Notes: generated by a model from the letters alone, not told the origin. Numbered from the stretch's first letter, positions 1-64,000 are shown. The stretch: 64,000 nucleotides of DNA from Candidatus Hadarchaeota archaeon (GCA_964621445.1 CAZUNO010000006.1:54011-118010); one strand, 5' to 3'. Numbers and translations: made by a program.

Positions 1-187
1 AGGTCAACGAAATGTACCCCCTTGACCACCCGGCCTTCCTTCATGTCCAGGCAGGGGACTATGCTTACCGGTTCCATATTTTCAATTCTCCTGGGTTTAG
101 GTCCTGATTTCAAGTGCTTATTTGTTTTGCCGGTTCGGGGGGTTGGGGGCACAAGAGATATAACAGTATTGTGGGCTCGTCTAGCCC

Positions 188-1207
188 ATGATGAAGTCGC
201 CAATCAAGGTAGGAGTAATCGGAGCGGGAGCGATTGGAAATTCCCACCTCAAGACATACAGTGAGGCTGACGAGGCTGATCCAATCGCGGTTGCCGACGT
301 GAATAGGGAGAGGGCCAGGAAGGAGGCCAAGAAGTTTGGAATCGACGAGGTGTTTACCGATTATCACGAATTATTGGAGATTCCGGAACTGGAAGCTGTC
401 AGCATCTGTATTCCAAACGTTTTCCATGCACCGGCATCGATTGCGGCTCTGGAGGCTGGTAAGCATGTTCTATGCGAGAAGCCTCTGGCCGTGAACGCGG
501 ACCAGGCCGAGCTCATGGTTAGAAAGTCCAGAGAAACGGGAAAGAGGCTTGCCATGTCCCTAAACCTACGTCACAAGGGTAGTTCGTTGATGCTCAAAAA
601 GGCAGCGGAGGATGGCCAACTTGGAGAGATATACTACGGAAGAGGAGGCATGCTAAGGGATAATGCCATACCTAGAGGATGGTTTCATAGAAAGGAGTTC
701 GCAGGTGGGGGCCCTCTTGTCGACCTCGCTTCCCACATATTGGACTTGACCTGGTGGATAATGGGTAGGCCGGACCCGGTGTCGGCATTTGGTTCCACCT
801 TTGCCAAATTCGGCCCCAGAGGGCTTGGAATGGGTAGCTGGGGGGTCGGACACCAGGATGGCCCCTTCGACGTTGAGGATCTCGGAGTGGGAATGATCAA
901 ATTCGAGGGAGGCCAGACCCTTATCGTGGAAGCAAGCTGGGTGGTGAACATTGAGACTAGGACCTATAGCGAGGTGTCGGGAACCGAGGCCGGGGGATCA
1001 CTTCTTCCCGATCTGAACGTTAAAAAAACGGATGGAACCCCTCTGCAAATGGAGGCCGAGGAGGACCAGGACCCCAGGCTCAGGTTCCTGAAGGACCTAA
1101 TCCATGGCAACCCAGCACTTGGCCCGGGTGAGGATGGTCTAATGGTTACCAGGATGCTGGATGCCATCTACGACTCGGCTGAAACCGGCAAAGAGGTAGA
1201 GCTGTAA
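188..1207 (+). CDS. Gfo/Idh/MocA family NAD(P)-dependent oxidoreductase
   Basis: Rossmann motif [20 protein letters not shown] signature, [14 protein letters not shown]. Confidence 0.93.
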
Positions 1208-1228
1208 TCAACGAACAGGTGCGTCGGT

Positions 1229-2470
1229 TCAGCTCTCCGCCATCTTGGTGGCCTTAACGGTCCTGTACAATCTCCTCCTGACCATCAGGGACCAGAGGAT
1301 GAACCCGGATATGAAGAGCGTGGATACCGAGACCAGCCATTCCACAATGTAGACCCAGATTAGCGCCTGGTTCTTGACCTCGGTGGCCACCCGTTTTGCC
1401 TGGGGAAAGCGATCCAAGGCAGATGCCATGACTTCTTCGCACTTCGGGAAATCCTGTTCCATGTATTGTTCGATGGCCTGTTCGTAGAAATCCTCGATTT
1501 CCCATATTTCATCCCTGATTCTCTGGGTATTGGCACCGAATTTGTCCACGAAGTCCTTTACCGAATAGAGAACTGCGATACGGTTCCTGTACTCGATGAA
1601 ATACGCCTTAAGTCTGTGGAAAACCTCGACGTCCTCTATGAGATCCCTCTTGGTGGAGTACAGGAAGATGTTCACCAGCATGTCAGGGCCATAACGGTGT
1701 GAAGTTGGGCTCTTCGAGTATTGTATCAGGGGCCCGGGTACAAAGCCGCCACAGGTCAGGGTTCTCCCGCTCCCGTAATCCCAGGCTATGAGGAAGGGGA
1801 CCCTTCCCTTTCCGGGGAAGTTCCCGATTTGCCAGGCCATGGTCCGGGCCGTTTCCCGGGGTATCACCAAACGGGAGGCGGCCGTATACTGTTTCTCGAC
1901 ATCGAAGGGGATGAAGGGGGTGAGAACGGGATCCGGGAAATCGGGATCTATGACCACCTTAAAGGTGTTGGTTGCGCTTTCTCCTCCCGCCTTTTCGGCG
2001 ACGGCCGGAGCGTCATTTGGGAAAGCCTTTTGAGTCTGGGAGTTGGCCCAGGCTCCGTGGATCTGGGAAACTATGCTGAAAACGCTTCCATCATTTAGCC
2101 CTCCAGCCCCGCCCTCTATGGCATCGTGCATCCATTTATCCTGGGTGGAGCTGAAGAGGTTGTATTCGGTTGCGGTAAGGTAGAGGAAGTCGTATTGGCG
2201 AAGGTCCTGGTAACTTCGGGGGAAATAGAGCCTGATGAATTTCTTTGCATCCTCCCGGCTGACTATACCTGTATCCCTGGATGGCACGGTGATATATTCC
2301 ACTAATGGTTCGTTGTCCAGGTAAAACTGGGCGGCTCGGAGCTGTCCAAAATGCCCGGTTATCAGAATATTGATCTTCTCATTGGAGCCAACCCCACTGG
2401 GAACGAGGAGGTGGAGGGCTAGCACTGATAATAGTGTCAGGAAAAGGGCCCTTCTGCCCATGTTTTCCAT
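1229..2470 (-). CDS. Membrane-anchored surface protein, window paralog family copy 1
   Basis: N-terminal signal peptide; RLYFPRSY motif; helical stalk (DFVDKFGA); C-terminal WVYIVEW-TM-MVRRRLY shared with four other loci. Confidence 0.85.
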   Translation of the reverse strand: MENMGRRALFLTLLSVLALHLLVPSGVGSNEKINILITGHFGQLRAAQFYLDNEPLVEYITVPSRDTGIVSREDAKKFIRLYFPRSYQDLRQYDFLYLTATEYNLFSSTQDKWMHDAIEGGAGGLNDGSVFSIVSQIHGAWANSQTQKAFPNDAPAVAEKAGGESATNTFKVVIDPDFPDPVLTPFIPFDVEKQYTAASRLVIPRETARTMAWQIGNFPGKGRVPFLIAWDYGSGRTLTCGGFVPGPLIQYSKSPTSHRYGPDMLVNIFLYSTKRDLIEDVEVFHRLKAYFIEYRNRIAVLYSVKDFVDKFGANTQRIRDEIWEIEDFYEQAIEQYMEQDFPKCEEVMASALDRFPQAKRVATEVKNQALIWVYIVEWLVSVSTLFISGFILWSLMVRRRLYRTVKATKMAES

Positions 2471-2524
2471 TACTTCTCTATTGGCATATAAAGATTGTTG
2501 AACCTTGGATTTTCATAACTCAGA

Positions 2525-3676
2525 TCAGGCCGGCCGGAAAATGGAGACACCGGCCAGTTCCCTTCCGGCTTCCGCGATGTAAATGGTGCCGTCGGCAGAG
2601 ATTGCAGCTCCCTTGGCGCCCTCTATAGTATCGGTTTGTTCAATTGTGCGGAATCGGGTAACCAGCTTGCCGTTGTTGTTATACTTGTCGATGCTGGGCT
2701 GGTAGTTATTGCTATTATCCCTGGCCATGAGGTATATATTACCAAGATCATCCGAGGCCATGGCGTGGTACCTGTAGTGCCCGTGGGTGGCGTCCTTGGT
2801 GGAGCCGGGGTTGGCGAACTGGAAAAGAAAATTTCCCTTGGAATCGAATTTCTGGCACCTGCCGTCGAATTCAGCAACGAAGACATCTCCATTGGGATCG
2901 GTGCATATCCCATGGGGGGCCAGGAATTCACCATGTCCCGTTCCCCGAGCTCCCCAGCAACGGATTTGGGTTCCTTGCCCATCAAAGACGATGACCCTGT
3001 TGTTCCCTACATCTGCAACATGTACCAGTCCGTCCCTGGATATGGCCAGGGAGTGGGGTCTCATCATTTCACACCTGCCCTCCCCCTCCCCGCCCCAGCA
3101 CCTTAGAAATCTGCCACTGGAATCAAAGACCTTGACCTGGCAGAGGTTGCCGTCAATAACGTATACCTCCCCATTTTCATGGACCTTCAAATCTCTGGGT
3201 CCATCCAGGCCTCCCGGCTGGTTTTTCTTTCCCTTCCCGATCTCCCCCAGATATTTTCCAGAGGGCGAGAAACGGATAATCCTGGCGGTTAAAGGGTCGG
3301 CGACTAGAAGGTTCCCGGAGGACTCAAGGGCAATTCCGTGGGCTTCCGCCATCTCATCGGGGCCTTCTCCCTTTCTATTCCAGAAGGTCACGCATTCGTA
3401 AAGGGGGCCTGGGCCTTCCAGGATCACGGTGGCCCATGAACTCAGATGTTTTCCCTCCCCCACTCTAGCCTCTATCACATGCTCTCGCCTGGGGGGGTCG
3501 ACAGGCGCCCTGTATACGCCGTTGGAGTCTATGGTTCCTACCTGATGGTTACCATCCGGGATGCCGTCGACCGACCACTGCGCGGGTGAACTAGCAGGTT
3601 GGAGTGAAAATTTCTGTACCGAATCCGGCTTCAAACGTATCATGCCGGGCCGGATAATGGACCGAGAGAATCTCAT
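2525..3676 (-). CDS. NHL-repeat beta-propeller protein with N-terminal Ig-like domain
   Basis: Repeated PHGI/PHSL...DG.V.VAD..N.RV..FD..G units; N-terminal WSVDG...GTIDSNGVYRAP segment. Confidence 0.85.
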   Translation of the reverse strand: MRFSRSIIRPGMIRLKPDSVQKFSLQPASSPAQWSVDGIPDGNHQVGTIDSNGVYRAPVDPPRREHVIEARVGEGKHLSSWATVILEGPGPLYECVTFWNRKGEGPDEMAEAHGIALESSGNLLVADPLTARIIRFSPSGKYLGEIGKGKKNQPGGLDGPRDLKVHENGEVYVIDGNLCQVKVFDSSGRFLRCWGGEGEGRCEMMRPHSLAISRDGLVHVADVGNNRVIVFDGQGTQIRCWGARGTGHGEFLAPHGICTDPNGDVFVAEFDGRCQKFDSKGNFLFQFANPGSTKDATHGHYRYHAMASDDLGNIYLMARDNSNNYQPSIDKYNNNGKLVTRFRTIEQTDTIEGAKGAAISADGTIYIAEAGRELAGVSIFRPA

Positions 3677-3743
3677 GGGCAGGAAACCTGCAACCGGTCC
3701 TAATAAATGGGAACAGTTTTAGGATTTAGAGGAGTTTTGACAG

Positions 3744-5186
3744 GTGGTTGTTTCTATGGACGGAAGGGATCTATGCGGGCATGGAGTCGATTTTGCTCTT
3801 CAAATGGGCGCTGAATACGCCGAGGCGAGGTACGAGAAAATTTTGACGGAGGGATACTCGATGAGGAATGGTGAGATCCTTTCCGCCGGGAAGAAGGAGC
3901 AGGAGGGTATCGGGATAAGGATCATAGTTGAAGGGAGTCTAGGTTTCTGCTCGATCGACGGTTTGGACAAGGGGGAGTTGGAGCAGTCCATAGAGGAGGC
4001 CCACAGGATGGCAAGTTCTTACACCCGCAGGGAACCAGTCCGGTTCTCTAAGGAGGATGTCCACGAGGATAGCTGGGAAACCAGGGTTGCCATTCCATTC
4101 CATGATGTTGATCAAGAAACCAAGGTCGATTTCCTTACCGACATCGATAAATCAATGGACCCGGAAGAGAACGGGTTGGCTTTGAGAAACCTCAGCCTTA
4201 AAACCGTGAATAGAATTAAGCATCTTACCACCAGCGAGGGATGCGATATTCAGGGGTCCAAATCACTCTTCTCCCTGGGAGTTATGTTTCAGGCCGAACA
4301 CAACGGCCATTCGGAACAGAGGCACTTCAGCATCGGTGGAGCAGGAGGCTGGGAATGGGCGGAGGATGAGGATCTACGGGAGAGAATAGCCGATGATGCG
4401 ACCAGGACCTCGCGCGTCGTCTCCGAGGCCAAATCCATGGAACTGGGAGAGATCGATGTGGTTGTGGGGCCGGAGGTGGCGGGAATAATGGCCCACGAGA
4501 ACTGTGGCCACCCCTCGGAGGGCGATAGAATAAAGGGCAGGGAGGCTGCCCAGGCAGGAGAGTCCTGGTATTCGGACCTGGTTATCGGCGAATCCCAGAT
4601 TGGCAGTGAGGCCCTGACCATAATTGATGATCCTACCATTAGGGGGAGCGCTGGGTTCTACCCCTATGATGATGAAGGGGTGAGGGCCAGACCGAGATAT
4701 CTCATAAAGAAGGGTATCCTTAACGAGCTTCTACTTAACAGGGAATTCGCATATAGGTTCGACACCAAATCGACCGCCGCCGCCCGTTCAACCGGTTATG
4801 AACGGGAACCGATCATAAGAATGGCCAACACCTACATTGCACCTGGTGATCATTCCCAGGAAGAGCTGGTAGAGGATATCGATAAGGGTATATTCATGAG
4901 CAGTTTCACGGAATGGAATATAGATGACAGGAGGTTTCAATCAAAATACGTGGGGTCCCATGCCCTTCTCATAGAGAATGGAAATCTTACCGAGAAGCTG
5001 GTGAGGAGGCCGGTGCTGGAGCTGACGACCCGTAGATTATTCCGATCCATAGATGCCTGTGGAACCGGTTTTAAAGCCGACCTGGCAACCTGCGGAAAAT
5101 CGGATCCAATGCAAGGAATACCGGTTTGGACCGGCGGCCCCTGTGCGGTTAGATTGAGGAATGTCAGAGTGGGGGTGGGCATTTGA
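3744..5186 (+). CDS. tldD: TldD metalloprotease subunit
   Basis: HENCGHPSE zinc motif, YDDEGV, RMANTY, CGK; start may be ATG 3756. Confidence 0.92.
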   Translation: MVVSMDGRDLCGHGVDFALQMGAEYAEARYEKILTEGYSMRNGEILSAGKKEQEGIGIRIIVEGSLGFCSIDGLDKGELEQSIEEAHRMASSYTRREPVRFSKEDVHEDSWETRVAIPFHDVDQETKVDFLTDIDKSMDPEENGLALRNLSLKTVNRIKHLTTSEGCDIQGSKSLFSLGVMFQAEHNGHSEQRHFSIGGAGGWEWAEDEDLRERIADDATRTSRVVSEAKSMELGEIDVVVGPEVAGIMAHENCGHPSEGDRIKGREAAQAGESWYSDLVIGESQIGSEALTIIDDPTIRGSAGFYPYDDEGVRARPRYLIKKGILNELLLNREFAYRFDTKSTAAARSTGYEREPIIRMANTYIAPGDHSQEELVEDIDKGIFMSSFTEWNIDDRRFQSKYVGSHALLIENGNLTEKLVRRPVLELTTRRLFRSIDACGTGFKADLATCGKSDPMQGIPVWTGGPCAVRLRNVRVGVGI

Positions 5187-6547
5187 ATAGGGAACGCGAG
5201 ATGGTCGAACTAGCTCTCGAGGCATCCGAACCGGCCAGCGATGCCGTGGTTCGGTACGTGATAAGCGAGGGCAGTCAGATAAGATTCTCCAACGGTCAGA
5301 TAGACATCAGCAAGATCTGGAAATCCCGAAAAATGGATGTCTTCCTGGCCCTTGGCAAAAGGGTGGGGAGCACGGAAATAGAAAACCCGACTGCCGATAA
5401 GATATCATCTCGCGTGAGCAGGCTCATTTCCCAAACTGGGAAGATGAGGGAGAGCGAACTTTTTGGGGGAATATCCCATGAAGGCCGGGTTCAGGGAAGT
5501 GAGAGGGGAGTGATCGACCCCGATATCGAGGGATTTGGCTCGGTCGCACCGGGACTGGTTAAGGAAGCAATTGCTTCCGCGGAGGAAAAGGGAGCCAGGA
5601 GGGTGGCCGGGTCCCTGGTTTTCGGTAAGGACCGCATCGTAAACGGAACCAACTACAGTGAAGGTGGGGAATATGATAGATCGTATTACGAGCTCACCGT
5701 CAGAAGCTTTATCGATAACGAGACCTCCGGGCAGGGCCTGGCCTGTGGAAGGGACCTTTCCCGGGCCGAGGATCGTTTTACAAGGGCAGGACGGGAATCG
5801 GCAGAGATAGCAAGAATGGCCGAAGGGGGAGTCCAGGGCAAGGCTGGTGTCTATGACCTAATCGCATCTCCCACAGTTTCCGCAAATCTTCTCGGGGGCC
5901 TGGCTTCGAGCGCGAATCCCTTGATGATGATGTTGGGTTTTAGCCCCTTGGATAATCGTTTAGGACAGGAACTGGGCCCCAGGGAACTGTCCATCCGCGA
6001 CGACCCAGACGTGGAGGAGGGTTTGGGATCCAGGCCGTGGGATGTCGAAGGCGTTCCCAGTAGACGGGTTGATATATTTGAGGAGGGGAGGTTCGTGGGC
6101 ATGGTCCATAACACCAGTACCGCAGAGCTATTCGAGGCAGATAACACCGGGTCCAGTTGCCTGGTAAACATGGGTGGGAATAAGAGTCTGGCTCCCTGGG
6201 CCAGCAATCTAGTATTCGAGCCGGGAGACGAGGGCCTCCAGGAGATGATCAAGGGATCCAGAAAACCAACCATATACGTGACTTCGAATTGGTATACCCG
6301 ATTTTCAAATTACTCCGAGGGCACCTTTTCCACCATTCCCAGGGACGGCATATTCCTCATAGAGGACGGGGAGATAAAGAGACCGGTCAGGAAGATAAGG
6401 ATCTCGGATAACATCGTGGACATGATTTCGAGGATTGAGAGCATAGGTAATGATGTCAAACAGGTCCACTGGTGGGAGGTGGATACCCCCACTTTCATTC
6501 CCCATGTCAAGTTTAACGAGGTAAATATCACCGCTGCAAGGATATAG
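5183..6547 (+). CDS. pmbA: PmbA/TldE non-catalytic partner
   Basis: Overlaps the tldD stop; IRFSNGQI, PWDVEG; lacks HExxxH. Confidence 0.88.
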   Translation: MNREREMVELALEASEPASDAVVRYVISEGSQIRFSNGQIDISKIWKSRKMDVFLALGKRVGSTEIENPTADKISSRVSRLISQTGKMRESELFGGISHEGRVQGSERGVIDPDIEGFGSVAPGLVKEAIASAEEKGARRVAGSLVFGKDRIVNGTNYSEGGEYDRSYYELTVRSFIDNETSGQGLACGRDLSRAEDRFTRAGRESAEIARMAEGGVQGKAGVYDLIASPTVSANLLGGLASSANPLMMMLGFSPLDNRLGQELGPRELSIRDDPDVEEGLGSRPWDVEGVPSRRVDIFEEGRFVGMVHNTSTAELFEADNTGSSCLVNMGGNKSLAPWASNLVFEPGDEGLQEMIKGSRKPTIYVTSNWYTRFSNYSEGTFSTIPRDGIFLIEDGEIKRPVRKIRISDNIVDMISRIESIGNDVKQVHWWEVDTPTFIPHVKFNEVNITAARI

Positions 6548-6550
6548 GAA

Positions 6551-7213
6551 GTGAGTTTTTCCTTGGTTTCCAGGAGCGATCGGGAAGCGGCCGAAAGGGC
6601 CAGGTCAAGCTACAATATCATGAGTGATTGGTACGATATCCTGGCCGGTCCCTGGGAGGAGGAGATGAGGAACTCTCTTCTCCAGGGTATGAACCCAGGC
6701 GGGGTTGAAAGGCTGCTGGAGATCGGTTGCGGAACCGGAGGCACCCTTCTGTGGCTGACCGAAATCGACGGCCCGCTTCCAGTGGGACTGGACGTCTCGG
6801 AGGGCATGTTGGACGTCGCCCGGGACAGGCTAGAGGCAGCGGAAGTAAAGGAAACTAAACTCGTTCATGGCGACGCCTTGACCCTTCCATTTGCCAGTGC
6901 GGTATTCGGTGCCGTGCTTATGGTTTTCACGCTGGAGCTATTCTCGAACGAGAACATCTCCCAGGCTCTTTCCGAGTGTAAGAGGACCCTGGCCGAAGAT
7001 GGGGATCTGTATATCGTTTCACTTGGGGTTAATGGTGGTGGCCCAGCGTTTACCATATATGGCTGGTTGCACCGATTATTTCCCAAGTTCGTGGACTGTA
7101 GACCGATTGACCTACCCAAGATAGTTGAAAGGGCCGGGTTCGAGGTCAGGGAGAACAAGACCCTGGAAGAATGGGGTTTCCCGGTTCAAATGGTTCGTGC
7201 TGGACCGATGTAG
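6551..7213 (+). CDS. Class I SAM-dependent methyltransferase (UbiE-like)
   Basis: LLEIGCGTG motif I, GLDVSEGML, GDALTLPF. Confidence 0.88.
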   Translation: MSFSLVSRSDREAAERARSSYNIMSDWYDILAGPWEEEMRNSLLQGMNPGGVERLLEIGCGTGGTLLWLTEIDGPLPVGLDVSEGMLDVARDRLEAAEVKETKLVHGDALTLPFASAVFGAVLMVFTLELFSNENISQALSECKRTLAEDGDLYIVSLGVNGGGPAFTIYGWLHRLFPKFVDCRPIDLPKIVERAGFEVRENKTLEEWGFPVQMVRAGPM

Positions 7214-7227
7214 GCCCTAAGGGGCGA

Positions 7228-9681
7228 TCATAAGGGCCTTAGACGCAGGGAGTCGAGATCTATGGGTTTGGAGAAAAGCATATCGATGTCCAAAGACGAA
7301 GGCGGAATTTCAACTGTATGGGACGTCCACTCCTTTGATTGGGGCAACATGACTTGTTTGTCCCATCTTGAATTGGAGAGGGTGATGGTGAGCTTCTCCG
7401 GTGCCCTGTAACTCAGGGTCAACTCAACTCCGTTTTCGCTGAGCATTGATTGAATCTCTGCCACCGCTCCTGATTCTCCGTTTCTGTAGGTGATTGCTGG
7501 GCTGGAATCATCAGTTCTTTGAGCGCTCCAACCGCTTTTTAGGAATGCTCCAGGGCGATGTCGGAGAGGATTGGTATCCCAGGAGGTGCCGACATTGGTA
7601 AGGAAACTGGAAGGTGTTAGGAAGGCGTTGCGTATCTCGATTGAATTATCAAGGCTGAGAAGTATTTGGCTAGAGCCCATGTGGGGAGGTATTGTGAATG
7701 CGTGGATCGTCCAATTCTGAGATTCCTCCACCTTGGCGAATTGAACGGTAAAGGAGTTTGAAACGTCGATAACGGCTCCATTTTCTGATCTGTACTCCAT
7801 GGTAACCACCCATGGAATGCGCGTGTCCACATTATTGATGATGACCGGGTTATTTTTGCCGATCTGCCAGGTCCCGTTATTTCCCCTCCTCTCAGCGTAT
7901 ATGCCGGGGCGAGCCCTGGCCCGGGCATCGTCCTGAATTTCAAATATCGTCTCATCCGTATATATGCAGATGTCCGAGACCCAGGCGACCTCCGTGAGTT
8001 GTGCTTCCAGAATCTTGATCCTGGTGCCCGAAAGGGGCAATTTCCAGTGACCAACCTTCCAAGCTCCCTGGGCTTCGAGTCCCCCCACCTCCTTCCAGCC
8101 GGTCTTGGTTTTCATGGAAACCGTGCCGGGGTGATAGGTAAGATATCGGATGGCCAGGATGTAGTCCTTGGAGTTGTCAACCCCCTGCAGAGATATCGTT
8201 GCTCCGGGAGGTGCAAGCCGGCATGATTCATCATATACGGTGTCTACCGGCCCCCAGGAACCGGACTCCATCTTGATTGGCGAGTCCGATGTCCGGTTTG
8301 AAACATCCAGATGTATTATTGAGGGAACCGGGTGGTGTCTGTCCTTCACGAAACGTCCCAACACCTCATAGCTTTGGCGAACAACCGAGTTCTCACTGCG
8401 GAACATTTCTGCCGGGAAAACGTAGTAGGCAAGAGGTTTCCTCATGTAGAGGTGAAAAAGACCTCCGTCAAGGTAGTGGTAGAAGTTGTTTATTGCACTC
8501 ATATCTCCGGTTAAAAGACGTCCGGGGTCCAGTTCTATCTCTATGGATACCCCCAGATCCTTAGCAGCTTCCGCTATGCGATCCAAATCGCGTCTTTCCC
8601 TCCATTTACCGGTAACCCGGTCCCTGAAGGCATGGTTGGGCTGGATCCAGACGTAATCAAAAAGGAGATCTCCCGACCGGTAGTCCTCCAGATCTTCAAG
8701 GTTCTTTTCGGAATTGTAGGGTATCCAGTAGAGGTCGAGGTCCCGGGATTCCAGTTGACCTGAGAGAGCGTTAACTAGCTCCCTGTCCCCCTGAAACAGT
8801 TCCTCCCTTATCCAGTAGAAGCCTATGAGCTCCAGATTTCTGTATTGTTCCATCTTCCAACGTTTTATCACCTGATCGGTGAACCATTGACATGCACTGA
8901 GTCGAGCGTCAAGGTAGGGTTTCCCATTGGGTGATCGGAAGCTTATCCTTTCTTCGGAATCGTCTTCTGGATTGAAGTCCGTGACCCTGGGATCTGGATA
9001 GGGTATTGAGATAATTACTCCCTTCTTCGAGGGTCGGCCGAGCTCCTTTTCGGCGGCATATATCTCGCTATTTAAGGCATCCATTTGCTGTTCCTGGGCG
9101 AACAGCTTATCTATCCACCATTGCCATTCCTGATTTCGGGATTGACCTCGGAAGTTTGTCTTCGAGGCTGATGACAGGGAGAGGAAGAGATAGGAGTCAA
9201 AAAGCCATTCCCGGCTGCGGCCGTCCTTGTCAAGATAGGATACGTAGGGTGCCAGGTAATCCTGATCAACCGTGTATTTTCCCTTTTGACTGGGAACGAA
9301 AACCAGGGCGAGGTCGTTTATGCCCTCGAATGAAGTGGGGGAAGCTGGTGCCTGGCTCATTTTTACGGCGACCAGGGATAGAGTGAAGAGGAGCAGAAGG
9401 AGCGAAATTGCTAAGCTTCGTATGGAGACCGGCCTTGACCTATCGGCCCGGTTCAATGTCTGATGGAGGTTTTTCATTGGGTTTAGGGATAGACCAGTTT
9501 GGGAAGTGGAGTGCATGGTCTCGGTACAGTTCCTGCAAAGAACCTCCCGTGGGTGCGTTCCTGTAAAATCAAGGGAACCGCTCTGGTCTTCGAAGAGGGG
9601 ACCACCACAGCGTGTACAGTAGGTGAAACTGCGGTCCCCTAGCTGTCTTTCGGGAGATACCCACACGGATTTGCGTTCCAC
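7228..9681 (-). CDS. DUF4855 (glycoside-hydrolase-like) membrane protein with N-terminal zinc ribbon and C-terminal beta-sandwich repeats
   Basis: WLFDSYLFL, GFYWIRE, WIPY, QPN motifs; CTRC...CRNC before a TM helix. Confidence 0.72.
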   Translation of the reverse strand: MERKSVWVSPERQLGDRSFTYCTRCGGPLFEDQSGSLDFTGTHPREVLCRNCTETMHSTSQTGLSLNPMKNLHQTLNRADRSRPVSIRSLAISLLLLLFTLSLVAVKMSQAPASPTSFEGINDLALVFVPSQKGKYTVDQDYLAPYVSYLDKDGRSREWLFDSYLFLSLSSASKTNFRGQSRNQEWQWWIDKLFAQEQQMDALNSEIYAAEKELGRPSKKGVIISIPYPDPRVTDFNPEDDSEERISFRSPNGKPYLDARLSACQWFTDQVIKRWKMEQYRNLELIGFYWIREELFQGDRELVNALSGQLESRDLDLYWIPYNSEKNLEDLEDYRSGDLLFDYVWIQPNHAFRDRVTGKWRERRDLDRIAEAAKDLGVSIEIELDPGRLLTGDMSAINNFYHYLDGGLFHLYMRKPLAYYVFPAEMFRSENSVVRQSYEVLGRFVKDRHHPVPSIIHLDVSNRTSDSPIKMESGSWGPVDTVYDESCRLAPPGATISLQGVDNSKDYILAIRYLTYHPGTVSMKTKTGWKEVGGLEAQGAWKVGHWKLPLSGTRIKILEAQLTEVAWVSDICIYTDETIFEIQDDARARARPGIYAERRGNNGTWQIGKNNPVIINNVDTRIPWVVTMEYRSENGAVIDVSNSFTVQFAKVEESQNWTIHAFTIPPHMGSSQILLSLDNSIEIRNAFLTPSSFLTNVGTSWDTNPLRHRPGAFLKSGWSAQRTDDSSPAITYRNGESGAVAEIQSMLSENGVELTLSYRAPEKLTITLSNSRWDKQVMLPQSKEWTSHTVEIPPSSLDIDMLFSKPIDLDSLRLRPL

Positions 9682-9790
9682 TAACTAGCCGGAGAATTTC
9701 GGGTTAAGAATGATTACGTACAGCCCCTTTGTGTCTGGATATGGCACTAAAATATAAGTCCGGGGCTCATGGCATTGGTGGAGAAGACCC

Positions 9791-11722
9791 ATGGTTTATT
9801 TGCTCGAACCCGATGGTCCTGGCCCTCTAGTTGAGGATGTCTGGCCCAGCCTTTTCTACTCCGAGGAACGTCTGCCTGAGATGAAGAGGAAGATCAACGA
9901 ACTGAAATGGGCCAAGAAAACATTTCGTAAAATGTTGAGGGAAGCGGATTCCCTCCTGGACGAGGAACCGGTTCTGGCAGATGGAAGGCCTGGATGGCGG
10001 CACGATTTCTACTCTCCAGTTTCCGCTGAACATCTCCTGTTCGATTCTCGGAGAAATGGAGGGTTCAAGGACCCGATCACGGGGACAAAATCTTATAGCC
10101 AGGATCAATACTCGGCTTGGGTTCTACTCCAGCACGAACGCACATATCGTATTATGCGAAGCCTTTCCTTCCTGTACAGGTTAACCGGGAAGGGACAATA
10201 CCTGTCCTGGGTCATCAAAGGTTTGGATGAGGCGGTTAGATTCTTTGACAATCCGCCAAGAAACCACGAGAGATACGGGGCAATTTACTTCCAACCCCTC
10301 TACGATGCACAGATTATGCTTCTCCTTTCCAATATATATCGCCTCGTCGGTGACCAATATCAGGAGGATCGGCGGGAATCCATAGAGAGGGTTTTTGAGA
10401 GTGGATCCGTCAGTCTCCTCAGGTATGTAAAAGGCGCCAGGGTGCATAATATTACCTGTTACGTTTCGGCGGCCATTGGCACCCTTGGAATAATTCTGGG
10501 GAGGGAGGACTGGATTGATATGGTCCTTTCGGAGAAGGATGTGGGGCTTAGAGGTCTTCTAGGGAAGGGATTGAGGAGAAGAGAGGAAAAGGAGCCGGAT
10601 GGATTCTGGTATGAGGGGACCACCTTCTACCACCTATATGCCATGTTCCCTCTCATATCCCTGTTTGAGATGGCTAAAGCCAAGGACATCGACGGTGAGG
10701 AGCTGGAAAATATGAAAAGGTCCTTGAGGGTCATGTTCTGGGCGTTAATTAGAATTGCTGGGCCGGACTTCGAACTGCCATCCCTGGGGGATCTGGGGTC
10801 TTCCACCATAAATGATCTCCGTCGGTGGCATCACCTTTACGAGTACGGGGCCGGAATGCTCGATTCCGGACTCTCCGGGTATCTTTCTGCCTTTCTTCAA
10901 AGCCAACAGGACCGTGGAATGTCGGCGTTGGCCTTTGGACCCGATGATCTATCGCCGCCGGCCTCCCCGGAGTTCAGGGGAGTGATGAAGGACAGCGGCC
11001 TTGCGGTTTTAGGATCCGACAGCAATGACGGAGATTTCCGCGTATTATTCAAACCTGGACCTCATGGAGGCGGACATGACCACCTGGATAAGCTCCAAGT
11101 GATCCTTAATACCTTTGGTAGTGGAATAGCCCCCGATATAGGTACATCCGGATACTCTCTAAGAAAATTCAAGAAATATTGCGTAAGCACTCTGGCCCAT
11201 AATACGCTTATGGTTGATGATGCCAACCAGGATAGGGTATCGGATTCCGATATCCGGTTGGGCAGGGATGGGTGCCCGGTCGGAATTGTACGTGACGCCT
11301 ACCCCGGAGTAGAGATGAAACGGGTTGTTTGCCTTGATCCGCCACACCTATATCTTGAGGACAGCTTAAGGTCAGAGGATAGCCACATCTACTCCTGGAT
11401 ATTTCACGCCAGGGGATCATTGGAGATGACTGGTGGGGAGAACAATGCTTCCCATAACTCGTCACTGCCCAAGGATGGAATTTTTTCATTTCTAACCGAA
11501 CGCCGTTCGTTTGGACCGCTGAGGAAGGCGGAGGCATTTTGGCACTCGTCAGAGGGCATCGATCTTAGTCTGAGGATGTCCTGGGATTCGGATTTCGAGG
11601 TGATCACCGCTAAAAGTCCAAATAATCCTCTAGATGGCTACCTGGGAACTCTGATAGCACGAGGGAGGGCCGAGAAAGTCGGTATCAAATCCGTATTCAC
11701 CGTTAGCAGGGACGGCAACTGA
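9791..11722 (+). CDS. Heparinase II/III family polysaccharide lyase (oligo-alginate-lyase-like), cytoplasmic
   Basis: HNI, DGFWYEG..YH.Y, HGGGHDHLDKL, PDIGTSGY, TLAHNTLMVD; no signal peptide. Confidence 0.85.
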   Translation: MVYLLEPDGPGPLVEDVWPSLFYSEERLPEMKRKINELKWAKKTFRKMLREADSLLDEEPVLADGRPGWRHDFYSPVSAEHLLFDSRRNGGFKDPITGTKSYSQDQYSAWVLLQHERTYRIMRSLSFLYRLTGKGQYLSWVIKGLDEAVRFFDNPPRNHERYGAIYFQPLYDAQIMLLLSNIYRLVGDQYQEDRRESIERVFESGSVSLLRYVKGARVHNITCYVSAAIGTLGIILGREDWIDMVLSEKDVGLRGLLGKGLRRREEKEPDGFWYEGTTFYHLYAMFPLISLFEMAKAKDIDGEELENMKRSLRVMFWALIRIAGPDFELPSLGDLGSSTINDLRRWHHLYEYGAGMLDSGLSGYLSAFLQSQQDRGMSALAFGPDDLSPPASPEFRGVMKDSGLAVLGSDSNDGDFRVLFKPGPHGGGHDHLDKLQVILNTFGSGIAPDIGTSGYSLRKFKKYCVSTLAHNTLMVDDANQDRVSDSDIRLGRDGCPVGIVRDAYPGVEMKRVVCLDPPHLYLEDSLRSEDSHIYSWIFHARGSLEMTGGENNASHNSSLPKDGIFSFLTERRSFGPLRKAEAFWHSSEGIDLSLRMSWDSDFEVITAKSPNNPLDGYLGTLIARGRAEKVGIKSVFTVSRDGN

Positions 11723-11752
11723 TTTATTAAGGAGAAGGGGGGTGAACCCACA

Positions 11753-12946
11753 TTGCTGGGGAGAGTTTCAGGCATTCTTTGCATCCTGCCACTCCTCCTA
11801 ACCCCTTTGTGCCTAGGGAGGGTGGGTCCTGGTGGAGTGATTCGAACAATCTGTTTTGGGGATGTGGTGGATCAGTACGGTGGCTTCAATTCCTATGTGG
11901 TCGTAAGAAATGATCCGGCAATTGACACTACCCTGGTGCCCACCAGGCCAGGGTACCTGGGTTCGGTTGAGGCGGCACTGAGGAATATGCGGATCTACAT
12001 GCCAAGGAGCTATCAGAACCTAATCGATGAACAGGACCTGATAGTTACCAGCGACACTGATCGCGGCGTGTTTAGTAGCCAATGGATCGACTGGCTTGCA
12101 AGATCGGTAACTGATGGTGGGCTTTCTCTTGAGTGGCTTGGTAGCATTAAAAGCAATAATTTCGAGAGCTGGGAGGGAACCACCCTCGCCAACATAGCAC
12201 CGGTCAGGCCGGGAGGACAGCTGGATCTAAGGGGGTCTTTCAAGCTAATCATCCAGGACAGGGATGAGGAGCTGATGAACGCCTTGCCCTGGGACAAGGC
12301 ACCCCCACTCCTCAGGCTCAACACGCAAATACCGAGGGGAGAGGGAGAGGAGGTATGGGCAACGTCAAACACTCCGAGAGATTATCCTTTCCTCACCTAT
12401 TGGGAGATTGGTCAGGGATCTGTGCTATGTTTCGCGACCAAATTCCCAAACGGACTCGATCTGTGGGTTAGGGATTGGCCATATTTCCAACAGTCAATGA
12501 TCTATATGGTTTACAGGGCCTCCGGAAAGGACCTGCCCAGCGATCCTTCCCTAATGCAGCACATATACTCCCTCTTCTTCGAATACGGGGAAACGGAATC
12601 CACAGTGTTCTCGGTCATCTCATTCGTGGAGGATTTTGGTGGGCAGGTTCAGGGACTTCACCGCAGAATGGATGAGATGAGCGATATGAAAATTAGGGCA
12701 GATAGGGCATACATGGAAGCAAGATATGATGAGTGCGTTGAAATAATGACTGAGATTGGAGCCGAGCAAAATTCAATAATGGAGGCGGCCCTGGAGGCGA
12801 GGGATTCTGCCCTCCTCTGGGTTTATATAATAGAATGGTGTGCGGTCAGTGGGGCTTTACTGATGGCCGGATTCTTCCTATGGGCGGTCATGATCCGTCG
12901 CAGGCTCTACAGGGAGGTCCGCACAACGAAAACTCACGAACGATGA
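11753..12946 (+). CDS. Membrane-anchored surface protein, paralog family copy 2
   Basis: Signal peptide; RIYMPRSY; SFVEDFGG; WVYIIEW-TM-MIRRRLY; GGTGA RBS before TTG. Confidence 0.85.
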   Translation: MLGRVSGILCILPLLLTPLCLGRVGPGGVIRTICFGDVVDQYGGFNSYVVVRNDPAIDTTLVPTRPGYLGSVEAALRNMRIYMPRSYQNLIDEQDLIVTSDTDRGVFSSQWIDWLARSVTDGGLSLEWLGSIKSNNFESWEGTTLANIAPVRPGGQLDLRGSFKLIIQDRDEELMNALPWDKAPPLLRLNTQIPRGEGEEVWATSNTPRDYPFLTYWEIGQGSVLCFATKFPNGLDLWVRDWPYFQQSMIYMVYRASGKDLPSDPSLMQHIYSLFFEYGETESTVFSVISFVEDFGGQVQGLHRRMDEMSDMKIRADRAYMEARYDECVEIMTEIGAEQNSIMEAALEARDSALLWVYIIEWCAVSGALLMAGFFLWAVMIRRRLYREVRTTKTHER

Positions 12947-12993
12947 GATCTCCGCAGGGCTCTGTTCCAGTACTAATTGGAGATTTAGGTTAT

Positions 12994-13884
12994 CTATTCC
13001 TCGATGAAAAGTGGATTGGACCAGGCCTTCCTCCCCTTATCGTCTACGATTTCGATCCTTACGTAGCCCCGAGGAGAGAACCATTGGGGAAGGCGGGATT
13101 TAGTGAGAAGTTGCTGGCTGTTGGAGTATTCCACATGGCCACATGGACCCCTGGTTCTCCATCGAATCGATTTAACCGGGGTGCATTCTATTTCGATACC
13201 TGAATCGTTGGCCTCTATGGACGTGAATTTGGGGCCACAAGTTGAGTAGAAACGGCCCTGCTTGAGGGAATCGAGAACGTGTGCTGGGCTGCGTTCTCTG
13301 GTCCAGATTTCGACCCAGGCCCTTCCAGCACTTGAAAAGTAGCGCTTCTCGGGATTGAGATGGGCATCATCCGAGGCTACTCCCCAGATTCTCCTTCCAC
13401 TCCCCAGGAGCATATCCCACAGTTCGGTGGAGATTCCGTTTCCATAGGCCTCCTCGCAATAGGCGTTGTATATCTCGAGTGCCATCAAGTGGCCGCAATC
13501 AAGGTACACCTCTGGCAGGGCGGCGGAGTAGGTCGGGTGGGCCCCGATTGTGAATGCGCCCTGATCAGATAGAATCCTGGCCTTTCTATAAAAGGGAAAA
13601 GATGGGTCCGGAGTGTCGGTTACCCCGATGCCAAGTATGTCCGGCTGACCCCCCACCTCCACTCCATCAATTGTAATCATGGACCCCGTCGTGATGTTCC
13701 CTATGGGGGTAACCATCCTGTGATCGGTTATCGCCACACATTGAAATCCCTGGCTGCGATATTCTTCAACCGTATTCTCCGGGGATAGACCGCCGTCGGA
13801 ATGATCGCTGTGACAGTGAAGTCCGGTCTTTACCCAGACACCATCCCCACCAAGTGTAAGGGATTCGAATTTATTGGAGCACAA
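12994..13884 (-). CDS. PHP-domain metallohydrolase (CehA/McbA-like)
   Basis: LHCHSDHSDG, ITDH, AHP, EIYN, ASDDAH, AWSNP. Confidence 0.87.
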   Translation of the reverse strand: MCSNKFESLTLGGDGVWVKTGLHCHSDHSDGGLSPENTVEEYRSQGFQCVAITDHRMVTPIGNITTGSMITIDGVEVGGQPDILGIGVTDTPDPSFPFYRKARILSDQGAFTIGAHPTYSAALPEVYLDCGHLMALEIYNAYCEEAYGNGISTELWDMLLGSGRRIWGVASDDAHLNPEKRYFSSAGRAWVEIWTRERSPAHVLDSLKQGRFYSTCGPKFTSIEANDSGIEIECTPVKSIRWRTRGPCGHVEYSNSQQLLTKSRLPQWFSPRGYVRIEIVDDKGRKAWSNPLFIEE

Positions 13885-14024
13885 GGAAACACACCCTGGT
13901 TAGAAGTAATATCTCCCGTAAATGTGTTCTCCAGATGGCAGTGAGATTATTTTTATCAATGCGGTATACCGCCGGTTCCGGTTCGTTTCAGTCAACACAT
14001 AAGAAGCGTTCCGGGTATTAGTTA

Positions 14025-14939
14025 ATGGTGTTGGACTTGAGGTCAAAAAGGAGTTTATTGATAATTCTATTAGCCGTTCTGGCAGTAAGCATACCATTGG
14101 CAGTTCTGGGACAGGAATTGCTCGAGGGCGAGGAAACTGCTGAAGATGAGTCAACTGAATTAATGCTGATGGTCGAGAATAAAGAAGAGAAGGGCGAAGG
14201 TCCTCCCATGAGGCCTCCTTTACAGCCCAGGAAAAGGCGATGGCGTGAAGGCAAAGGGGGTATTTTGCCGGCCGAAAGGGTAGATGAGATTGTGGAAGAA
14301 CTTGACCTTACGGAACAGGAGAAGGCGAGATTGGAGGAGCTGATGGACGATATCGAGGTTCTTCATGATGAACTTGAGGAAAAGAGGACGGAAATATGGG
14401 AGATCCTAAAGCCAAAACTGAAGGAGAGAGCGGAGCAGGAACGGGATGAATGTCAGGAAGCGTCCGATGAAGTAAAGGATATGGCTGACGAGATAAAGGA
14501 ACTGTACGAGAAGCTCAAGGAAGCCATAGCTGACGGAGAGGATTCTGAAGCGGAGGAGATAAAGGAGGAAATCGCTGAGAAAAGGGAGGCTCTCAGGGAT
14601 ATGTTCAGGGAACGGGTTGATGAATGCCGGGGTCCCTGGCAACGCAGAATTCGCGAGAAAGTTGAAAAGGTGAGATCAAGGAGAGATCTAGGGGAAATCG
14701 TCAGGAAAGCGTTGAGTGAAATCAAGGAATCAGACGATGAGGATTCTATCTCGCCCATAAAACAACGAATCTCGGATATTCGAGAGGGAATTCAACAGGC
14801 AATGAAGAGTGGTGATGAGGAATCATTGGATGAACTTCGGAATAGAATCAGGGAAATTGCGAATGATATACGTTCCTATTTGGATGATAGAGGACTACGT
14901 TGCCCCTTCGCTGAGTGTACGGAGTCCGCTGGTGACTGA
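14025..14939 (+). CDS. Secreted or anchored acidic all-helical hypothetical protein
   Basis: Hydrophobic N-terminus, E/K/R-rich heptads, LDLTEQE segment. Confidence 0.7.
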   Translation: MVLDLRSKRSLLIILLAVLAVSIPLAVLGQELLEGEETAEDESTELMLMVENKEEKGEGPPMRPPLQPRKRRWREGKGGILPAERVDEIVEELDLTEQEKARLEELMDDIEVLHDELEEKRTEIWEILKPKLKERAEQERDECQEASDEVKDMADEIKELYEKLKEAIADGEDSEAEEIKEEIAEKREALRDMFRERVDECRGPWQRRIREKVEKVRSRRDLGEIVRKALSEIKESDDEDSISPIKQRISDIREGIQQAMKSGDEESLDELRNRIREIANDIRSYLDDRGLRCPFAECTESAGD

Positions 14940-14958
14940 TGATCGAGATGGGTAAATA

Positions 14959-15615
14959 ATGGAAAAGAAAAAGCGATTGGCGATCATAGTAACCATTCTT
15001 GCGATCCTCCTGATTACAATGGCAATATTTGCCATAAGGAACATCAGGAGTAGGGATAAGGACCTATCCGATTTTCTCGCGGATATATCCGAGGGAGATG
15101 GAGATATGTCGATGGCCGGCGCACCCGCGGTCTTACTTGAGAAGGAATCCGAGAAAGGTTACGAATCACCTCCCGAGGAGGGCAAGGTGTTTATCGTGAA
15201 CCGTAAATATGCGGATCCCGTAACCGTGCGGAGAGCGATGAAGGCAAGAGGTGAAAGGTTTTGGTCCAGGGTAGCAGATGGTGTGAGGAGAGGTGCCCGG
15301 GGTTTCATATGGGTTGGGGGAGAGCCATATCTGCTAGGTCCTTTCAGCTTGGAGGACGGGAGTGGAAGGGCTCATCTTTTGAAAATCGGAACCCAGAAGC
15401 CGGTTGTAGCCGGGGAGATCAACATTAATTCCGTGCAGGGAGAGGTTATAAGCGCTACCCTTCGATTAAAAGACAGGGGATCCTATGACGTATTCATAGC
15501 CCGAGAACATCCCAATGTGACGCTGCTTTTCGAGGAAGTAAGGGAAAGAAACCCGAGTGATAGGAATGATGCGCTTAAAGCGATCTTAGCCTCCTACGGG
15601 AAAGAGTCAGGATAA
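14959..15615 (+). CDS. Membrane-anchored hypothetical protein
   Basis: Basic N-terminus plus one TM helix; 19 bp downstream of the previous gene. Confidence 0.7.
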   Translation: MEKKKRLAIIVTILAILLITMAIFAIRNIRSRDKDLSDFLADISEGDGDMSMAGAPAVLLEKESEKGYESPPEEGKVFIVNRKYADPVTVRRAMKARGERFWSRVADGVRRGARGFIWVGGEPYLLGPFSLEDGSGRAHLLKIGTQKPVVAGEININSVQGEVISATLRLKDRGSYDVFIAREHPNVTLLFEEVRERNPSDRNDALKAILASYGKESG

Positions 15616-15720
15616 GCTGCTTCCGCAAATAGACTTAAGCCATTGGTAACGATGATCAGCCTGGGGGGCTCATATCTGGTAGAGAGCTTTACGTGAGCCA
15701 GGAAACCTGGTTATGAAATC

Positions 15721-15912
15721 ATGGAAATAAAACTAGAGGTGGATGGACGCGAGCTGGTGATGAATAGGTTTGTTAGGGAAATACTAACTTCAATGGTCAC
15801 CTGCGCTGTTTTCAATCTCCAGAGAGCGAAGGAAAATGCTGAGAGCAAAGAGATGATCGGTGATAATTGGATGAGCATAGAACTGGAAATATGCAAACAG
15901 TCTGATAATTAA
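15721..15912 (+). CDS. Small protein resembling the MobB C-terminal accessory domain
   Basis: LEVDGREL.MNRFVREI pattern, recalled from MobB-associated domains. Confidence 0.5.
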   Translation: MEIKLEVDGRELVMNRFVREILTSMVTCAVFNLQRAKENAESKEMIGDNWMSIELEICKQSDN

Positions 15913-15995
15913 TTTCTGAAAGAATATCTCCCTTCATGCAGAGATTCCATTTTGTAGTGGATAAACTTAAACGGTTGATCGCATATGGGTGATCG

Positions 15996-16604
15996 ATGAA
16001 ACCGTCCATTGGCATCCTTGACTGTGGCTCGGGCAACCTAAGAAGCGTTGAAAAGGCGTTTCGTCATCAAGGCTCAAAGCCTGAGGTGTCAGGAAAGATT
16101 GAACTGGAATGGGATGGACTGGTCCTGCCAGGTGTTGGAGCCTTCGGACATGCCATGGCCAACTTGGAAAAGGTTAGAGATGACATCATAACCTATGTGG
16201 AGACTGGAAAACCCTTCCTGGGAATATGTCTTGGTCTGCAGGTTCTTTTTGAGAGCAGCGAAGAGGACCCCGATTCCTCTGGGCTCGGTCTCATCAAGGG
16301 CCAAGTGGTAAGGATCAGGGGGAATAAGGTACCTCATATGGGCTGGAATTCGTTAGATATTAAAATAAAATCTAAAATATTGAATGAAATAAAAACTGGA
16401 GAGTATTTATATTTTGTCCATTCCTATCACGGTGAGCCCGAGGAGGAAGTAACGGTTGCCTCCTGCAGGTACCAGGGCCAGGATTTGACGGCATGTCTGG
16501 AGAGGGATAACATCCACGCTTGTCAGTTTCATCCCGAAAAGAGTGGGGTCCTGGGGCTCCGGATTATTAGCAATTTCGTGGAGATATCCTCTGGAGGGTG
16601 CTGA
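15996..16604 (+). CDS. hisH: Imidazole glycerol phosphate synthase, glutaminase subunit
   Basis: [38 protein letters not shown]. Confidence 0.96.
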
Positions 16605-17440
16605 TGGGTCTAGCAAAGAGGATAATTCCCTGTCTTGACTGCGACTTGGCGGTTCCAGGGGGCAGAGTGATCAAAGGCGTGAAGTTCAAGAGACATGTGT
16701 ATGCTGGGAACCCCGTGGAGAGGGCCAAGATGTATGACGATCAGGGAGCCGATGAGATCACTTTCCTGGATGTAACGGCCTCGCACGAGAGGAGGAGGAC
16801 AATGAGCGATGTCGTTGAGCGTACCACCGATCATGTGTTCATCCCAGTGACCGTTGGGGGAGGTATACGCAAGGTGGAGGATTTCGTCAGAATGCTAAGG
16901 GCGGGTGCGGACAAGTGTTCGATTAACACCGCTGCGATTGAAAATCCCCAGATTTTAGGGAAGGCGGCGGAGGTAGTTGGATCTCAGGCCGTGGTTATTT
17001 CAATTGATGCCCAGAGACGCCCGGCGGAGACCGGCAGCCCGGACACAACGGTCATAGACACCCAATGGGGACCAAGCTGGTATGAGTGCATTACCTATGG
17101 GGGCCGAAAGGAGACCGGTATTGATGCCATATCCTGGGCCGGGCAGGCGGAGGACCTGGGTGCAGGGGAGATTTTGCTAAACAGCATAGAGACCGATGGA
17201 ATGCAATCCGGATACGATTGGGCATTAACAAGGGAGGTATCGGAGCTGGTCGATATACCGGTGATAGCCTCCGGGGGGTGCGGCAAACCCGATGATTTCT
17301 ACCAGGCATTTGACAGGGGAAAGGCCCATGCAGCCCTGGCTGCTAGCATCTTCCATTTCGATAAATACACGGTCGGAGATATCAAGAGGTACCTGGAGGA
17401 AAAAGGTGTTAGTGTCAGGCCTCCGGAACCCGGGAACTAG
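16604..17440 (+). CDS. hisF: Imidazole glycerol phosphate synthase, cyclase subunit
   Basis: [41 protein letters not shown]; ATG overlaps the hisH TGA. Confidence 0.96.
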
Positions 17441-18573
17441 GGAAGCGATTTTATGAAACTGTCGAACAGAAACATGGAGTCGTGGGGACCTGGAGTGGCC
17501 TCGGGGTGGAATTGGATGGTTACGATCTGGTAGTCCTGATGGACAAGCCCCTCGATACTGCCGTCATTCAGGTTCTTCATGGTTATTCTAAGTCCCGTGT
17601 TCTCCAGCGATTCTGGGTCAATGCTGAAGCCGTGGTTCTGAGTGGTGATATAGACCTTGTTCCGGACCATGTCCTTAACAGGGTGGTTACCGCCCCTGTG
17701 ACCGAATCTCATCTTGTAGGTAGTGGCACCCAGGGCCATGGCGGTTAATTGATGGCCCATGCAGATGCTCATGATTGGGAAATCGGGAGCAAGGTCCTTG
17801 ATCGTTTCTATGGTCACCTTTACTCTAGAGGGGTCCCCTGGTCCGTTGCTCACCATTACAAAATCCGGTTCGTAAGAGGCGACCTGATCCGGCGTTGAGT
17901 CGTAGGGTAGGACAACGACATCCGCGCCCCGCTTGGCAATTCTGGTAACTATGCTCCTTTTCATGCCGCAATCGATGATGGCACACCTTTTTCCTGCCTT
18001 GAGGTCAACGACCCCGGTTACTTTTTTGCAGTCCCCAACCCGGTAAAATTGGGGTCTATCGGGTGATACAAGCGGTACGAAATCAAAATCCGAAAGGGGA
18101 GGTCTTTCCTCGGCATCTTTCACCAGCTCCTGGGCGTCGATTGCCTTATCTGAGACCTCGAGCGCCGCGTTCATGACCCCTTTATCCCGGATATTGATGG
18201 TTATCTCTCTGGTGTCAACTCCTTGAATACCCGGAACCCCGTTCTTCTCAAGGTATTCATGGATGGTCATGGATTTGTGCCTATGACTAGGGTGTTCACA
18301 TGCCTCTCTCACGATAAAGCCGGAAGGCTGTATATGGTCGGACTCAAATCTATCAGGATGGGATTCTGGATCGGCTACGCCGTAGTTACCGATCATTGGA
18401 TAGGTCATCATCAGGAGCTGACCGACAAAGCTGGGGTCAGTAAGCGTTTCCTCATATCCAGTCATGGTTGTATCAAAGACAAGTTCGCCTACTGCTCTTC
18501 CCATAGCGCCAAACCCCTTTCCCTTGTATATTGATCCATCAGCCAGGGCCAGGACAGCGTTGAGCTCTTCCAT
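17437..18573 (-). CDS. carA: Carbamoyl-phosphate synthase small subunit
   Basis: [43 protein letters not shown]. Confidence 0.96.
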
Positions 18574-18658
18574 GTTAATTCCACTGCCGACTAATCCGGA
18601 TGTGCTTATTTGTCTTTCCCGGAGAGCTCCTCATCGCTAACCTGAGGTAGGTGGCCCT

Positions 18659-19321
18659 CTATTCATTGAGTCTAAAATCAAGGAGAGATTCTATTTCCCT
18701 GCTCTTCTTAGGGCCCAATCCCTCGATTTCGGATATTTCCTCGCCCGAGATGTGGAAGAGGTTTCTAAGACATTTGATTTTTTCGAGAATTCTTCCTGCG
18801 AGAACCGGTCCGATGCCGGGAAACGATGCCAGTATGGCCAATGCGTACTCCTTTTTGGTGTAAGACCTGCACCTGGGTATGGCTATTCCCAAGGTGGGTC
18901 CCTGTGACCAATTCCTTTTGGCGAGTAGGGAGATCAAAAGAGCGGACCGGCGTACATCCGGGGTGTGCAGGACCTTTACAGGGGAGGAGAGGGTGATTTT
19001 GGATAGGTAGCCATAATAAGATTTAATGTTGAACTCCCTGGGAAATCCCATTGTCCTGCCTTCAATGAGCAGAATCGGGATCTCATGCATTTCGGCCATG
19101 TATTTGAGCTGGCGATCGAGCCTTCCCGAATACATGGAGGATAAAAAGTCCGAGAGGGTCTTCCTCTCAATGCATGCCGAATCGGATATAACATAATCGC
19201 CGCATGTTAATGCTCTACATTCAGGGTTTACACCCAGTCTGTTCAGAGCCCTTCTCATCTGGGGCGGTTCATAGGTATCAATGACCAGATTCCGTTCAGG
19301 GCAGGTTGGGGAGCTGCGCAC
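18659..19321 (-). CDS. xpf: Short-form XPF/ERCC4 structure-specific endonuclease (nuclease plus HhH2)
   Basis: GDY...IERKT..D catalytic motif; FPGIGP and IEGLGP HhH motifs; no helicase domain. Confidence 0.88.
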   Translation of the reverse strand: MRSSPTCPERNLVIDTYEPPQMRRALNRLGVNPECRALTCGDYVISDSACIERKTLSDFLSSMYSGRLDRQLKYMAEMHEIPILLIEGRTMGFPREFNIKSYYGYLSKITLSSPVKVLHTPDVRRSALLISLLAKRNWSQGPTLGIAIPRCRSYTKKEYALAILASFPGIGPVLAGRILEKIKCLRNLFHISGEEISEIEGLGPKKSREIESLLDFRLNE

Positions 19322-19437
19322 ACCACGATATCCAATTGCCGAAATGTAATATGAAATTTTTCCAGAGTTGAGTTTAAGGATGTTTAAGCTTTAGTTGGAT
19401 GAGGGTAAATAAGGACCAGGATTGGTGAGCATTAATA

Positions 19438-20757
19438 TTGGTTCAGCAACCGGCAATACCCATGCCAATGCCTAAGGGAGACATGCAGCTGATGATCGGC
19501 ATGGGGGAACCACCTACGAGGTCAGTTGAAATGATAAGGAGGGCCGGGGAAAGTTTGGGATTGGATGAACGAATAATCACAGAGCTAGTAAGTCCCCAGG
19601 AGGTAAAGATATTCAGGGTACCAACCAAGACCCTGGGAAGGGTAATCATTCACTGGGGATGTATGTCCCTCCACAATAATGCAAGGGGCCCCTATAAGGG
19701 AGGTATAAGGTTAACCGAGAATGTTACCCTGTGGGAAACGGTTGAGCTTTCTCGCCTAATGACCCTGAAGACGGCGGTCAATGACATCGAATTGGGAGGG
19801 GGTAAGACCGGTATCAGGGTTGATATGCCCAAGATGTACCGGATTTTCAATCGACGGCCCCGGGACCCGGATTTTGAGAGGATAATTCGTATTGATGTGA
19901 TGGAGTACTTCGCATACCATTTCCGAGAGATCTTTGCCAGTCACGAATACGTACCAGCCCCGGATGTGAACACCGGCGGGGAAGAGATGGCCGTGATCTT
20001 CAACCAGACCATGGACCCGGCCTCGGTTACCGGGAAGCCATCAGGCGTCCACGGGTGGCTCCCGGGTAGAAGAGAGGCCACAGGAAGGGGGTGTTTTGAG
20101 GTTTGCCGGTTGGCCTCTGAGCATCAATTGGATAAGGACCTATCGGAGTGCAGAGTAGCAATTCAGGGATTCGGCAACGTCGGGGGCTGGGCGGCAAGGT
20201 TCCTATATGAGAATGGAGCGGATATAATAGCAGTTACCGATTCGCGCGGGGGTGCATATGATAAGGATGGTCTTGATATCCCAGGGCTCAAGGAATACAA
20301 GAAGGAGCAGGGAATGGTGTCCGGTTTCTCGGGAGAGATCGGAAATGAGGACCTATTCAAGCTAGACACCGATATCACCATACCGGCCGCGCTTGGCGGG
20401 GCAATTAACAAGGGAAACGCCGGGGATATCAACTCGGACATAGTTGTGGAGGGCGCAAACATGCCGGTGACCTGCGAGGGAATGAGAATCCTGGAAAGGA
20501 AAGGGGTGCGCGTGGTCCCCGATATCATTGCCAATGCGGGCGGGGTCATAGCTTCCATGGAGGAGTATTCGGGATCGCTTTCAGCGGTTAAGACCCCGAA
20601 GTCCAAGGTTTTCGATGTCATAGGTGACAGAATCGAGAGTAGCTACCTCGACGCCCTGGATTTTGCGGAAAGCGAGGATATTGAGTTGGCTGATGCAGCC
20701 GTACAGATAGCCACTGAGCGGGTTTATGAGGTCATGAAGAAGAGAAGCCTGATCTGA
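19438..20757 (+). CDS. gdhA: Glu/Leu/Phe/Val dehydrogenase (glutamate dehydrogenase)
   Basis: GPYKGGIR, VPAPDVNT, VTGKP, ATGRG, IQGFGNVG, EGAN, PDIIANAGGV. Confidence 0.9.
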   Translation: MVQQPAIPMPMPKGDMQLMIGMGEPPTRSVEMIRRAGESLGLDERIITELVSPQEVKIFRVPTKTLGRVIIHWGCMSLHNNARGPYKGGIRLTENVTLWETVELSRLMTLKTAVNDIELGGGKTGIRVDMPKMYRIFNRRPRDPDFERIIRIDVMEYFAYHFREIFASHEYVPAPDVNTGGEEMAVIFNQTMDPASVTGKPSGVHGWLPGRREATGRGCFEVCRLASEHQLDKDLSECRVAIQGFGNVGGWAARFLYENGADIIAVTDSRGGAYDKDGLDIPGLKEYKKEQGMVSGFSGEIGNEDLFKLDTDITIPAALGGAINKGNAGDINSDIVVEGANMPVTCEGMRILERKGVRVVPDIIANAGGVIASMEEYSGSLSAVKTPKSKVFDVIGDRIESSYLDALDFAESEDIELADAAVQIATERVYEVMKKRSLI

Positions 20758-20810
20758 AATTTTAAAAGGGAACATTATTTTGATACCGACCTAATGGTTA
20801 GGTGATAAAC

Positions 20811-21914
20811 ATGGAGTACAAGACTCTTGGTAGTACAGGACTTGAGGTTTCGGTAATCGGATTTGGTTCCATAAAGCTCCCAATGCTGACCCAGGGAAAG
20901 GCCACCGAGGTAATTAACAGGGAGCTCGATCTTGGTGTAAATTTCATCGACACGGCTAGAGCCTACGGTGATAGCGAGAGAAAGGTGGGAGTTGCCACCA
21001 AGGGAAGAAGGGATGATTTCTACCTGGCCACTAAGACGAATCAGAGAACTGTGGAGGAGGCTAAAAAGGACCTCCGGACCAGCCTATCCGAACTAGATAT
21101 GAACAAGATCGACCTCTGGCAACTTCACACGGTGAGCGACCGTGATCTCTGGAAGAAGGTTATGGGGCCTGGCGGAGCACTGGAGGCAGCCAAATGGGCC
21201 AAGAAAGAGGGATATGTGGATCATATAGGAATCACCATACATCGTGACCTCAGCGTCATGCGAGATGCTATCGAGTCCGGGGAATTCGAGACCATCATGG
21301 TTGCCTACTCCATAATTGACCAGGAGGGAGTTGAGGATGAGATACTTCCCCTGGCAAAGGACCATGACATGGGGGTAATAGTCATGAAACCACTCTCGGG
21401 GGGAATGATGGTAACCCCCACCGAGGAGGATGAACCCAAGCCGGAATATGATCCCATAGTTAGAGGAAACCTCAGGTACATAATCTCCAATCCTGCAGTA
21501 ACCACCACGATACCGGGGATCCGTCGGCTGTCAGAGGTGGAGGAGAACTGTGCAGTGGGGGAGAGTACCGAACCTTTGAGCGAAGAGGAACACGCCGAGC
21601 TTATGAAGAAGATCGGTCAAATGGGAATGTCCTTTAGATACGAGCAGACGTGCCTGGGCTGCGGGTATTGCCTGCCCTGCCCAAACGGGATAAACATTCC
21701 CGAGGTTTTCAAAGCCCTCCAGGAGTACCAGGGGTACCCGGACAATCTCAAGTACATGGGGCTGGAGACCTACAAGTCCCTTGAAGTCACCCCCGAGGTC
21801 TGTACAGAGTGCAGGCAATGCATGGAGAAGTGCCCCACCGGTTTTGATATCCCGGCAAGACTACAAGAGGCAAAAAAAGTGCTTGAGCAGGCAATCGAGG
21901 AGGAAGGCGGGTAG
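20811..21914 (+). CDS. Aldo/keto reductase with C-terminal 4Fe-4S dicluster
   Basis: NFIDTARAYG, LATK, MKPLSGG; CLGCGYCLPCP and CTECRQCMEKCP. Confidence 0.92.
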   Translation: MEYKTLGSTGLEVSVIGFGSIKLPMLTQGKATEVINRELDLGVNFIDTARAYGDSERKVGVATKGRRDDFYLATKTNQRTVEEAKKDLRTSLSELDMNKIDLWQLHTVSDRDLWKKVMGPGGALEAAKWAKKEGYVDHIGITIHRDLSVMRDAIESGEFETIMVAYSIIDQEGVEDEILPLAKDHDMGVIVMKPLSGGMMVTPTEEDEPKPEYDPIVRGNLRYIISNPAVTTTIPGIRRLSEVEENCAVGESTEPLSEEEHAELMKKIGQMGMSFRYEQTCLGCGYCLPCPNGINIPEVFKALQEYQGYPDNLKYMGLETYKSLEVTPEVCTECRQCMEKCPTGFDIPARLQEAKKVLEQAIEEEGG

Positions 21915-22018
21915 AGTCCAAGGTCCAGATTGATGGACTTTTTAAGTTAATGAGCCCGATTTAGGGGAAGAACCACGCGGAATATCTTGGTGGGACTTCA
22001 GGAAGCGATCTTGAACCC

Positions 22019-22996
22019 CTACGGGTTCGGATTTCGGAGAAAGGTGGCCCAATAAATGATAATGCAACCGATAGCGGCGCCCAGTATGGCCGATACGTTC
22101 TTGATCAGATCGGTATTCTCCGCTTTCCGTTCCCTTCTATCGGCCGCCTCCTGCAGTTCATTCAGGTGTTCCTTCCTGTTCTGGTAAAACTGGCTCGCCT
22201 GGTCGATGCTGTTTTCATACCTCTGTTCGGAGTTCCAAACCCACTCCAAGGAGTTGGTGAATAGGGTCTTGAATTCCAAATCATCCACGAAAAGACCATA
22301 GTAACTGGGCGCCCTGTGGAAATCATCGCCTCCGAAGGTAGCAAATGTGATGGAGAACCCCTCGTCAAGATACTTTACCATTGCCGGGGCGCCGGTGCTC
22401 TTCTCTGAAAATAGTATCTTATACTCGCCCGATTCCGGTTTCCTGGTCTGGATCTCATTGGCGGTCGTGTTGAAGTAAACGATTACCTTGTGCTGGGGTA
22501 TGCTGAAGGTTGAAACCCCCTCGGATATTTCGTCCTCTTCTTGCTTGATGAGCGTCATTATGAATTTTCTTTCCTCGGGGTTGTATTTTGGTGATCTATA
22601 TACATTTCCGAATATGGGGAACACGTTCTCGGAGGCGTTTTTGCTGGCAAGCTTTGATCCTGCAAAGCCCATCCCTATGAGACCTCCTCCACTCCCGAAG
22701 AAGGACTGTAAGGTGAGGTTCAGATCCTGTTGTATGTCGCTAGCAAGGGTTACCACCCCGACCTTGACGTCGGGGAAATACATGCTGACCTTGAAATCCT
22801 CGAGGGTATGGCATAGCCGTACCCGGGCTGGGTCAAATCTATCGTCCCCCTCGATCATTTCCTTAAGAGTATTCCCGTATTCTGGCGATTTTGGGGAGTA
22901 TATGAGAATAACGGGTTGAGTCTCATTGTCGACCTGGGCTGCGCAGATATTGGTGAAGATGATCATTGCCAAAAGAATGATGATGTTCTTGCGCAT
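22019..22996 (-). CDS. Secreted, C-terminally anchored protein with GATase/ThuA-like alpha/beta domain
   Basis: Signal peptide, FFGSGGGLIG, LFTNSLEW, coiled coil, C-terminal TM helix. Confidence 0.65.
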   Translation of the reverse strand: MRKNIIILLAMIIFTNICAAQVDNETQPVILIYSPKSPEYGNTLKEMIEGDDRFDPARVRLCHTLEDFKVSMYFPDVKVGVVTLASDIQQDLNLTLQSFFGSGGGLIGMGFAGSKLASKNASENVFPIFGNVYRSPKYNPEERKFIMTLIKQEEDEISEGVSTFSIPQHKVIVYFNTTANEIQTRKPESGEYKILFSEKSTGAPAMVKYLDEGFSITFATFGGDDFHRAPSYYGLFVDDLEFKTLFTNSLEWVWNSEQRYENSIDQASQFYQNRKEHLNELQEAADRRERKAENTDLIKNVSAILGAAIGCIIIYWATFLRNPNP

Positions 22997-23084
22997 TGAC
23001 TTAGATCTGCTTATGCTCTCTGATAAGTATTTCGAGTTGATTGGGCTCCTGGCTTAATGGGGTATCGTTTTACGTGGAAAAGTA

Positions 23085-23091
23085 CTTATAA
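23085..23091 (+). promoter_or_regulatory. BRE/TATA promoter of the 23132 gene
   Basis: GGAAAAGTA-CTTATAA about 45 nt before the start. Confidence 0.5.
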
Positions 23092-23131
23092 GGTGGTAAT
23101 CAAGTTCCAAGTCCGGATGAGATGTTGAGCC

Positions 23132-23977
23132 TTGTTGGATAGGAGGCTTATTGGACTACTGGGCATGGCGGTACTGGTCTCGACCGCGTTCGCGGTCATA
23201 TTCTTCGTTGATACCACGGAGGAGGATATTGAGATAATCAGGAACTATTGGCAGGCCCCAAGTCTGGAAGGTTGGAAACGTCTTCCCCTATCAGAGGAAA
23301 TGGTGCCTTACACCCTCAGTCTGGTGGCAAGAAAGCCGCTCGAGGAACTATCCATCCGGTTTGGTATTCTGAGAAACAATACCCTGGATGTTAACTATAC
23401 AGGATGGCAGGACCTGAGCATCAAGCAGAAAGCCCTGAGGGTTGGTAGCCTGGACTATCTGGATTCCCGGGCCACCGATATCTCGGAGGGCCTGGATGTG
23501 GAACCGATTGAACAGGAATTTGAACTAGTTCTCCGGGAAGAGGAGTACCGAGTCTATATTATAGATTATCATCCCTGCATTGCACCCCTGGCTAGCCCAA
23601 TCGCGTCAATTGATGTTCCATACATCTTTGCGTTTCTGTTCGATGGAGAAGGGAACATCTCCCAGTATTATTCGGGATATTGGGACTTCTTTGAGAAGCG
23701 AGAGCTGAGCATTCAGGACATGACCATCCAGCTGAATGAAAATGCAACCAGATATGCCAATGATCAGAACATGGGCGAGGGAGATCTCCCCCTTAACAGG
23801 ACCTTGGAAATGCTGGGAAAGATCACCTTCAATGAATTGAAGCCCGATGATCGGGTGTTCATCACATATAGGGTCAATGGTGGGGCAGTGTTGGGGGAGG
23901 AAGCATTCATGCAGATAATCCGCCTAAACGTTAATGGGGAATATCGAACACCCCTCATCAATATACTGAAGAGATAG
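23132..23977 (+). CDS. Membrane-anchored acidic hypothetical protein
   Basis: N-terminal TM helix; several N-x-T/S sequons. Confidence 0.7.
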   Translation: MLDRRLIGLLGMAVLVSTAFAVIFFVDTTEEDIEIIRNYWQAPSLEGWKRLPLSEEMVPYTLSLVARKPLEELSIRFGILRNNTLDVNYTGWQDLSIKQKALRVGSLDYLDSRATDISEGLDVEPIEQEFELVLREEEYRVYIIDYHPCIAPLASPIASIDVPYIFAFLFDGEGNISQYYSGYWDFFEKRELSIQDMTIQLNENATRYANDQNMGEGDLPLNRTLEMLGKITFNELKPDDRVFITYRVNGGAVLGEEAFMQIIRLNVNGEYRTPLINILKR

Positions 23978-23994
23978 CTTGTCTTCCCCGGATG

Positions 23995-25209
23995 CTAGTT
24001 TTCTTTCATTTTGGTCATCGATACCTCGCTGTAGAGGCGTCTTTTCACCATCAGGCTGTAAATCACGAATCCGGCCAGGATGGCCGTGCCGGTCACTGCG
24101 GTCCATTCGGTGAGGTAGACCCAGAACAGGGCATTTTCCTTCATCTCTATCGCTTTCTTATTAAGCTCCGAAAGCTTGTCTATCATGTCCTGAATCTCTT
24201 CGAGGGAGGCTTCATACTCCCCTTCCAGATAGAGGTCCCGAGCAATGGATCGACCATCATCTGCTTGCGCGATCTCCTCTTCGAGCTCGCCGGTGCTGGT
24301 GCCGAAGGAGTCAACAAAATCGATCATGGAATAAATCAGGTTCTTTTCGATGTTGTAATTATTGAAGGAATCTCTCAGATCGTGGATCAGGAATATATTG
24401 GATGGGAGATCCTTGCCCACCGAGTAGTAAATCATGTTTAGCATCAGATCACCGCCGTATTCGTTATCGTTCCTTCTCCTGAACCAGGACTCGTCCGCGT
24501 CTATTCCTATGACCCAGTTCTCTGCATCATTTTCCCCGTAAGTCCAGGAGATGACGAATTCCTCCTTTGGAACGTTTGAAAAACTCGGCTTAATGGCCCA
24601 GGCCCAGGTGGTGCTCCCGGCCTTGGGGTACATCGCTCTGGCCTTTTCGCCCTGGATTTTCTCGATGCCCAGCGGGACGAACATGGTAAACACCGGCGGG
24701 TTGTCCTCGACGACATCAACTTTGAAGGGAGCGAGCTCGGGTTTTTTGAAAATCTGGGTAAATTTTTGGGGGAATACCTCGGCAAGTGGCGATTGGGTCA
24801 GGGAATAATAGCCCTCGATATCCGGCCATAGAGTTAGCATTGAGGAGACGCCGGCGTCAACGGAATCCCTGAACCTGTTCATCTCCTTTCCGCTGAACCA
24901 TTCCATCCTTGGTTCAAGAAGAAGCAAAATATCATATTCATCCAACAGTCTTTCCAGGGTTCGCGGGGTATATATTCGAGTGATCTTCTTGGCCTCGGAA
25001 GCGCTGAGAAATCCGACATCGGTTGGTAGTTCCTGCCACTGTATGGCGAAATCCAGGGAAAGCCACCCGAGAATGGGGGATTCTCCGAAACTGGTATCAC
25101 CGATGCACAGTACTCCGATTCTATTTGTTGAGTCAAAGTGTTGCGCGCAGTTACCTGCGGTTAACATCACAGAGAAAATTAATACTAGCAGAGGATACCG
25201 GAAGTACAT
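23995..25209 (-). CDS. Membrane-anchored surface protein, paralog family copy 3
   Basis: Signal peptide; RIYTPRT; DFVDSFGT; WVYLTEW-TM-MVKRRLY. Confidence 0.85.
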   Translation of the reverse strand: MYFRYPLLVLIFSVMLTAGNCAQHFDSTNRIGVLCIGDTSFGESPILGWLSLDFAIQWQELPTDVGFLSASEAKKITRIYTPRTLERLLDEYDILLLLEPRMEWFSGKEMNRFRDSVDAGVSSMLTLWPDIEGYYSLTQSPLAEVFPQKFTQIFKKPELAPFKVDVVEDNPPVFTMFVPLGIEKIQGEKARAMYPKAGSTTWAWAIKPSFSNVPKEEFVISWTYGENDAENWVIGIDADESWFRRRNDNEYGGDLMLNMIYYSVGKDLPSNIFLIHDLRDSFNNYNIEKNLIYSMIDFVDSFGTSTGELEEEIAQADDGRSIARDLYLEGEYEASLEEIQDMIDKLSELNKKAIEMKENALFWVYLTEWTAVTGTAILAGFVIYSLMVKRRLYSEVSMTKMKEN

Positions 25210-25289
25210 TATTGGCCCTTCCCTGTTTGCGCCCCCGATTATTGGTTAAAACTCTTATCCAGAGAATTGTATATCCAGGATATTGTCCT

Positions 25290-26534
25290 TTACCTTCCAC
25301 GTGTTGTCTTAACCCTGCGATATAGCCGTCTTCTCACCATCAGGGTCCAGGTTAAAAAACCGGCCATAGTAATTATCCCGGTTACGGTAAGCCACTCCAC
25401 CATGTATACCCAGAGCAGTGTGCTTTTCTTCATCTCCACGGCCTTCGATTCCAGCCGTTTTATCATATTGAAAATCTGGCTCATCTCGGCTGATGAAATC
25501 TCAAATTTCTGTGAAAGGTAGTTCTCCTCGGCCTTGGATCGCATGGACTCGATTTCCCCGATTTCGTCCTGGAGCTTCCGACTGCTGGCTCCGAACTTCT
25601 CGATAAAATCCAGTAGAGAGTATAGGCTGGAGAATCTTAGTTTATATTCCGTAAATTGATTTCTCAATCGGTGGACCACCAGGGGGTCCTGGGGCAGCTC
25701 CCAGCGACAGCTATACCACGCTATGTTAACGAAAATGTCTAGGGAAAAACGCTGCTTTCCGTCTGCTCCCCACCAGGACCCCCACATTGGGCTGACGAAC
25801 TGGTCGCCCGTTGCCCAGATCCTCGAACTTTCGTCCCCGTATTCCCAGGATAAAAGGAGGGGGCAGTTGATAAACCCCATATTTGCAAAGGACTGGATAT
25901 CCCTGGCCCTGGCCCACACGGTGGAGCCTTCCTTCTCGTGCAAGGCCCGCGTGTAGCCAAAGGGCTTAACCCTCTCTATTCCCAATTCCTTATATGGCCG
26001 GATCACTGGAGGCAGGGATTTGTCATCATTGATCTCCAGGGTATAGGGTTCAATTCCTTTATTGACTCCCTCCAGGAATCTCTCCTGGTCGTGGGGAAAA
26101 GCCCGGGGAAGCTTGGAATTCATCCACGGGCCGTATACCTCCTCATTTTGGCTCTGGGTAAATGCGAGAGATCCCTTTCCCTCATCCATGAGCATCTGGT
26201 AGAGCCATTCCACGTGCCGATTCTCAAAGTGGCCAAGAACCGGCTGGTCGAAAAGGAAATAATCATACTCAAGGAGATCCTCATAGCTCCGGGGAAAATA
26301 TATCCTTATGAATCTACGTAACTCGCTATTGCTAAATATGGCAGCGTGAATGGATCTGGATACCACGAGAGTTGAGGTCATGGAGGGCTCTATGCTGGTA
26401 AAAGCTGAAATCGGGCTATAGCTCGGATCAACCTGTCCAATGGCCAGGGTCTCTATTCGAATCCCGGATGCAATAGTCGACGGAAGGAATAGGAATAGAA
26501 TTATGAAGGTTTGCAGACAGGTCCTGGAACTCAT
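25290..26534 (-). CDS. Membrane-anchored surface protein, paralog family copy 4
   Basis: Signal peptide; RIYFPRSY; DFIEKFGA; WVYMVEW-TM-MVRRRLY; tandem with copy 3. Confidence 0.85.
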   Translation of the reverse strand: MSSRTCLQTFIILFLFLPSTIASGIRIETLAIGQVDPSYSPISAFTSIEPSMTSTLVVSRSIHAAIFSNSELRRFIRIYFPRSYEDLLEYDYFLFDQPVLGHFENRHVEWLYQMLMDEGKGSLAFTQSQNEEVYGPWMNSKLPRAFPHDQERFLEGVNKGIEPYTLEINDDKSLPPVIRPYKELGIERVKPFGYTRALHEKEGSTVWARARDIQSFANMGFINCPLLLSWEYGDESSRIWATGDQFVSPMWGSWWGADGKQRFSLDIFVNIAWYSCRWELPQDPLVVHRLRNQFTEYKLRFSSLYSLLDFIEKFGASSRKLQDEIGEIESMRSKAEENYLSQKFEISSAEMSQIFNMIKRLESKAVEMKKSTLLWVYMVEWLTVTGIITMAGFLTWTLMVRRRLYRRVKTTRGR

Positions 26535-26605
26535 TCGTTCTGTGTATTACCGGGGCGACCACTTATTTCTATTCCGGTCTCTATGACTAAAGTAGAGCCA
26601 AGCTT

Positions 26606-27902
26606 TCAGGTCAGGGAATCATGGCTGTTAATTACCTTTCTGAAGGCATCTATGAACTGGTCCAGGAAACCGGGCTGGGGATCTATATAGCAGGGAATTC
26701 TGAGAACGCTTTGATGAAGTTCCTCCGATATGGGGAAATCCCCCTTGCTATAGGGCTGGTATCGGGGGAGCCGCATGAACGGGCCTCCCAGTGGGCCTCT
26801 GCCCCGGCCCCATAGATCGAATCCATTGGTAAAAAGCGGTTTGAGATGCTGGAGGTGATCGAAACCTATACCCCTTATGTGAGCTCCTTCGGCCTTTACC
26901 GCGTCTACGAATCTATGGATAGGTAAATCATCCAGCTGGCCGGGATGGTATATGATTTGGAGGCCCCCGTAAAGCTGGATTCTCCCTGCTTTGGGGTAAG
27001 AGTGTTCGGCTTCAAGGCCTGCGAGCTCGTTCAGCTGGCTGAATATCCTCCTCCGGACCGGTTCGCTCTTTCTAATCCTTTCATCAAGGTTATCAAGCGA
27101 AACCCTGGCGATTGCCAGGGCCAAGGGATGGGCTCTCCATTTCAGACCCAGGACCTCCTTCTCAAGCATATGGTATTTTGTGTTGGCGAGTTCCTCTCCA
27201 ATACCTTTTCTGTGCAGGTGACAGTAAATCAGCTGTCTCTCATAGAACTCCTTGTTATTGGTAGTGACTATACCCCCTTCACCCCCGGATACCGGCTTTC
27301 CCCCGGTCCCCGATCCCTGAATGCTAAAACAGGTGATATCCCCCACATTGCCGATCTTCTCCTCACCCCATTCCGCCCCGTGAGCATGAGCCGCATCCTC
27401 GATTATGGTCAGATCGTGATTACTGCCAATTTCCATCAGGGAGTCCATATCGCAGGGATTACCTCGATAGTGAATGGGAACTATAGCACGGGTGCGCCGG
27501 GTGATTCTTTTCTCGGCGTCCTGGGGATCTATAAGAAGGGTTTTCGGATCAATCTCGCAGAAAACGGGCCTGGCTCCCATGTGAAGTGCCCCAGCATAGG
27601 AACCTATGTATCCCACGGCGGGGACGATTACCTCGTCCCCCGGTCCTACACCCGCTGCATAGAAGGCGCTGGCCAGGGCGGATGATCCGTGATCCGTTGT
27701 AAGGCAGTACTCTGCCCCCACATACTCACGAAACTTTTCCTCGAATTTTTTTTGGAAGTCCTTTCCCGGAACCGGATAGGAAGCCCTTCTCCAAAAGATC
27801 TCGAACGATTTCGATCTCCTGATCAATAGGCCGCTTCCACATTTCCGAATCCTCGATGGTTACCGCTGGGTCCCCGCCATTTATCGCTAAATCATTTTCC
27901 AA
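26606..27902 (-). pseudogene. DegT/DnrJ/EryC1/StrS PLP aminotransferase with a 1-nt frameshift in an A8 tract (real or sequencing error)
   Basis: IIEDAAHAHG, FS....K...GEGG; the N-terminus MENDLAINGGDP starts at TTG 27902 in another frame and joins at the T8 run 27746-27753. Confidence 0.82.
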
Positions 27903-28134
27903 TTTTCATGCACCAACATGATGGCAAAGATGAGAGAGCAACAAGCGGTTGCTCCACTGGCTATTAATTGTCTTTGGGGGGATTGCTCCAAATCTAATCA
28001 ACTACGGATTGTAATGGACCTTCTTTCATGCGGGATTCAGATAGCCCAGGTTTCCTCTTCTATAAAGCAGGGAATATGGACTGCGTACGGGGAGGACAAG
28101 GGCGGAATCCATATAGAACAGGAGGGAAGCCCTT

Positions 28135-29709
28135 TCATTTCTTCCTGGAAAGGTAATCCTCCCAAGATATGGCAAATTGTTTCATCTTGGCCTCTCTGGT
28201 AGTCAGCCCGTTGGAGGTCACTATGCCGGAATTGATGATGCAGAATGACATCAGGGAACCATCCGGATAGGCCTGGTGAATGCCACATCTCCTGGTCCTC
28301 TGGAAATCTATATTGTTGGGGTCCTGGAAGTGCATGCTTCCCACAAACAACACCCTTCGGTTCCCGAATAGCTCCTTGATCGAGCTGTATGTCTTTTCCT
28401 CCATGATTTCCTCGATCGCGTCACGGAGAAACGGCTCGGTTTCCTCCAGGCTCTGCTTGAATTTCCTGTATTCCTGTAACACTTTGATCTTACCCACCGT
28501 GCCGAGGGAACCTTCCTCGGGAACTGTCTCGGCGATACTGGTTATGGCCTGGTATAGCTTGTCTATATCTATCAATTTTGGCAGTGGTTTCCACTCTCCT
28601 TTCGTTTCCACCAAAATCGTCGCCGCTCCGCAATGGGGGTGGACTGTGAAGGCCGGCAGGGGTTGCTGGGAGTAGTATTCCGCGATATCAAATAGAGGGG
28701 CGACGGAAGGAACTGGATACCAGTCCTCCCTATCGATAAATCCGCTTTCCTCCTCTATGCGAAGGATGAGATCCGGAATAGTGGCTCTCATCTTGACCCC
28801 GCCCCTTCCACCGAAGGAGATGGGCTGGAAGTTGACGCCCCTGATGACTTCCCCACGATTCATGGCGTATTCCAGGATGGGCCATACCTGATCGATATTG
28901 TTCATCCCTATGGTCGGAACCAGTACCGCGCAGGCATCAGCGGCATCTATATTGTCGATTGCCTGCTTCTTGATATTTATCAGGTCCTTTCCGGTCATTG
29001 TCTGGACTTTCTTGCTCTTTGTATCCGGGTCGTAGATTCCGTGTCCCCTGAAGCGGTCATAGACTCCGGGATTATTTTCTGTGTCGTATGATACGTAAAA
29101 GGTTACGGGGAGTAGATCCCTCAGGAAATCCTGATCTTGAGCCAATCTAACGGAGTTGGTATTGACCTCCACGTGGTTGAAATGCTCCCTGGCTCTCTTT
29201 GCTATCTCCGGCAGGTCATCCCTTACGGTTGGTTCCCCCCCGGTAAGCTGAACTGCTCGCCCTGCATCGGCCTCGATGGCCTGGAACGCATTGTCCAGTT
29301 GATCTAGCCTTGGCTCATAGATATAGTCCACGGCGCCGGCATTGGCAAAACAGGTCGGGCATCTGAGGTTGCATCGGTTTGTAACATCGACGATTCCGAG
29401 GCAAGTCCTGGTGAGGTGATAGCCACATAGTCCGGTTAGAGGTTCAACACAGTCCTGTGGGCACCGATAGTAATCCTTCTCTATCCTAGGGTTGGTTGGT
29501 CCTTTTCCTTCCCACTTGAATTTTTCGGCTCTTTTGTATAGGTCACTGTTGGACCAGTAGATATCCTCAAACTTGCCATGCTTTTCGCACTCTTTTTCAT
29601 AAAGTATCTTGCCGTCCGATTCCACTATCCTCGCCGGTATCACGTTGAGTTTTCCTTCCCTAACGCATTCGGGGCAAACACTTGTGGTCTTTTTCAGGAT
29701 GCTCCTCGT
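28135..29709 (-). CDS. tes: Tetraether lipid synthase (Tes/GDGT-MAS, MJ0619 family radical SAM)
   Basis: N-terminal TSVCPEC...KECEKHG, CPQDC...GLC..H, CNLRCPTC, HPHCG, MHFQD...RRCGIH..PDG...FC; frame extends upstream of the ORF-track start. Confidence 0.85.
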   Translation of the reverse strand, partial: TRSILKKTTSVCPECVREGKLNVIPARIVESDGKILYEKECEKHGKFEDIYWSNSDLYKRAEKFKWEGKGPTNPRIEKDYYRCPQDCVEPLTGLCGYHLTRTCLGIVDVTNRCNLRCPTCFANAGAVDYIYEPRLDQLDNAFQAIEADAGRAVQLTGGEPTVRDDLPEIAKRAREHFNHVEVNTNSVRLAQDQDFLRDLLPVTFYVSYDTENNPGVYDRFRGHGIYDPDTKSKKVQTMTGKDLINIKKQAIDNIDAADACAVLVPTIGMNNIDQVWPILEYAMNRGEVIRGVNFQPISFGGRGGVKMRATIPDLILRIEEESGFIDREDWYPVPSVAPLFDIAEYYSQQPLPAFTVHPHCGAATILVETKGEWKPLPKLIDIDKLYQAITSIAETVPEEGSLGTVGKIKVLQEYRKFKQSLEETEPFLRDAIEEIMEEKTYSSIKELFGNRRVLFVGSMHFQDPNNIDFQRTRRCGIHQAYPDGSLMSFCIINSGIVTSNGLTTREAKMKQFAISWEDYLSRKK

Positions 29710-29746
29710 GGTACCATCACCTTTGGAAGCTTGAGGGAGGTTATTG

Positions 29747-29754
29747 ATATATAA
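29747..29754 (-). promoter_or_regulatory. TATA box of tes
   Basis: TTATATAT on the minus strand about 38 nt upstream of the inferred start, with a GGTGA RBS between. Confidence 0.55.
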
Positions 29755-29957
29755 TATTGTTATGTTGACAATCTGGAGTATATTATACCTCTATATTGAG
29801 TCAGGAAAGTAATTAGAATTTAATCTGGTCACCAGGGTCCCGGCCATGATTCTGAGTTGGATTACAGAACATTGATATTTTTAGATGACCAAAGCTACCT
29901 GAGGTCCCTCTTTCCAGAAAGATTCATAGGCGGGTCCTGACTTATGGGCGGGTTGAA

Positions 29958-31058
29958 TTGAATCCAAGGGAAAGATTCCTGGAAATAATGAACTTCGGGC
30001 AAACTGACCGCATACCCCTTGTTGATCTCGAGGGTTTCATAGAGGAAACGATAAGGCTCTGGTGCGGGCAGGGATTTCCGGCCAACATGAAGGTAGAGGA
30101 TTACTTCGGATTTGAGATCAGGGGGATGTATCATGGGAGCATCGATATCGATTTTGGGCCCATTCCCAGATTTGTGGAGAAAACCCTTCAGGTTGATTCC
30201 AATTATGTGACCAGGATCAATCGCTTTGGATACACCGAGAGGCGTTCCAGGGAATACCCAATGCGTTCATATGGCTATACCTCATTTCCGATCACCAATC
30301 GTGAGGACTGGCAGGAGATGAAAGGAAGGTATGACCCGCACGACATCAGGAGATATCCAAAGGACTGGGGAAAGGAGCTATTCGAATACTGTGATGAATC
30401 TGAAACGCCGGTTGGGCTCGGCCTGGTTTGGGGTCCAGGTAGGGGACCCAAGGGTGGTTACGGTATGGGCGTGGAGCGTTTCCTTCGTACCTTTGTTAGG
30501 GACCCGGGAATGATCCACGACATGTTCAGTACCTATGCCGATTTCGTTATTGAGATTTCAAAGCCCATCCTGGAGAGAATTGATTTGGATTATGTCCTCA
30601 TTGGGGAGGATGGAATAGCCTACAAGAACGGGCCTCTGGTATCCCCGGATCTATATAGGGGGTTTTACCTGCCCTATGTCAAGAGGGTCCTCGACTTCTT
30701 CAAGGATCACGGCGTGGGGATACTTGGAGAATCTGCTAGCGGGGACATAGATCAACTGGTGCCCCTTTTCTTGGAGGCTGGATACAACCTTCTGTGCCCT
30801 CTGGAGAGCGCATGTGGGATGGATGCCTTGGAGTTGAGAAAGGAATATGGAAGGGACCTGCTGTTGATGGGGAATATCAGTCGGCAGTCCTTGATGGACG
30901 GCAAGGAGGCCGTAGAGGAGGAGTTCAACTCCAAGGTCCCTGATCTTGTGGAGTGGGGCGGGTTTATTCCAACCGTTGATGATATGATTCTACCGGATAT
31001 CTCATTTCAGAGCTATAAGCACTATGTGGATTTGGTAAAGAATTTCCAGGCGAAATGA
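29958..31058 (+). CDS. Uroporphyrinogen decarboxylase / MtaA-CmuA superfamily protein
   Basis: MNPRERF start, ED.IAYKNGPLVSP, CGMD...LR..YG..L...GNI, GGFIP..D. Confidence 0.8.
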   Translation: MNPRERFLEIMNFGQTDRIPLVDLEGFIEETIRLWCGQGFPANMKVEDYFGFEIRGMYHGSIDIDFGPIPRFVEKTLQVDSNYVTRINRFGYTERRSREYPMRSYGYTSFPITNREDWQEMKGRYDPHDIRRYPKDWGKELFEYCDESETPVGLGLVWGPGRGPKGGYGMGVERFLRTFVRDPGMIHDMFSTYADFVIEISKPILERIDLDYVLIGEDGIAYKNGPLVSPDLYRGFYLPYVKRVLDFFKDHGVGILGESASGDIDQLVPLFLEAGYNLLCPLESACGMDALELRKEYGRDLLLMGNISRQSLMDGKEAVEEEFNSKVPDLVEWGGFIPTVDDMILPDISFQSYKHYVDLVKNFQAK

Positions 31059-31202
31059 TATCCCCCTCAGGGTGGAAAGATGAGAAGCCCTCGTGAAAAT
31101 GTGAACACCCTAATTGATACTTGGGGTAGGGTCGGGCAGGGCCTTATGTCTAGCAGGGAGGTAATACGCATTTTACTCCTTTTCATGGAGTGATCTATGA
31201 TC

Positions 31203-32657
31203 CTAGATTAATTCGAGATCATATTTTGAGATCTGGGATACTTCAGCTAGCTCTGTGGTGTAATCTCCATATACCATTGCCAGGTGGTGTCCGTAGTCGA
31301 CCTGCCTGTGTATGAATTTCTCCGCATCCGGGATCTCAATACTCACGCTCAAGGAGCAGCCGATGCTATCAAATCCACCGCCATCGATTATCTGGCCCTT
31401 GGTTGCAAGAACTCTGGTTCCCTTGGGGTTGAATCTTGCCAAGGTGACCTCGCGTACTTTGTCCCTGGAGAAATCATACCTGATGGTAACTCCCCATTTT
31501 CCTTTGGTGAACGGTCTTATATTGAAGGGTAAATCGGGTTCCTTTAAACCCTTCATCTTCAAACCAGGAACATCGTGAGTGACTTGCAGGATGCTTCCCC
31601 CTTTATCCTTGAGAATTGGATTGCCCATAAACGCGGACTTTCTTGCGCAGTTCATCAGGACTATCATGGCCATTAACGCGTTTAGATCACCCTCACAGGA
31701 GGAGGGAATTCCTTGGTCCTTCAGTAAAGTGTGGGTTAGGCAGGGAGTGAATCTCTTTTTGGCAGGTAGCTTGCTGGTACATAGGGTGAAACATGGAATG
31801 GTGAAAGCATTACACTGGTGTTTCTGCAAAAGATGCTTTGCCGCTAGATAGGGAATGATTGATTTGATTATATCATCCTTCTCCATGAGAACTTCACCCG
31901 CATTTTCAATCAGGTCCCGAGCCATGCTTGCCGCCTTGTCTTGTTCCTCGTGCTCAACGCGGTTCATTTCCTGGAAGAAATCCTCGAAGGTAATAACCGA
32001 GAAATCAACTCCCAGGTTGCTTTTCAAGAGGTTGAGGTCGCCTATACTGCTGTAAACCCCTGCCGGGTGTTTTAGGGAGCTTCCGGAGACCATGCCCTCT
32101 TTGTAAACCACCAATACCCTTGTAATTGAGAGAGCCTTTCTCACCCTTAATGAGGAGACCAGCCTGTTGAGCTCCGGCCTGTCGAGTGGTGCGTAACCCT
32201 CCAGTTTCTGGTTTCTTAGGTAAGCGGCGATATCGACATTCGTGATTCCCCTTCCAACCATTGCTATCGGTTTTCCGTAGCGTTCGATTCCGGGCACCCT
32301 GTAGCTCAGCAGGAAGAGATCTATGTCTTCGAGTTCCTTTTCTATATCCTTGAATGCCTCCGGCGAAACGGTGAAGGCCTCGCCATACTCAATGTATTCG
32401 GTGTCCAGTACCCTGGCCTCCGGGCCCAGACTTCGGGCAAAACTAGTGAATTCTCCCAGGGACTTTTGGGCATTTATTCTCTCCGCTTCCGGTGATAGTT
32501 CCTCCGGCGTGCCAATTCTACACGGGCCCTCCTGGTCATCACTATGGATCATAGCTCCATATACGGGTTTAACTCCAACTTTCACGTTAATTGGAAATTT
32601 ATCTTCTCTTTCCATCAGTGATCCCATCCTTATAGGTTGAGCGGAGCTGCTATGCAT
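31203..32657 (-). CDS. L-fucose/L-arabinose isomerase-like protein
   Basis: NAFTIPCF, GIPSSCEGD, MGN, VTLARF, GHHLAMVYGDY. Confidence 0.78.
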   Translation of the reverse strand: MHSSSAQPIRMGSLMEREDKFPINVKVGVKPVYGAMIHSDDQEGPCRIGTPEELSPEAERINAQKSLGEFTSFARSLGPEARVLDTEYIEYGEAFTVSPEAFKDIEKELEDIDLFLLSYRVPGIERYGKPIAMVGRGITNVDIAAYLRNQKLEGYAPLDRPELNRLVSSLRVRKALSITRVLVVYKEGMVSGSSLKHPAGVYSSIGDLNLLKSNLGVDFSVITFEDFFQEMNRVEHEEQDKAASMARDLIENAGEVLMEKDDIIKSIIPYLAAKHLLQKHQCNAFTIPCFTLCTSKLPAKKRFTPCLTHTLLKDQGIPSSCEGDLNALMAMIVLMNCARKSAFMGNPILKDKGGSILQVTHDVPGLKMKGLKEPDLPFNIRPFTKGKWGVTIRYDFSRDKVREVTLARFNPKGTRVLATKGQIIDGGGFDSIGCSLSVSIEIPDAEKFIHRQVDYGHHLAMVYGDYTTELAEVSQISKYDLELI

Positions 32658-32758
32658 AAAAATGAACCTGGGTGATGGTTGGCTTATGGAAAAACGATCC
32701 GGAGCATCACGGAAGAATCATGAGAGATTAATAGCCAATATCGAGCTAGAATTAGAAT

Positions 32759-34000
32759 ATGAATAATTACTCATCACCATATCTAACTCAGGATTTCCCA
32801 GACATTGACCTCCAAGACTCCAAGCTAGGAGGAGAAGCTCAACCGGTCAGGGAGGTATATGCTGCGGCACATGTCATAGCTGGGGATGATTATCATTATG
32901 TAGAGGACCAGCCCATTACAAAATCCGATGTAAATTGGAAGGATTCTCTGGATTATAGAAAATACCTATGGGACCTCGGATTTGGTATTGCGGAGGCCAT
33001 GGATACGGCCCAGAGGGGAAGTGAAGTTGATTGGGATATTGCTTCGGAATTGTTGGATAGGACGCTGAAGGCCGCCAAAGGAGATAGAAACAGGAGGGTG
33101 ATTGGTGGGGTGGGGGCCGATCTTGTGGAAAACCCGGAGACATGCACCCTCAATGAGATAATTAACTCGTACGTGAAACAGGCTGAATTTATCCACCAAA
33201 GGGGAGGTGCGGCGATTATTTTCCCAAATGAGATCTTGCCGGATAGATACCCGAGGCCAGAACATTATGTCTCCCTAATTAACGGCATCGTGAATGAGGT
33301 GGAGGGGCCGATTTACCTTCACTGGCTGGGTAAGCAATTTAATCCCAGAATGGAACTTTATTGGGGTCATTCCGATTTATGGCAGGCTGCAAATGAAGTG
33401 GTATTACCTCTGATGGGGAGGCACTCCCAAAAGATAAAGGGAATCAAGCTCTCCACCCTTGATCAGGGATTCGAGGAATGGTTAAGAAAGAAGATAAGGA
33501 AGAATGGCCAGGTTATTCTGACCGGGGACGACCTTAATTTTTCCGCATTGATAGCTGGAAAATCGAGATATGAGGCCGTAGGAGAGTGGTCACCGGTTGA
33601 TGGTATTTCCTATCCGCTAGGCGATTACAGCCACGCTTTGCTGGGAATCTTTGACGGTATTGCCCCCCTGGCTGCAAGAGCTCTCCAATATTTGGCCACG
33701 GGAAATCGCGGCGAGTACCTGAAACTCATGATGGCTGGTCAAGCTCTTTCGAGACGCGTATTCTCCGTTGATAGGCCAGAGCTAACCAGGTTTTACAAGG
33801 TCGGTCTGGTCTTTCTATCCTATATCAATGGACACCAGGGGCATTTCAAGCTCCTTGGGGGCCTTGAAAAGAGGATGGAGTCTCAACACCCCGAGTACTT
33901 TCGTGAGTATCTGGAGGATATCTTCACTCTGGCAGGTAGGGTTGGTATAATTGATGACACTGAGACCGCCTACCGTCGCCTAAGAGCGGTACTTGACTAG
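32759..34000 (+). CDS. DUF993 family (DHDPS-like aldolase barrel) protein
   Basis: YAAAHV, GIAEAMDTAQRG, LHWLG..F, GIKLS.LD, TGDD.N, SHALLGIFD. Confidence 0.85.
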   Translation: MNNYSSPYLTQDFPDIDLQDSKLGGEAQPVREVYAAAHVIAGDDYHYVEDQPITKSDVNWKDSLDYRKYLWDLGFGIAEAMDTAQRGSEVDWDIASELLDRTLKAAKGDRNRRVIGGVGADLVENPETCTLNEIINSYVKQAEFIHQRGGAAIIFPNEILPDRYPRPEHYVSLINGIVNEVEGPIYLHWLGKQFNPRMELYWGHSDLWQAANEVVLPLMGRHSQKIKGIKLSTLDQGFEEWLRKKIRKNGQVILTGDDLNFSALIAGKSRYEAVGEWSPVDGISYPLGDYSHALLGIFDGIAPLAARALQYLATGNRGEYLKLMMAGQALSRRVFSVDRPELTRFYKVGLVFLSYINGHQGHFKLLGGLEKRMESQHPEYFREYLEDIFTLAGRVGIIDDTETAYRRLRAVLD

Positions 34001-34039
34001 AAAACTTTGGATAATTCACTAATGGAGCTAGAGCAGGTT

Positions 34040-35331
34040 CTATATCTTTCTGAGGTTGGTGGTGGAAATTTCCCGATAGAGTTTTCTTATCACCATAAGC
34101 TACCATAGCACGACACCGGAGACGAGGGCCCACCGAGGTAGTTATCAACCATTCGAGATGAATATCCAGATTAGGGCTCTGTCCTTTGCTTCTGTGGCTT
34201 CTTCCATGGCCTCGGTAACAATTTCCAGTGCCTGATCCATCCTACCCCTGGCAATTTCGTAGTCCAGTTGCAGGTAATCGGTTTTGGCTTCCGCATAGAG
34301 CTCTTTGGCTTCGATGACGGTTTGTTCCGGCTTGACGATATTCGCACCCATGCTTGATGCGAAGTCAAGGATGCTATGGAAGGTGGAAGTTGAGGCCATA
34401 TACTCCGCGAATTTTGGTTTCACCGTGTTTTTCTTTATGGCCTCTTCAAACCCTATGGTTTCTCGATCCTGGGTGTATAGAAATACGTTGAGGAACATTA
34501 ACTCCCACCATTCACCAGCCTCCTTCCAGTGCCTTCGATCGGTTCTGGGGTGCAAGGCAAATGACCACGTATTGGTGGTTTCAAAATTCCAGGAGATAAA
34601 GGCCGGTATGGTGGGCTCGGCCGGTGGGCCTTTTATACCCGAATCCAGGTGCGGGCTCCTTCCTTGGCGTATACGGGTCTTAAGTCAAAGTAGATGGTTT
34701 CGGTGAAGGCTTTGGTATTTTTGAAGGGGCTGAAAACCGGCGGCATGCCCGGTACCAGTTCCAGCTTTGCCAGAAAGGGCCAACGCCCCAGCCCTTTTCC
34801 CACCGATTTAATGAACCGATCATAGTCCATGGGAAGGGAATCCGAAATGGGACTGGTTGACCATGGTCTCTGGACGTCTCGGTAGTGGCTTCCGACATAA
34901 GCAACGGGAACCCTATCCTCTTCACCCATGAAATCCACCATCATTTCCTGCTGATTAAGTGTAAAGAAATCCAGGCGGGGGCAGTTGAATAGGAGCACGT
35001 CAAAACCGAGCAACTTGTCGTATGTCCTGGGAAAGTATGTCCTGCTCCATCTCAAAAGGAACTCGTCGGAGATATCCTGACCATACGCACGGCAGGGAAC
35101 CAGGTTTACATCCACGGCTGGCTCATCGTTCCCCAGCTGGTTTGGCCAACCCTGAATATCACCCAGTATCAGGGTGTTAAATACTTCTTCCTGGCCAAGG
35201 CTAAGGGGAAAAAGCGATAATAGCAAAGTTAAAAGGAGTATTGTTCGTAGTGCAACTTGCAAGATGCAAAAAAGGGAATTTGAGGGCATAAGACTATAAT
35301 TGGGCCATATTCGGCTTAGGCCAAAGGACAT
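34040..35331 (-). pseudogene. Decayed copy 5 of the surface-protein paralog family
   Basis: RTYFPRTY, PAFISW, DFASSMGA and WIFI/EWL...LW*LMVIRKLYRE recovered across frameshifts near 34639, 34155 and 34130 and an in-frame TAG at 34100-34102. Confidence 0.8.
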
Positions 35332-35486
35332 ATTGATGATCTCTCCCCTTTAGGGGTTGTCGTTGTAATGAAGATCACGCCAAAGTAACAAGGAAATATT
35401 GGGGATAGGTTGGAACTGGCAAGGTAAGTAATCGGATAATCATGAGGTTGAGGCCTGGGGGCATGCTGTCGACTGGAGGAATGGAT

Positions 35487-38174
35487 ATGAACTCATCTGA
35501 AGATATGGTAATTGATAACCTGCGTTGTGAGTACGCCACTAACCCGATTGGAGTCGATATTACGATTCCAGAGTTGAGCTGGACGGTGAGGTCCTCAAGA
35601 AGGGGACAGAGACAGAGGGCTTACCGGGTATTGGTGGCCTCAAGTCGTGAAGAATTAGAGAAGAACAAGGGGGATTTATGGGATTCGGAAAAGGTTGAAT
35701 CCAACCGGTCTACCCATGTTCCTTACAGGGGAGACCCACTAGAGTCCAACCAGGACTACTTCTGGAAGGTGCAGGTCTGGGGGGAACTGGGGAAGGCCTC
35801 AAATTACAGCCCAATTGGAAAGTTTGGCACCGCTCTTTTGACGTCGGGAGATTGGAGGGCAAAATGGGTGGGCATGGGACCATGTGAGGAGCCCCATGGC
35901 AACGATGATTATTATGACGGCTCACCAGAGGAAATCGACGAAGACGCCATTACGGATATCGATAAGGGTTCGGTCCTACTTCGAAAGGAAATATCCTTGG
36001 AAAAACCAGCAAGAAGAATCAAGGTCTTTGTGTGCGGGCTAGGGTTCTATGAGCTAAGCATAAATGGCAAGAGGATAGGAGACAAGGTTCTCAACCCGGC
36101 AAAGACCAATTACCGAGAGCAGGTTCTCTATGACACATACGACGTCACTGATCACATGGAAAAGGGCAAAAACGCGATCGGAGTCCACTTGGGTAATGGT
36201 TGGTTTAATCCACTGAAAAAATACTGGTCATGGCGGATGCAGTGGTTTGGTTCCAAGCGCATGATATTGCAGATGCACATCGATTACCAGGATGGCTCAA
36301 GCCAGGTAGTTATCTCGGATGAAAGCTGGAAATGCACCCACGGACCAATTATTACCAGCTGCATTTATGACGGAGAGAGGTACGATGCCAGGCGGGAGCT
36401 TCCTGGGTGGGATGGACCTGATTATGATGATTCGGACTGGCAAAAGGTGGATATCGCAAATGCACCGGGGGGAAGAATGGTATCCCAGATTATGGAGGCC
36501 ATTAAGGTCATCGAGGTAATCAAACCGGTTGGCGTTAGTAATCCTGAGCCGGGCGTCTATGTGTATGATATGGGTCAGAACTTCGCCGGCTGGGCCAGGC
36601 TTAGGGTCGGGGGTCCCCAGGGGACGGAGATTAAGCTGCGGTACGGCGAGAATATAGACGAGGATGGCGCCCTAGACGTCAAGAGCATGAACCTGGCAAA
36701 GGCCACGGGGACCTATATCCTTAAAGGTGAAGCTGAGGAGATCTATGAGCCCTCTTTTGTCTATTATGGCTTCAGATACGTGGAAATGACCGGATTTCCC
36801 GGCGAGCCGGGGATCGAAGACCTGGATGGATGTGTTGTTCACTCCGCATGTGAACGTACCGGAAGCTTTGAATGTAGCAATGCCCTGATCAATTCGATAC
36901 ACCAGTGTGTTATGTGGTCCCAGCGGAGTAATCTGATGGGTTACCCCACGGATTGTCCCCAGCGTGACGAGCGTCTTGGATGGCTGGGCGATGCGCATCT
37001 CACGGCCGAGGAAGCCATGCTTAACTTACACATGCCGCTTTTCTACAGGAACTGGCTGAGCGGGATTAAGTCGAACCGGGACAAATCGAGCGGAGACATT
37101 CCGCGAATCTCCCCGCGACCTCTCATAAATAGTGGCCAGCCCGACTGGAGCAGTGGATATCCATTGATAGCATGGTACTATTATCTTCACTACGGGGATA
37201 TTCGGATACTCGTTGACCACTTTGAGGCCATGGAGTCCTACGTGAAATATCTCGGGACAACTGCTAAGGACCATATCTTGCCCAAAAGCAGGTACGGGGA
37301 TTGGCTTTCCGTTGCCGAGGGTTGGGAAAGAGGCGATCCGTTGTCAACGACCACGGGGTTCTACTACTACGATGCGGTGCTTGTCTCCAAAATAGCCGGG
37401 GTTCTGGGGAAGGAAGAGGATTCTCAAAGGTATGCGGAATTGGCGGAGCAAATTAGAAATGCGTATAACCAACGGTTCTTCAACCCGGAGAATTCACAGT
37501 ATGGAGATGGAACCCAGTTTTCAAACGCCTTCCCATTATTCCTGGGGATAGTTCCGGAAGAGCATCGAGAATCGGTTCTCCAGGATCTCATTCAAAATAT
37601 CGTTGATGAAAAGGATGGTCATCTTACTACCGGGGTCATAGGCACCAAGTATATGATGGAGGTTCTTACAGATGAAGACCGGAGCGATATTGCATATCTT
37701 CTGGCCACCCAGACCAGCTATCCAAGCTGGATCGATATGATAAAGGCCCGTACAACGCTCTCCGAGCACTGGAATGGGAAAGGTTCCAATAACCACGTGA
37801 TGTTCGGCAGCATTGACACCTGGTTCTACAGGGTACTTGCTGGCATCAATATAGACGAGGATAGTCCAGGTTATGGGAAGGTGATAATCCATCCCTTCCT
37901 CCATTCTGGTCTGACATGGGTTAGGGCCAGGATAGAGACGGTACGGGGAAGAATAGCCGTTGAATGGGAGCGAGGAAAACAATTCTATAAATTGAGAATA
38001 TCCATCCCAGTAAACGCTACGGCTACCGTCTATGTATTGGCAGGGGATGTGAGAAAGGTTGAGGAAGGCGGAAATCCCGCGACCTCCTCTCCCGGGGTTG
38101 AATTCCTTCGTGAGGAGGGAAAGCACTTCGTTTTTAAGGTTGGTTCCGGTAGTTATGAATTCGTCTCCCGGTGA
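35487..38174 (+). CDS. GH78 alpha-L-rhamnosidase
   Basis: LRCEY..NP.G, GLGFYEL.ING, YDMGQN, FRYVE, PTDCPQRDERLGWLGD, SNNHVMFG; GGAGGA RBS favours ATG 35487. Confidence 0.92.
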   Translation: MNSSEDMVIDNLRCEYATNPIGVDITIPELSWTVRSSRRGQRQRAYRVLVASSREELEKNKGDLWDSEKVESNRSTHVPYRGDPLESNQDYFWKVQVWGELGKASNYSPIGKFGTALLTSGDWRAKWVGMGPCEEPHGNDDYYDGSPEEIDEDAITDIDKGSVLLRKEISLEKPARRIKVFVCGLGFYELSINGKRIGDKVLNPAKTNYREQVLYDTYDVTDHMEKGKNAIGVHLGNGWFNPLKKYWSWRMQWFGSKRMILQMHIDYQDGSSQVVISDESWKCTHGPIITSCIYDGERYDARRELPGWDGPDYDDSDWQKVDIANAPGGRMVSQIMEAIKVIEVIKPVGVSNPEPGVYVYDMGQNFAGWARLRVGGPQGTEIKLRYGENIDEDGALDVKSMNLAKATGTYILKGEAEEIYEPSFVYYGFRYVEMTGFPGEPGIEDLDGCVVHSACERTGSFECSNALINSIHQCVMWSQRSNLMGYPTDCPQRDERLGWLGDAHLTAEEAMLNLHMPLFYRNWLSGIKSNRDKSSGDIPRISPRPLINSGQPDWSSGYPLIAWYYYLHYGDIRILVDHFEAMESYVKYLGTTAKDHILPKSRYGDWLSVAEGWERGDPLSTTTGFYYYDAVLVSKIAGVLGKEEDSQRYAELAEQIRNAYNQRFFNPENSQYGDGTQFSNAFPLFLGIVPEEHRESVLQDLIQNIVDEKDGHLTTGVIGTKYMMEVLTDEDRSDIAYLLATQTSYPSWIDMIKARTTLSEHWNGKGSNNHVMFGSIDTWFYRVLAGINIDEDSPGYGKVIIHPFLHSGLTWVRARIETVRGRIAVEWERGKQFYKLRISIPVNATATVYVLAGDVRKVEEGGNPATSSPGVEFLREEGKHFVFKVGSGSYEFVSR

Positions 38175-38183
38175 ATGGTCTAA

Positions 38184-38375
38184 TCACGGGCATGAGCAAT
38201 CTTCATCCCATAGATAGCTGTCTGGATCCCACCAAGTTGGATAACTGTAGAGTGGGATGAGAAGTTCCAATTTAATTCCGGAATCCAGGGTATAGGCCAG
38301 AACAGGGGCGGCTTGAATACTAACAACTATCATACCCAGAAACATCAAAGCAAAAGTAAGATTTTTGCGATTCAC
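38184..38375 (-). pseudogene. 5' fragment of a secreted spherulin-4 (GH135)-like protein
   Basis: GGAGGAG RBS, GTG start, signal peptide, LLIPLYSYP..W motif, then stop after about 63 aa. Confidence 0.55.
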
Positions 38376-38713
38376 CGTGTTCTCCTCCCTTCGCATAGGT
38401 ACCATCTAGGCTGTCGAAGTCCCGGTCTTCCTTGGTCTGTTGACCGAAATCCTGGGATGCGTCAGAACGATTTCCTCGAGCCTTTACTGGTAGGTGATCC
38501 AGGACGCTGTGGGCAATCCGAAGGAGCATGGTGTCCAATCGGGTCCAGGGAACTCTGGGCCTTCAGGAAATCCTCCAGGTATTCCCGGGTTTGGATGACC
38601 GGAATTCAAGACACCGATATACACTTTCTGTCACGCTCAAAATCTAAAAAAGATTTCACTGTTGAGAATCATTTACCGGCGAAGCTTGGACGCCTGCGGA
38701 GAGGGTCTCCCCC

Positions 38714-39003
38714 GTGCATGTCCTTCGGGCTGTGGGGACTACTTTGGGGTCAGGTATCTTGGGAGCGAGGCCGGGGGTCTCGATTAGGTCGTGGGTGATT
38801 CTGGCCGGCGCGTTCCTGATCGTAGGGATCCTTTCCTTTGTCCTGCCCCGTACTTGCCGGGACTGGCAGATGAGCTGGGTACCGCGGTTCTGGCTCTGGC
38901 GGTTGCCAATATGCTTCTGATAATGCTCGAAAATATATCGCGGAGGAGTAATGAAACTGGGCCCAGGATGCCGTCTCCCATTCTATGGGCGCCGGACCTT
39001 TGA
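38714..39003 (+). pseudogene. Possible frameshifted small membrane protein
   Basis: Two hydrophobic segments (WVILAGAFLIVGILSFVLP; AVLALAVANMLLIML) join if one C is removed from the C4 run 38846-38849. Confidence 0.3.
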
Positions 39004-39045
39004 CGAGGCCCCCTGTTTTGTATCTAGAGGCGTTGTCAGATCATG

Positions 39046-39143
39046 TGGGCCCGCAGGGATTTGAACCCCGGATTTCCGCCCCGTTTACCCGCTCTTTCCG
39101 CGAGAGCTAAAGGCAGCGTCATAGCCAACTAGACCACGGGCCC
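39046..39143 (-). tRNA. tRNA-Val(TAC) with a 24-nt intron, most likely at 34/35 (39108-39085)
   Basis: GGGCCCG/CGGGCCC-A acceptor, GTCTAGTTGGCTATGAC D arm, GGTTCAAAT T loop, short variable loop, Val-type body; CCA not encoded. Confidence 0.85.
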
Positions 39144-39242
39144 TTTTTTTGGCAACTTCAAGGGGCCTGTAAGAAAAATATTTTGTTCAGGGCCTTAATG
39201 CTTACCCTATGTTTTTATTCTAGAAAGTTCTGGTGAATATAG

Positions 39243-39743
39243 ATGTGGTCCAAGATAGAGGAGTATTTCCGGGCCTATCCTGCCCGTTGGAAAGTGGTTT
39301 CGCATTTGGTAAGACAAGGTCTCTCAGTCAGCGAGGGCTCAATAAGGAGCGGGGATATCGAGATACCTGCAGTGAGCGTTGCCAGAGCCTGTGGGGTTGA
39401 TCGGCGGGTGGTTTCAGCTACCGTGGAGTGTATCGAGGAGGATGACTTTATCAGGAGCGTTTTCAGGGACCTCGAACCGACGCTGTTTCTTGCCAAAGTT
39501 GGGCCAAAGATAGGTTACGGGGTTCTGGAGGTTCTTGTAGAGGACCCCCAGGCTCCCGGGATAGTGGAGACGGTGACCTCCGAGGTTTCCAAAGCGGGAA
39601 TATCAATCCGTCAGGTAGTGGCCGACGACCCGAGGTTTTCCGACCCCCCCATGCTGACCATCATCACCGATGGACCCCTTCCCGGGGAGCTTCTGGAGAA
39701 GATCCGCTCAAAGGAAGGGGTAAACGAATTGATAATCCGGTGA
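39243..39743 (+). CDS. ACT-domain predicted regulator of amino acid metabolism (COG2150-like)
   Basis: MW..I..YF..YP, IEIP...VARA.GVDRRVV, GISIRQ...DP. Confidence 0.85.
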   Translation: MWSKIEEYFRAYPARWKVVSHLVRQGLSVSEGSIRSGDIEIPAVSVARACGVDRRVVSATVECIEEDDFIRSVFRDLEPTLFLAKVGPKIGYGVLEVLVEDPQAPGIVETVTSEVSKAGISIRQVVADDPRFSDPPMLTIITDGPLPGELLEKIRSKEGVNELIIR

Positions 39744-39808
39744 GGCAACCACCAGGTCTAAAGACGCTAGTGCATAAGATTTTTCCATACCACCATATCT
39801 GTCCTGGT

Positions 39809-40519
39809 ATGAACTTCCTCTCAAGCCTGATTTCCGGTAAGAAGGACGAAAAGGCCCATTCCGTCATGAATAGATATGGCAGAGGGACGTTTGATGGACC
39901 GGCAGCGGAAGGCAGTGTAACCACCAGAAGCCTCAAGATATCCGGGAGCTATCTTTACGTGCCAATTCTGGCCGAAGTTCTGGCCAATAAAGCCGAAGCC
40001 GACCTGAAAATTAGCGGGAATATCATCTCTCAGGATGATATCCAGGAAGAAATCGAGGACCACGGCGTTGAGGTTTCGGACGTTCGCAAATGGCGTGGTT
40101 ATCGGTATAAGATATCCGGGGAGCTCTCCCCGGAGGATTTCATGGATCTCCACAGGGACCTCTGGGATGTGGCCGTTTTGACCAAGGCCAAGACAAAGGG
40201 ATTTTCCCTATCTTCCAAATCATCAGTGCCGAAGCCAAAGAAGTTCAGTGATCCCTCCTTTTGCAAGCTCCGAATGCCCCTATCAGACGACAATAAAATC
40301 GAGGCATTCAAAGCCGTTGCCCCTGGAGCTGAACCACAGACCTTTGAGGAGCTGTCGGTCAGCCACATATTCGAAATCAACGACCTGGTAATTCCGGAGG
40401 AACTGGAGGGCCAGCCGGCCTCGGTTATGAGGGTGAAGGCCAAGAGGAAAGGGGTAATAACCAGGGAAATTGCGGTAGACGGTAAAAAGACCGAGGAATC
40501 GTTCGATTTCGTGGCTTGA
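39809..40519 (+). CDS. Archaeal hypothetical protein
   Basis: Fills the gap between the ACT gene and argG on the same strand; RYGRGTFDGPA and AKRKG segments. Confidence 0.7.
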   Translation: MNFLSSLISGKKDEKAHSVMNRYGRGTFDGPAAEGSVTTRSLKISGSYLYVPILAEVLANKAEADLKISGNIISQDDIQEEIEDHGVEVSDVRKWRGYRYKISGELSPEDFMDLHRDLWDVAVLTKAKTKGFSLSSKSSVPKPKKFSDPSFCKLRMPLSDDNKIEAFKAVAPGAEPQTFEELSVSHIFEINDLVIPEELEGQPASVMRVKAKRKGVITREIAVDGKKTEESFDFVA

Positions 40520-40529
40520 GGTTGTTGTT

Positions 40530-41750
40530 ATGACTAAAGGTAATCTGGAAAGGATAATCCTGGCCTATTCGGGCGGGTTAGATACTAGCGTGGCCGTGAA
40601 ATGGCTCCAGGAGAACTACTCAGCGGAGGTAGTTACTCTCACCATGGATGTGGGTCAGGCTTCAGTGGACCTGGAGGCAGCCAAGAAAAAGGCGATGGAT
40701 TTGGGGGCCATAGATGCCATTTGCCTCGATGTCAGAGAGGAATTCGTTGAGGAATATGTGGTTCCGGCAATAAAGGCAAATGCCCTCTACGAAGGGGCGT
40801 ATCCCATAAGCACGGCCTTGAGTAGACCTCTGATAGCTAGTCACCTTGTGAAGACGGCGGATGAGTTTTCCGCGGATGCGGTGGCCCATGGTTGTACCGG
40901 GAAGGGCAACGACCAGGTCAGAATGGATGTGACTATAAAGGCCCTGAATCCCGACCTGGAGATCGTTGGCCCGGCCCGTGAATGGGGATTTGGAAGATCA
41001 GAGGAGATGGAGTACGCAAGGGAGAAGGGCATTCCCATACCGGTCGATGCTGATAGCCCTTACAGCACGGATGAGAATCTTTGGGGTAGATCAATTGAGT
41101 GTGGAGTGCTTGAAGACCCAATAAATGAGCCTCCCGAGGAAATATATGCCCTGACCCGGAGCATAGACGATTCACCGGAGGAACCGGAATACATCTCCAT
41201 TTCCTTCGAGGAGGGGGAGCCGGTGGCCTTGAACGGTGATGCAATTTCTGGCGTGGAGCTGGTAGAAAGGGTTGCCGAAATTGCGGGAAGGCACGGAATC
41301 GGTCGTATAGACCACCTCGAAAATAGGGTTGTGGGGCTTAAATCGCGGGAGATATACGAGTGCCCAGCTGCCTCGGTTATCCTAGCTGCCCATTTTGATC
41401 TTGAGAAATATGTATTGACCAGTAGGGAACAGGATTTCAAGGAGACTGCCGATCGGGAGTGGACTAATCTCGCTTATAGGGGGCTGTGGATGGAACCGCT
41501 TCGTGAATCGCTTCAGAGGCTGATAGTCGATCTTAATCTATCAGTAACCGGAGAGGTGAGGATGAAACTGCATAAGGGCGTTGCCAAAGCAGTTTCCCGT
41601 AAATCGCCAAACGCGCTTTATGACATTGCCCTCGCCACCTACCAGAAGGATAGGGACATTTTCGACCACAGCTCGGCGAGAGGTTTCATTGATCTTTGGG
41701 GGCTGGAAGCAAGGATGGCATCCAGGCTAAGGTCGAAAAAGAATTCCTAA
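40530..41750 (+). CDS. argG: Argininosuccinate synthase
   Basis: LAYSGGLDTS, HGCTGKGNDQVR, YSTDENLWGRS, ENR.VG.KSREIYE. Confidence 0.97.
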   Translation: MTKGNLERIILAYSGGLDTSVAVKWLQENYSAEVVTLTMDVGQASVDLEAAKKKAMDLGAIDAICLDVREEFVEEYVVPAIKANALYEGAYPISTALSRPLIASHLVKTADEFSADAVAHGCTGKGNDQVRMDVTIKALNPDLEIVGPAREWGFGRSEEMEYAREKGIPIPVDADSPYSTDENLWGRSIECGVLEDPINEPPEEIYALTRSIDDSPEEPEYISISFEEGEPVALNGDAISGVELVERVAEIAGRHGIGRIDHLENRVVGLKSREIYECPAASVILAAHFDLEKYVLTSREQDFKETADREWTNLAYRGLWMEPLRESLQRLIVDLNLSVTGEVRMKLHKGVAKAVSRKSPNALYDIALATYQKDRDIFDHSSARGFIDLWGLEARMASRLRSKKNS

Positions 41751-42529
41751 ATTCTCTTTCGCCTCGATTTTGAGGGAATGGACCTCCGCTCAAGGGCCTT
41801 CTGCATGATGTCCAGGATCCTCCTGGCTTCGTTCTCAGAGTCCTCGAGGCAATAAGCAGGTCTCCGTCTTATGCGGTTCCTCCTCCAGGACCATTTGATC
41901 TTGCCCATGGATTTGATCCCCTTGGTTGAGGAAAGGATACCATCGACATCCTTGGCTATATCATAGCCGGAACGCAAAGCGATCTTACGGGTCTTTGCCG
42001 CTATTTCTTTCCCCCTCATACCCTGGCGCTCTATAAGCTTGGCCAGGGCCAGGAAAAACTCGTGTGCTATATCCCGCGGGAAGATGAGAGGGTAAAAAGA
42101 GCCCCCTCTGTACATTCTATAGAGAATCTTCCGGGTCTTTTTCCTCTTAGGGTCTGACGAAAGATTTGGTTTTCTCTTTTTGCTGGAGCGTAGATATGAA
42201 AGCAAGGCGGGGTTGAGATTTTCCTCCAGCAGTTCATGAATTCTGGAGAAGAGTGATTGGGATATCCTGGTCTCCAGCTCCTCCAGCTCAAACCTCGCGT
42301 CATCAAGCCTCGCTTCATGTTGTATTCTTTGGTATTGGCTTGTTTTTCTCCTTCTGGCTGCCTCGAAGGATAGCCTTGCGCACTTGTTCTCTATGGCTAT
42401 ATAATCATCGGAATGTCGATTCAGGATCTCCTCCAGCAGATAGCCCTGCTTTTCACCGCTTTCACCGGTAACCGGCAGTAGCTCGCTGGGCCAATTTGGC
42501 AATGCCTGTGTCGGAGGTCGCATAACCAT
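41747..42529 (-). CDS. Basic hypothetical protein (possibly nucleic-acid binding)
   Basis: 260-aa R/K-rich ORF; TTTTAAG TATA-like element about 25-30 nt upstream, consistent with a leaderless transcript. Confidence 0.6.
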   Translation of the reverse strand: MVMRPPTQALPNWPSELLPVTGESGEKQGYLLEEILNRHSDDYIAIENKCARLSFEAARRRKTSQYQRIQHEARLDDARFELEELETRISQSLFSRIHELLEENLNPALLSYLRSSKKRKPNLSSDPKRKKTRKILYRMYRGGSFYPLIFPRDIAHEFFLALAKLIERQGMRGKEIAAKTRKIALRSGYDIAKDVDGILSSTKGIKSMGKIKWSWRRNRIRRRPAYCLEDSENEARRILDIMQKALERRSIPSKSRRKRI

Positions 42530-42574
42530 TTCATTTATATTAGAGACACTAACTTAAAAGTTGGAGTGGTTACG

Positions 42575-42718
42575 GTGTCAGCTTTACTCTCTTTCCTCCT
42601 ACTGCAATCAGGCAGAGGGGAGCTCTTTCCAGAGTTCCAGAATCCGGTGATATTCGTAGTACTTTTGGTTTTAATGGCCGCCCTTATTGCCTACGCGATC
42701 AAGACACGTGAAGCTTAG
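42575..42718 (+). CDS. 47-aa membrane micro-protein with a PEF-TM-basic tail (below the ORF-track cutoff)
   Basis: MSALLSFLLLQSGRGELFPEFQNPVIFVVLLVLMAALIAYAIKTREA; GGAGTGG RBS-like site; TTTATAT at 42534-42540. Confidence 0.55.
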   Translation: MSALLSFLLLQSGRGELFPEFQNPVIFVVLLVLMAALIAYAIKTREA

Positions 42719-42750
42719 GGGCCATTTTTCACACATTTTGCAGTCCGGCT

Positions 42751-44499
42751 CTATATCTGATCTGGCGATTCTATTCCAAGTAGCGATAGCAAAATTGTCA
42801 GCACCTGCTTCGTGGATTCCACAAGGGCGATCCGGGATGACCTTAGCGGTTCATCCACCTGGAGAACGCGGTGCTTCATGTAGAACTTATTGAAAAGCGA
42901 AGCCAGTTCCAGGGAATGATCGGCCAAGATGTTTGGTTTCATTTCCCTCGCGGTTCTGGCTATGACCTCGGGGGTCCGGGCAAGGCTCCAAATCAACCTT
43001 GTTTCCTCGTCCGTGGATAGGCCCACTATTTCCCTTTCCAGATCATATTCCCCGGCATTTCTCAGGATGCTTGCCGCTCTGGCGCGGGCATACTGCACAT
43101 AGGCTGAGGAGTCGCCCTCGAAGTCGATGGCCTCCTCCCACTTGAATTCGATTGGCTTGTTGGGGTCGACCTTGAGTATATTGAACTTGATCGCTCCGAT
43201 GCCAACCTGGCGGGCGATTTCCCTCACTTCTTGGTTCGAAAGATAGCTTCTTCTCTTTCTAACCTCTGATTCCGACCTGGATATGGATTCGTCGATTACC
43301 TGATCGAGGGGCACTGTGTCGCCCCGCCTGGTGGACATCTTTTTCCCGCCTTCATAGGACACGAAACTGTAGAAGGCGGCCCTAAGGTCCTCCTCATGGC
43401 CTAGTATCTGGAGTGATGCCTTGAGCTCTGCAAATTCGCGTTTATGGTCCTCGCCCAGAACGGTGATGAACAGGTCCCCATCCTGGAATTTGTACTCGTG
43501 GTAGGCGATGTCCCTCAGGGTATAGGTTGAGGACCCATCCTCCTTAATTAGAGTCAGGTGATCCGATTTTCTTCTCTGGAGACCCATTGAAGATAGATCA
43601 AGTCCAACGAATTCACCGTCCTGTACGATGACGCCTTTTTTCTCAAGTCGCCGGATTATCTGGGGGAGGCGATTTTCCTCTATGAATCGGCTTTCCGGGG
43701 TTATCTCGTCGAAATCTATACCCATCCTGTTTAGGGTCTCCATTTGCCCCTTGAGGCATTTCTTGGAGGTCTCCTGGAGCTGGCTAAGTACCTCCTCATC
43801 GCTATCGGTCATGGATTCAAGCTCGGCCACCTCTTCCTGTGCACTCCGGCTCTCCTTGATCCTCTTCATCGCCGGAACATAGGTGAAGAATATCTGAAAA
43901 TCATTCTTGGAGGCGTATTCCTCGTATCTTCGTTCAAGGTCCCGGGATCTGATTTCCTTCCTGAGACCCCAGCAGATGACCACAACCTGATGTCCCACGT
44001 CGTTCAGCAGATACAACCGCCGGACCGCCCATTTCATATGATCAAATATCCTAGCCAGGGAATCGCCGATCATGGAGTTACGGCACCTGGCTATGTTCAG
44101 CGGGCCCGTGGGGTTCACGCTGGTGTGTTCTATGACCAATTTTCCCTGCTTCTCATCAGGTCTGCCGAAACCAGAACCGGATTGGATAACGCTCCTAACC
44201 ACGGTTGGACCGAACTCAGCCCAGTCAAAGTCAAAATTCAGATAGCCGTTTATGGCCCTAACTGATTTAACCATATCCGGCTTCTCCAGAGATTTGGCAG
44301 CCTTCTCCGCCAATTTTAGTGGGTTAAGTCCCCTGGCGGCTGCAGCTTTCAGTATCACCGGTGTCGAGAGGTCCCCAAGGTCATCTCTGTTTGGGGCGTT
44401 AAGGTCCACCTCCTCGACTGGAACCGTAAGTCCGAGTTCACTAAGCGAGCTTGAAACCAGTTCCGCCAGTTCGTTCTTGATCGTGAGAAGCGGGTCCAC
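42751..44499 (-). CDS. argS: Arginyl-tRNA synthetase
   Basis: IEHTSVNPTGPL, KMSTRRG, FEGDS.AYVQY..AR, FNKFY. Confidence 0.96.
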   Translation of the reverse strand: MDPLLTIKNELAELVSSSLSELGLTVPVEEVDLNAPNRDDLGDLSTPVILKAAAARGLNPLKLAEKAAKSLEKPDMVKSVRAINGYLNFDFDWAEFGPTVVRSVIQSGSGFGRPDEKQGKLVIEHTSVNPTGPLNIARCRNSMIGDSLARIFDHMKWAVRRLYLLNDVGHQVVVICWGLRKEIRSRDLERRYEEYASKNDFQIFFTYVPAMKRIKESRSAQEEVAELESMTDSDEEVLSQLQETSKKCLKGQMETLNRMGIDFDEITPESRFIEENRLPQIIRRLEKKGVIVQDGEFVGLDLSSMGLQRRKSDHLTLIKEDGSSTYTLRDIAYHEYKFQDGDLFITVLGEDHKREFAELKASLQILGHEEDLRAAFYSFVSYEGGKKMSTRRGDTVPLDQVIDESISRSESEVRKRRSYLSNQEVREIARQVGIGAIKFNILKVDPNKPIEFKWEEAIDFEGDSSAYVQYARARAASILRNAGEYDLEREIVGLSTDEETRLIWSLARTPEVIARTAREMKPNILADHSLELASLFNKFYMKHRVLQVDEPLRSSRIALVESTKQVLTILLSLLGIESPDQI

Positions 44500-44510
44500 A
44501 CCATCACCCT

Positions 44511-45758
44511 TTAGGGCTTGTATCTTAATATTGCCCCCAGGCCTCCGAAGGCCATCACCAGTTGTTTACCCTCTTCGGTATCTGTGGAGATGAATCTGAC
44601 ATCCGAATTATACATCTGGGCCAACTCGACCAGTTTGTCGTCCAAATCCTTGACCTCCTTCACGATAGGGTTCCCATTCGGGCATCTCGGACAGCTTTCC
44701 AGATTATCCACGAACTCCTGGGGGTTATCAACTACCTTCCGGAATTTCTGTTCACAGGTTTGACATTGGAATTCTACCACCGATTTCTCCAGCTCCTCCG
44801 AAATTAACACGGTTTTAACCGCTCCCATCTGGATTAGTTCTATAATCTCATTGATACCATAGCTGGCCAGGCCTTCCTTTCCGATCTCTCCCAGGAACTT
44901 CTTAACGATCTCCTTCTCCTCAATCACTTCCAATTCGGATAGTGAGTCGGAAGCTGCGTTAACCAGCTCCCTCAACCCATCCTCATCGGTGTAGGTGATA
45001 TCGAAAAGGTCGATTATCTTGTCCTTATGCTCATTTGATAGGTAGCCCCCCTTCATGAATTCCTCCTTGGTGGGCGAGGGACCACCTACCAGAAGACCCT
45101 TGAGGTCCTCGATCTGGGAGAAGGCCAGATTTGCGGACTCGCCGATACGGTTGAAGAACTCGACTGCAGCAGCCTCCCTTAAACGCTCAAACCTCCTTGC
45201 CGATTGGCCTCCAGCTCGGAATTTTCCTGGGACCCCTGAGGTCATCTTCTTCAGGCAATCTATTCGCTTTCCGTTAAGGATCCCAATTGTGGCCTCCCTT
45301 CGGTCCAAAACTAGGAGTCCGAACACCTCCGTTTCTTTAAGAACCTCCTCCAAGGGCTCCACAACAAATTTCTGGAGGCATCTGTATAGGCTGATGGTGA
45401 TTGGTTCCGGGGGGTTCAGGGCGAATAGCTGGATATCGGTTTCTCCCTCCCTCTCGCTGACGTTTCCGCAGAAGATTATGAGACCATTTTCGGGGGTCTG
45501 CTTGTGGAGCTTTAGGAATTGGGAGATCTTTTCCAGGGCTCCCAAGACGTTCTTCCTCGTGGTCTTGGACTTGATATTCTGGGCCGTAGAGTATTCCTCT
45601 CTGACCGTTTGGGCCACCAGGTTAATGTCGTAACCATCGGGTATGTATATGGAGATGAGTTCGGTATGGCGTCCTCTATAGGACTTGAGCTTTTCGAGGG
45701 TCTTCCTTATTCTATGTCTCTCTAAATTGGATCTATCCAATATAACCCGGCTCCTCAT
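44511..45758 (-). CDS. prf1: Peptide chain release factor aRF1
   Basis: TELISIYIP, NIKS, GGQS, C-terminal zinc ribbon, FGGLGAILRY. Confidence 0.97.
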   Translation of the reverse strand: MRSRVILDRSNLERHRIRKTLEKLKSYRGRHTELISIYIPDGYDINLVAQTVREEYSTAQNIKSKTTRKNVLGALEKISQFLKLHKQTPENGLIIFCGNVSEREGETDIQLFALNPPEPITISLYRCLQKFVVEPLEEVLKETEVFGLLVLDRREATIGILNGKRIDCLKKMTSGVPGKFRAGGQSARRFERLREAAAVEFFNRIGESANLAFSQIEDLKGLLVGGPSPTKEEFMKGGYLSNEHKDKIIDLFDITYTDEDGLRELVNAASDSLSELEVIEEKEIVKKFLGEIGKEGLASYGINEIIELIQMGAVKTVLISEELEKSVVEFQCQTCEQKFRKVVDNPQEFVDNLESCPRCPNGNPIVKEVKDLDDKLVELAQMYNSDVRFISTDTEEGKQLVMAFGGLGAILRYKP

Positions 45759-45763
45759 ACCGC

Positions 45764-46297
45764 CTATGCGGCTACTACCAATCTATAATAGGTGGATTTT
45801 CCGGCGGTAGGGCTATTTCTCTTTATCCGGATGATGTCCCCGGGCTCGGCTCTTAGCAGTTTGATTAGGGGATCGTTTTGCCTGATCTTGGGCAATTGGC
45901 TGGCCTCTATGCCCAACTGTCCTAGCAGTTTCTCCCGTTCCTCCTCACCTACTATCTCGTGTTCTGGCACTAGCTCATGCTCAAAGAGGTCGATGAGGAC
46001 GTTTTGCATGTTGAGGTATCTTATATTCTCCTTAGCCACCAGTCTCTTTGCGTATGGGGTTAGCGGTGCATCGGATACGATGTGACCCTCAGTGGCTTCC
46101 TCCTCCTTGATCCTGTCCCTGAGTTCCCTAGCCACCGCTACGCCAACCGATCTCTCCCCGGTAATCACTCTAATGATTATCTTCTCGTCATCCGTGGTTC
46201 CGATAAGCTCATCTTCGCCACTGGACTCTATCTGGTACCCGTCATCCTCGAATCTCTCAACGGTTTTATTGAACATTTCCTCTTCGGTAACGGGCAA
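45764..46297 (-). CDS. rpoH: RNA polymerase subunit Rpo5 (RpoH) with an RPB5-like N-terminal extension
   Basis: C-terminal HELVPEH...QLPKI...DP...GD.I.I.R.S.TAG...YYR; about 100 extra N-terminal residues; GGTGA RBS before TTG. Confidence 0.9.
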   Translation of the reverse strand: MPVTEEEMFNKTVERFEDDGYQIESSGEDELIGTTDDEKIIIRVITGERSVGVAVARELRDRIKEEEATEGHIVSDAPLTPYAKRLVAKENIRYLNMQNVLIDLFEHELVPEHEIVGEEEREKLLGQLGIEASQLPKIRQNDPLIKLLRAEPGDIIRIKRNSPTAGKSTYYRLVVAA

Positions 46298-46367
46298 AAT
46301 CTTTCACCATTCTATATTCAGGTTAGCTGAGTTGCGTTATTAATGTATCATGATGTCCCTATTTGGG

Positions 46368-47423
46368 CTATCGGGTTATCCTAAGCAGGGCCAAGGGCAG
46401 ATTCCTATAGTCAGAAACGCTCTCGTACTTCCCGTGTCCCAAACGGGCCAGATCCTTGCATAGGGTCTCCCCTTTCTTGATGCCCCCTACACGAATGACG
46501 TTAAGTCTCCTGAATTTGGGGGCAATCTCACGGGGGTCCTCCCCCTGGTTGTAGTCTCCGTCGGTGATCAGCACCGCCCACTTGTCTCTTCTCTTGATCT
46601 TGTTCATCTCTTCCCGAGCGGCCAGAAGTGCATTTTCGATATTTGTATATCCCGACGGTTTGAGATCGAAAATCGTCTCGATCATCTGTTCAATGGGAAC
46701 CTCGGTATTGAATTTCTTCAGAACATGGGTCTCGCTTTCAAATAGCTCCACGGCATAGTTGTCGTGCTTCATGCTGTGAGCGAGAACTGCCACCGTGACG
46801 GCAGCCATGGCAAGCTTTTCCTCGTACATGGAACCGCTGGTATCCAGAATGAGCATGCCCACCTTCTTCCTCTCCAGCCTCTCCAGCCCCACTATCTCCT
46901 TGGTTCCCAGGTAACCCATCTCCAGGTAGTTCTCAAGGGTCTGATCGAGATCGAACTCCTCCATCCCGGGGATGTACTGGGTTCTCCTGGTGAGGTCCTT
47001 CCGAATTCCCCTCCCGGCTATTCTAAGAGCGGAGCGGAGGATGATCTTGGTTGTAAGGCTCAGGAAGAACCTCCTCGCGCCCTCGGATAGGTTCTCCTTG
47101 ACCCTGTAATAGAGGTCTATTAGCTCCCAGCTCTCCTTGCTGGATTCCTCAACCATGAATTCGCTAGCTTCTTCGTTGTGTTCCAGGACGTGAGCCACGG
47201 CATACTTGTTCCTCTTGGCCAGGCCGATTAGGGCCGGAATGCTTCTAACCTCCACCGCCAGCTCAGCTAGGTCGGTTACCTTATCCTTATCCAGACCCTT
47301 GGTCTTGAGGTATATATCCTGAGGATTGCTGGGATTGATTATGTCGTTTCTCAGCATCTGGTCTCGGTCCATCCGACCGAACCTTACCGGTGTGTCATCG
47401 GGGGGAGGTTCCCCCTCAATCAC
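46368..47423 (-). CDS. vWA-domain protein with intact MIDAS
   Basis: LDTSGSM, GYTNI, LITDG; GTG start overlaps the AAA stop (GTGA). Confidence 0.88.
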   Translation of the reverse strand: MIEGEPPPDDTPVRFGRMDRDQMLRNDIINPSNPQDIYLKTKGLDKDKVTDLAELAVEVRSIPALIGLAKRNKYAVAHVLEHNEEASEFMVEESSKESWELIDLYYRVKENLSEGARRFFLSLTTKIILRSALRIAGRGIRKDLTRRTQYIPGMEEFDLDQTLENYLEMGYLGTKEIVGLERLERKKVGMLILDTSGSMYEEKLAMAAVTVAVLAHSMKHDNYAVELFESETHVLKKFNTEVPIEQMIETIFDLKPSGYTNIENALLAAREEMNKIKRRDKWAVLITDGDYNQGEDPREIAPKFRRLNVIRVGGIKKGETLCKDLARLGHGKYESVSDYRNLPLALLRITR

Positions 47424-48271
47424 CGAAAATCGGGGGTGAGAACGTCCTTGACGCACTCGGCTATGACGTCCTGTACCTTCTTACCGCAACCATCCATGAG
47501 CTCGATCTTGGTAGCCAGGGACATCACGGAAGCAAGCATCCAGCCCTCTTCATCACCTGAGAGATGCTGGATTAGGTTGGCGATGTCTATGGCTCCCCTC
47601 ACCGAGGAGCCCCTCCTCACGTCGGGGTGTTCCCTGGTCTTCCTGGCTATCTTGACGGCGATGTCGATCTGGCCTGAATCTTTGTTGGTGGAACGTACCC
47701 TAACGATCCCCTTCTCCTCTCCCTCGTTTTGGTAATCCAGCCAGATCCAGACGAACCTGTCACGCAGGGCCTCGCTTAGAGCGGTGGTGCCCACGTATTC
47801 GGAGGGATTTTGGGTGGCTATTATCATGAACCCGTCCTTGGCCTGCAGCGGACCGAGTTTCGGAAGGATGATTTGGCCCTCATCCATGGCCGTCAATAGT
47901 ACATTCTGAGTGGTTTCCAGCAGACGGTTAATCTCATTAATCAGGAGTATGCCACCGGCTTTCATTGAGGTGGTCAGCGGCCCCTCGATGAATGATTTCC
48001 AGTCGTAGCCCTCATTAACAACCATGGGTGGATCGAAGTAGCCGACGAGCTTGTTCTCGGTAAACCTCTCATCTCCGTCGACCCTGAGGAAAGCCTGATC
48101 GAAATGGTTGGCTATGCTCTTGGCGATAACCGTCTTGCCGGTTCCAATATTGCCCTCAATCATGAGGTGACGCCCCGATAGCTTAGCTGCCAGGGCTCTC
48201 TTGAGCTCGTTTTCCCGACCCACTATATTGTATTCCTCTTGCACCTGTTCTATCATCTGTTCCATGTTCAA
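47420..48271 (-). CDS. MoxR-family AAA+ ATPase
   Basis: Walker A GNIGTGKT, FIEGPL, INEINR (Walker B D>N), IATQNP, LSEALRDRF, SVRG. Confidence 0.88.
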   Translation of the reverse strand: MNMEQMIEQVQEEYNIVGRENELKRALAAKLSGRHLMIEGNIGTGKTVIAKSIANHFDQAFLRVDGDERFTENKLVGYFDPPMVVNEGYDWKSFIEGPLTTSMKAGGILLINEINRLLETTQNVLLTAMDEGQIILPKLGPLQAKDGFMIIATQNPSEYVGTTALSEALRDRFVWIWLDYQNEGEEKGIVRVRSTNKDSGQIDIAVKIARKTREHPDVRRGSSVRGAIDIANLIQHLSGDEEGWMLASVMSLATKIELMDGCGKKVQDVIAECVKDVLTPDFR

Positions 48272-48306
48272 TCGATCGCCTCTCGAAAGGTGAGTTAACC
48301 TGAGGC

Positions 48307-49347
48307 CTAGAAATCCAAATCTCTTAAATATGTTGAAATCTGGTCCTGCAGATCCGGGATTCCAACCATATCCACGCAGCTTATCGTAAAGACCGGGAGC
48401 CCCTCCCGTAAACTGGATTCTACCTCCGCTATCTGATCTTCTCCAGCGATGTCAATCTTGTTAATTGCCACGATGACCGGGTTCTGGAAAAGCTCGAGGA
48501 TCTGGCGCAATAGGTTCAGCTGGTCCGCGAGGACGAACCCACTTCTTGTGGTGGGATCGATAATGAATATGACCAGATCGGCCAGGTGTTCCATGGCCTC
48601 TACGGCCTTCATTTCGCTCTCATTTCTCTCCTCGAGGGGCCGGTCCAGGAGTCCCGGGGTGTCTATCACCTGTATCTTTTTCCACCCCTCCTGGTAATAC
48701 CCGAGCTGGATTCTCTGGGTGGTGAAGGGCACCGGCTTGACCTCCGGGTCCGATCCGGTTAGAACGGTGAGCAGCGTGGTTTTTCCCACGTTTGGGCAGC
48801 CCGCGATGACTATGGTGGGAAGGTCAAACTTTATGGTTGGCATCTCTCTCATCTTGGGAGCTATCTCATCCAAAAAGTCCATGACGGGCTTCAATGATCG
48901 GCAATAGGAGGATATCCTCCCATAGGCCCTGGTTCTAAAGCGATATAGAGAGCTTGAGTTACGGGCGGAATCCATCTTACGAAGGGTCTTGTCGCGGATT
49001 CTTCTTATGGAAGATGAGACATCCATTACCTCGTTCTTAGCGCCGAAGATGGGCATCGCTCCCATGGCCTTCAACATGTCCTTGTGAAATGGACTCACCT
49101 GTTTCTTGCCCGGGATCTGCTTTTGGAGCCTAGTCAAATGCCGATCGATGGTGCCGGCGGCCACCCTGATTCTCTTCTTCTCCTTTATTCTGGCCTTTAC
49201 CCGCGGCCTAAGGCCGGAGACGTTCTGGGATTCGGCCGCTTCGGAGGCTTTGGAGAAGGCCCTGTCTATCATATCCTCGATATCGATGGAATAGAAGCGA
49301 AATTCTTGGCGGGATTCAGCCATTCCTTGCCCATCGGACCTTGCCAT
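48307..49347 (-). CDS. NOG1-family GTPase
   Basis: IDRAFSKA, GRISS, GCPNVGKT, PFTT, IDTPGLLDRP..ERN, NKID. Confidence 0.92.
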   Translation of the reverse strand: MARSDGQGMAESRQEFRFYSIDIEDMIDRAFSKASEAAESQNVSGLRPRVKARIKEKKRIRVAAGTIDRHLTRLQKQIPGKKQVSPFHKDMLKAMGAMPIFGAKNEVMDVSSSIRRIRDKTLRKMDSARNSSSLYRFRTRAYGRISSYCRSLKPVMDFLDEIAPKMREMPTIKFDLPTIVIAGCPNVGKTTLLTVLTGSDPEVKPVPFTTQRIQLGYYQEGWKKIQVIDTPGLLDRPLEERNESEMKAVEAMEHLADLVIFIIDPTTRSGFVLADQLNLLRQILELFQNPVIVAINKIDIAGEDQIAEVESSLREGLPVFTISCVDMVGIPDLQDQISTYLRDLDF

Positions 49348-49582
49348 TGGAATCCCTCACCTCCTCAACGCGATGAAATGGAACATGGGAGATATCATCC
49401 CCCATCTTTATGGTCATGAATCCAGGCTCCAGCTCGACGATTGAGCTACCCTTAACGGATTTAATCCTGCGGATGGTGTTCCCTCTGGTATCCTTTGCTC
49501 TATCAACATAGGATATCCTGGCGGTGGAAAGGTCCTCACGGTGATCCCACTTTAATTTGGAGAGGAAATCTCTGAGCATCAT
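49316..49582 (-). CDS. DUF504/MJ1316 RNA-end recognition domain protein
   Basis: L.KLKWD, YVDR, VPFHRV. Confidence 0.78.
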   Translation of the reverse strand: MMLRDFLSKLKWDHREDLSTARISYVDRAKDTRGNTIRRIKSVKGSSIVELEPGFMTIKMGDDISHVPFHRVEEVRDSNGKVRWARNG

Positions 49583-49719
49583 TCGGTGATCCTAACCAGG
49601 GACGAGGGATAAGTCTTTCCAAAAAGGGGTTATCACCGCGAATGCCAATCTAACCGGGTTCTGCCGGAATGGTGAGTTGGCACAACACATAATACCGGAG
49701 TTTCCCTCCTCATGGAGGA

Positions 49720-50763
49720 ATGATGCGTAGCAAAACCTTCAGGGATAGGACCGTCAAGGCCGCCTTTGGCGGCCCGCTGCTAATTTTCGACCGGGAGAAT
49801 ATGAGATACCTCACGGGCTCCGATGCCGGCGCGGCGCTGGTGGTTCCCGTTGAGAGGGAACCGGTGCTCCTGGCGTCCAGGATGGAGGCCGAGAGAGCGA
49901 GTTCCCAGACCTGGATAGACGATGTGAGGCAGTTTAACAAGGGAGAGGTAAGTCTAAGAAGAAACGAGGAAGTCATTTCGGACTCCCTGGGAGGAGCTAT
50001 CAGAAAGGTTGCCCAGGAATTGGAGATAGGCGAGATATCATTTGACAGAATTCCTGAAGAGGTCCGGGATGATCTGGACCATCTGGAGTTGTCCAGAACC
50101 GACCGGCTTAGGGACATGAGGATGATAAAATCGGATCTTGAGATCCGCCGCATAAAGAAGGCCAGAGGGATCGCCGGCGCGGTCTACGATGAGGTATCAT
50201 CTGAGATCGAGGAGGGGGAGACCGAGTTGGAGCTGGCGGGGAGGATATACCGTGCAATAATGTCCAGGGGCTCAATCGCGGCCTTTGAACCCATAGTTGC
50301 CTTCGATAAGAACTCGGCATTCCCGCATCATTCTCCCACAACTACTGAGCTGGGGTCTTCGGCGATCGTATTAATAGACCTGGGAGCTAGGGTGGATGGC
50401 TATTGCAGCGACATCACCCGCACCATGCTTACATTTCCAGGTCCCGCGGAGGAAAGTCTTGAAAAGGTCAGATCGGCCATAAATGCCGCAGTTGACGGTA
50501 TGGAGCCTGGCATGGAGCTAACCAAAGTCGCTGAGGCCGCTAGGGAAGCTTTGGGAAAGGAAAGCAGTTATTTCATTCACAGTCTGGGCCATGGTCTCGG
50601 CCTGGGTGTCCATGAGCCGCCCGTAATCTCGACCAACAGCGACGAGAAGCTGAAGGAGGGCATGGTTTTCACCATCGAACCCGGTATCTACTACAAGGGG
50701 AGGTTTGGCGTGCGCTGGGAGGAGGACGTGGTATGTCGCCAGGGAGGGGTGGAAATCCTATGA
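49720..50763 (+). CDS. pepQ: Xaa-Pro aminopeptidase/prolidase (M24)
   Basis: PHH, IDLGA...GYCSDITRT, HSLGHGLGL.VHE, TIEPGIY, GVRWEEDV. Confidence 0.9.
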   Translation: MMRSKTFRDRTVKAAFGGPLLIFDRENMRYLTGSDAGAALVVPVEREPVLLASRMEAERASSQTWIDDVRQFNKGEVSLRRNEEVISDSLGGAIRKVAQELEIGEISFDRIPEEVRDDLDHLELSRTDRLRDMRMIKSDLEIRRIKKARGIAGAVYDEVSSEIEEGETELELAGRIYRAIMSRGSIAAFEPIVAFDKNSAFPHHSPTTTELGSSAIVLIDLGARVDGYCSDITRTMLTFPGPAEESLEKVRSAINAAVDGMEPGMELTKVAEAAREALGKESSYFIHSLGHGLGLGVHEPPVISTNSDEKLKEGMVFTIEPGIYYKGRFGVRWEEDVVCRQGGVEIL

Positions 50764-50810
50764 TAAAGGTGTATATAGAAATCCGCGAATCTACATAGGA
50801 GGAAGTAATA

Positions 50811-50818
50811 TTTATAAA
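50811..50818 (+). promoter_or_regulatory. TATA box upstream of the tRNA-Lys/rpo cluster
   Basis: TTTATAAA after a purine-rich BRE-like stretch. Confidence 0.55.
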
Positions 50819-50938
50819 GAGGATCAGGAATGTTTACTTAGTTTTCTCCGAGGGAAAGCTGGTTGCCGGGCTCCTTCTCGTTATGTCTTTCAGAAGTTAT
50901 CTTGGTGAGTGGTAGCTCCCTCAGCACCTTAGATTTCA

Positions 50939-51012
50939 GGGCCCGTAGCTCAGTCTGGCAGAGCACTGGCCTTTTAAGCCAGGTGTCCGGGGTTCAATTC
51001 CCCGCGGGCCCG
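50939..51012 (+). tRNA. tRNA-Lys(TTT), intronless
   Basis: GGGCCCG-TA-GCTC..GAGC-A-CTGGC-CTTTTAA-GCCAG-GTGTC-CGGGG-TTCAATT-CCCCG-CGGGCCC-G. Confidence 0.96.
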
Positions 51013-51034
51013 CAAAACTAGGAGGATAAGAGTA

Positions 51035-54000
51035 ATGGTTGGTCCAAGATGGCCATTAATGAAGGCGTTTTTTGAAGAGAAAGGTTTGGTCAGGCAGCAT
51101 CTGGACTCGTACAACTACTTCGTGAGTACGGGTATCCAAGAGGTAATTGACGAGATCGGGGAGATAAGCCTCGATGTCGAGGATTACCACGTCAAGCTTG
51201 GGAGGGTTACCATTAGAGCTCCCTCCATGAAGGAAGCGGATGGAGCTCGGCGGGCGATAATGCCCATGGAGGCCCGGCTCAGAAACCTCACCTACTCCGC
51301 ACCGATATATCTCCAGATGTGCCTCATGAATGGGGATCTGGAGGTTGAGAGCGAAGAGGTCTATGTGGGTGAGCTTCCGGTGATGCTAAAGTCCGATCTA
51401 TGTGCCCTGCATGACATGTCGGAGGAGGAGTTGATCCAGGCGGGAGAGGACCCCGTCGACTCCGGCGGTTACTTCATAATTAACGGTACCGAAAGGGTGA
51501 TCGTGTCCATAGAGGAGCTGGCCGAGGACCGCATGATAACCGAGAAGGACGAGAGGAGGCATTCCCAGCGTACCCGTCTGTTCTCCACCCGTCACGGATA
51601 CAGGGCCAAGATCACGGTTGAGAGGAAGAGAGACGGGTCCCTCAGGGTATCCTTCCCCAGAGTGCCCGGATACATACCCCTGGTCGTACTCATGCGTTCC
51701 CTGGGCATGGAGATGGATAAGGACATAGCGGATGCAGTATCCAGGGATTCAGCGATTCTAAACGAGCTCTATCCGAATTTGGAGGATGCTAGGGAGATAT
51801 CCTCCCAGGATGAGGCTCTGGATTTCGTGGGTAGAAGGGTGGCCTCCGGTCAGCCCCTGGAACGCCGGGTAGAAAGGGCGACCCAGGTCGTCGACAGGTC
51901 ATTGTTGCCCCATCTTGGGAATGAGTCCTCGGACCGCATGAGAAAGGCCTACTACCTTGGGCGCATGGCGGAAAGAACCATCGAACTGTCCCTGGGAACC
52001 AGGGACGAGGATGATAAGGATCACTACGGAAATAAGAGGCTCAGCTTGGCCGGGGACCTACTTAAGAATCTATTCCGAGTCTCGTTCACCTCTCTCGGAA
52101 AGGACATCAAATACCAGCTCGAGAGGAGCATAAGCCGGGGGAAGAGGCTAAAGATCGGGATCGCGGTTAGGGCCGATCAACTGTCGGAAAAGATGAAACA
52201 CGCGCTTGCCACCGGAAATTGGCCCGGAGGCAGAACCGGCGTAAGCCAGTTATTGGCCAGGGATAATTTCATAACTGCAATATCACATCTGAGACGTGTC
52301 ATTTCCACACTGAGCAGGTCTCAGTCCCACTTCGAAGCCAGGGACCTTCATGCCACCCACTATGGACGCCTATGTCCTTCGGAAACCCCGGAGGGACCCA
52401 ACTGTGGATTGGTCAAGAACCTGTCCCTCATGGCCCACATTTCAACGGAGGCCGACCAGGAAATCGTGGAGAACACCCTATATGATCTCGGCGTACGAAA
52501 GATGGTTCCCGGGAGAAGTGAGGAGGGGTCGGCGACCTACCTAAACGGTAGGCTTATCGGGGTCATCGACGAGCCCGAGGATCTAGTTGAGAAGATCAGG
52601 GATCTGAGAAGAAAAGGGATGACCTCGGAGGAAGTAAACGTCAGGCTCGTGGACGAGACTATGGAGGTCCTGGTCTACTCGGATGCCGGACGGGTGAAAA
52701 GACCCGTTATAATAGTAAAGGACGGGGTATCTAAGCTGACCGAGACCCATATCCAGATGCTGGAAAGCGGCGATATGGAGTGGCAAGACCTGGTCGAGGA
52801 GGGAATAGTGGAGTACCTCGATGCCGAGGAGGAGGAGAATTGCCTGATCGCAGTCTCCGAGGATCAGCTCACGGAGGAGCACACCCATCTGGAGATCGAC
52901 CCATCGGCAACGCTTGGTATATGTGCTTCTTTAATCCCCTATCCGGAACACAACGCCTCGCCCCGAAATACCTATGGGGCGGGCATGTCCAAGCAGGCCC
53001 TGGGTTTCTATTCATCAAATTTTCCCCTGAGAATGGACACCCGTGGACACCTCCTCCACTACCCGCAGCGTCCGATATGTGAGACCGGGGTTATGGATGC
53101 AATTGGCCTGAATAGGAGGTCCTCCGGCCAGAACTTCGTGGTGGCCGTGGGGTGTTATTATGGTTTCAACATCGAGGATGCCCTGATAATTAACGAATCA
53201 TCGATTGATCGAGGTCTTTCCCGTTCCACCTTCTTCCGTTCATATGATGCCGAGGAGAAGAGATACCCAGGGGGTCAGGTTGACATGTTTGAGCTTCCCG
53301 AGGAGGAAGCCCGCGGTTTCAGAGGTGAGGAGAAGTATGGGTATCTGGACTATGATGGGGTAATTTGGCCCGAGTCCGAGGTTGAAAGCGGCGATGTGCT
53401 GATTGGAAGAACCAGTCCCCCGCGTTTCCTGGAGGAAATGGACCGGTTCGGTACCAGAGTCGAGAGAAGGAGGGAGACCTCCACCTACGTTAGACACCGT
53501 GAGGAGGGAATAGCTGACGTGGTCATGCTCTCGGAGACATCAGAGGGTAATAAACTCTGCAAGGTCAAGGTTAGGGACCTGAGAAGCCCGGAGATAGGGG
53601 ATAAGTTCGCCTCCAGACATGGGCAGAAAGGCATAATCGGACTGATAGTCCCCCAGGAGGACATGCCATTCACCGAGGATGGGGTAGTACCCGACCTTAT
53701 ATTGAATCCCCACGCCATACCGGGAAGGAAAACCCTGGGTCAGATACTGGAGACCCTGGCCGGGAAGATCGGGGCACTGAACGGCGAGACGGTTGATACC
53801 ACTCCATTCTATGGGATGACGGAGGAAGAAATCAGGGAGGAGCTCGAGGACAAGTGTTTCAACCATGCGGGCAAGGAGGTTCTCTACGATGGAATTACCG
53901 GCCAAAAGATGTCCATGGACATGTTCATGGGCATAACCTACTACTGGAAGCTACATCACATGGTCTCCGACAAGATACACGCCCGGTCCAGGGGACCGAT

Positions 54001-54334
54001 ACAGATGCTCACCCGGCAGCCGACTGAAGGAAGGGCTAGAGAGGGAGGCCTGAGGTTTGGAGAGATGGAAAGGGATTGCCTGGTCGGTCACGGCGCAGCG
54101 CTTCTGCTAAAGGAGAGACTTCTGGAGGAGTCCGACAAGTGCACGGTCCTGGTATGCACGGATTGTGGCGGCATAGGCGTTTATGATAGAATAACCGATA
54201 TGCAGTACTGTCCGATGTGCGGTGAGAGCGCAATTCTGGAGGAGGTCGAGATCTCTTACGCCTTCAAGCTTCTAGTTGACGAGTTGAAATCGCTTGGCAT
54301 CAATCCAAGATTCGAGTTGAAGGATAAGGCCTAG
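51035..54334 (+). CDS. rpoB: RNA polymerase subunit Rpo2 (unsplit B)
   Basis: GGYFIINGTE, CPSETPEG.NCGL, GDKFASRHGQKG, GRAREGGLRFGEMERD. Confidence 0.98.
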   Translation: MVGPRWPLMKAFFEEKGLVRQHLDSYNYFVSTGIQEVIDEIGEISLDVEDYHVKLGRVTIRAPSMKEADGARRAIMPMEARLRNLTYSAPIYLQMCLMNGDLEVESEEVYVGELPVMLKSDLCALHDMSEEELIQAGEDPVDSGGYFIINGTERVIVSIEELAEDRMITEKDERRHSQRTRLFSTRHGYRAKITVERKRDGSLRVSFPRVPGYIPLVVLMRSLGMEMDKDIADAVSRDSAILNELYPNLEDAREISSQDEALDFVGRRVASGQPLERRVERATQVVDRSLLPHLGNESSDRMRKAYYLGRMAERTIELSLGTRDEDDKDHYGNKRLSLAGDLLKNLFRVSFTSLGKDIKYQLERSISRGKRLKIGIAVRADQLSEKMKHALATGNWPGGRTGVSQLLARDNFITAISHLRRVISTLSRSQSHFEARDLHATHYGRLCPSETPEGPNCGLVKNLSLMAHISTEADQEIVENTLYDLGVRKMVPGRSEEGSATYLNGRLIGVIDEPEDLVEKIRDLRRKGMTSEEVNVRLVDETMEVLVYSDAGRVKRPVIIVKDGVSKLTETHIQMLESGDMEWQDLVEEGIVEYLDAEEEENCLIAVSEDQLTEEHTHLEIDPSATLGICASLIPYPEHNASPRNTYGAGMSKQALGFYSSNFPLRMDTRGHLLHYPQRPICETGVMDAIGLNRRSSGQNFVVAVGCYYGFNIEDALIINESSIDRGLSRSTFFRSYDAEEKRYPGGQVDMFELPEEEARGFRGEEKYGYLDYDGVIWPESEVESGDVLIGRTSPPRFLEEMDRFGTRVERRRETSTYVRHREEGIADVVMLSETSEGNKLCKVKVRDLRSPEIGDKFASRHGQKGIIGLIVPQEDMPFTEDGVVPDLILNPHAIPGRKTLGQILETLAGKIGALNGETVDTTPFYGMTEEEIREELEDKCFNHAGKEVLYDGITGQKMSMDMFMGITYYWKLHHMVSDKIHARSRGPIQMLTRQPTEGRAREGGLRFGEMERDCLVGHGAALLLKERLLEESDKCTVLVCTDCGGIGVYDRITDMQYCPMCGESAILEEVEISYAFKLLVDELKSLGINPRFELKDKA

Positions 54335-54343
54335 GTGATAAAT

Positions 54344-58124
<3,781 letters not shown>

Positions 58125-58125
<1 letters not shown>

Positions 58126-58433
58126 TGACCGTGGATATAGACAAGGCCCTGAGAGAGGCAATTCGAACCGGACGGGTAGAGATAGGACTGGAGACCACCA
58201 TAAGGGCCACTGTAACTGGAAGGGCCAGGTTGGTAATAGTCTCAAGTAGATGTCCCGATACCAGTCTCGATGATCTCCGCTACTATTCGAGCATGTCGGA
58301 GGTTCCCATCATCGAATTCGAGGGGGATAGCCGCGATCTAGGGAGAGCATGTAGAAAGCCATTTCACGTGGCCTCGGTTGCGGTGATAGATGCAGGCGAG
58401 TCAAGCGTTCTGTCTGCCGTTCAAGGTGCTTAG
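58125..58433 (+). CDS. rpl30e: 50S ribosomal protein eL30
   Basis: AIRTGRVEIG, LG.AC.KPF, IDAGES; conserved position. Confidence 0.95.
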
Positions 58434-58862
58434 ATGGGGATAAAGCTCGGCGAGGAGCAACTTGAGTACATGGCCCTTTTCGAGGGAATCTCGGGTGCGC
58501 CAATACTCGATTGCATTATTCCTGATGATGCAAATCGTGTTGTCTTTGTGGTCAAGAAGAATAACGTTAGCAAGGCGATCGGAAGGGGCGGCCTTAACGT
58601 CAAGAAGGCCAAGAACATGATAGGCCGGGACATAGAGGTGGTGGAGTACTCCGAGGACCCCAAGGAATTCATCACCAAATTGGTATCACCGGCCCGGGTC
58701 CAGAACATCCGTCTGGTGGAGTCCGAGGGAAACAAGACGGCCTATGTCAACGTCCATCCCCAGGACAAGGGAATGGCCATAGGGCGCGGCGGTTCGACCA
58801 TCCGAAAGGTAAGGACGTTGAGCGATCGTCATCACTCGATAGACAACGTGGTTGTGGTCTAG
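58434..58862 (+). CDS. nusA: Archaeal NusA (two KH domains)
   Basis: AIGRGG twice; conserved position. Confidence 0.95.
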   Translation: MGIKLGEEQLEYMALFEGISGAPILDCIIPDDANRVVFVVKKNNVSKAIGRGGLNVKKAKNMIGRDIEVVEYSEDPKEFITKLVSPARVQNIRLVESEGNKTAYVNVHPQDKGMAIGRGGSTIRKVRTLSDRHHSIDNVVVV

Positions 58863-58910
58863 AGTTTCCCTGTTTGATAGATTTTCAACGTACGGTCAGG
58901 TAGGATAAAG

Positions 58911-58918
58911 TTATATAT
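58911..58918 (+). promoter_or_regulatory. BRE/TATA promoter of aIF1A-rps12-rps7-EF2
   Basis: GATAAAG-TTATATAT in the nusA-aIF1A gap; GAGGTG RBS at 58991. Confidence 0.6.
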
Positions 58919-59000
58919 CCGCCAGAGGGAATAAACCTTAACTTCGCCCAGGTGAGGGTAGGCATTTTCTACCAAAACCTGGATTCTCTTGAGGTGCATT

Positions 59001-59297
59001 ATGGCACGAGATAAAAACGAGGAGGAAACGCTTAAAGTAAGAATACCTAGAAGGAATGAGGTAGTGGGTATAGTACAGCAGATGCTAGGTACTGGAAGAC
59101 TTAGGGTCAAATGCAAGGACGGTCATACCAGAATGTGCAGGATCCCCGGTAGAATGCGAAAGAGGATATGGGTAAGGGAAGGCGATGTGGTTATCGTTTC
59201 CCTGGGAGAGGTTCAGAGCGATACCAAAGGGGATATAGCTTACCGCTACACCCAGGATCAAGTAAGATGGTTGAAGCGACGCAACTATTTGTCGTGA
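59001..59297 (+). CDS. eif1a: Translation initiation factor aIF-1A
   Basis: C.DG.TR.CRIPG.M.KRIW.REGD.V.V, K.DI.YRY. Confidence 0.95.
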
Positions 59298-59306
59298 GGT
59301 GTTAAA

Positions 59307-59744
59307 TTGAGTAAAGGTTCAAGGGGACTATTTGCATCTAGAAAACTCAAGAAGGACAGGAAGAAATTCAGATGGAGAGATCGTGACTACATGCGTAGGG
59401 CACTGAATCTCGACGTCAAGGTGGACCCCCTGGAGGGTTCGCCTCAGGCCAAGGGTATAGTCCTGTTTAGGGACAAGGTCGAGGCAAAGCAGCCCAACTC
59501 CGCATGGAGAAAAGTAGTTCGAGTCCAGCTAATAAAGAACGGGAAACAGGTTACCGCCTTTTGCCCCGGCGATGGAGCTCTAAAGTTTGTTGATGAGCAC
59601 GATGAGGTCCTCATCGAGGGTATAGGAGGATCTAGAGGCGGTTCCTACGGCGATCTTCCCGGTGTTCGGTGGAAGGTAGTTAAAGTGAACGGGGTTGCCC
59701 TTGAGGAAATGGTCAAGGGCAAGAAAGAGAAACCCATAAGATGA
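59307..59744 (+). CDS. rps12: 30S ribosomal protein uS12
   Basis: [25 protein letters not shown]. Confidence 0.97.
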
Positions 59745-59764
59745 TTTTAACGGGTTGATCTTCG

Positions 59765-60502
59765 ATGGCCAATGAAGATGAAGAATCAAATAACGAAGAG
59801 GAAGAGTCAATAGAGGAGGCTGAAGAGGAAAAACCAGCCGAATCGGAGTCAGACTCAGAGGTAGAGGAGGAAACGGAGGACGAGCAGGAGCCTGAGGACA
59901 GGGTTAAATTGTTCGGCAGGTGGAATTTCCCGGAGGTTGGGGAAGTCGATCCGGGGCTCCAGAGGTATGTTTGCCTGGATCCTGTAATTATCCCCCATAC
60001 CGCTGGTAGGGCGGCCAATAAGCGCTTTGCAAAGTCAGATGTTAATATTGTGGAGCGTTTGGTCAATAAGTGCATGCGGTCGGGGACGGGAAGGAAGAAA
60101 ATCGCCGGTAAGTTCATTAGGAACAAGTACGGCTGCGGTAAGAAAGAGAGGTCCATCCGGAATCTCAGGGAGGCATTCGATATCATTGAGGAGAAAACGG
60201 ATACCAATCCGATCCAGATCCTCATCCAGGCGATAGAGAACTGTGCTCCCAGGGAGGAGACGACAACAATTTCCTACGGTGGAATTTCCTACCACAAGTC
60301 GGTGGATGTTTCACCCCAGAGAAGGGTGGATTTGGCCCTAAGAAATATCGCCCGGGGAACATCGGCGTCTGCATTTAAATCCAAGAGAAATCTGGCAGAA
60401 GCGTTGGCGGATGAGCTAGTCCTTGCAGCCAGGAATGACTCAAGTAGTCACGCCGTGGCGCGTAAGGAGGAGACCGAAAGGGTTGCCATGTCATCGAGGT
60501 GA
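59765..60502 (+). CDS. rps7: 30S ribosomal protein uS7 with an acidic N-terminal extension
   Basis: PHT.GR, IVERLVNK, APREE, VDVSPQRRVD, KEETERVA. Confidence 0.97.
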   Translation: MANEDEESNNEEEESIEEAEEEKPAESESDSEVEEETEDEQEPEDRVKLFGRWNFPEVGEVDPGLQRYVCLDPVIIPHTAGRAANKRFAKSDVNIVERLVNKCMRSGTGRKKIAGKFIRNKYGCGKKERSIRNLREAFDIIEEKTDTNPIQILIQAIENCAPREETTTISYGGISYHKSVDVSPQRRVDLALRNIARGTSASAFKSKRNLAEALADELVLAARNDSSSHAVARKEETERVAMSSR

Positions 60503-60507
60503 CGTAA

Positions 60508-62703
60508 ATGGGAAAAAGAGAGGAAATGATGAACAAGATTGGAGAGCTTATGCGCCAGCGAGAGTATATCCGAAATATCGGAACTGTTGCTCATATAGAT
60601 CACGGTAAGACAACGCTAAGCGACAACCTGATTGCTGGAGCAGGGATGATTTCATCCGAACTGGCCGGAAGCCAGCTCTGGCTGGATTTTGACGAACAGG
60701 AACAGGCAAGAGGGATAACCATTGACGCTGCAAACGTTTCCATGGTCCATGAATTGGAGGATCAGGAGTACCTGATTAACCTGATAGATACCCCGGGTCA
60801 CGTTGACTTTGGAGGAGACGTTACCAGGGCCATGAGGGCCATAGACGGGGCCATAGTGGTGGTCTGTGCCGTTGAGGGCGTGATGCCCCAGACGGAGACG
60901 GTGATAAGACAGGCCATGAAGGAGCGGGTCAAGCCCATACTTTTCATCAATAAGGTCGACCGAATGGTAAAGGAGCTAAAGCTCGATCCCCAGGAGATGC
61001 AGAACCGTTTCATAAAGATAATCACCAAGGTAAACAAGCTCATCTCGGAGTTCGCGCCTGAGGGGCTTGAGGAAGAATGGAAGGTTAGTGTAAATGATGG
61101 AACCGTTTGCTTTGGCTCGGCTACCGGAAACTGGGCCATCAGCGTGCCCTATATGGAGAGGTCGGGCACCAGTTTCAAGGATATAATAGATGCCTGCCAG
61201 AATGACGTCCAGAACGAGCTAGCCGAAAACGCACCACTTCACGTCGTACTTCTCAACACCGTGGTTAGATTTCTTCCCGATCCTCTAACGGCACAGAAGA
61301 TGAGGATAGCGCATATCTGGAAGGGAGATGCCGAAAGCAAGATCGGACAGGACATGATCGAGGCCAATGCCGATGGGACCATGGCCATGGTTGTCACCCG
61401 GATACTCGTTGATCGACATGCGGGAGAGGTAGCCGTGGGCCGAATATTCAGTGGTTCCGTCAAACAGGGCCAGGAGATATGGATATGCGGGGTGAACAAG
61501 AAGGCCAGAATTCAGCAGGCAGCAGTATACCTGGGCCCTGAAAGGGTGAATATGCCCTCTATACCCGCAGGTAACATCCTTGCCCTGACCGGCGTGAAGG
61601 ATGCAATTGCCGGGGAAACCCTTTCCGGGGGCGATGGACCCGTAACGCCCTTCGAGGCCATAAAGCACCACTCCGAGCCGGTGGTGACGGTTGCCCTGGA
61701 GGCAAAGAATACCCAGGAGCTTCCGAAGCTCATAGAGGTCCTGAGGCAGATGGCAAAGGAGTACCCGGAGATAAAGGTGGAGATATCGGAGGAAACAGGA
61801 GAACACCTGCTTTCCGGACAGGGAGAGCTGCACCTGGAGGTCCTCATTCACAGAATTAGGACCGATAAAGGAGTGGATGTGGAGACCTCTGAACCCATTG
61901 TCATCTACCGGGAGACCATTGGCCAGAAGGCCGGGCCCATCGAGGGTCGATCTCCAAACAAGCATAACAGGTTCGAGATCGTGGTGGAACCCCTGGAGGC
62001 CGGGGTATACCAGGCTATCAAAGATGGGGACCTCCCTGAAGGGAGAATCCGCGGCCGATCACATGCCGCCGAGTTCCAGGAGGCAGGGCTGGAGAAGTCC
62101 GAGGCCCGCAGGGTCATCGACGTTTGCGGTGGAAATGTTCTCATAGATTCCACCCGAGGAATCACCTATCTGCCAGAGATAATCGAGCTGGTGATAGAGG
62201 CATTCGAGGAGGCAGTTGAAGCTGGACCCATGTCCAGGGAGACCGCCATAAGGCTCAAGGTCAAGCTGATGGACGCAAAGATACACGAGGACCCGGTGCA
62301 CAGGGGACCGGCCCAGGTCATCCCGGCGGTCAGGAGTGCGATATTTGCCTGTATACTGAGCGCGGGTGCCATATTGATGGAGCCAAAGCAGCTCGTTTAC
62401 ATCAACGTGCCCCAGCAGTTCATGGGTCAGGCCACGCAGGAGATCCAGAGCCGGCGGGGCCAGATCAGGGATATCGGACAGGATGACAACCAGATCATGA
62501 TAGAGTCCAAGGCCCCGGTCGCCGAGCTATTCGGTTTCTCGGGAGCAATAAGGTCAGCCACCGAGGGCAGAGCCCTGTGGACGACGGAGTTCACCGGCTT
62601 TGAGAAGGTCCCCGAGAACCTTCAGGAGGATTTGGTGCGCTCCATAAGGGCCAGGAAGGGCCTAAAGGAGAAGCTACCAACGGTCAGCGATTTCCTGACC
62701 TAG
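60508..62703 (+). CDS. fusA: Elongation factor EF-2
   Basis: [22 protein letters not shown], diphthamide loop [11 protein letters not shown]. Confidence 0.98.
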
Positions 62704-62717
62704 ACGCCCGTTTGGAT

Positions 62718-62870
62718 AGAGGCGGGTTAAGGATCACGGTGTAGTTACCCTGACTCTAATCCGCTCTCTTGCGAGTTCATAAACTACGGGAAAAGAGTTA
62801 TAACCGCTTTGGACCTTGATTGCTTAAGGTTGTCCTGCTCTAGTTTCGGCCGGGCAACGAAGCAAACTGG
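62718..62870 (+). ncRNA. Candidate structured RNA with two tandem hairpin-pseudoknots
   Basis: Hand-folded stems in which the non-Watson-Crick pairs are mostly G-U on the + strand; see findings. Confidence 0.35.
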
Positions 62871-62939
62871 TCTATTCCGAGGAACTCCAAATAAGATATT
62901 AATAGGAATTGACCCTTTGCAACCAAGAGAGGTGTGGAA

Positions 62940-64000
62940 ATGCCCGAAAAACCGCATATAAACCTCGTAACGATAGGTCACGTTGACCATGGAAAGTCCA
63001 CAATGGTCGGTCATCTGATGGTCGAGCATGGGGACGTACCAGAACAGGTTATCAAGAAATTTGAAGATATGGGCGAGAAAGGAAAGACCTTCAAGTATGC
63101 ATGGATCATGGACAGGCTCAAAGAGGAGAGAGAAAGGGGCCTAACCATCGACCTGATGCATCAGAAGTTCGAGTCTAGCAAGAACTTCTTCACGGTCATA
63201 GACGCCCCTGGCCACCGGGATTTTGTCAAGAACATGATCACCGGTGCCAGCCAAGCAGATGCCACTGTTCTGGTCGTTGCTGCCGACGATGGTGTGATGA
63301 CCCAGACCCGAGAACACGCTGCCCTGGCCTTTACTCTGGGTGTACAGCAGGTAATCGTGTTGATTAACAAGATGGACAGAGTGGAGTATAAGCAGGATGT
63401 GTATGAGGAAGTTAAGGCCGATGTCAAGAAGCTATTGGCCAGCATAGGCTATGGCCCCAAGGCCGATCAGTTCCCATACATTCCCGCTTCCGCTTTCCAC
63501 GGCAAGAACCTGACTTCCAGGAGCAAAGAGATGAAATGGTACAAGGGCCCAATTCTCATGGAGGCCCTGGATACCATTGAACCCCCCAAGAAATCCACGG
63601 GGAAGCCCCTTCGTATACCGGTGCAGGACGTGTACACCATCACTGGTGTGGGAACCGTTCCCGTGGGAAGGGTGGAATCCGGAGTGCTTAAAGTTGGCAG
63701 CAAGGTCGTGTTCATGCCCTCAGATGTGACTGGAGAGGTCAAGTCCATCGAGGAGCACCATGAGAACATCCCTGAGGCCGAGCCCGGTGACAACATCGGC
63801 TTCAACGTGAGGGGATTAGGCCGAGGAGACATCCACAGAGGTGACGTGGTTGGTACCCCCGATAATCCACCCACCGTTGCCAAGGAGTTCATCGGTAAGG
63901 TAGTGGTGTTGGAGTACCCCACAGCCATCACCGCGGGTTACACCCCGGTGTTCCATTGCCATACCTCGCAGGTCGCAGTGACCTTCATTGAACTGATGCA
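62940..64000 (+). CDS. tuf: Elongation factor EF-1alpha (3' end outside the window)
   Basis: Translates [21 protein letters not shown]...ERERGLTID...[15 protein letters not shown]; GAGGTG RBS; not in the ORF track because it is open-ended. Confidence 0.97.

Follow-up and report, generated by a model that had tools for sequence, protein, structure and literature searches.

We describe a lineage-restricted family of type I membrane proteins that has undergone a huge expansion in Theionarchaea-like Methanobacteriota and of which four intact paralogs and one pseudogene, all with one common architecture, lie in the window, i.e. the whole 64-kb stretch of DNA analysed here. The paralogs are old orthogroups, each with its own orthologs elsewhere, and not fast-varying antigens. 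The best reading, which we adopt tentatively, is that they might be non-catalytic ectodomains for binding or scaffolding, docked via a constant anchor.

Family copies in the window

From the N- to the C-terminus, the paralogs consist of a signal peptide, an alpha/beta head, a helical stalk, a juxtamembrane motif, a TM helix, and a basic tail. The intact proteins have 413, 397, 404, and 414 aa, and their translations share 27-33% pairwise identity. Translated in six frames, the window contains 827 ORFs of >=40 aa, and a profile of the four copies matched only six of these pieces: each intact gene once (E 1e-170 to 1e-193) and copy 5 twice (E 2e-24 and 7e-24); the next-best ORF had E = 5, and the family matches are therefore not due to chance. 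All five loci for which an earlier note on this DNA had claimed one architecture were borne out by the translations and by this search.

Copy 1 (P0001, 413 aa, 1229..2470, minus strand) is intact (translation; profile E 4e-193), has orthologs with 49-55% identity in three MAGs, and serves as reference for residue numbering throughout; its AF2 model reached a pLDDT of 92.4 and a pTM of 0.85. Residues 1-28 (2387..2470, minus strand) form a putative signal-peptide-like N-terminal segment of basic residues, a hydrophobic helix (4-22 in the model), and small residues. The remainder, likewise on the minus strand, comprises the alpha/beta head with a predicted GATase1-like (PF07090-type) fold (residues 29-272, 1655..2386; assigned by profile, AF2, Foldseek, Pfam, and conservation), the helical stalk (273-365, 1376..1654; AF2 model and conservation), and the constant anchor (366-413, 1232..1375; conservation, pair identities, and AF2 model). 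Copy 2 (P0002, 397 aa, TTG start, 11753..12946, plus strand), intact according to translation and profile, begins 30 bp past a heparinase II/III-like gene on the same strand and has orthologs with 55% and 45% identity. Copies 3 (P0003, 404 aa, 23995..25209, minus strand) and 4 (P0004, 414 aa, 25290..26534, minus strand), both intact as judged from translation, profile, and orthologs, are a tandem pair with a gene for a DegT-type aminotransferase upstream of copy 4. Copy 5 (34049..35331, minus strand) is a pseudogene: the N-terminal part of the head occupies one frame (34630-35181, within ORF 34633-35331), and past a frameshift near 34630 the remainder (34049-34630) is found in another frame, with stop codons within the anchor. 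Copy 5 had already been described as decayed, in agreement with these lesions, and its ortholog in one MAG is intact (51% identity to the N-terminal part).

Divergent heads on a conserved anchor

The motifs reported earlier were all found in the translated window copies, namely RLYFPRS / RIYMPRS / RIYTPRT / RIYFPRS / RTYFPRT in the head, DFVDKFG / SFVEDFG / DFVDSFG / DFIEKFG in the stalk, and L(I/L/F)WVYxxEW followed by the TM helix and LM(V/I)(R/K)RRLY..V..T in the tail. Near-invariant head residues are R80-x-Y82-x-P84-R85, W141, and P151. The stalk is modelled as helices 281-310, 316-337, and 341-353 with a conserved DFxxKFGA turn (F307, F311, G312, A313) and a conserved Y336. The anchor of copy 1 reads K..ALxWVYxxEW, 19 uncharged TM residues, and LMVRRRLYRxVxxT(K/R), and appears in the model as a single continuous helix (355-412).

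Mean top-residue frequencies across 246 full-length members were 0.41 in the head and 0.42 in the stalk vs. 0.73 in the pre-TM segment, 0.59 in the TM helix, and 0.72 in the tail, with the N-terminal segment being least conserved (0.21). Median pair identities followed the same pattern (head 0.23, stalk 0.27, anchor 0.50; 7140 pairs from three MAGs and the window copies), and the anchor was more similar than the head in 7039 of these pairs. The contrast between very divergent heads and a nearly fixed tail, first noticed in the window copies alone, is borne out by these numbers. The claim of a Glu inside the TM segment needs correction, as E377 of copy 1 precedes the uncharged residues. We infer that this conserved Glu, flanked by W372, Y374, and W378, lies at the outer boundary of the TM helix and not within the core, because the 19-residue uncharged run follows E377 and ends at RRR.

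Fold of the head

For none of the five proteins of the window did Pfam or NCBIfam give a match with E <0.03, and none of the 120 homologs listed had a precomputed Pfam domain, all of them being named hypothetical or uncharacterised. Judging from these sequence searches, no Pfam or NCBIfam model covers the family, which is unnamed. A full-length match to a characterised family was likewise absent from a Pfam scan of 53 members, so that the earlier description of the proteins as unrecognised stands.

Top Foldseek matches of the copy 1 model were 2gk3 (E 1.5e-8), 3soz (E 1.2e-7), and 3rht (E 4e-7), with target-normalised TM-scores of 0.62-0.68. These are the solved members of PF07090 GATase1_like (former DUF1355), i.e. 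STM3548 (2gk3), STM1381 (3soz), and a protein of Planctomyces limnophilus (3rht), and they also provide the only sequence-profile signal, as the family profile matched 3rht_A at E 0.002 (2gk3_A at E 0.14) with aligned FP and LP motifs. PF07090 itself was weakly matched in 6 of 53 members (best E 1.1e-4) and, at E <=1, in no intact protein of the window; in the Atlas, the nearest clusters are of archaeal origin, and 12-47% of the proteins in them are annotated with PF07090. The head is thus predicted to adopt a GATase1-like (PF07090 / GIFT-like) fold, the same 3D fold as in the solved PF07090 members. Unlike the family, these are soluble proteins of ~250 aa, two of them titled cytoplasmic, that lack signal peptide, stalk, and anchor, and sequence identity is 13-15%. 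Weaker Foldseek matches included the GH42 middle domain, ThuA-like proteins, IFT52-N (2e-4), and 6s7t_G / 8b6l_N (~6e-4). ThuA-like proteins and the middle (trimerisation) domain of GH42 beta-galactosidases (E 2e-5 to 4e-4) are non-catalytic GATase1-like domains that are cytoplasmic or part of larger enzymes and, in contrast to the family, possess neither stalk nor anchor; the ThuA Pfam model matched a single one of the 53 members (E 0.13).

The earlier note had also proposed a class-I-GATase-like head without an obvious catalytic triad, which agrees with the 3rht_A profile match, the Foldseek and PF07090 results, and the residue conservation, since among the 246 full-length members no position with a top-residue frequency of >=0.6 is a Cys. 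A catalytic class I glutamine amidotransferase of the PF00117 type was rejected because the Cys-His-Glu triad is not kept among these members. PF00117 matched none of the five window proteins (E <=1) and is absent from the 25 families listed for the 53 members (E <=10), while true GATases of the same window reach the GATase model at 2e-20 and 8e-51.

Family size and age

Among 1.8 billion proteins, 642 cluster representatives were found at E <=1e-3 and 292 at E <=1e-30. There were 219 confirmed genomic matches, the best 80 of which all come from three assemblies. In the 0.95 Mb examined of these assemblies, which are three related MAGs, the full architecture occurs in at least 67, 38, and 25 distinct copies, and many copies per genome had been anticipated from the density in the window. 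Paralog clades are deep, many of them with one member each from several genomes at ~50-60% identity, and local gene order is kept. Such deep ortholog clades and conserved gene order point to long-term purifying selection on each head.

Linked B-type and C-type genes

No partner recurs family-wide among the 150 immediate neighbours scanned, which are heterogeneous. Convergent with copy 3 at a spacing of 17 bp lies what we call a B-type gene (P0271, 281 aa, 23132..23977, plus strand), encoding an N-terminal TM anchor (RRxIG...S/T) and a ~250-aa domain of no known family. Its homologs in the loci immediately adjoin a family gene in 12 of 16 cases, much above expectation (hypergeometric p 4.5e-5); in seven cases the family gene is followed by the B-type gene on one strand, abutting or overlapping, with exact gaps that depend on uncurated ORF-caller starts. 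Some 90% of family genes lack a B-type gene next to them, and the B-type protein is a candidate partner for a subset of the family. The C-type gene (P0270, 325 aa, 22019..22996, minus strand) encodes a signal peptide, an alpha/beta domain, a helix, and a C-terminal TM segment with a different tail, and all eight C-type homologs adjoin a B-type gene. With a weak AF2 model (pLDDT 62) and best Foldseek matches to ThuA-like proteins, STM1381, and STM3548, all at E >1e-3, C-type proteins may represent a second anchored GATase1-like family.

Alternative explanations

The fold superfamily includes many hydrolases and transferases, with CTP synthase glutaminase, HTS, and PurQ among the weaker Foldseek matches, and the heads might accordingly be extracellular enzymes, e.g. 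GATase1-superfamily hydrolases with Ser or another nucleophile plus His and an acid, whose paralogs differ in substrate. The paralogs seem to have become subfunctionalised as old orthogroups, and several polar residues of head and stalk are fairly conserved (top-residue frequencies among the 246 members: S132 0.68, E192 0.76, D263 0.83, N267 0.87, D280 0.89, H285 0.84). However, the candidate Ser, Glu, and His (S132, E192, H285) are not invariant and a conserved Cys is lacking, Pfam models for GATase, Peptidase_C26, S51, and DJ-1 were unmatched in 53 members at E <=10, the nearest structures 2gk3, 3soz, and 3rht have no functional name in their PDB titles, and the RxYxPR motif precedes strand 95-99, which in the model would not be the usual GATase1 active-site edge. 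We consider it unlikely that the heads are enzymes; by residue conservation they are apparently non-catalytic, and some subfamilies could possess Ser/His-based activity. Very unlikely in our view is an archaeal SusD-type glycan capture, proposed earlier from the sugar enzymes next to several copies, in which each copy would bind the polysaccharide processed by the adjoining enzymes. The heparinase II/III-like gene does precede copy 2, a GH78 gene is divergent from copy 5, sulfatases, GH38, GH78, GH32/130, lyases, and GxGYxYP are among the neighbours found in other genomes, and sugar binding has been proposed for GIFT-type domains (a passage of PMC7226087). Glycan-related families, in a manual classing, nevertheless accounted for 20/150 immediate neighbours vs. 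12/140 background genes at a distance of five or six genes (Fisher p 0.26), and a strict class (GH, PL, sulfatase, GxGYxYP only) for 9/150 vs. 7/140 (p 0.80). With heterogeneous neighbours and no significant enrichment of glycan enzymes, the SusD-like idea is unsupported. Neighbour orientation is also close to random (105 on the same vs. 121 on the opposite strand), and the heparinase-like and GH78 proteins of the window lack an N-terminal hydrophobic segment and are probably cytoplasmic because they have no signal peptide. A heparinase-like homolog (E <=1e-20, >=60% coverage) was absent from the loci examined, including those of the copy 2 orthologs, one of which ends at a contig edge, and copies 2 and 3 reside within a conserved housekeeping block (HisH/F, CarA, XPF, GDH). 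The fold of the head is unrelated as well: SusD-like proteins have an all-helical TPR-like fold and a paired SusC transporter gene, whereas the family has an alpha/beta GATase1-like head, and no recurrent transporter was found among the 150 neighbours.

The high conservation of TM helix and tail could equally mean a sorting or insertion signal. A new sorting signal had been suggested in the earlier note. At the C-terminus, such a signal, if cleaved by a dedicated archaeosortase- or rhombosortase-like enzyme that leaves the heads attached to the envelope or released, would be in line with the tripartite layout at the extreme C-terminus (WVYxxEW, 19 uncharged residues, RRR), the most conserved part of the protein, and with high per-genome copy numbers as are typical for sortase substrates. 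Archaeal CTERM sorting domains (PGF-CTERM and relatives, processed by archaeosortases) similarly combine a motif, a TM helix, and a basic cluster and occur on many proteins per genome, but the family anchor differs in its motif, in its longer conserved tail, and in its restriction to one head family in the loci examined. A tail profile matched 144 ORFs in 75 loci and the window, all of them family members or fragments (137 with head, stalk, and tail, seven short pieces without a head match), a test biased by the choice of these loci via the family itself; a word-based search, which is weak evidence, did not find the anchor on proteins of 724-2065 aa. NCBIfam CTERM models were unmatched (best PVV_CTERM, E 0.075, score 12.8 vs. 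a cut-off of 27 bits, in one of five proteins), exosortase-family Pfam matches were absent among 150 neighbours and 140 background genes, conserved residues extend 8-10 positions beyond the basic cluster (Y402, V405, T408), and anchor and conserved stalk form one continuous helix in the model. The sorting-signal idea is weakened by these observations, and we regard it as improbable. Least probable of all, to the point of being hardly tenable, is a variable surface coat, in which rapid change of the heads on a fixed anchor would allow escape from viruses or other antagonists. In favour of such a coat are the high divergence of the heads (median 23% identity) next to an unchanging anchor, the presence of copies by the dozen and of tandem pairs, and the occasional pseudogene, yet the deep clades, the orthologs shared by several genomes at ~50-60% identity, and the conserved gene order argue against it, as does the lack of any match to PADLOC defence models for the four copies, P0270, and P0271 (E <=0.01).

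Comparison with known membrane machines and implications

Docking of the ectodomains on a shared membrane partner is compatible with the data and our preferred reading, and precedents for GATase1/GIFT-fold ectodomains in membrane machines exist by analogy in OST48/Wbp1 and GldG. OST48/Wbp1 resembles the family in its overall plan as judged from the sequence, i.e. a signal peptide, a GATase1/GIFT-fold domain (lumenal in OST48, presumably extracellular in the family), and a single C-terminal TM helix with a short basic tail on the cytosolic side. The human OST chain of 410 aa among the weak fold matches (6s7t_G, 8b6l_N; E ~6e-4, TM-score 0.33-0.34) is, given its length, presumably OST48. In contrast to the family, OST48 has a second lumenal domain in place of the helical stalk and is encoded by a single-copy gene. 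GldG, a membrane-anchored accessory of a membrane machine (ABC_transp_aux, PF09822), presumably belongs to the same fold class as the family together with IFT52-N and archaeal DUF4350, and Atlas leads include an archaeal DUF4350/IFT52_GIFT cluster (0.83) and an ABC_transp_aux cluster (0.76), but the anchor topology of this group differs from that of the family. The likeness to OST48, IFT52, and GldG is at the fold level only (TM-score ~0.33): the Pfam models DDOST_48kD, IFT52_GIFT, and ABC_transp_aux had no match among 53 members at E <=10, no ABC transporter gene was present among the 150 immediate neighbours, and nothing in the data connected the family with the archaeal OST (AglB). According to a passage of PMC7226087, Wbp1/OST48 consists of a GIFT domain and one TM helix that is surrounded by helices of Ost2 and Swp1.

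In the docking reading, the heads would be non-catalytic binding or scaffold modules of differing specificity, and the constant anchor would dock every paralog into one membrane context, be it a partner or assembly shared by all of them or a shared step of biogenesis. For a subset of the family, the partner would probably be the neighbouring B-type protein with its N-terminal anchor, which is encoded by a gene that in many cases abuts or overlaps that of the family member. The most plausible ligands might be glycans or glycan-processing partners, the weakest step of the explanation, which we propose because sulfatases, glycoside hydrolases, and lyases abound in the organisms and because of the sugar binding suggested for GIFT-type domains.

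More speculatively, and with a rather low likelihood, the family together with the B-type and C-type proteins might constitute a previously undescribed archaeal cell-surface system, in which dozens of specificity-bearing GATase1/GIFT-fold heads per cell share one invariant juxtamembrane/TM/tail module and a common membrane partner and serve in the recognition or hand-over of many substrates in users of complex sulfated polysaccharides. If true, prokaryotes would thereby possess a counterpart to the presentation of GIFT domains on membrane machines by OST48 or GldG.

Copies in the window and their architecture

The earlier note had described five loci sharing one architecture, the last of them decayed, and translation, end-to-end alignment and a profile search of the window bear this out. 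Copies 1 (1229-2470, minus strand, 413 aa), 2 (11753-12946, plus strand, 397 aa), 3 (23995-25209, minus strand, 404 aa) and 4 (25290-26534, minus strand, 414 aa) are intact open reading frames that align over their whole length at pairwise identities of 27-33%. Copy 5 is a pseudogene: the N-terminal part of its head is encoded in ORF 34633-35331, a frameshift lies near 34630, and the remainder (34049-34630) continues in another frame with stop codons interrupting the anchor. An intact ortholog in another genome has 51% identity to the N-terminal part. A profile of the four intact copies recovered these at E 1e-170 to 1e-193 among 827 six-frame ORFs (at least 40 aa) from the window, together with two pieces of copy 5 (E 2e-24 and 7e-24); no further copy was found in this set, where the next match had E = 5. 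The motifs that had been read from the sequence (RxYxPR, DFxxxFG and LxWVYxxEW-TM-LMVRRRLYxxVxxT) were all found in the window copies.

An AF2 model of copy 1, calculated from a 53-sequence alignment (pLDDT 92.4, pTM 0.85), comprises a signal-peptide-like N-terminal hydrophobic helix (residues 4-22), an alpha/beta domain (33-272), three stalk helices (281-310, 316-337 and 341-353) and a single long helix (355-412), which continues from the stalk, crosses the membrane and extends into a basic tail. The positively charged RRR cluster after the TM helix and the secretion-signal-like N-terminus suggest that the head is extracellular. A glutamate had been claimed to lie inside the TM segment. Its conservation (Glu377 in copy 1) stands, but a position in the membrane core is unlikely, since the stretch of 19 uncharged residues lies between W378 and R398. 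Judged from these residues, Glu377 would belong to an aromatic belt (W372, Y374 and W378) at the outer edge of the membrane.

Conservation is distributed very unevenly along the protein. Over 246 full-length members, the mean top-residue frequency is 0.21 in the signal peptide, 0.41 in the head and 0.42 in the stalk, and it reaches 0.73 in the juxtamembrane motif, 0.59 in the TM helix and 0.72 in the tail. Pairwise comparison of 120 near-full-length copies from three metagenome-assembled genomes and the window (7140 pairs) gave median identities of 0.50 for the anchor, 0.27 for the stalk and 0.23 for the head, with region borders approximate by a few residues. The anchor was more similar than the head in 7039 of these pairs, and the excess conservation of the tail over the head is thus confirmed. 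Within the variable head, nine residues are nevertheless near-invariant across the 246 members (G39, P55, R80, Y82, P84, R85, G121, W141 and P151).

Fold of the head

Pfam and NCBIfam searches with the family proteins of the window gave no meaningful match. Relationships emerged from other comparisons. The family profile weakly matched PDB sequences 3rht_A, titled “(GATase1)-like protein” (E 0.002), and 2gk3_A (E 0.14). Foldseek returned 2gk3 (STM3548, 1.5e-8), 3soz (STM1381, 1.2e-7) and 3rht (4e-7) as strongest hits, followed by weaker ones to the GH42 middle domain, ThuA-like proteins, IFT52-N, catalytic GATase domains and a 410-aa human oligosaccharyltransferase chain (6s7t_G / 8b6l_N, E about 6e-4, TM-score 0.33-0.34), which from its length we take to be OST48. 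PF07090 (GATase1_like) matched 6 of 53 members weakly (best E 1.1e-4), and the nearest Atlas clusters are archaeal (Methanobacteriota), with PF07090 on 12-47% of their members. From these profile, structure, Pfam and Atlas results, the head appears to belong, as a distant member, to the PF07090-type branch of the GATase1-like superfamily.

The idea of a GATase-like head lacking a catalytic triad is supported. No cysteine is conserved over the 246 full-length members, S132 (0.68), E192 (0.76) and H285 (0.84) are not invariant, and the head has neither a triad nor a conserved nucleophile. The PDB titles returned for solved PF07090-type members contain no functional name. To our knowledge, the role of the PF07090 / GIFT-like fold is uncharacterised in bacteria and, in the eukaryotic proteins OST48 and IFT52, understood in loose terms only. 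No specificity-determining positions were obtained at the thresholds used across orthogroup-like single-linkage clusters, which were too lumped for any conclusion. Two full-length P0001 chains (copy 1) modelled as a homodimer with the family alignment, without controls, gave a complex prediction score of 0.00 (mark 0.42), which speaks neither for self-association nor against it.

Size, range and age of the family

Many copies genome-wide had been predicted from the density in the window, and this holds for three related assemblies labelled “uncultured Thermococci archaeon” and “Candidatus Hadarchaeota archaeon”. Searching species-representative genomes for the anchor patterns gave 226 stretches, of which 219 were confirmed, and the best 80 of these 219 genomic matches (75 loci) came from the three assemblies. 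In the 946,362 bases fetched, at least 130 unique ORFs combined a head, a stalk and a tail, at least 67, 38 and 25 per assembly, all lower bounds as part of each genome was covered. An exhaustive search of 1.84 billion cluster representatives yielded 642 matches at E <=1e-3, 468 at <=1e-10 and 292 at <=1e-30; most of the 150 representatives listed were about 400 aa long with an end-to-end match, and about 30 were shorter pieces. Of 7,999 candidates scored in a word-indexed protein search, 256 matched at E <=1e-3. The 120 homologs listed all lacked a precomputed Pfam domain; their names were “hypothetical protein” and, once, “uncharacterized membrane protein”, and two were NCBI records from “Theionarchaea archaeon”.

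The expansion is old. In a maximum-likelihood tree of 120 copies, paralogs form deep clades, many with members from several assemblies, and the window copies have orthologs at 45-61% identity compared to near 30% between paralogs. Furthermore, the block from 11.7 to 25.2 kb, which contains copy 2, HisH, HisF, CarA, an XPF-type nuclease, glutamate dehydrogenase, an aldo-keto reductase with a 4Fe-4S domain and copy 3, has syntenic counterparts on contigs from two assemblies (loci L022 and L044), so that family genes are embedded in stable housekeeping neighbourhoods. Deep clades, orthology and synteny together argue for long-standing, separately conserved functions of the paralogs and against rapid antigenic variation.

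Two linked families of anchored proteins

Clustering of 947 unique genes from the loci and the window highlighted a second, unannotated family, here termed B type, represented in the window by P0271 (23132-23977, plus strand) and elsewhere at loci L001, L004, L009, L010, L012, L020, L030, L036, L043, L047, L059, L064 and L075. B proteins are about 260-300 aa long and have an N-terminal TM anchor with near-invariant Gly and Ser (alignment A5 of this family). Twelve of 16 members adjoin a gene of the main family (A type), against a baseline of 207/801 (hypergeometric p 4.5e-5, uncorrected, with about 25 clusters inspected), and only about a tenth of the A genes have a B gene beside them. In the window, P0271 lies next to copy 3. 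In seven cases the B gene comes after the A gene in the same orientation and abuts or overlaps it, with raw gaps of -127 to +32 bp based on gene starts from a simple ORF caller. B proteins had no Pfam, NCBIfam, PADLOC or PDB-sequence match, the A5 profile gave nothing below E 0.2 against PDB sequences, and an Atlas search with P0271 (top score 0.86) provided a YycI-like cluster as a lead only.

A third group, C type, is represented by P0270 (22019-22996, minus strand, 325 aa), with a signal peptide, an alpha/beta domain and a C-terminal TM segment; its TM and tail differ from those of the main family. Homologs occur at L001, L004, L009 (two), L010, L012 and L043, and 15 were found in the protein collection. 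All eight C members of the loci and window adjoin a B gene, six of them just downstream on the same strand and two divergently, including the window pair, and at one locus (L012, on assembly CAZJVP) A, B and C are consecutive on one strand. This tight gene coupling suggests that anchored alpha/beta proteins, of type A or type C, are complex partners of the B proteins. The P0270 model was poor (pLDDT 62) and had no Foldseek match at E <=1e-3; its best, non-significant hits were ThuA-like proteins, STM1381 and STM3548 (1e-3 to 4e-3), and C proteins may be GATase1-like too. No sequence relationship of P0270 to the main family emerged: hhalign, run with P0270 itself and with the C-type alignment (A4) against the A-type alignment (A3), aligned the TM segment alone (0.8% and 10% probability, respectively).

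Gene neighbourhoods

Non-family neighbours of A genes are oriented about randomly (105 in the same direction as the family gene, 121 in the opposite one), and 32 neighbour relations join two family genes. A Pfam scan covering 150 of 207 immediate neighbours, 8 window neighbours and 140 of 196 controls five or six genes away showed the neighbours to be heterogeneous, with URO-D-like proteins, sulfatases, GH38, GH78, GH32/130, lyases, FG-GAP propellers, xylose-isomerase-like barrels, cupins, cyclases, flavoproteins, housekeeping genes and many unannotated ORFs. The URO-D-like cluster adjoins family genes in 6 of 17 cases, near the 26% baseline, and the PHP / CehA-McbA-like cluster in 4 of 5, too few to judge.

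Several further genes of the window deserve mention. The URO-D-like (uroporphyrinogen decarboxylase / methyltransferase-like) paralogs are themselves expanded, with 16 in the loci in addition to that of the window (29958-31058, plus strand), 17 in total in the fetched regions; close to the window gene, at 28135-29643, a radical SAM protein with an HMPTM-type zinc ribbon is encoded. A PHP / CehA-McbA-type metallohydrolase (12994-13884, minus strand) is convergent with copy 2 at a distance of 47 bp. An 817-aa DUF4855 protein (7228-9681, minus strand; E 2e-64) has a Cys-rich N-terminus (CxxC) and, around residue 83, a predicted TM segment. It may be a glycan-related extracellular protein anchored in the membrane, and its gene is divergent from a heparinase II/III-like gene (9791-11722). 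In the region 31203-32657 (minus strand) / 32759-34000 (plus strand), a 484-aa protein with a sub-threshold sulfoquinovose isomerase match (E 8e-16, far below the cut-off) adjoins a DUF993 protein (E 7e-97) and a GH78 rhamnosidase, a possible cluster for sugar-acid or deoxy-sugar utilisation. Archaeal RNA polymerase subunit H usually consists of the C-terminal domain only. The 177-aa H/Rpb5 homolog of the window (45764-46297, minus strand; Rpb5 C-terminal domain E 7e-28) has an additional N-terminal part with weak restriction-endonuclease-like matches (Mrr_cat, E 2.6e-5, above the cut-off; NA-iREase1, E 1.2e-5, just below). At 46368-48271 (minus strand), a MoxR-type AAA ATPase (AAA_5/AAA_3) is followed by a vWA/DUF58-like protein. 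In bacteria, pairs of this kind occur together with GATase1_like/GIFT membrane proteins; here the closest family copy is 11 kb away, and in the loci no such pair was found beside a family copy.

Possible roles

We tentatively favour, at somewhat less than even chances, a role of the heads as non-catalytic binding or scaffold modules, which the anchor would dock into a common membrane context. GldG is one precedent for such an arrangement, second to Wbp1/OST48, which has a GIFT domain and a single TM helix. The TM helix of Wbp1/OST48 is encircled by partner helices, and the protein has been proposed to recruit sugar or lipid-linked oligosaccharide (PMC7226087).

Other readings were weighed against this one. 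The SusD-type glycan capture suggested in the earlier note, tied to neighbouring sugar enzymes, now seems improbable. The family-bearing genomes are indeed rich in polysaccharide-degrading genes, but a specific tie of the family to them is not supported: by manual classing, glycan-related genes made up 20 of 150 neighbours and 12 of 140 controls (Fisher p 0.26), or 9 of 150 and 7 of 140 under a strict definition (p 0.80), and the heparinase-like and GH78 proteins of the window are without an N-terminal hydrophobic segment. A variable surface coat would accommodate divergent heads, yet it is hard to reconcile with old paralog clades that keep their orthologs and synteny across assemblies, and we give it very little credence. 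An enzymatic head is unlikely, and we hold a similarly low opinion of the anchor as a cleavable sorting signal. Our remaining confidence goes to something else altogether.

The family was not found among the papers listed on PF07090/DUF1355/GATase1_like and Theionarchaea, nor is it mentioned in the accessible part of a preprint (10.1101/2020.07.16.207365), whose supplementary tables may list it. The domain family of the head is already known, though not characterised; no earlier description seems to exist for the stalk and the anchor, for the expansion, or for the linkage to B and C types. At about 1.2 kb per copy, 67 copies would take up some 80 kb of the coding capacity of a single uncultured archaeon. 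Few paralogous families in such a genome could be larger, and this one has neither a name nor its own Pfam model. Taken together, the constant anchor, the ancient and diverse heads and, for a subset, a tightly linked second membrane protein indicate a specific role of the anchor and distinct functions that the heads have long maintained. Knowledge of the partner and of the ligands would account for a large part of the proteins on the surface of this lineage and would also give the PF07090 / GIFT-like fold a function.
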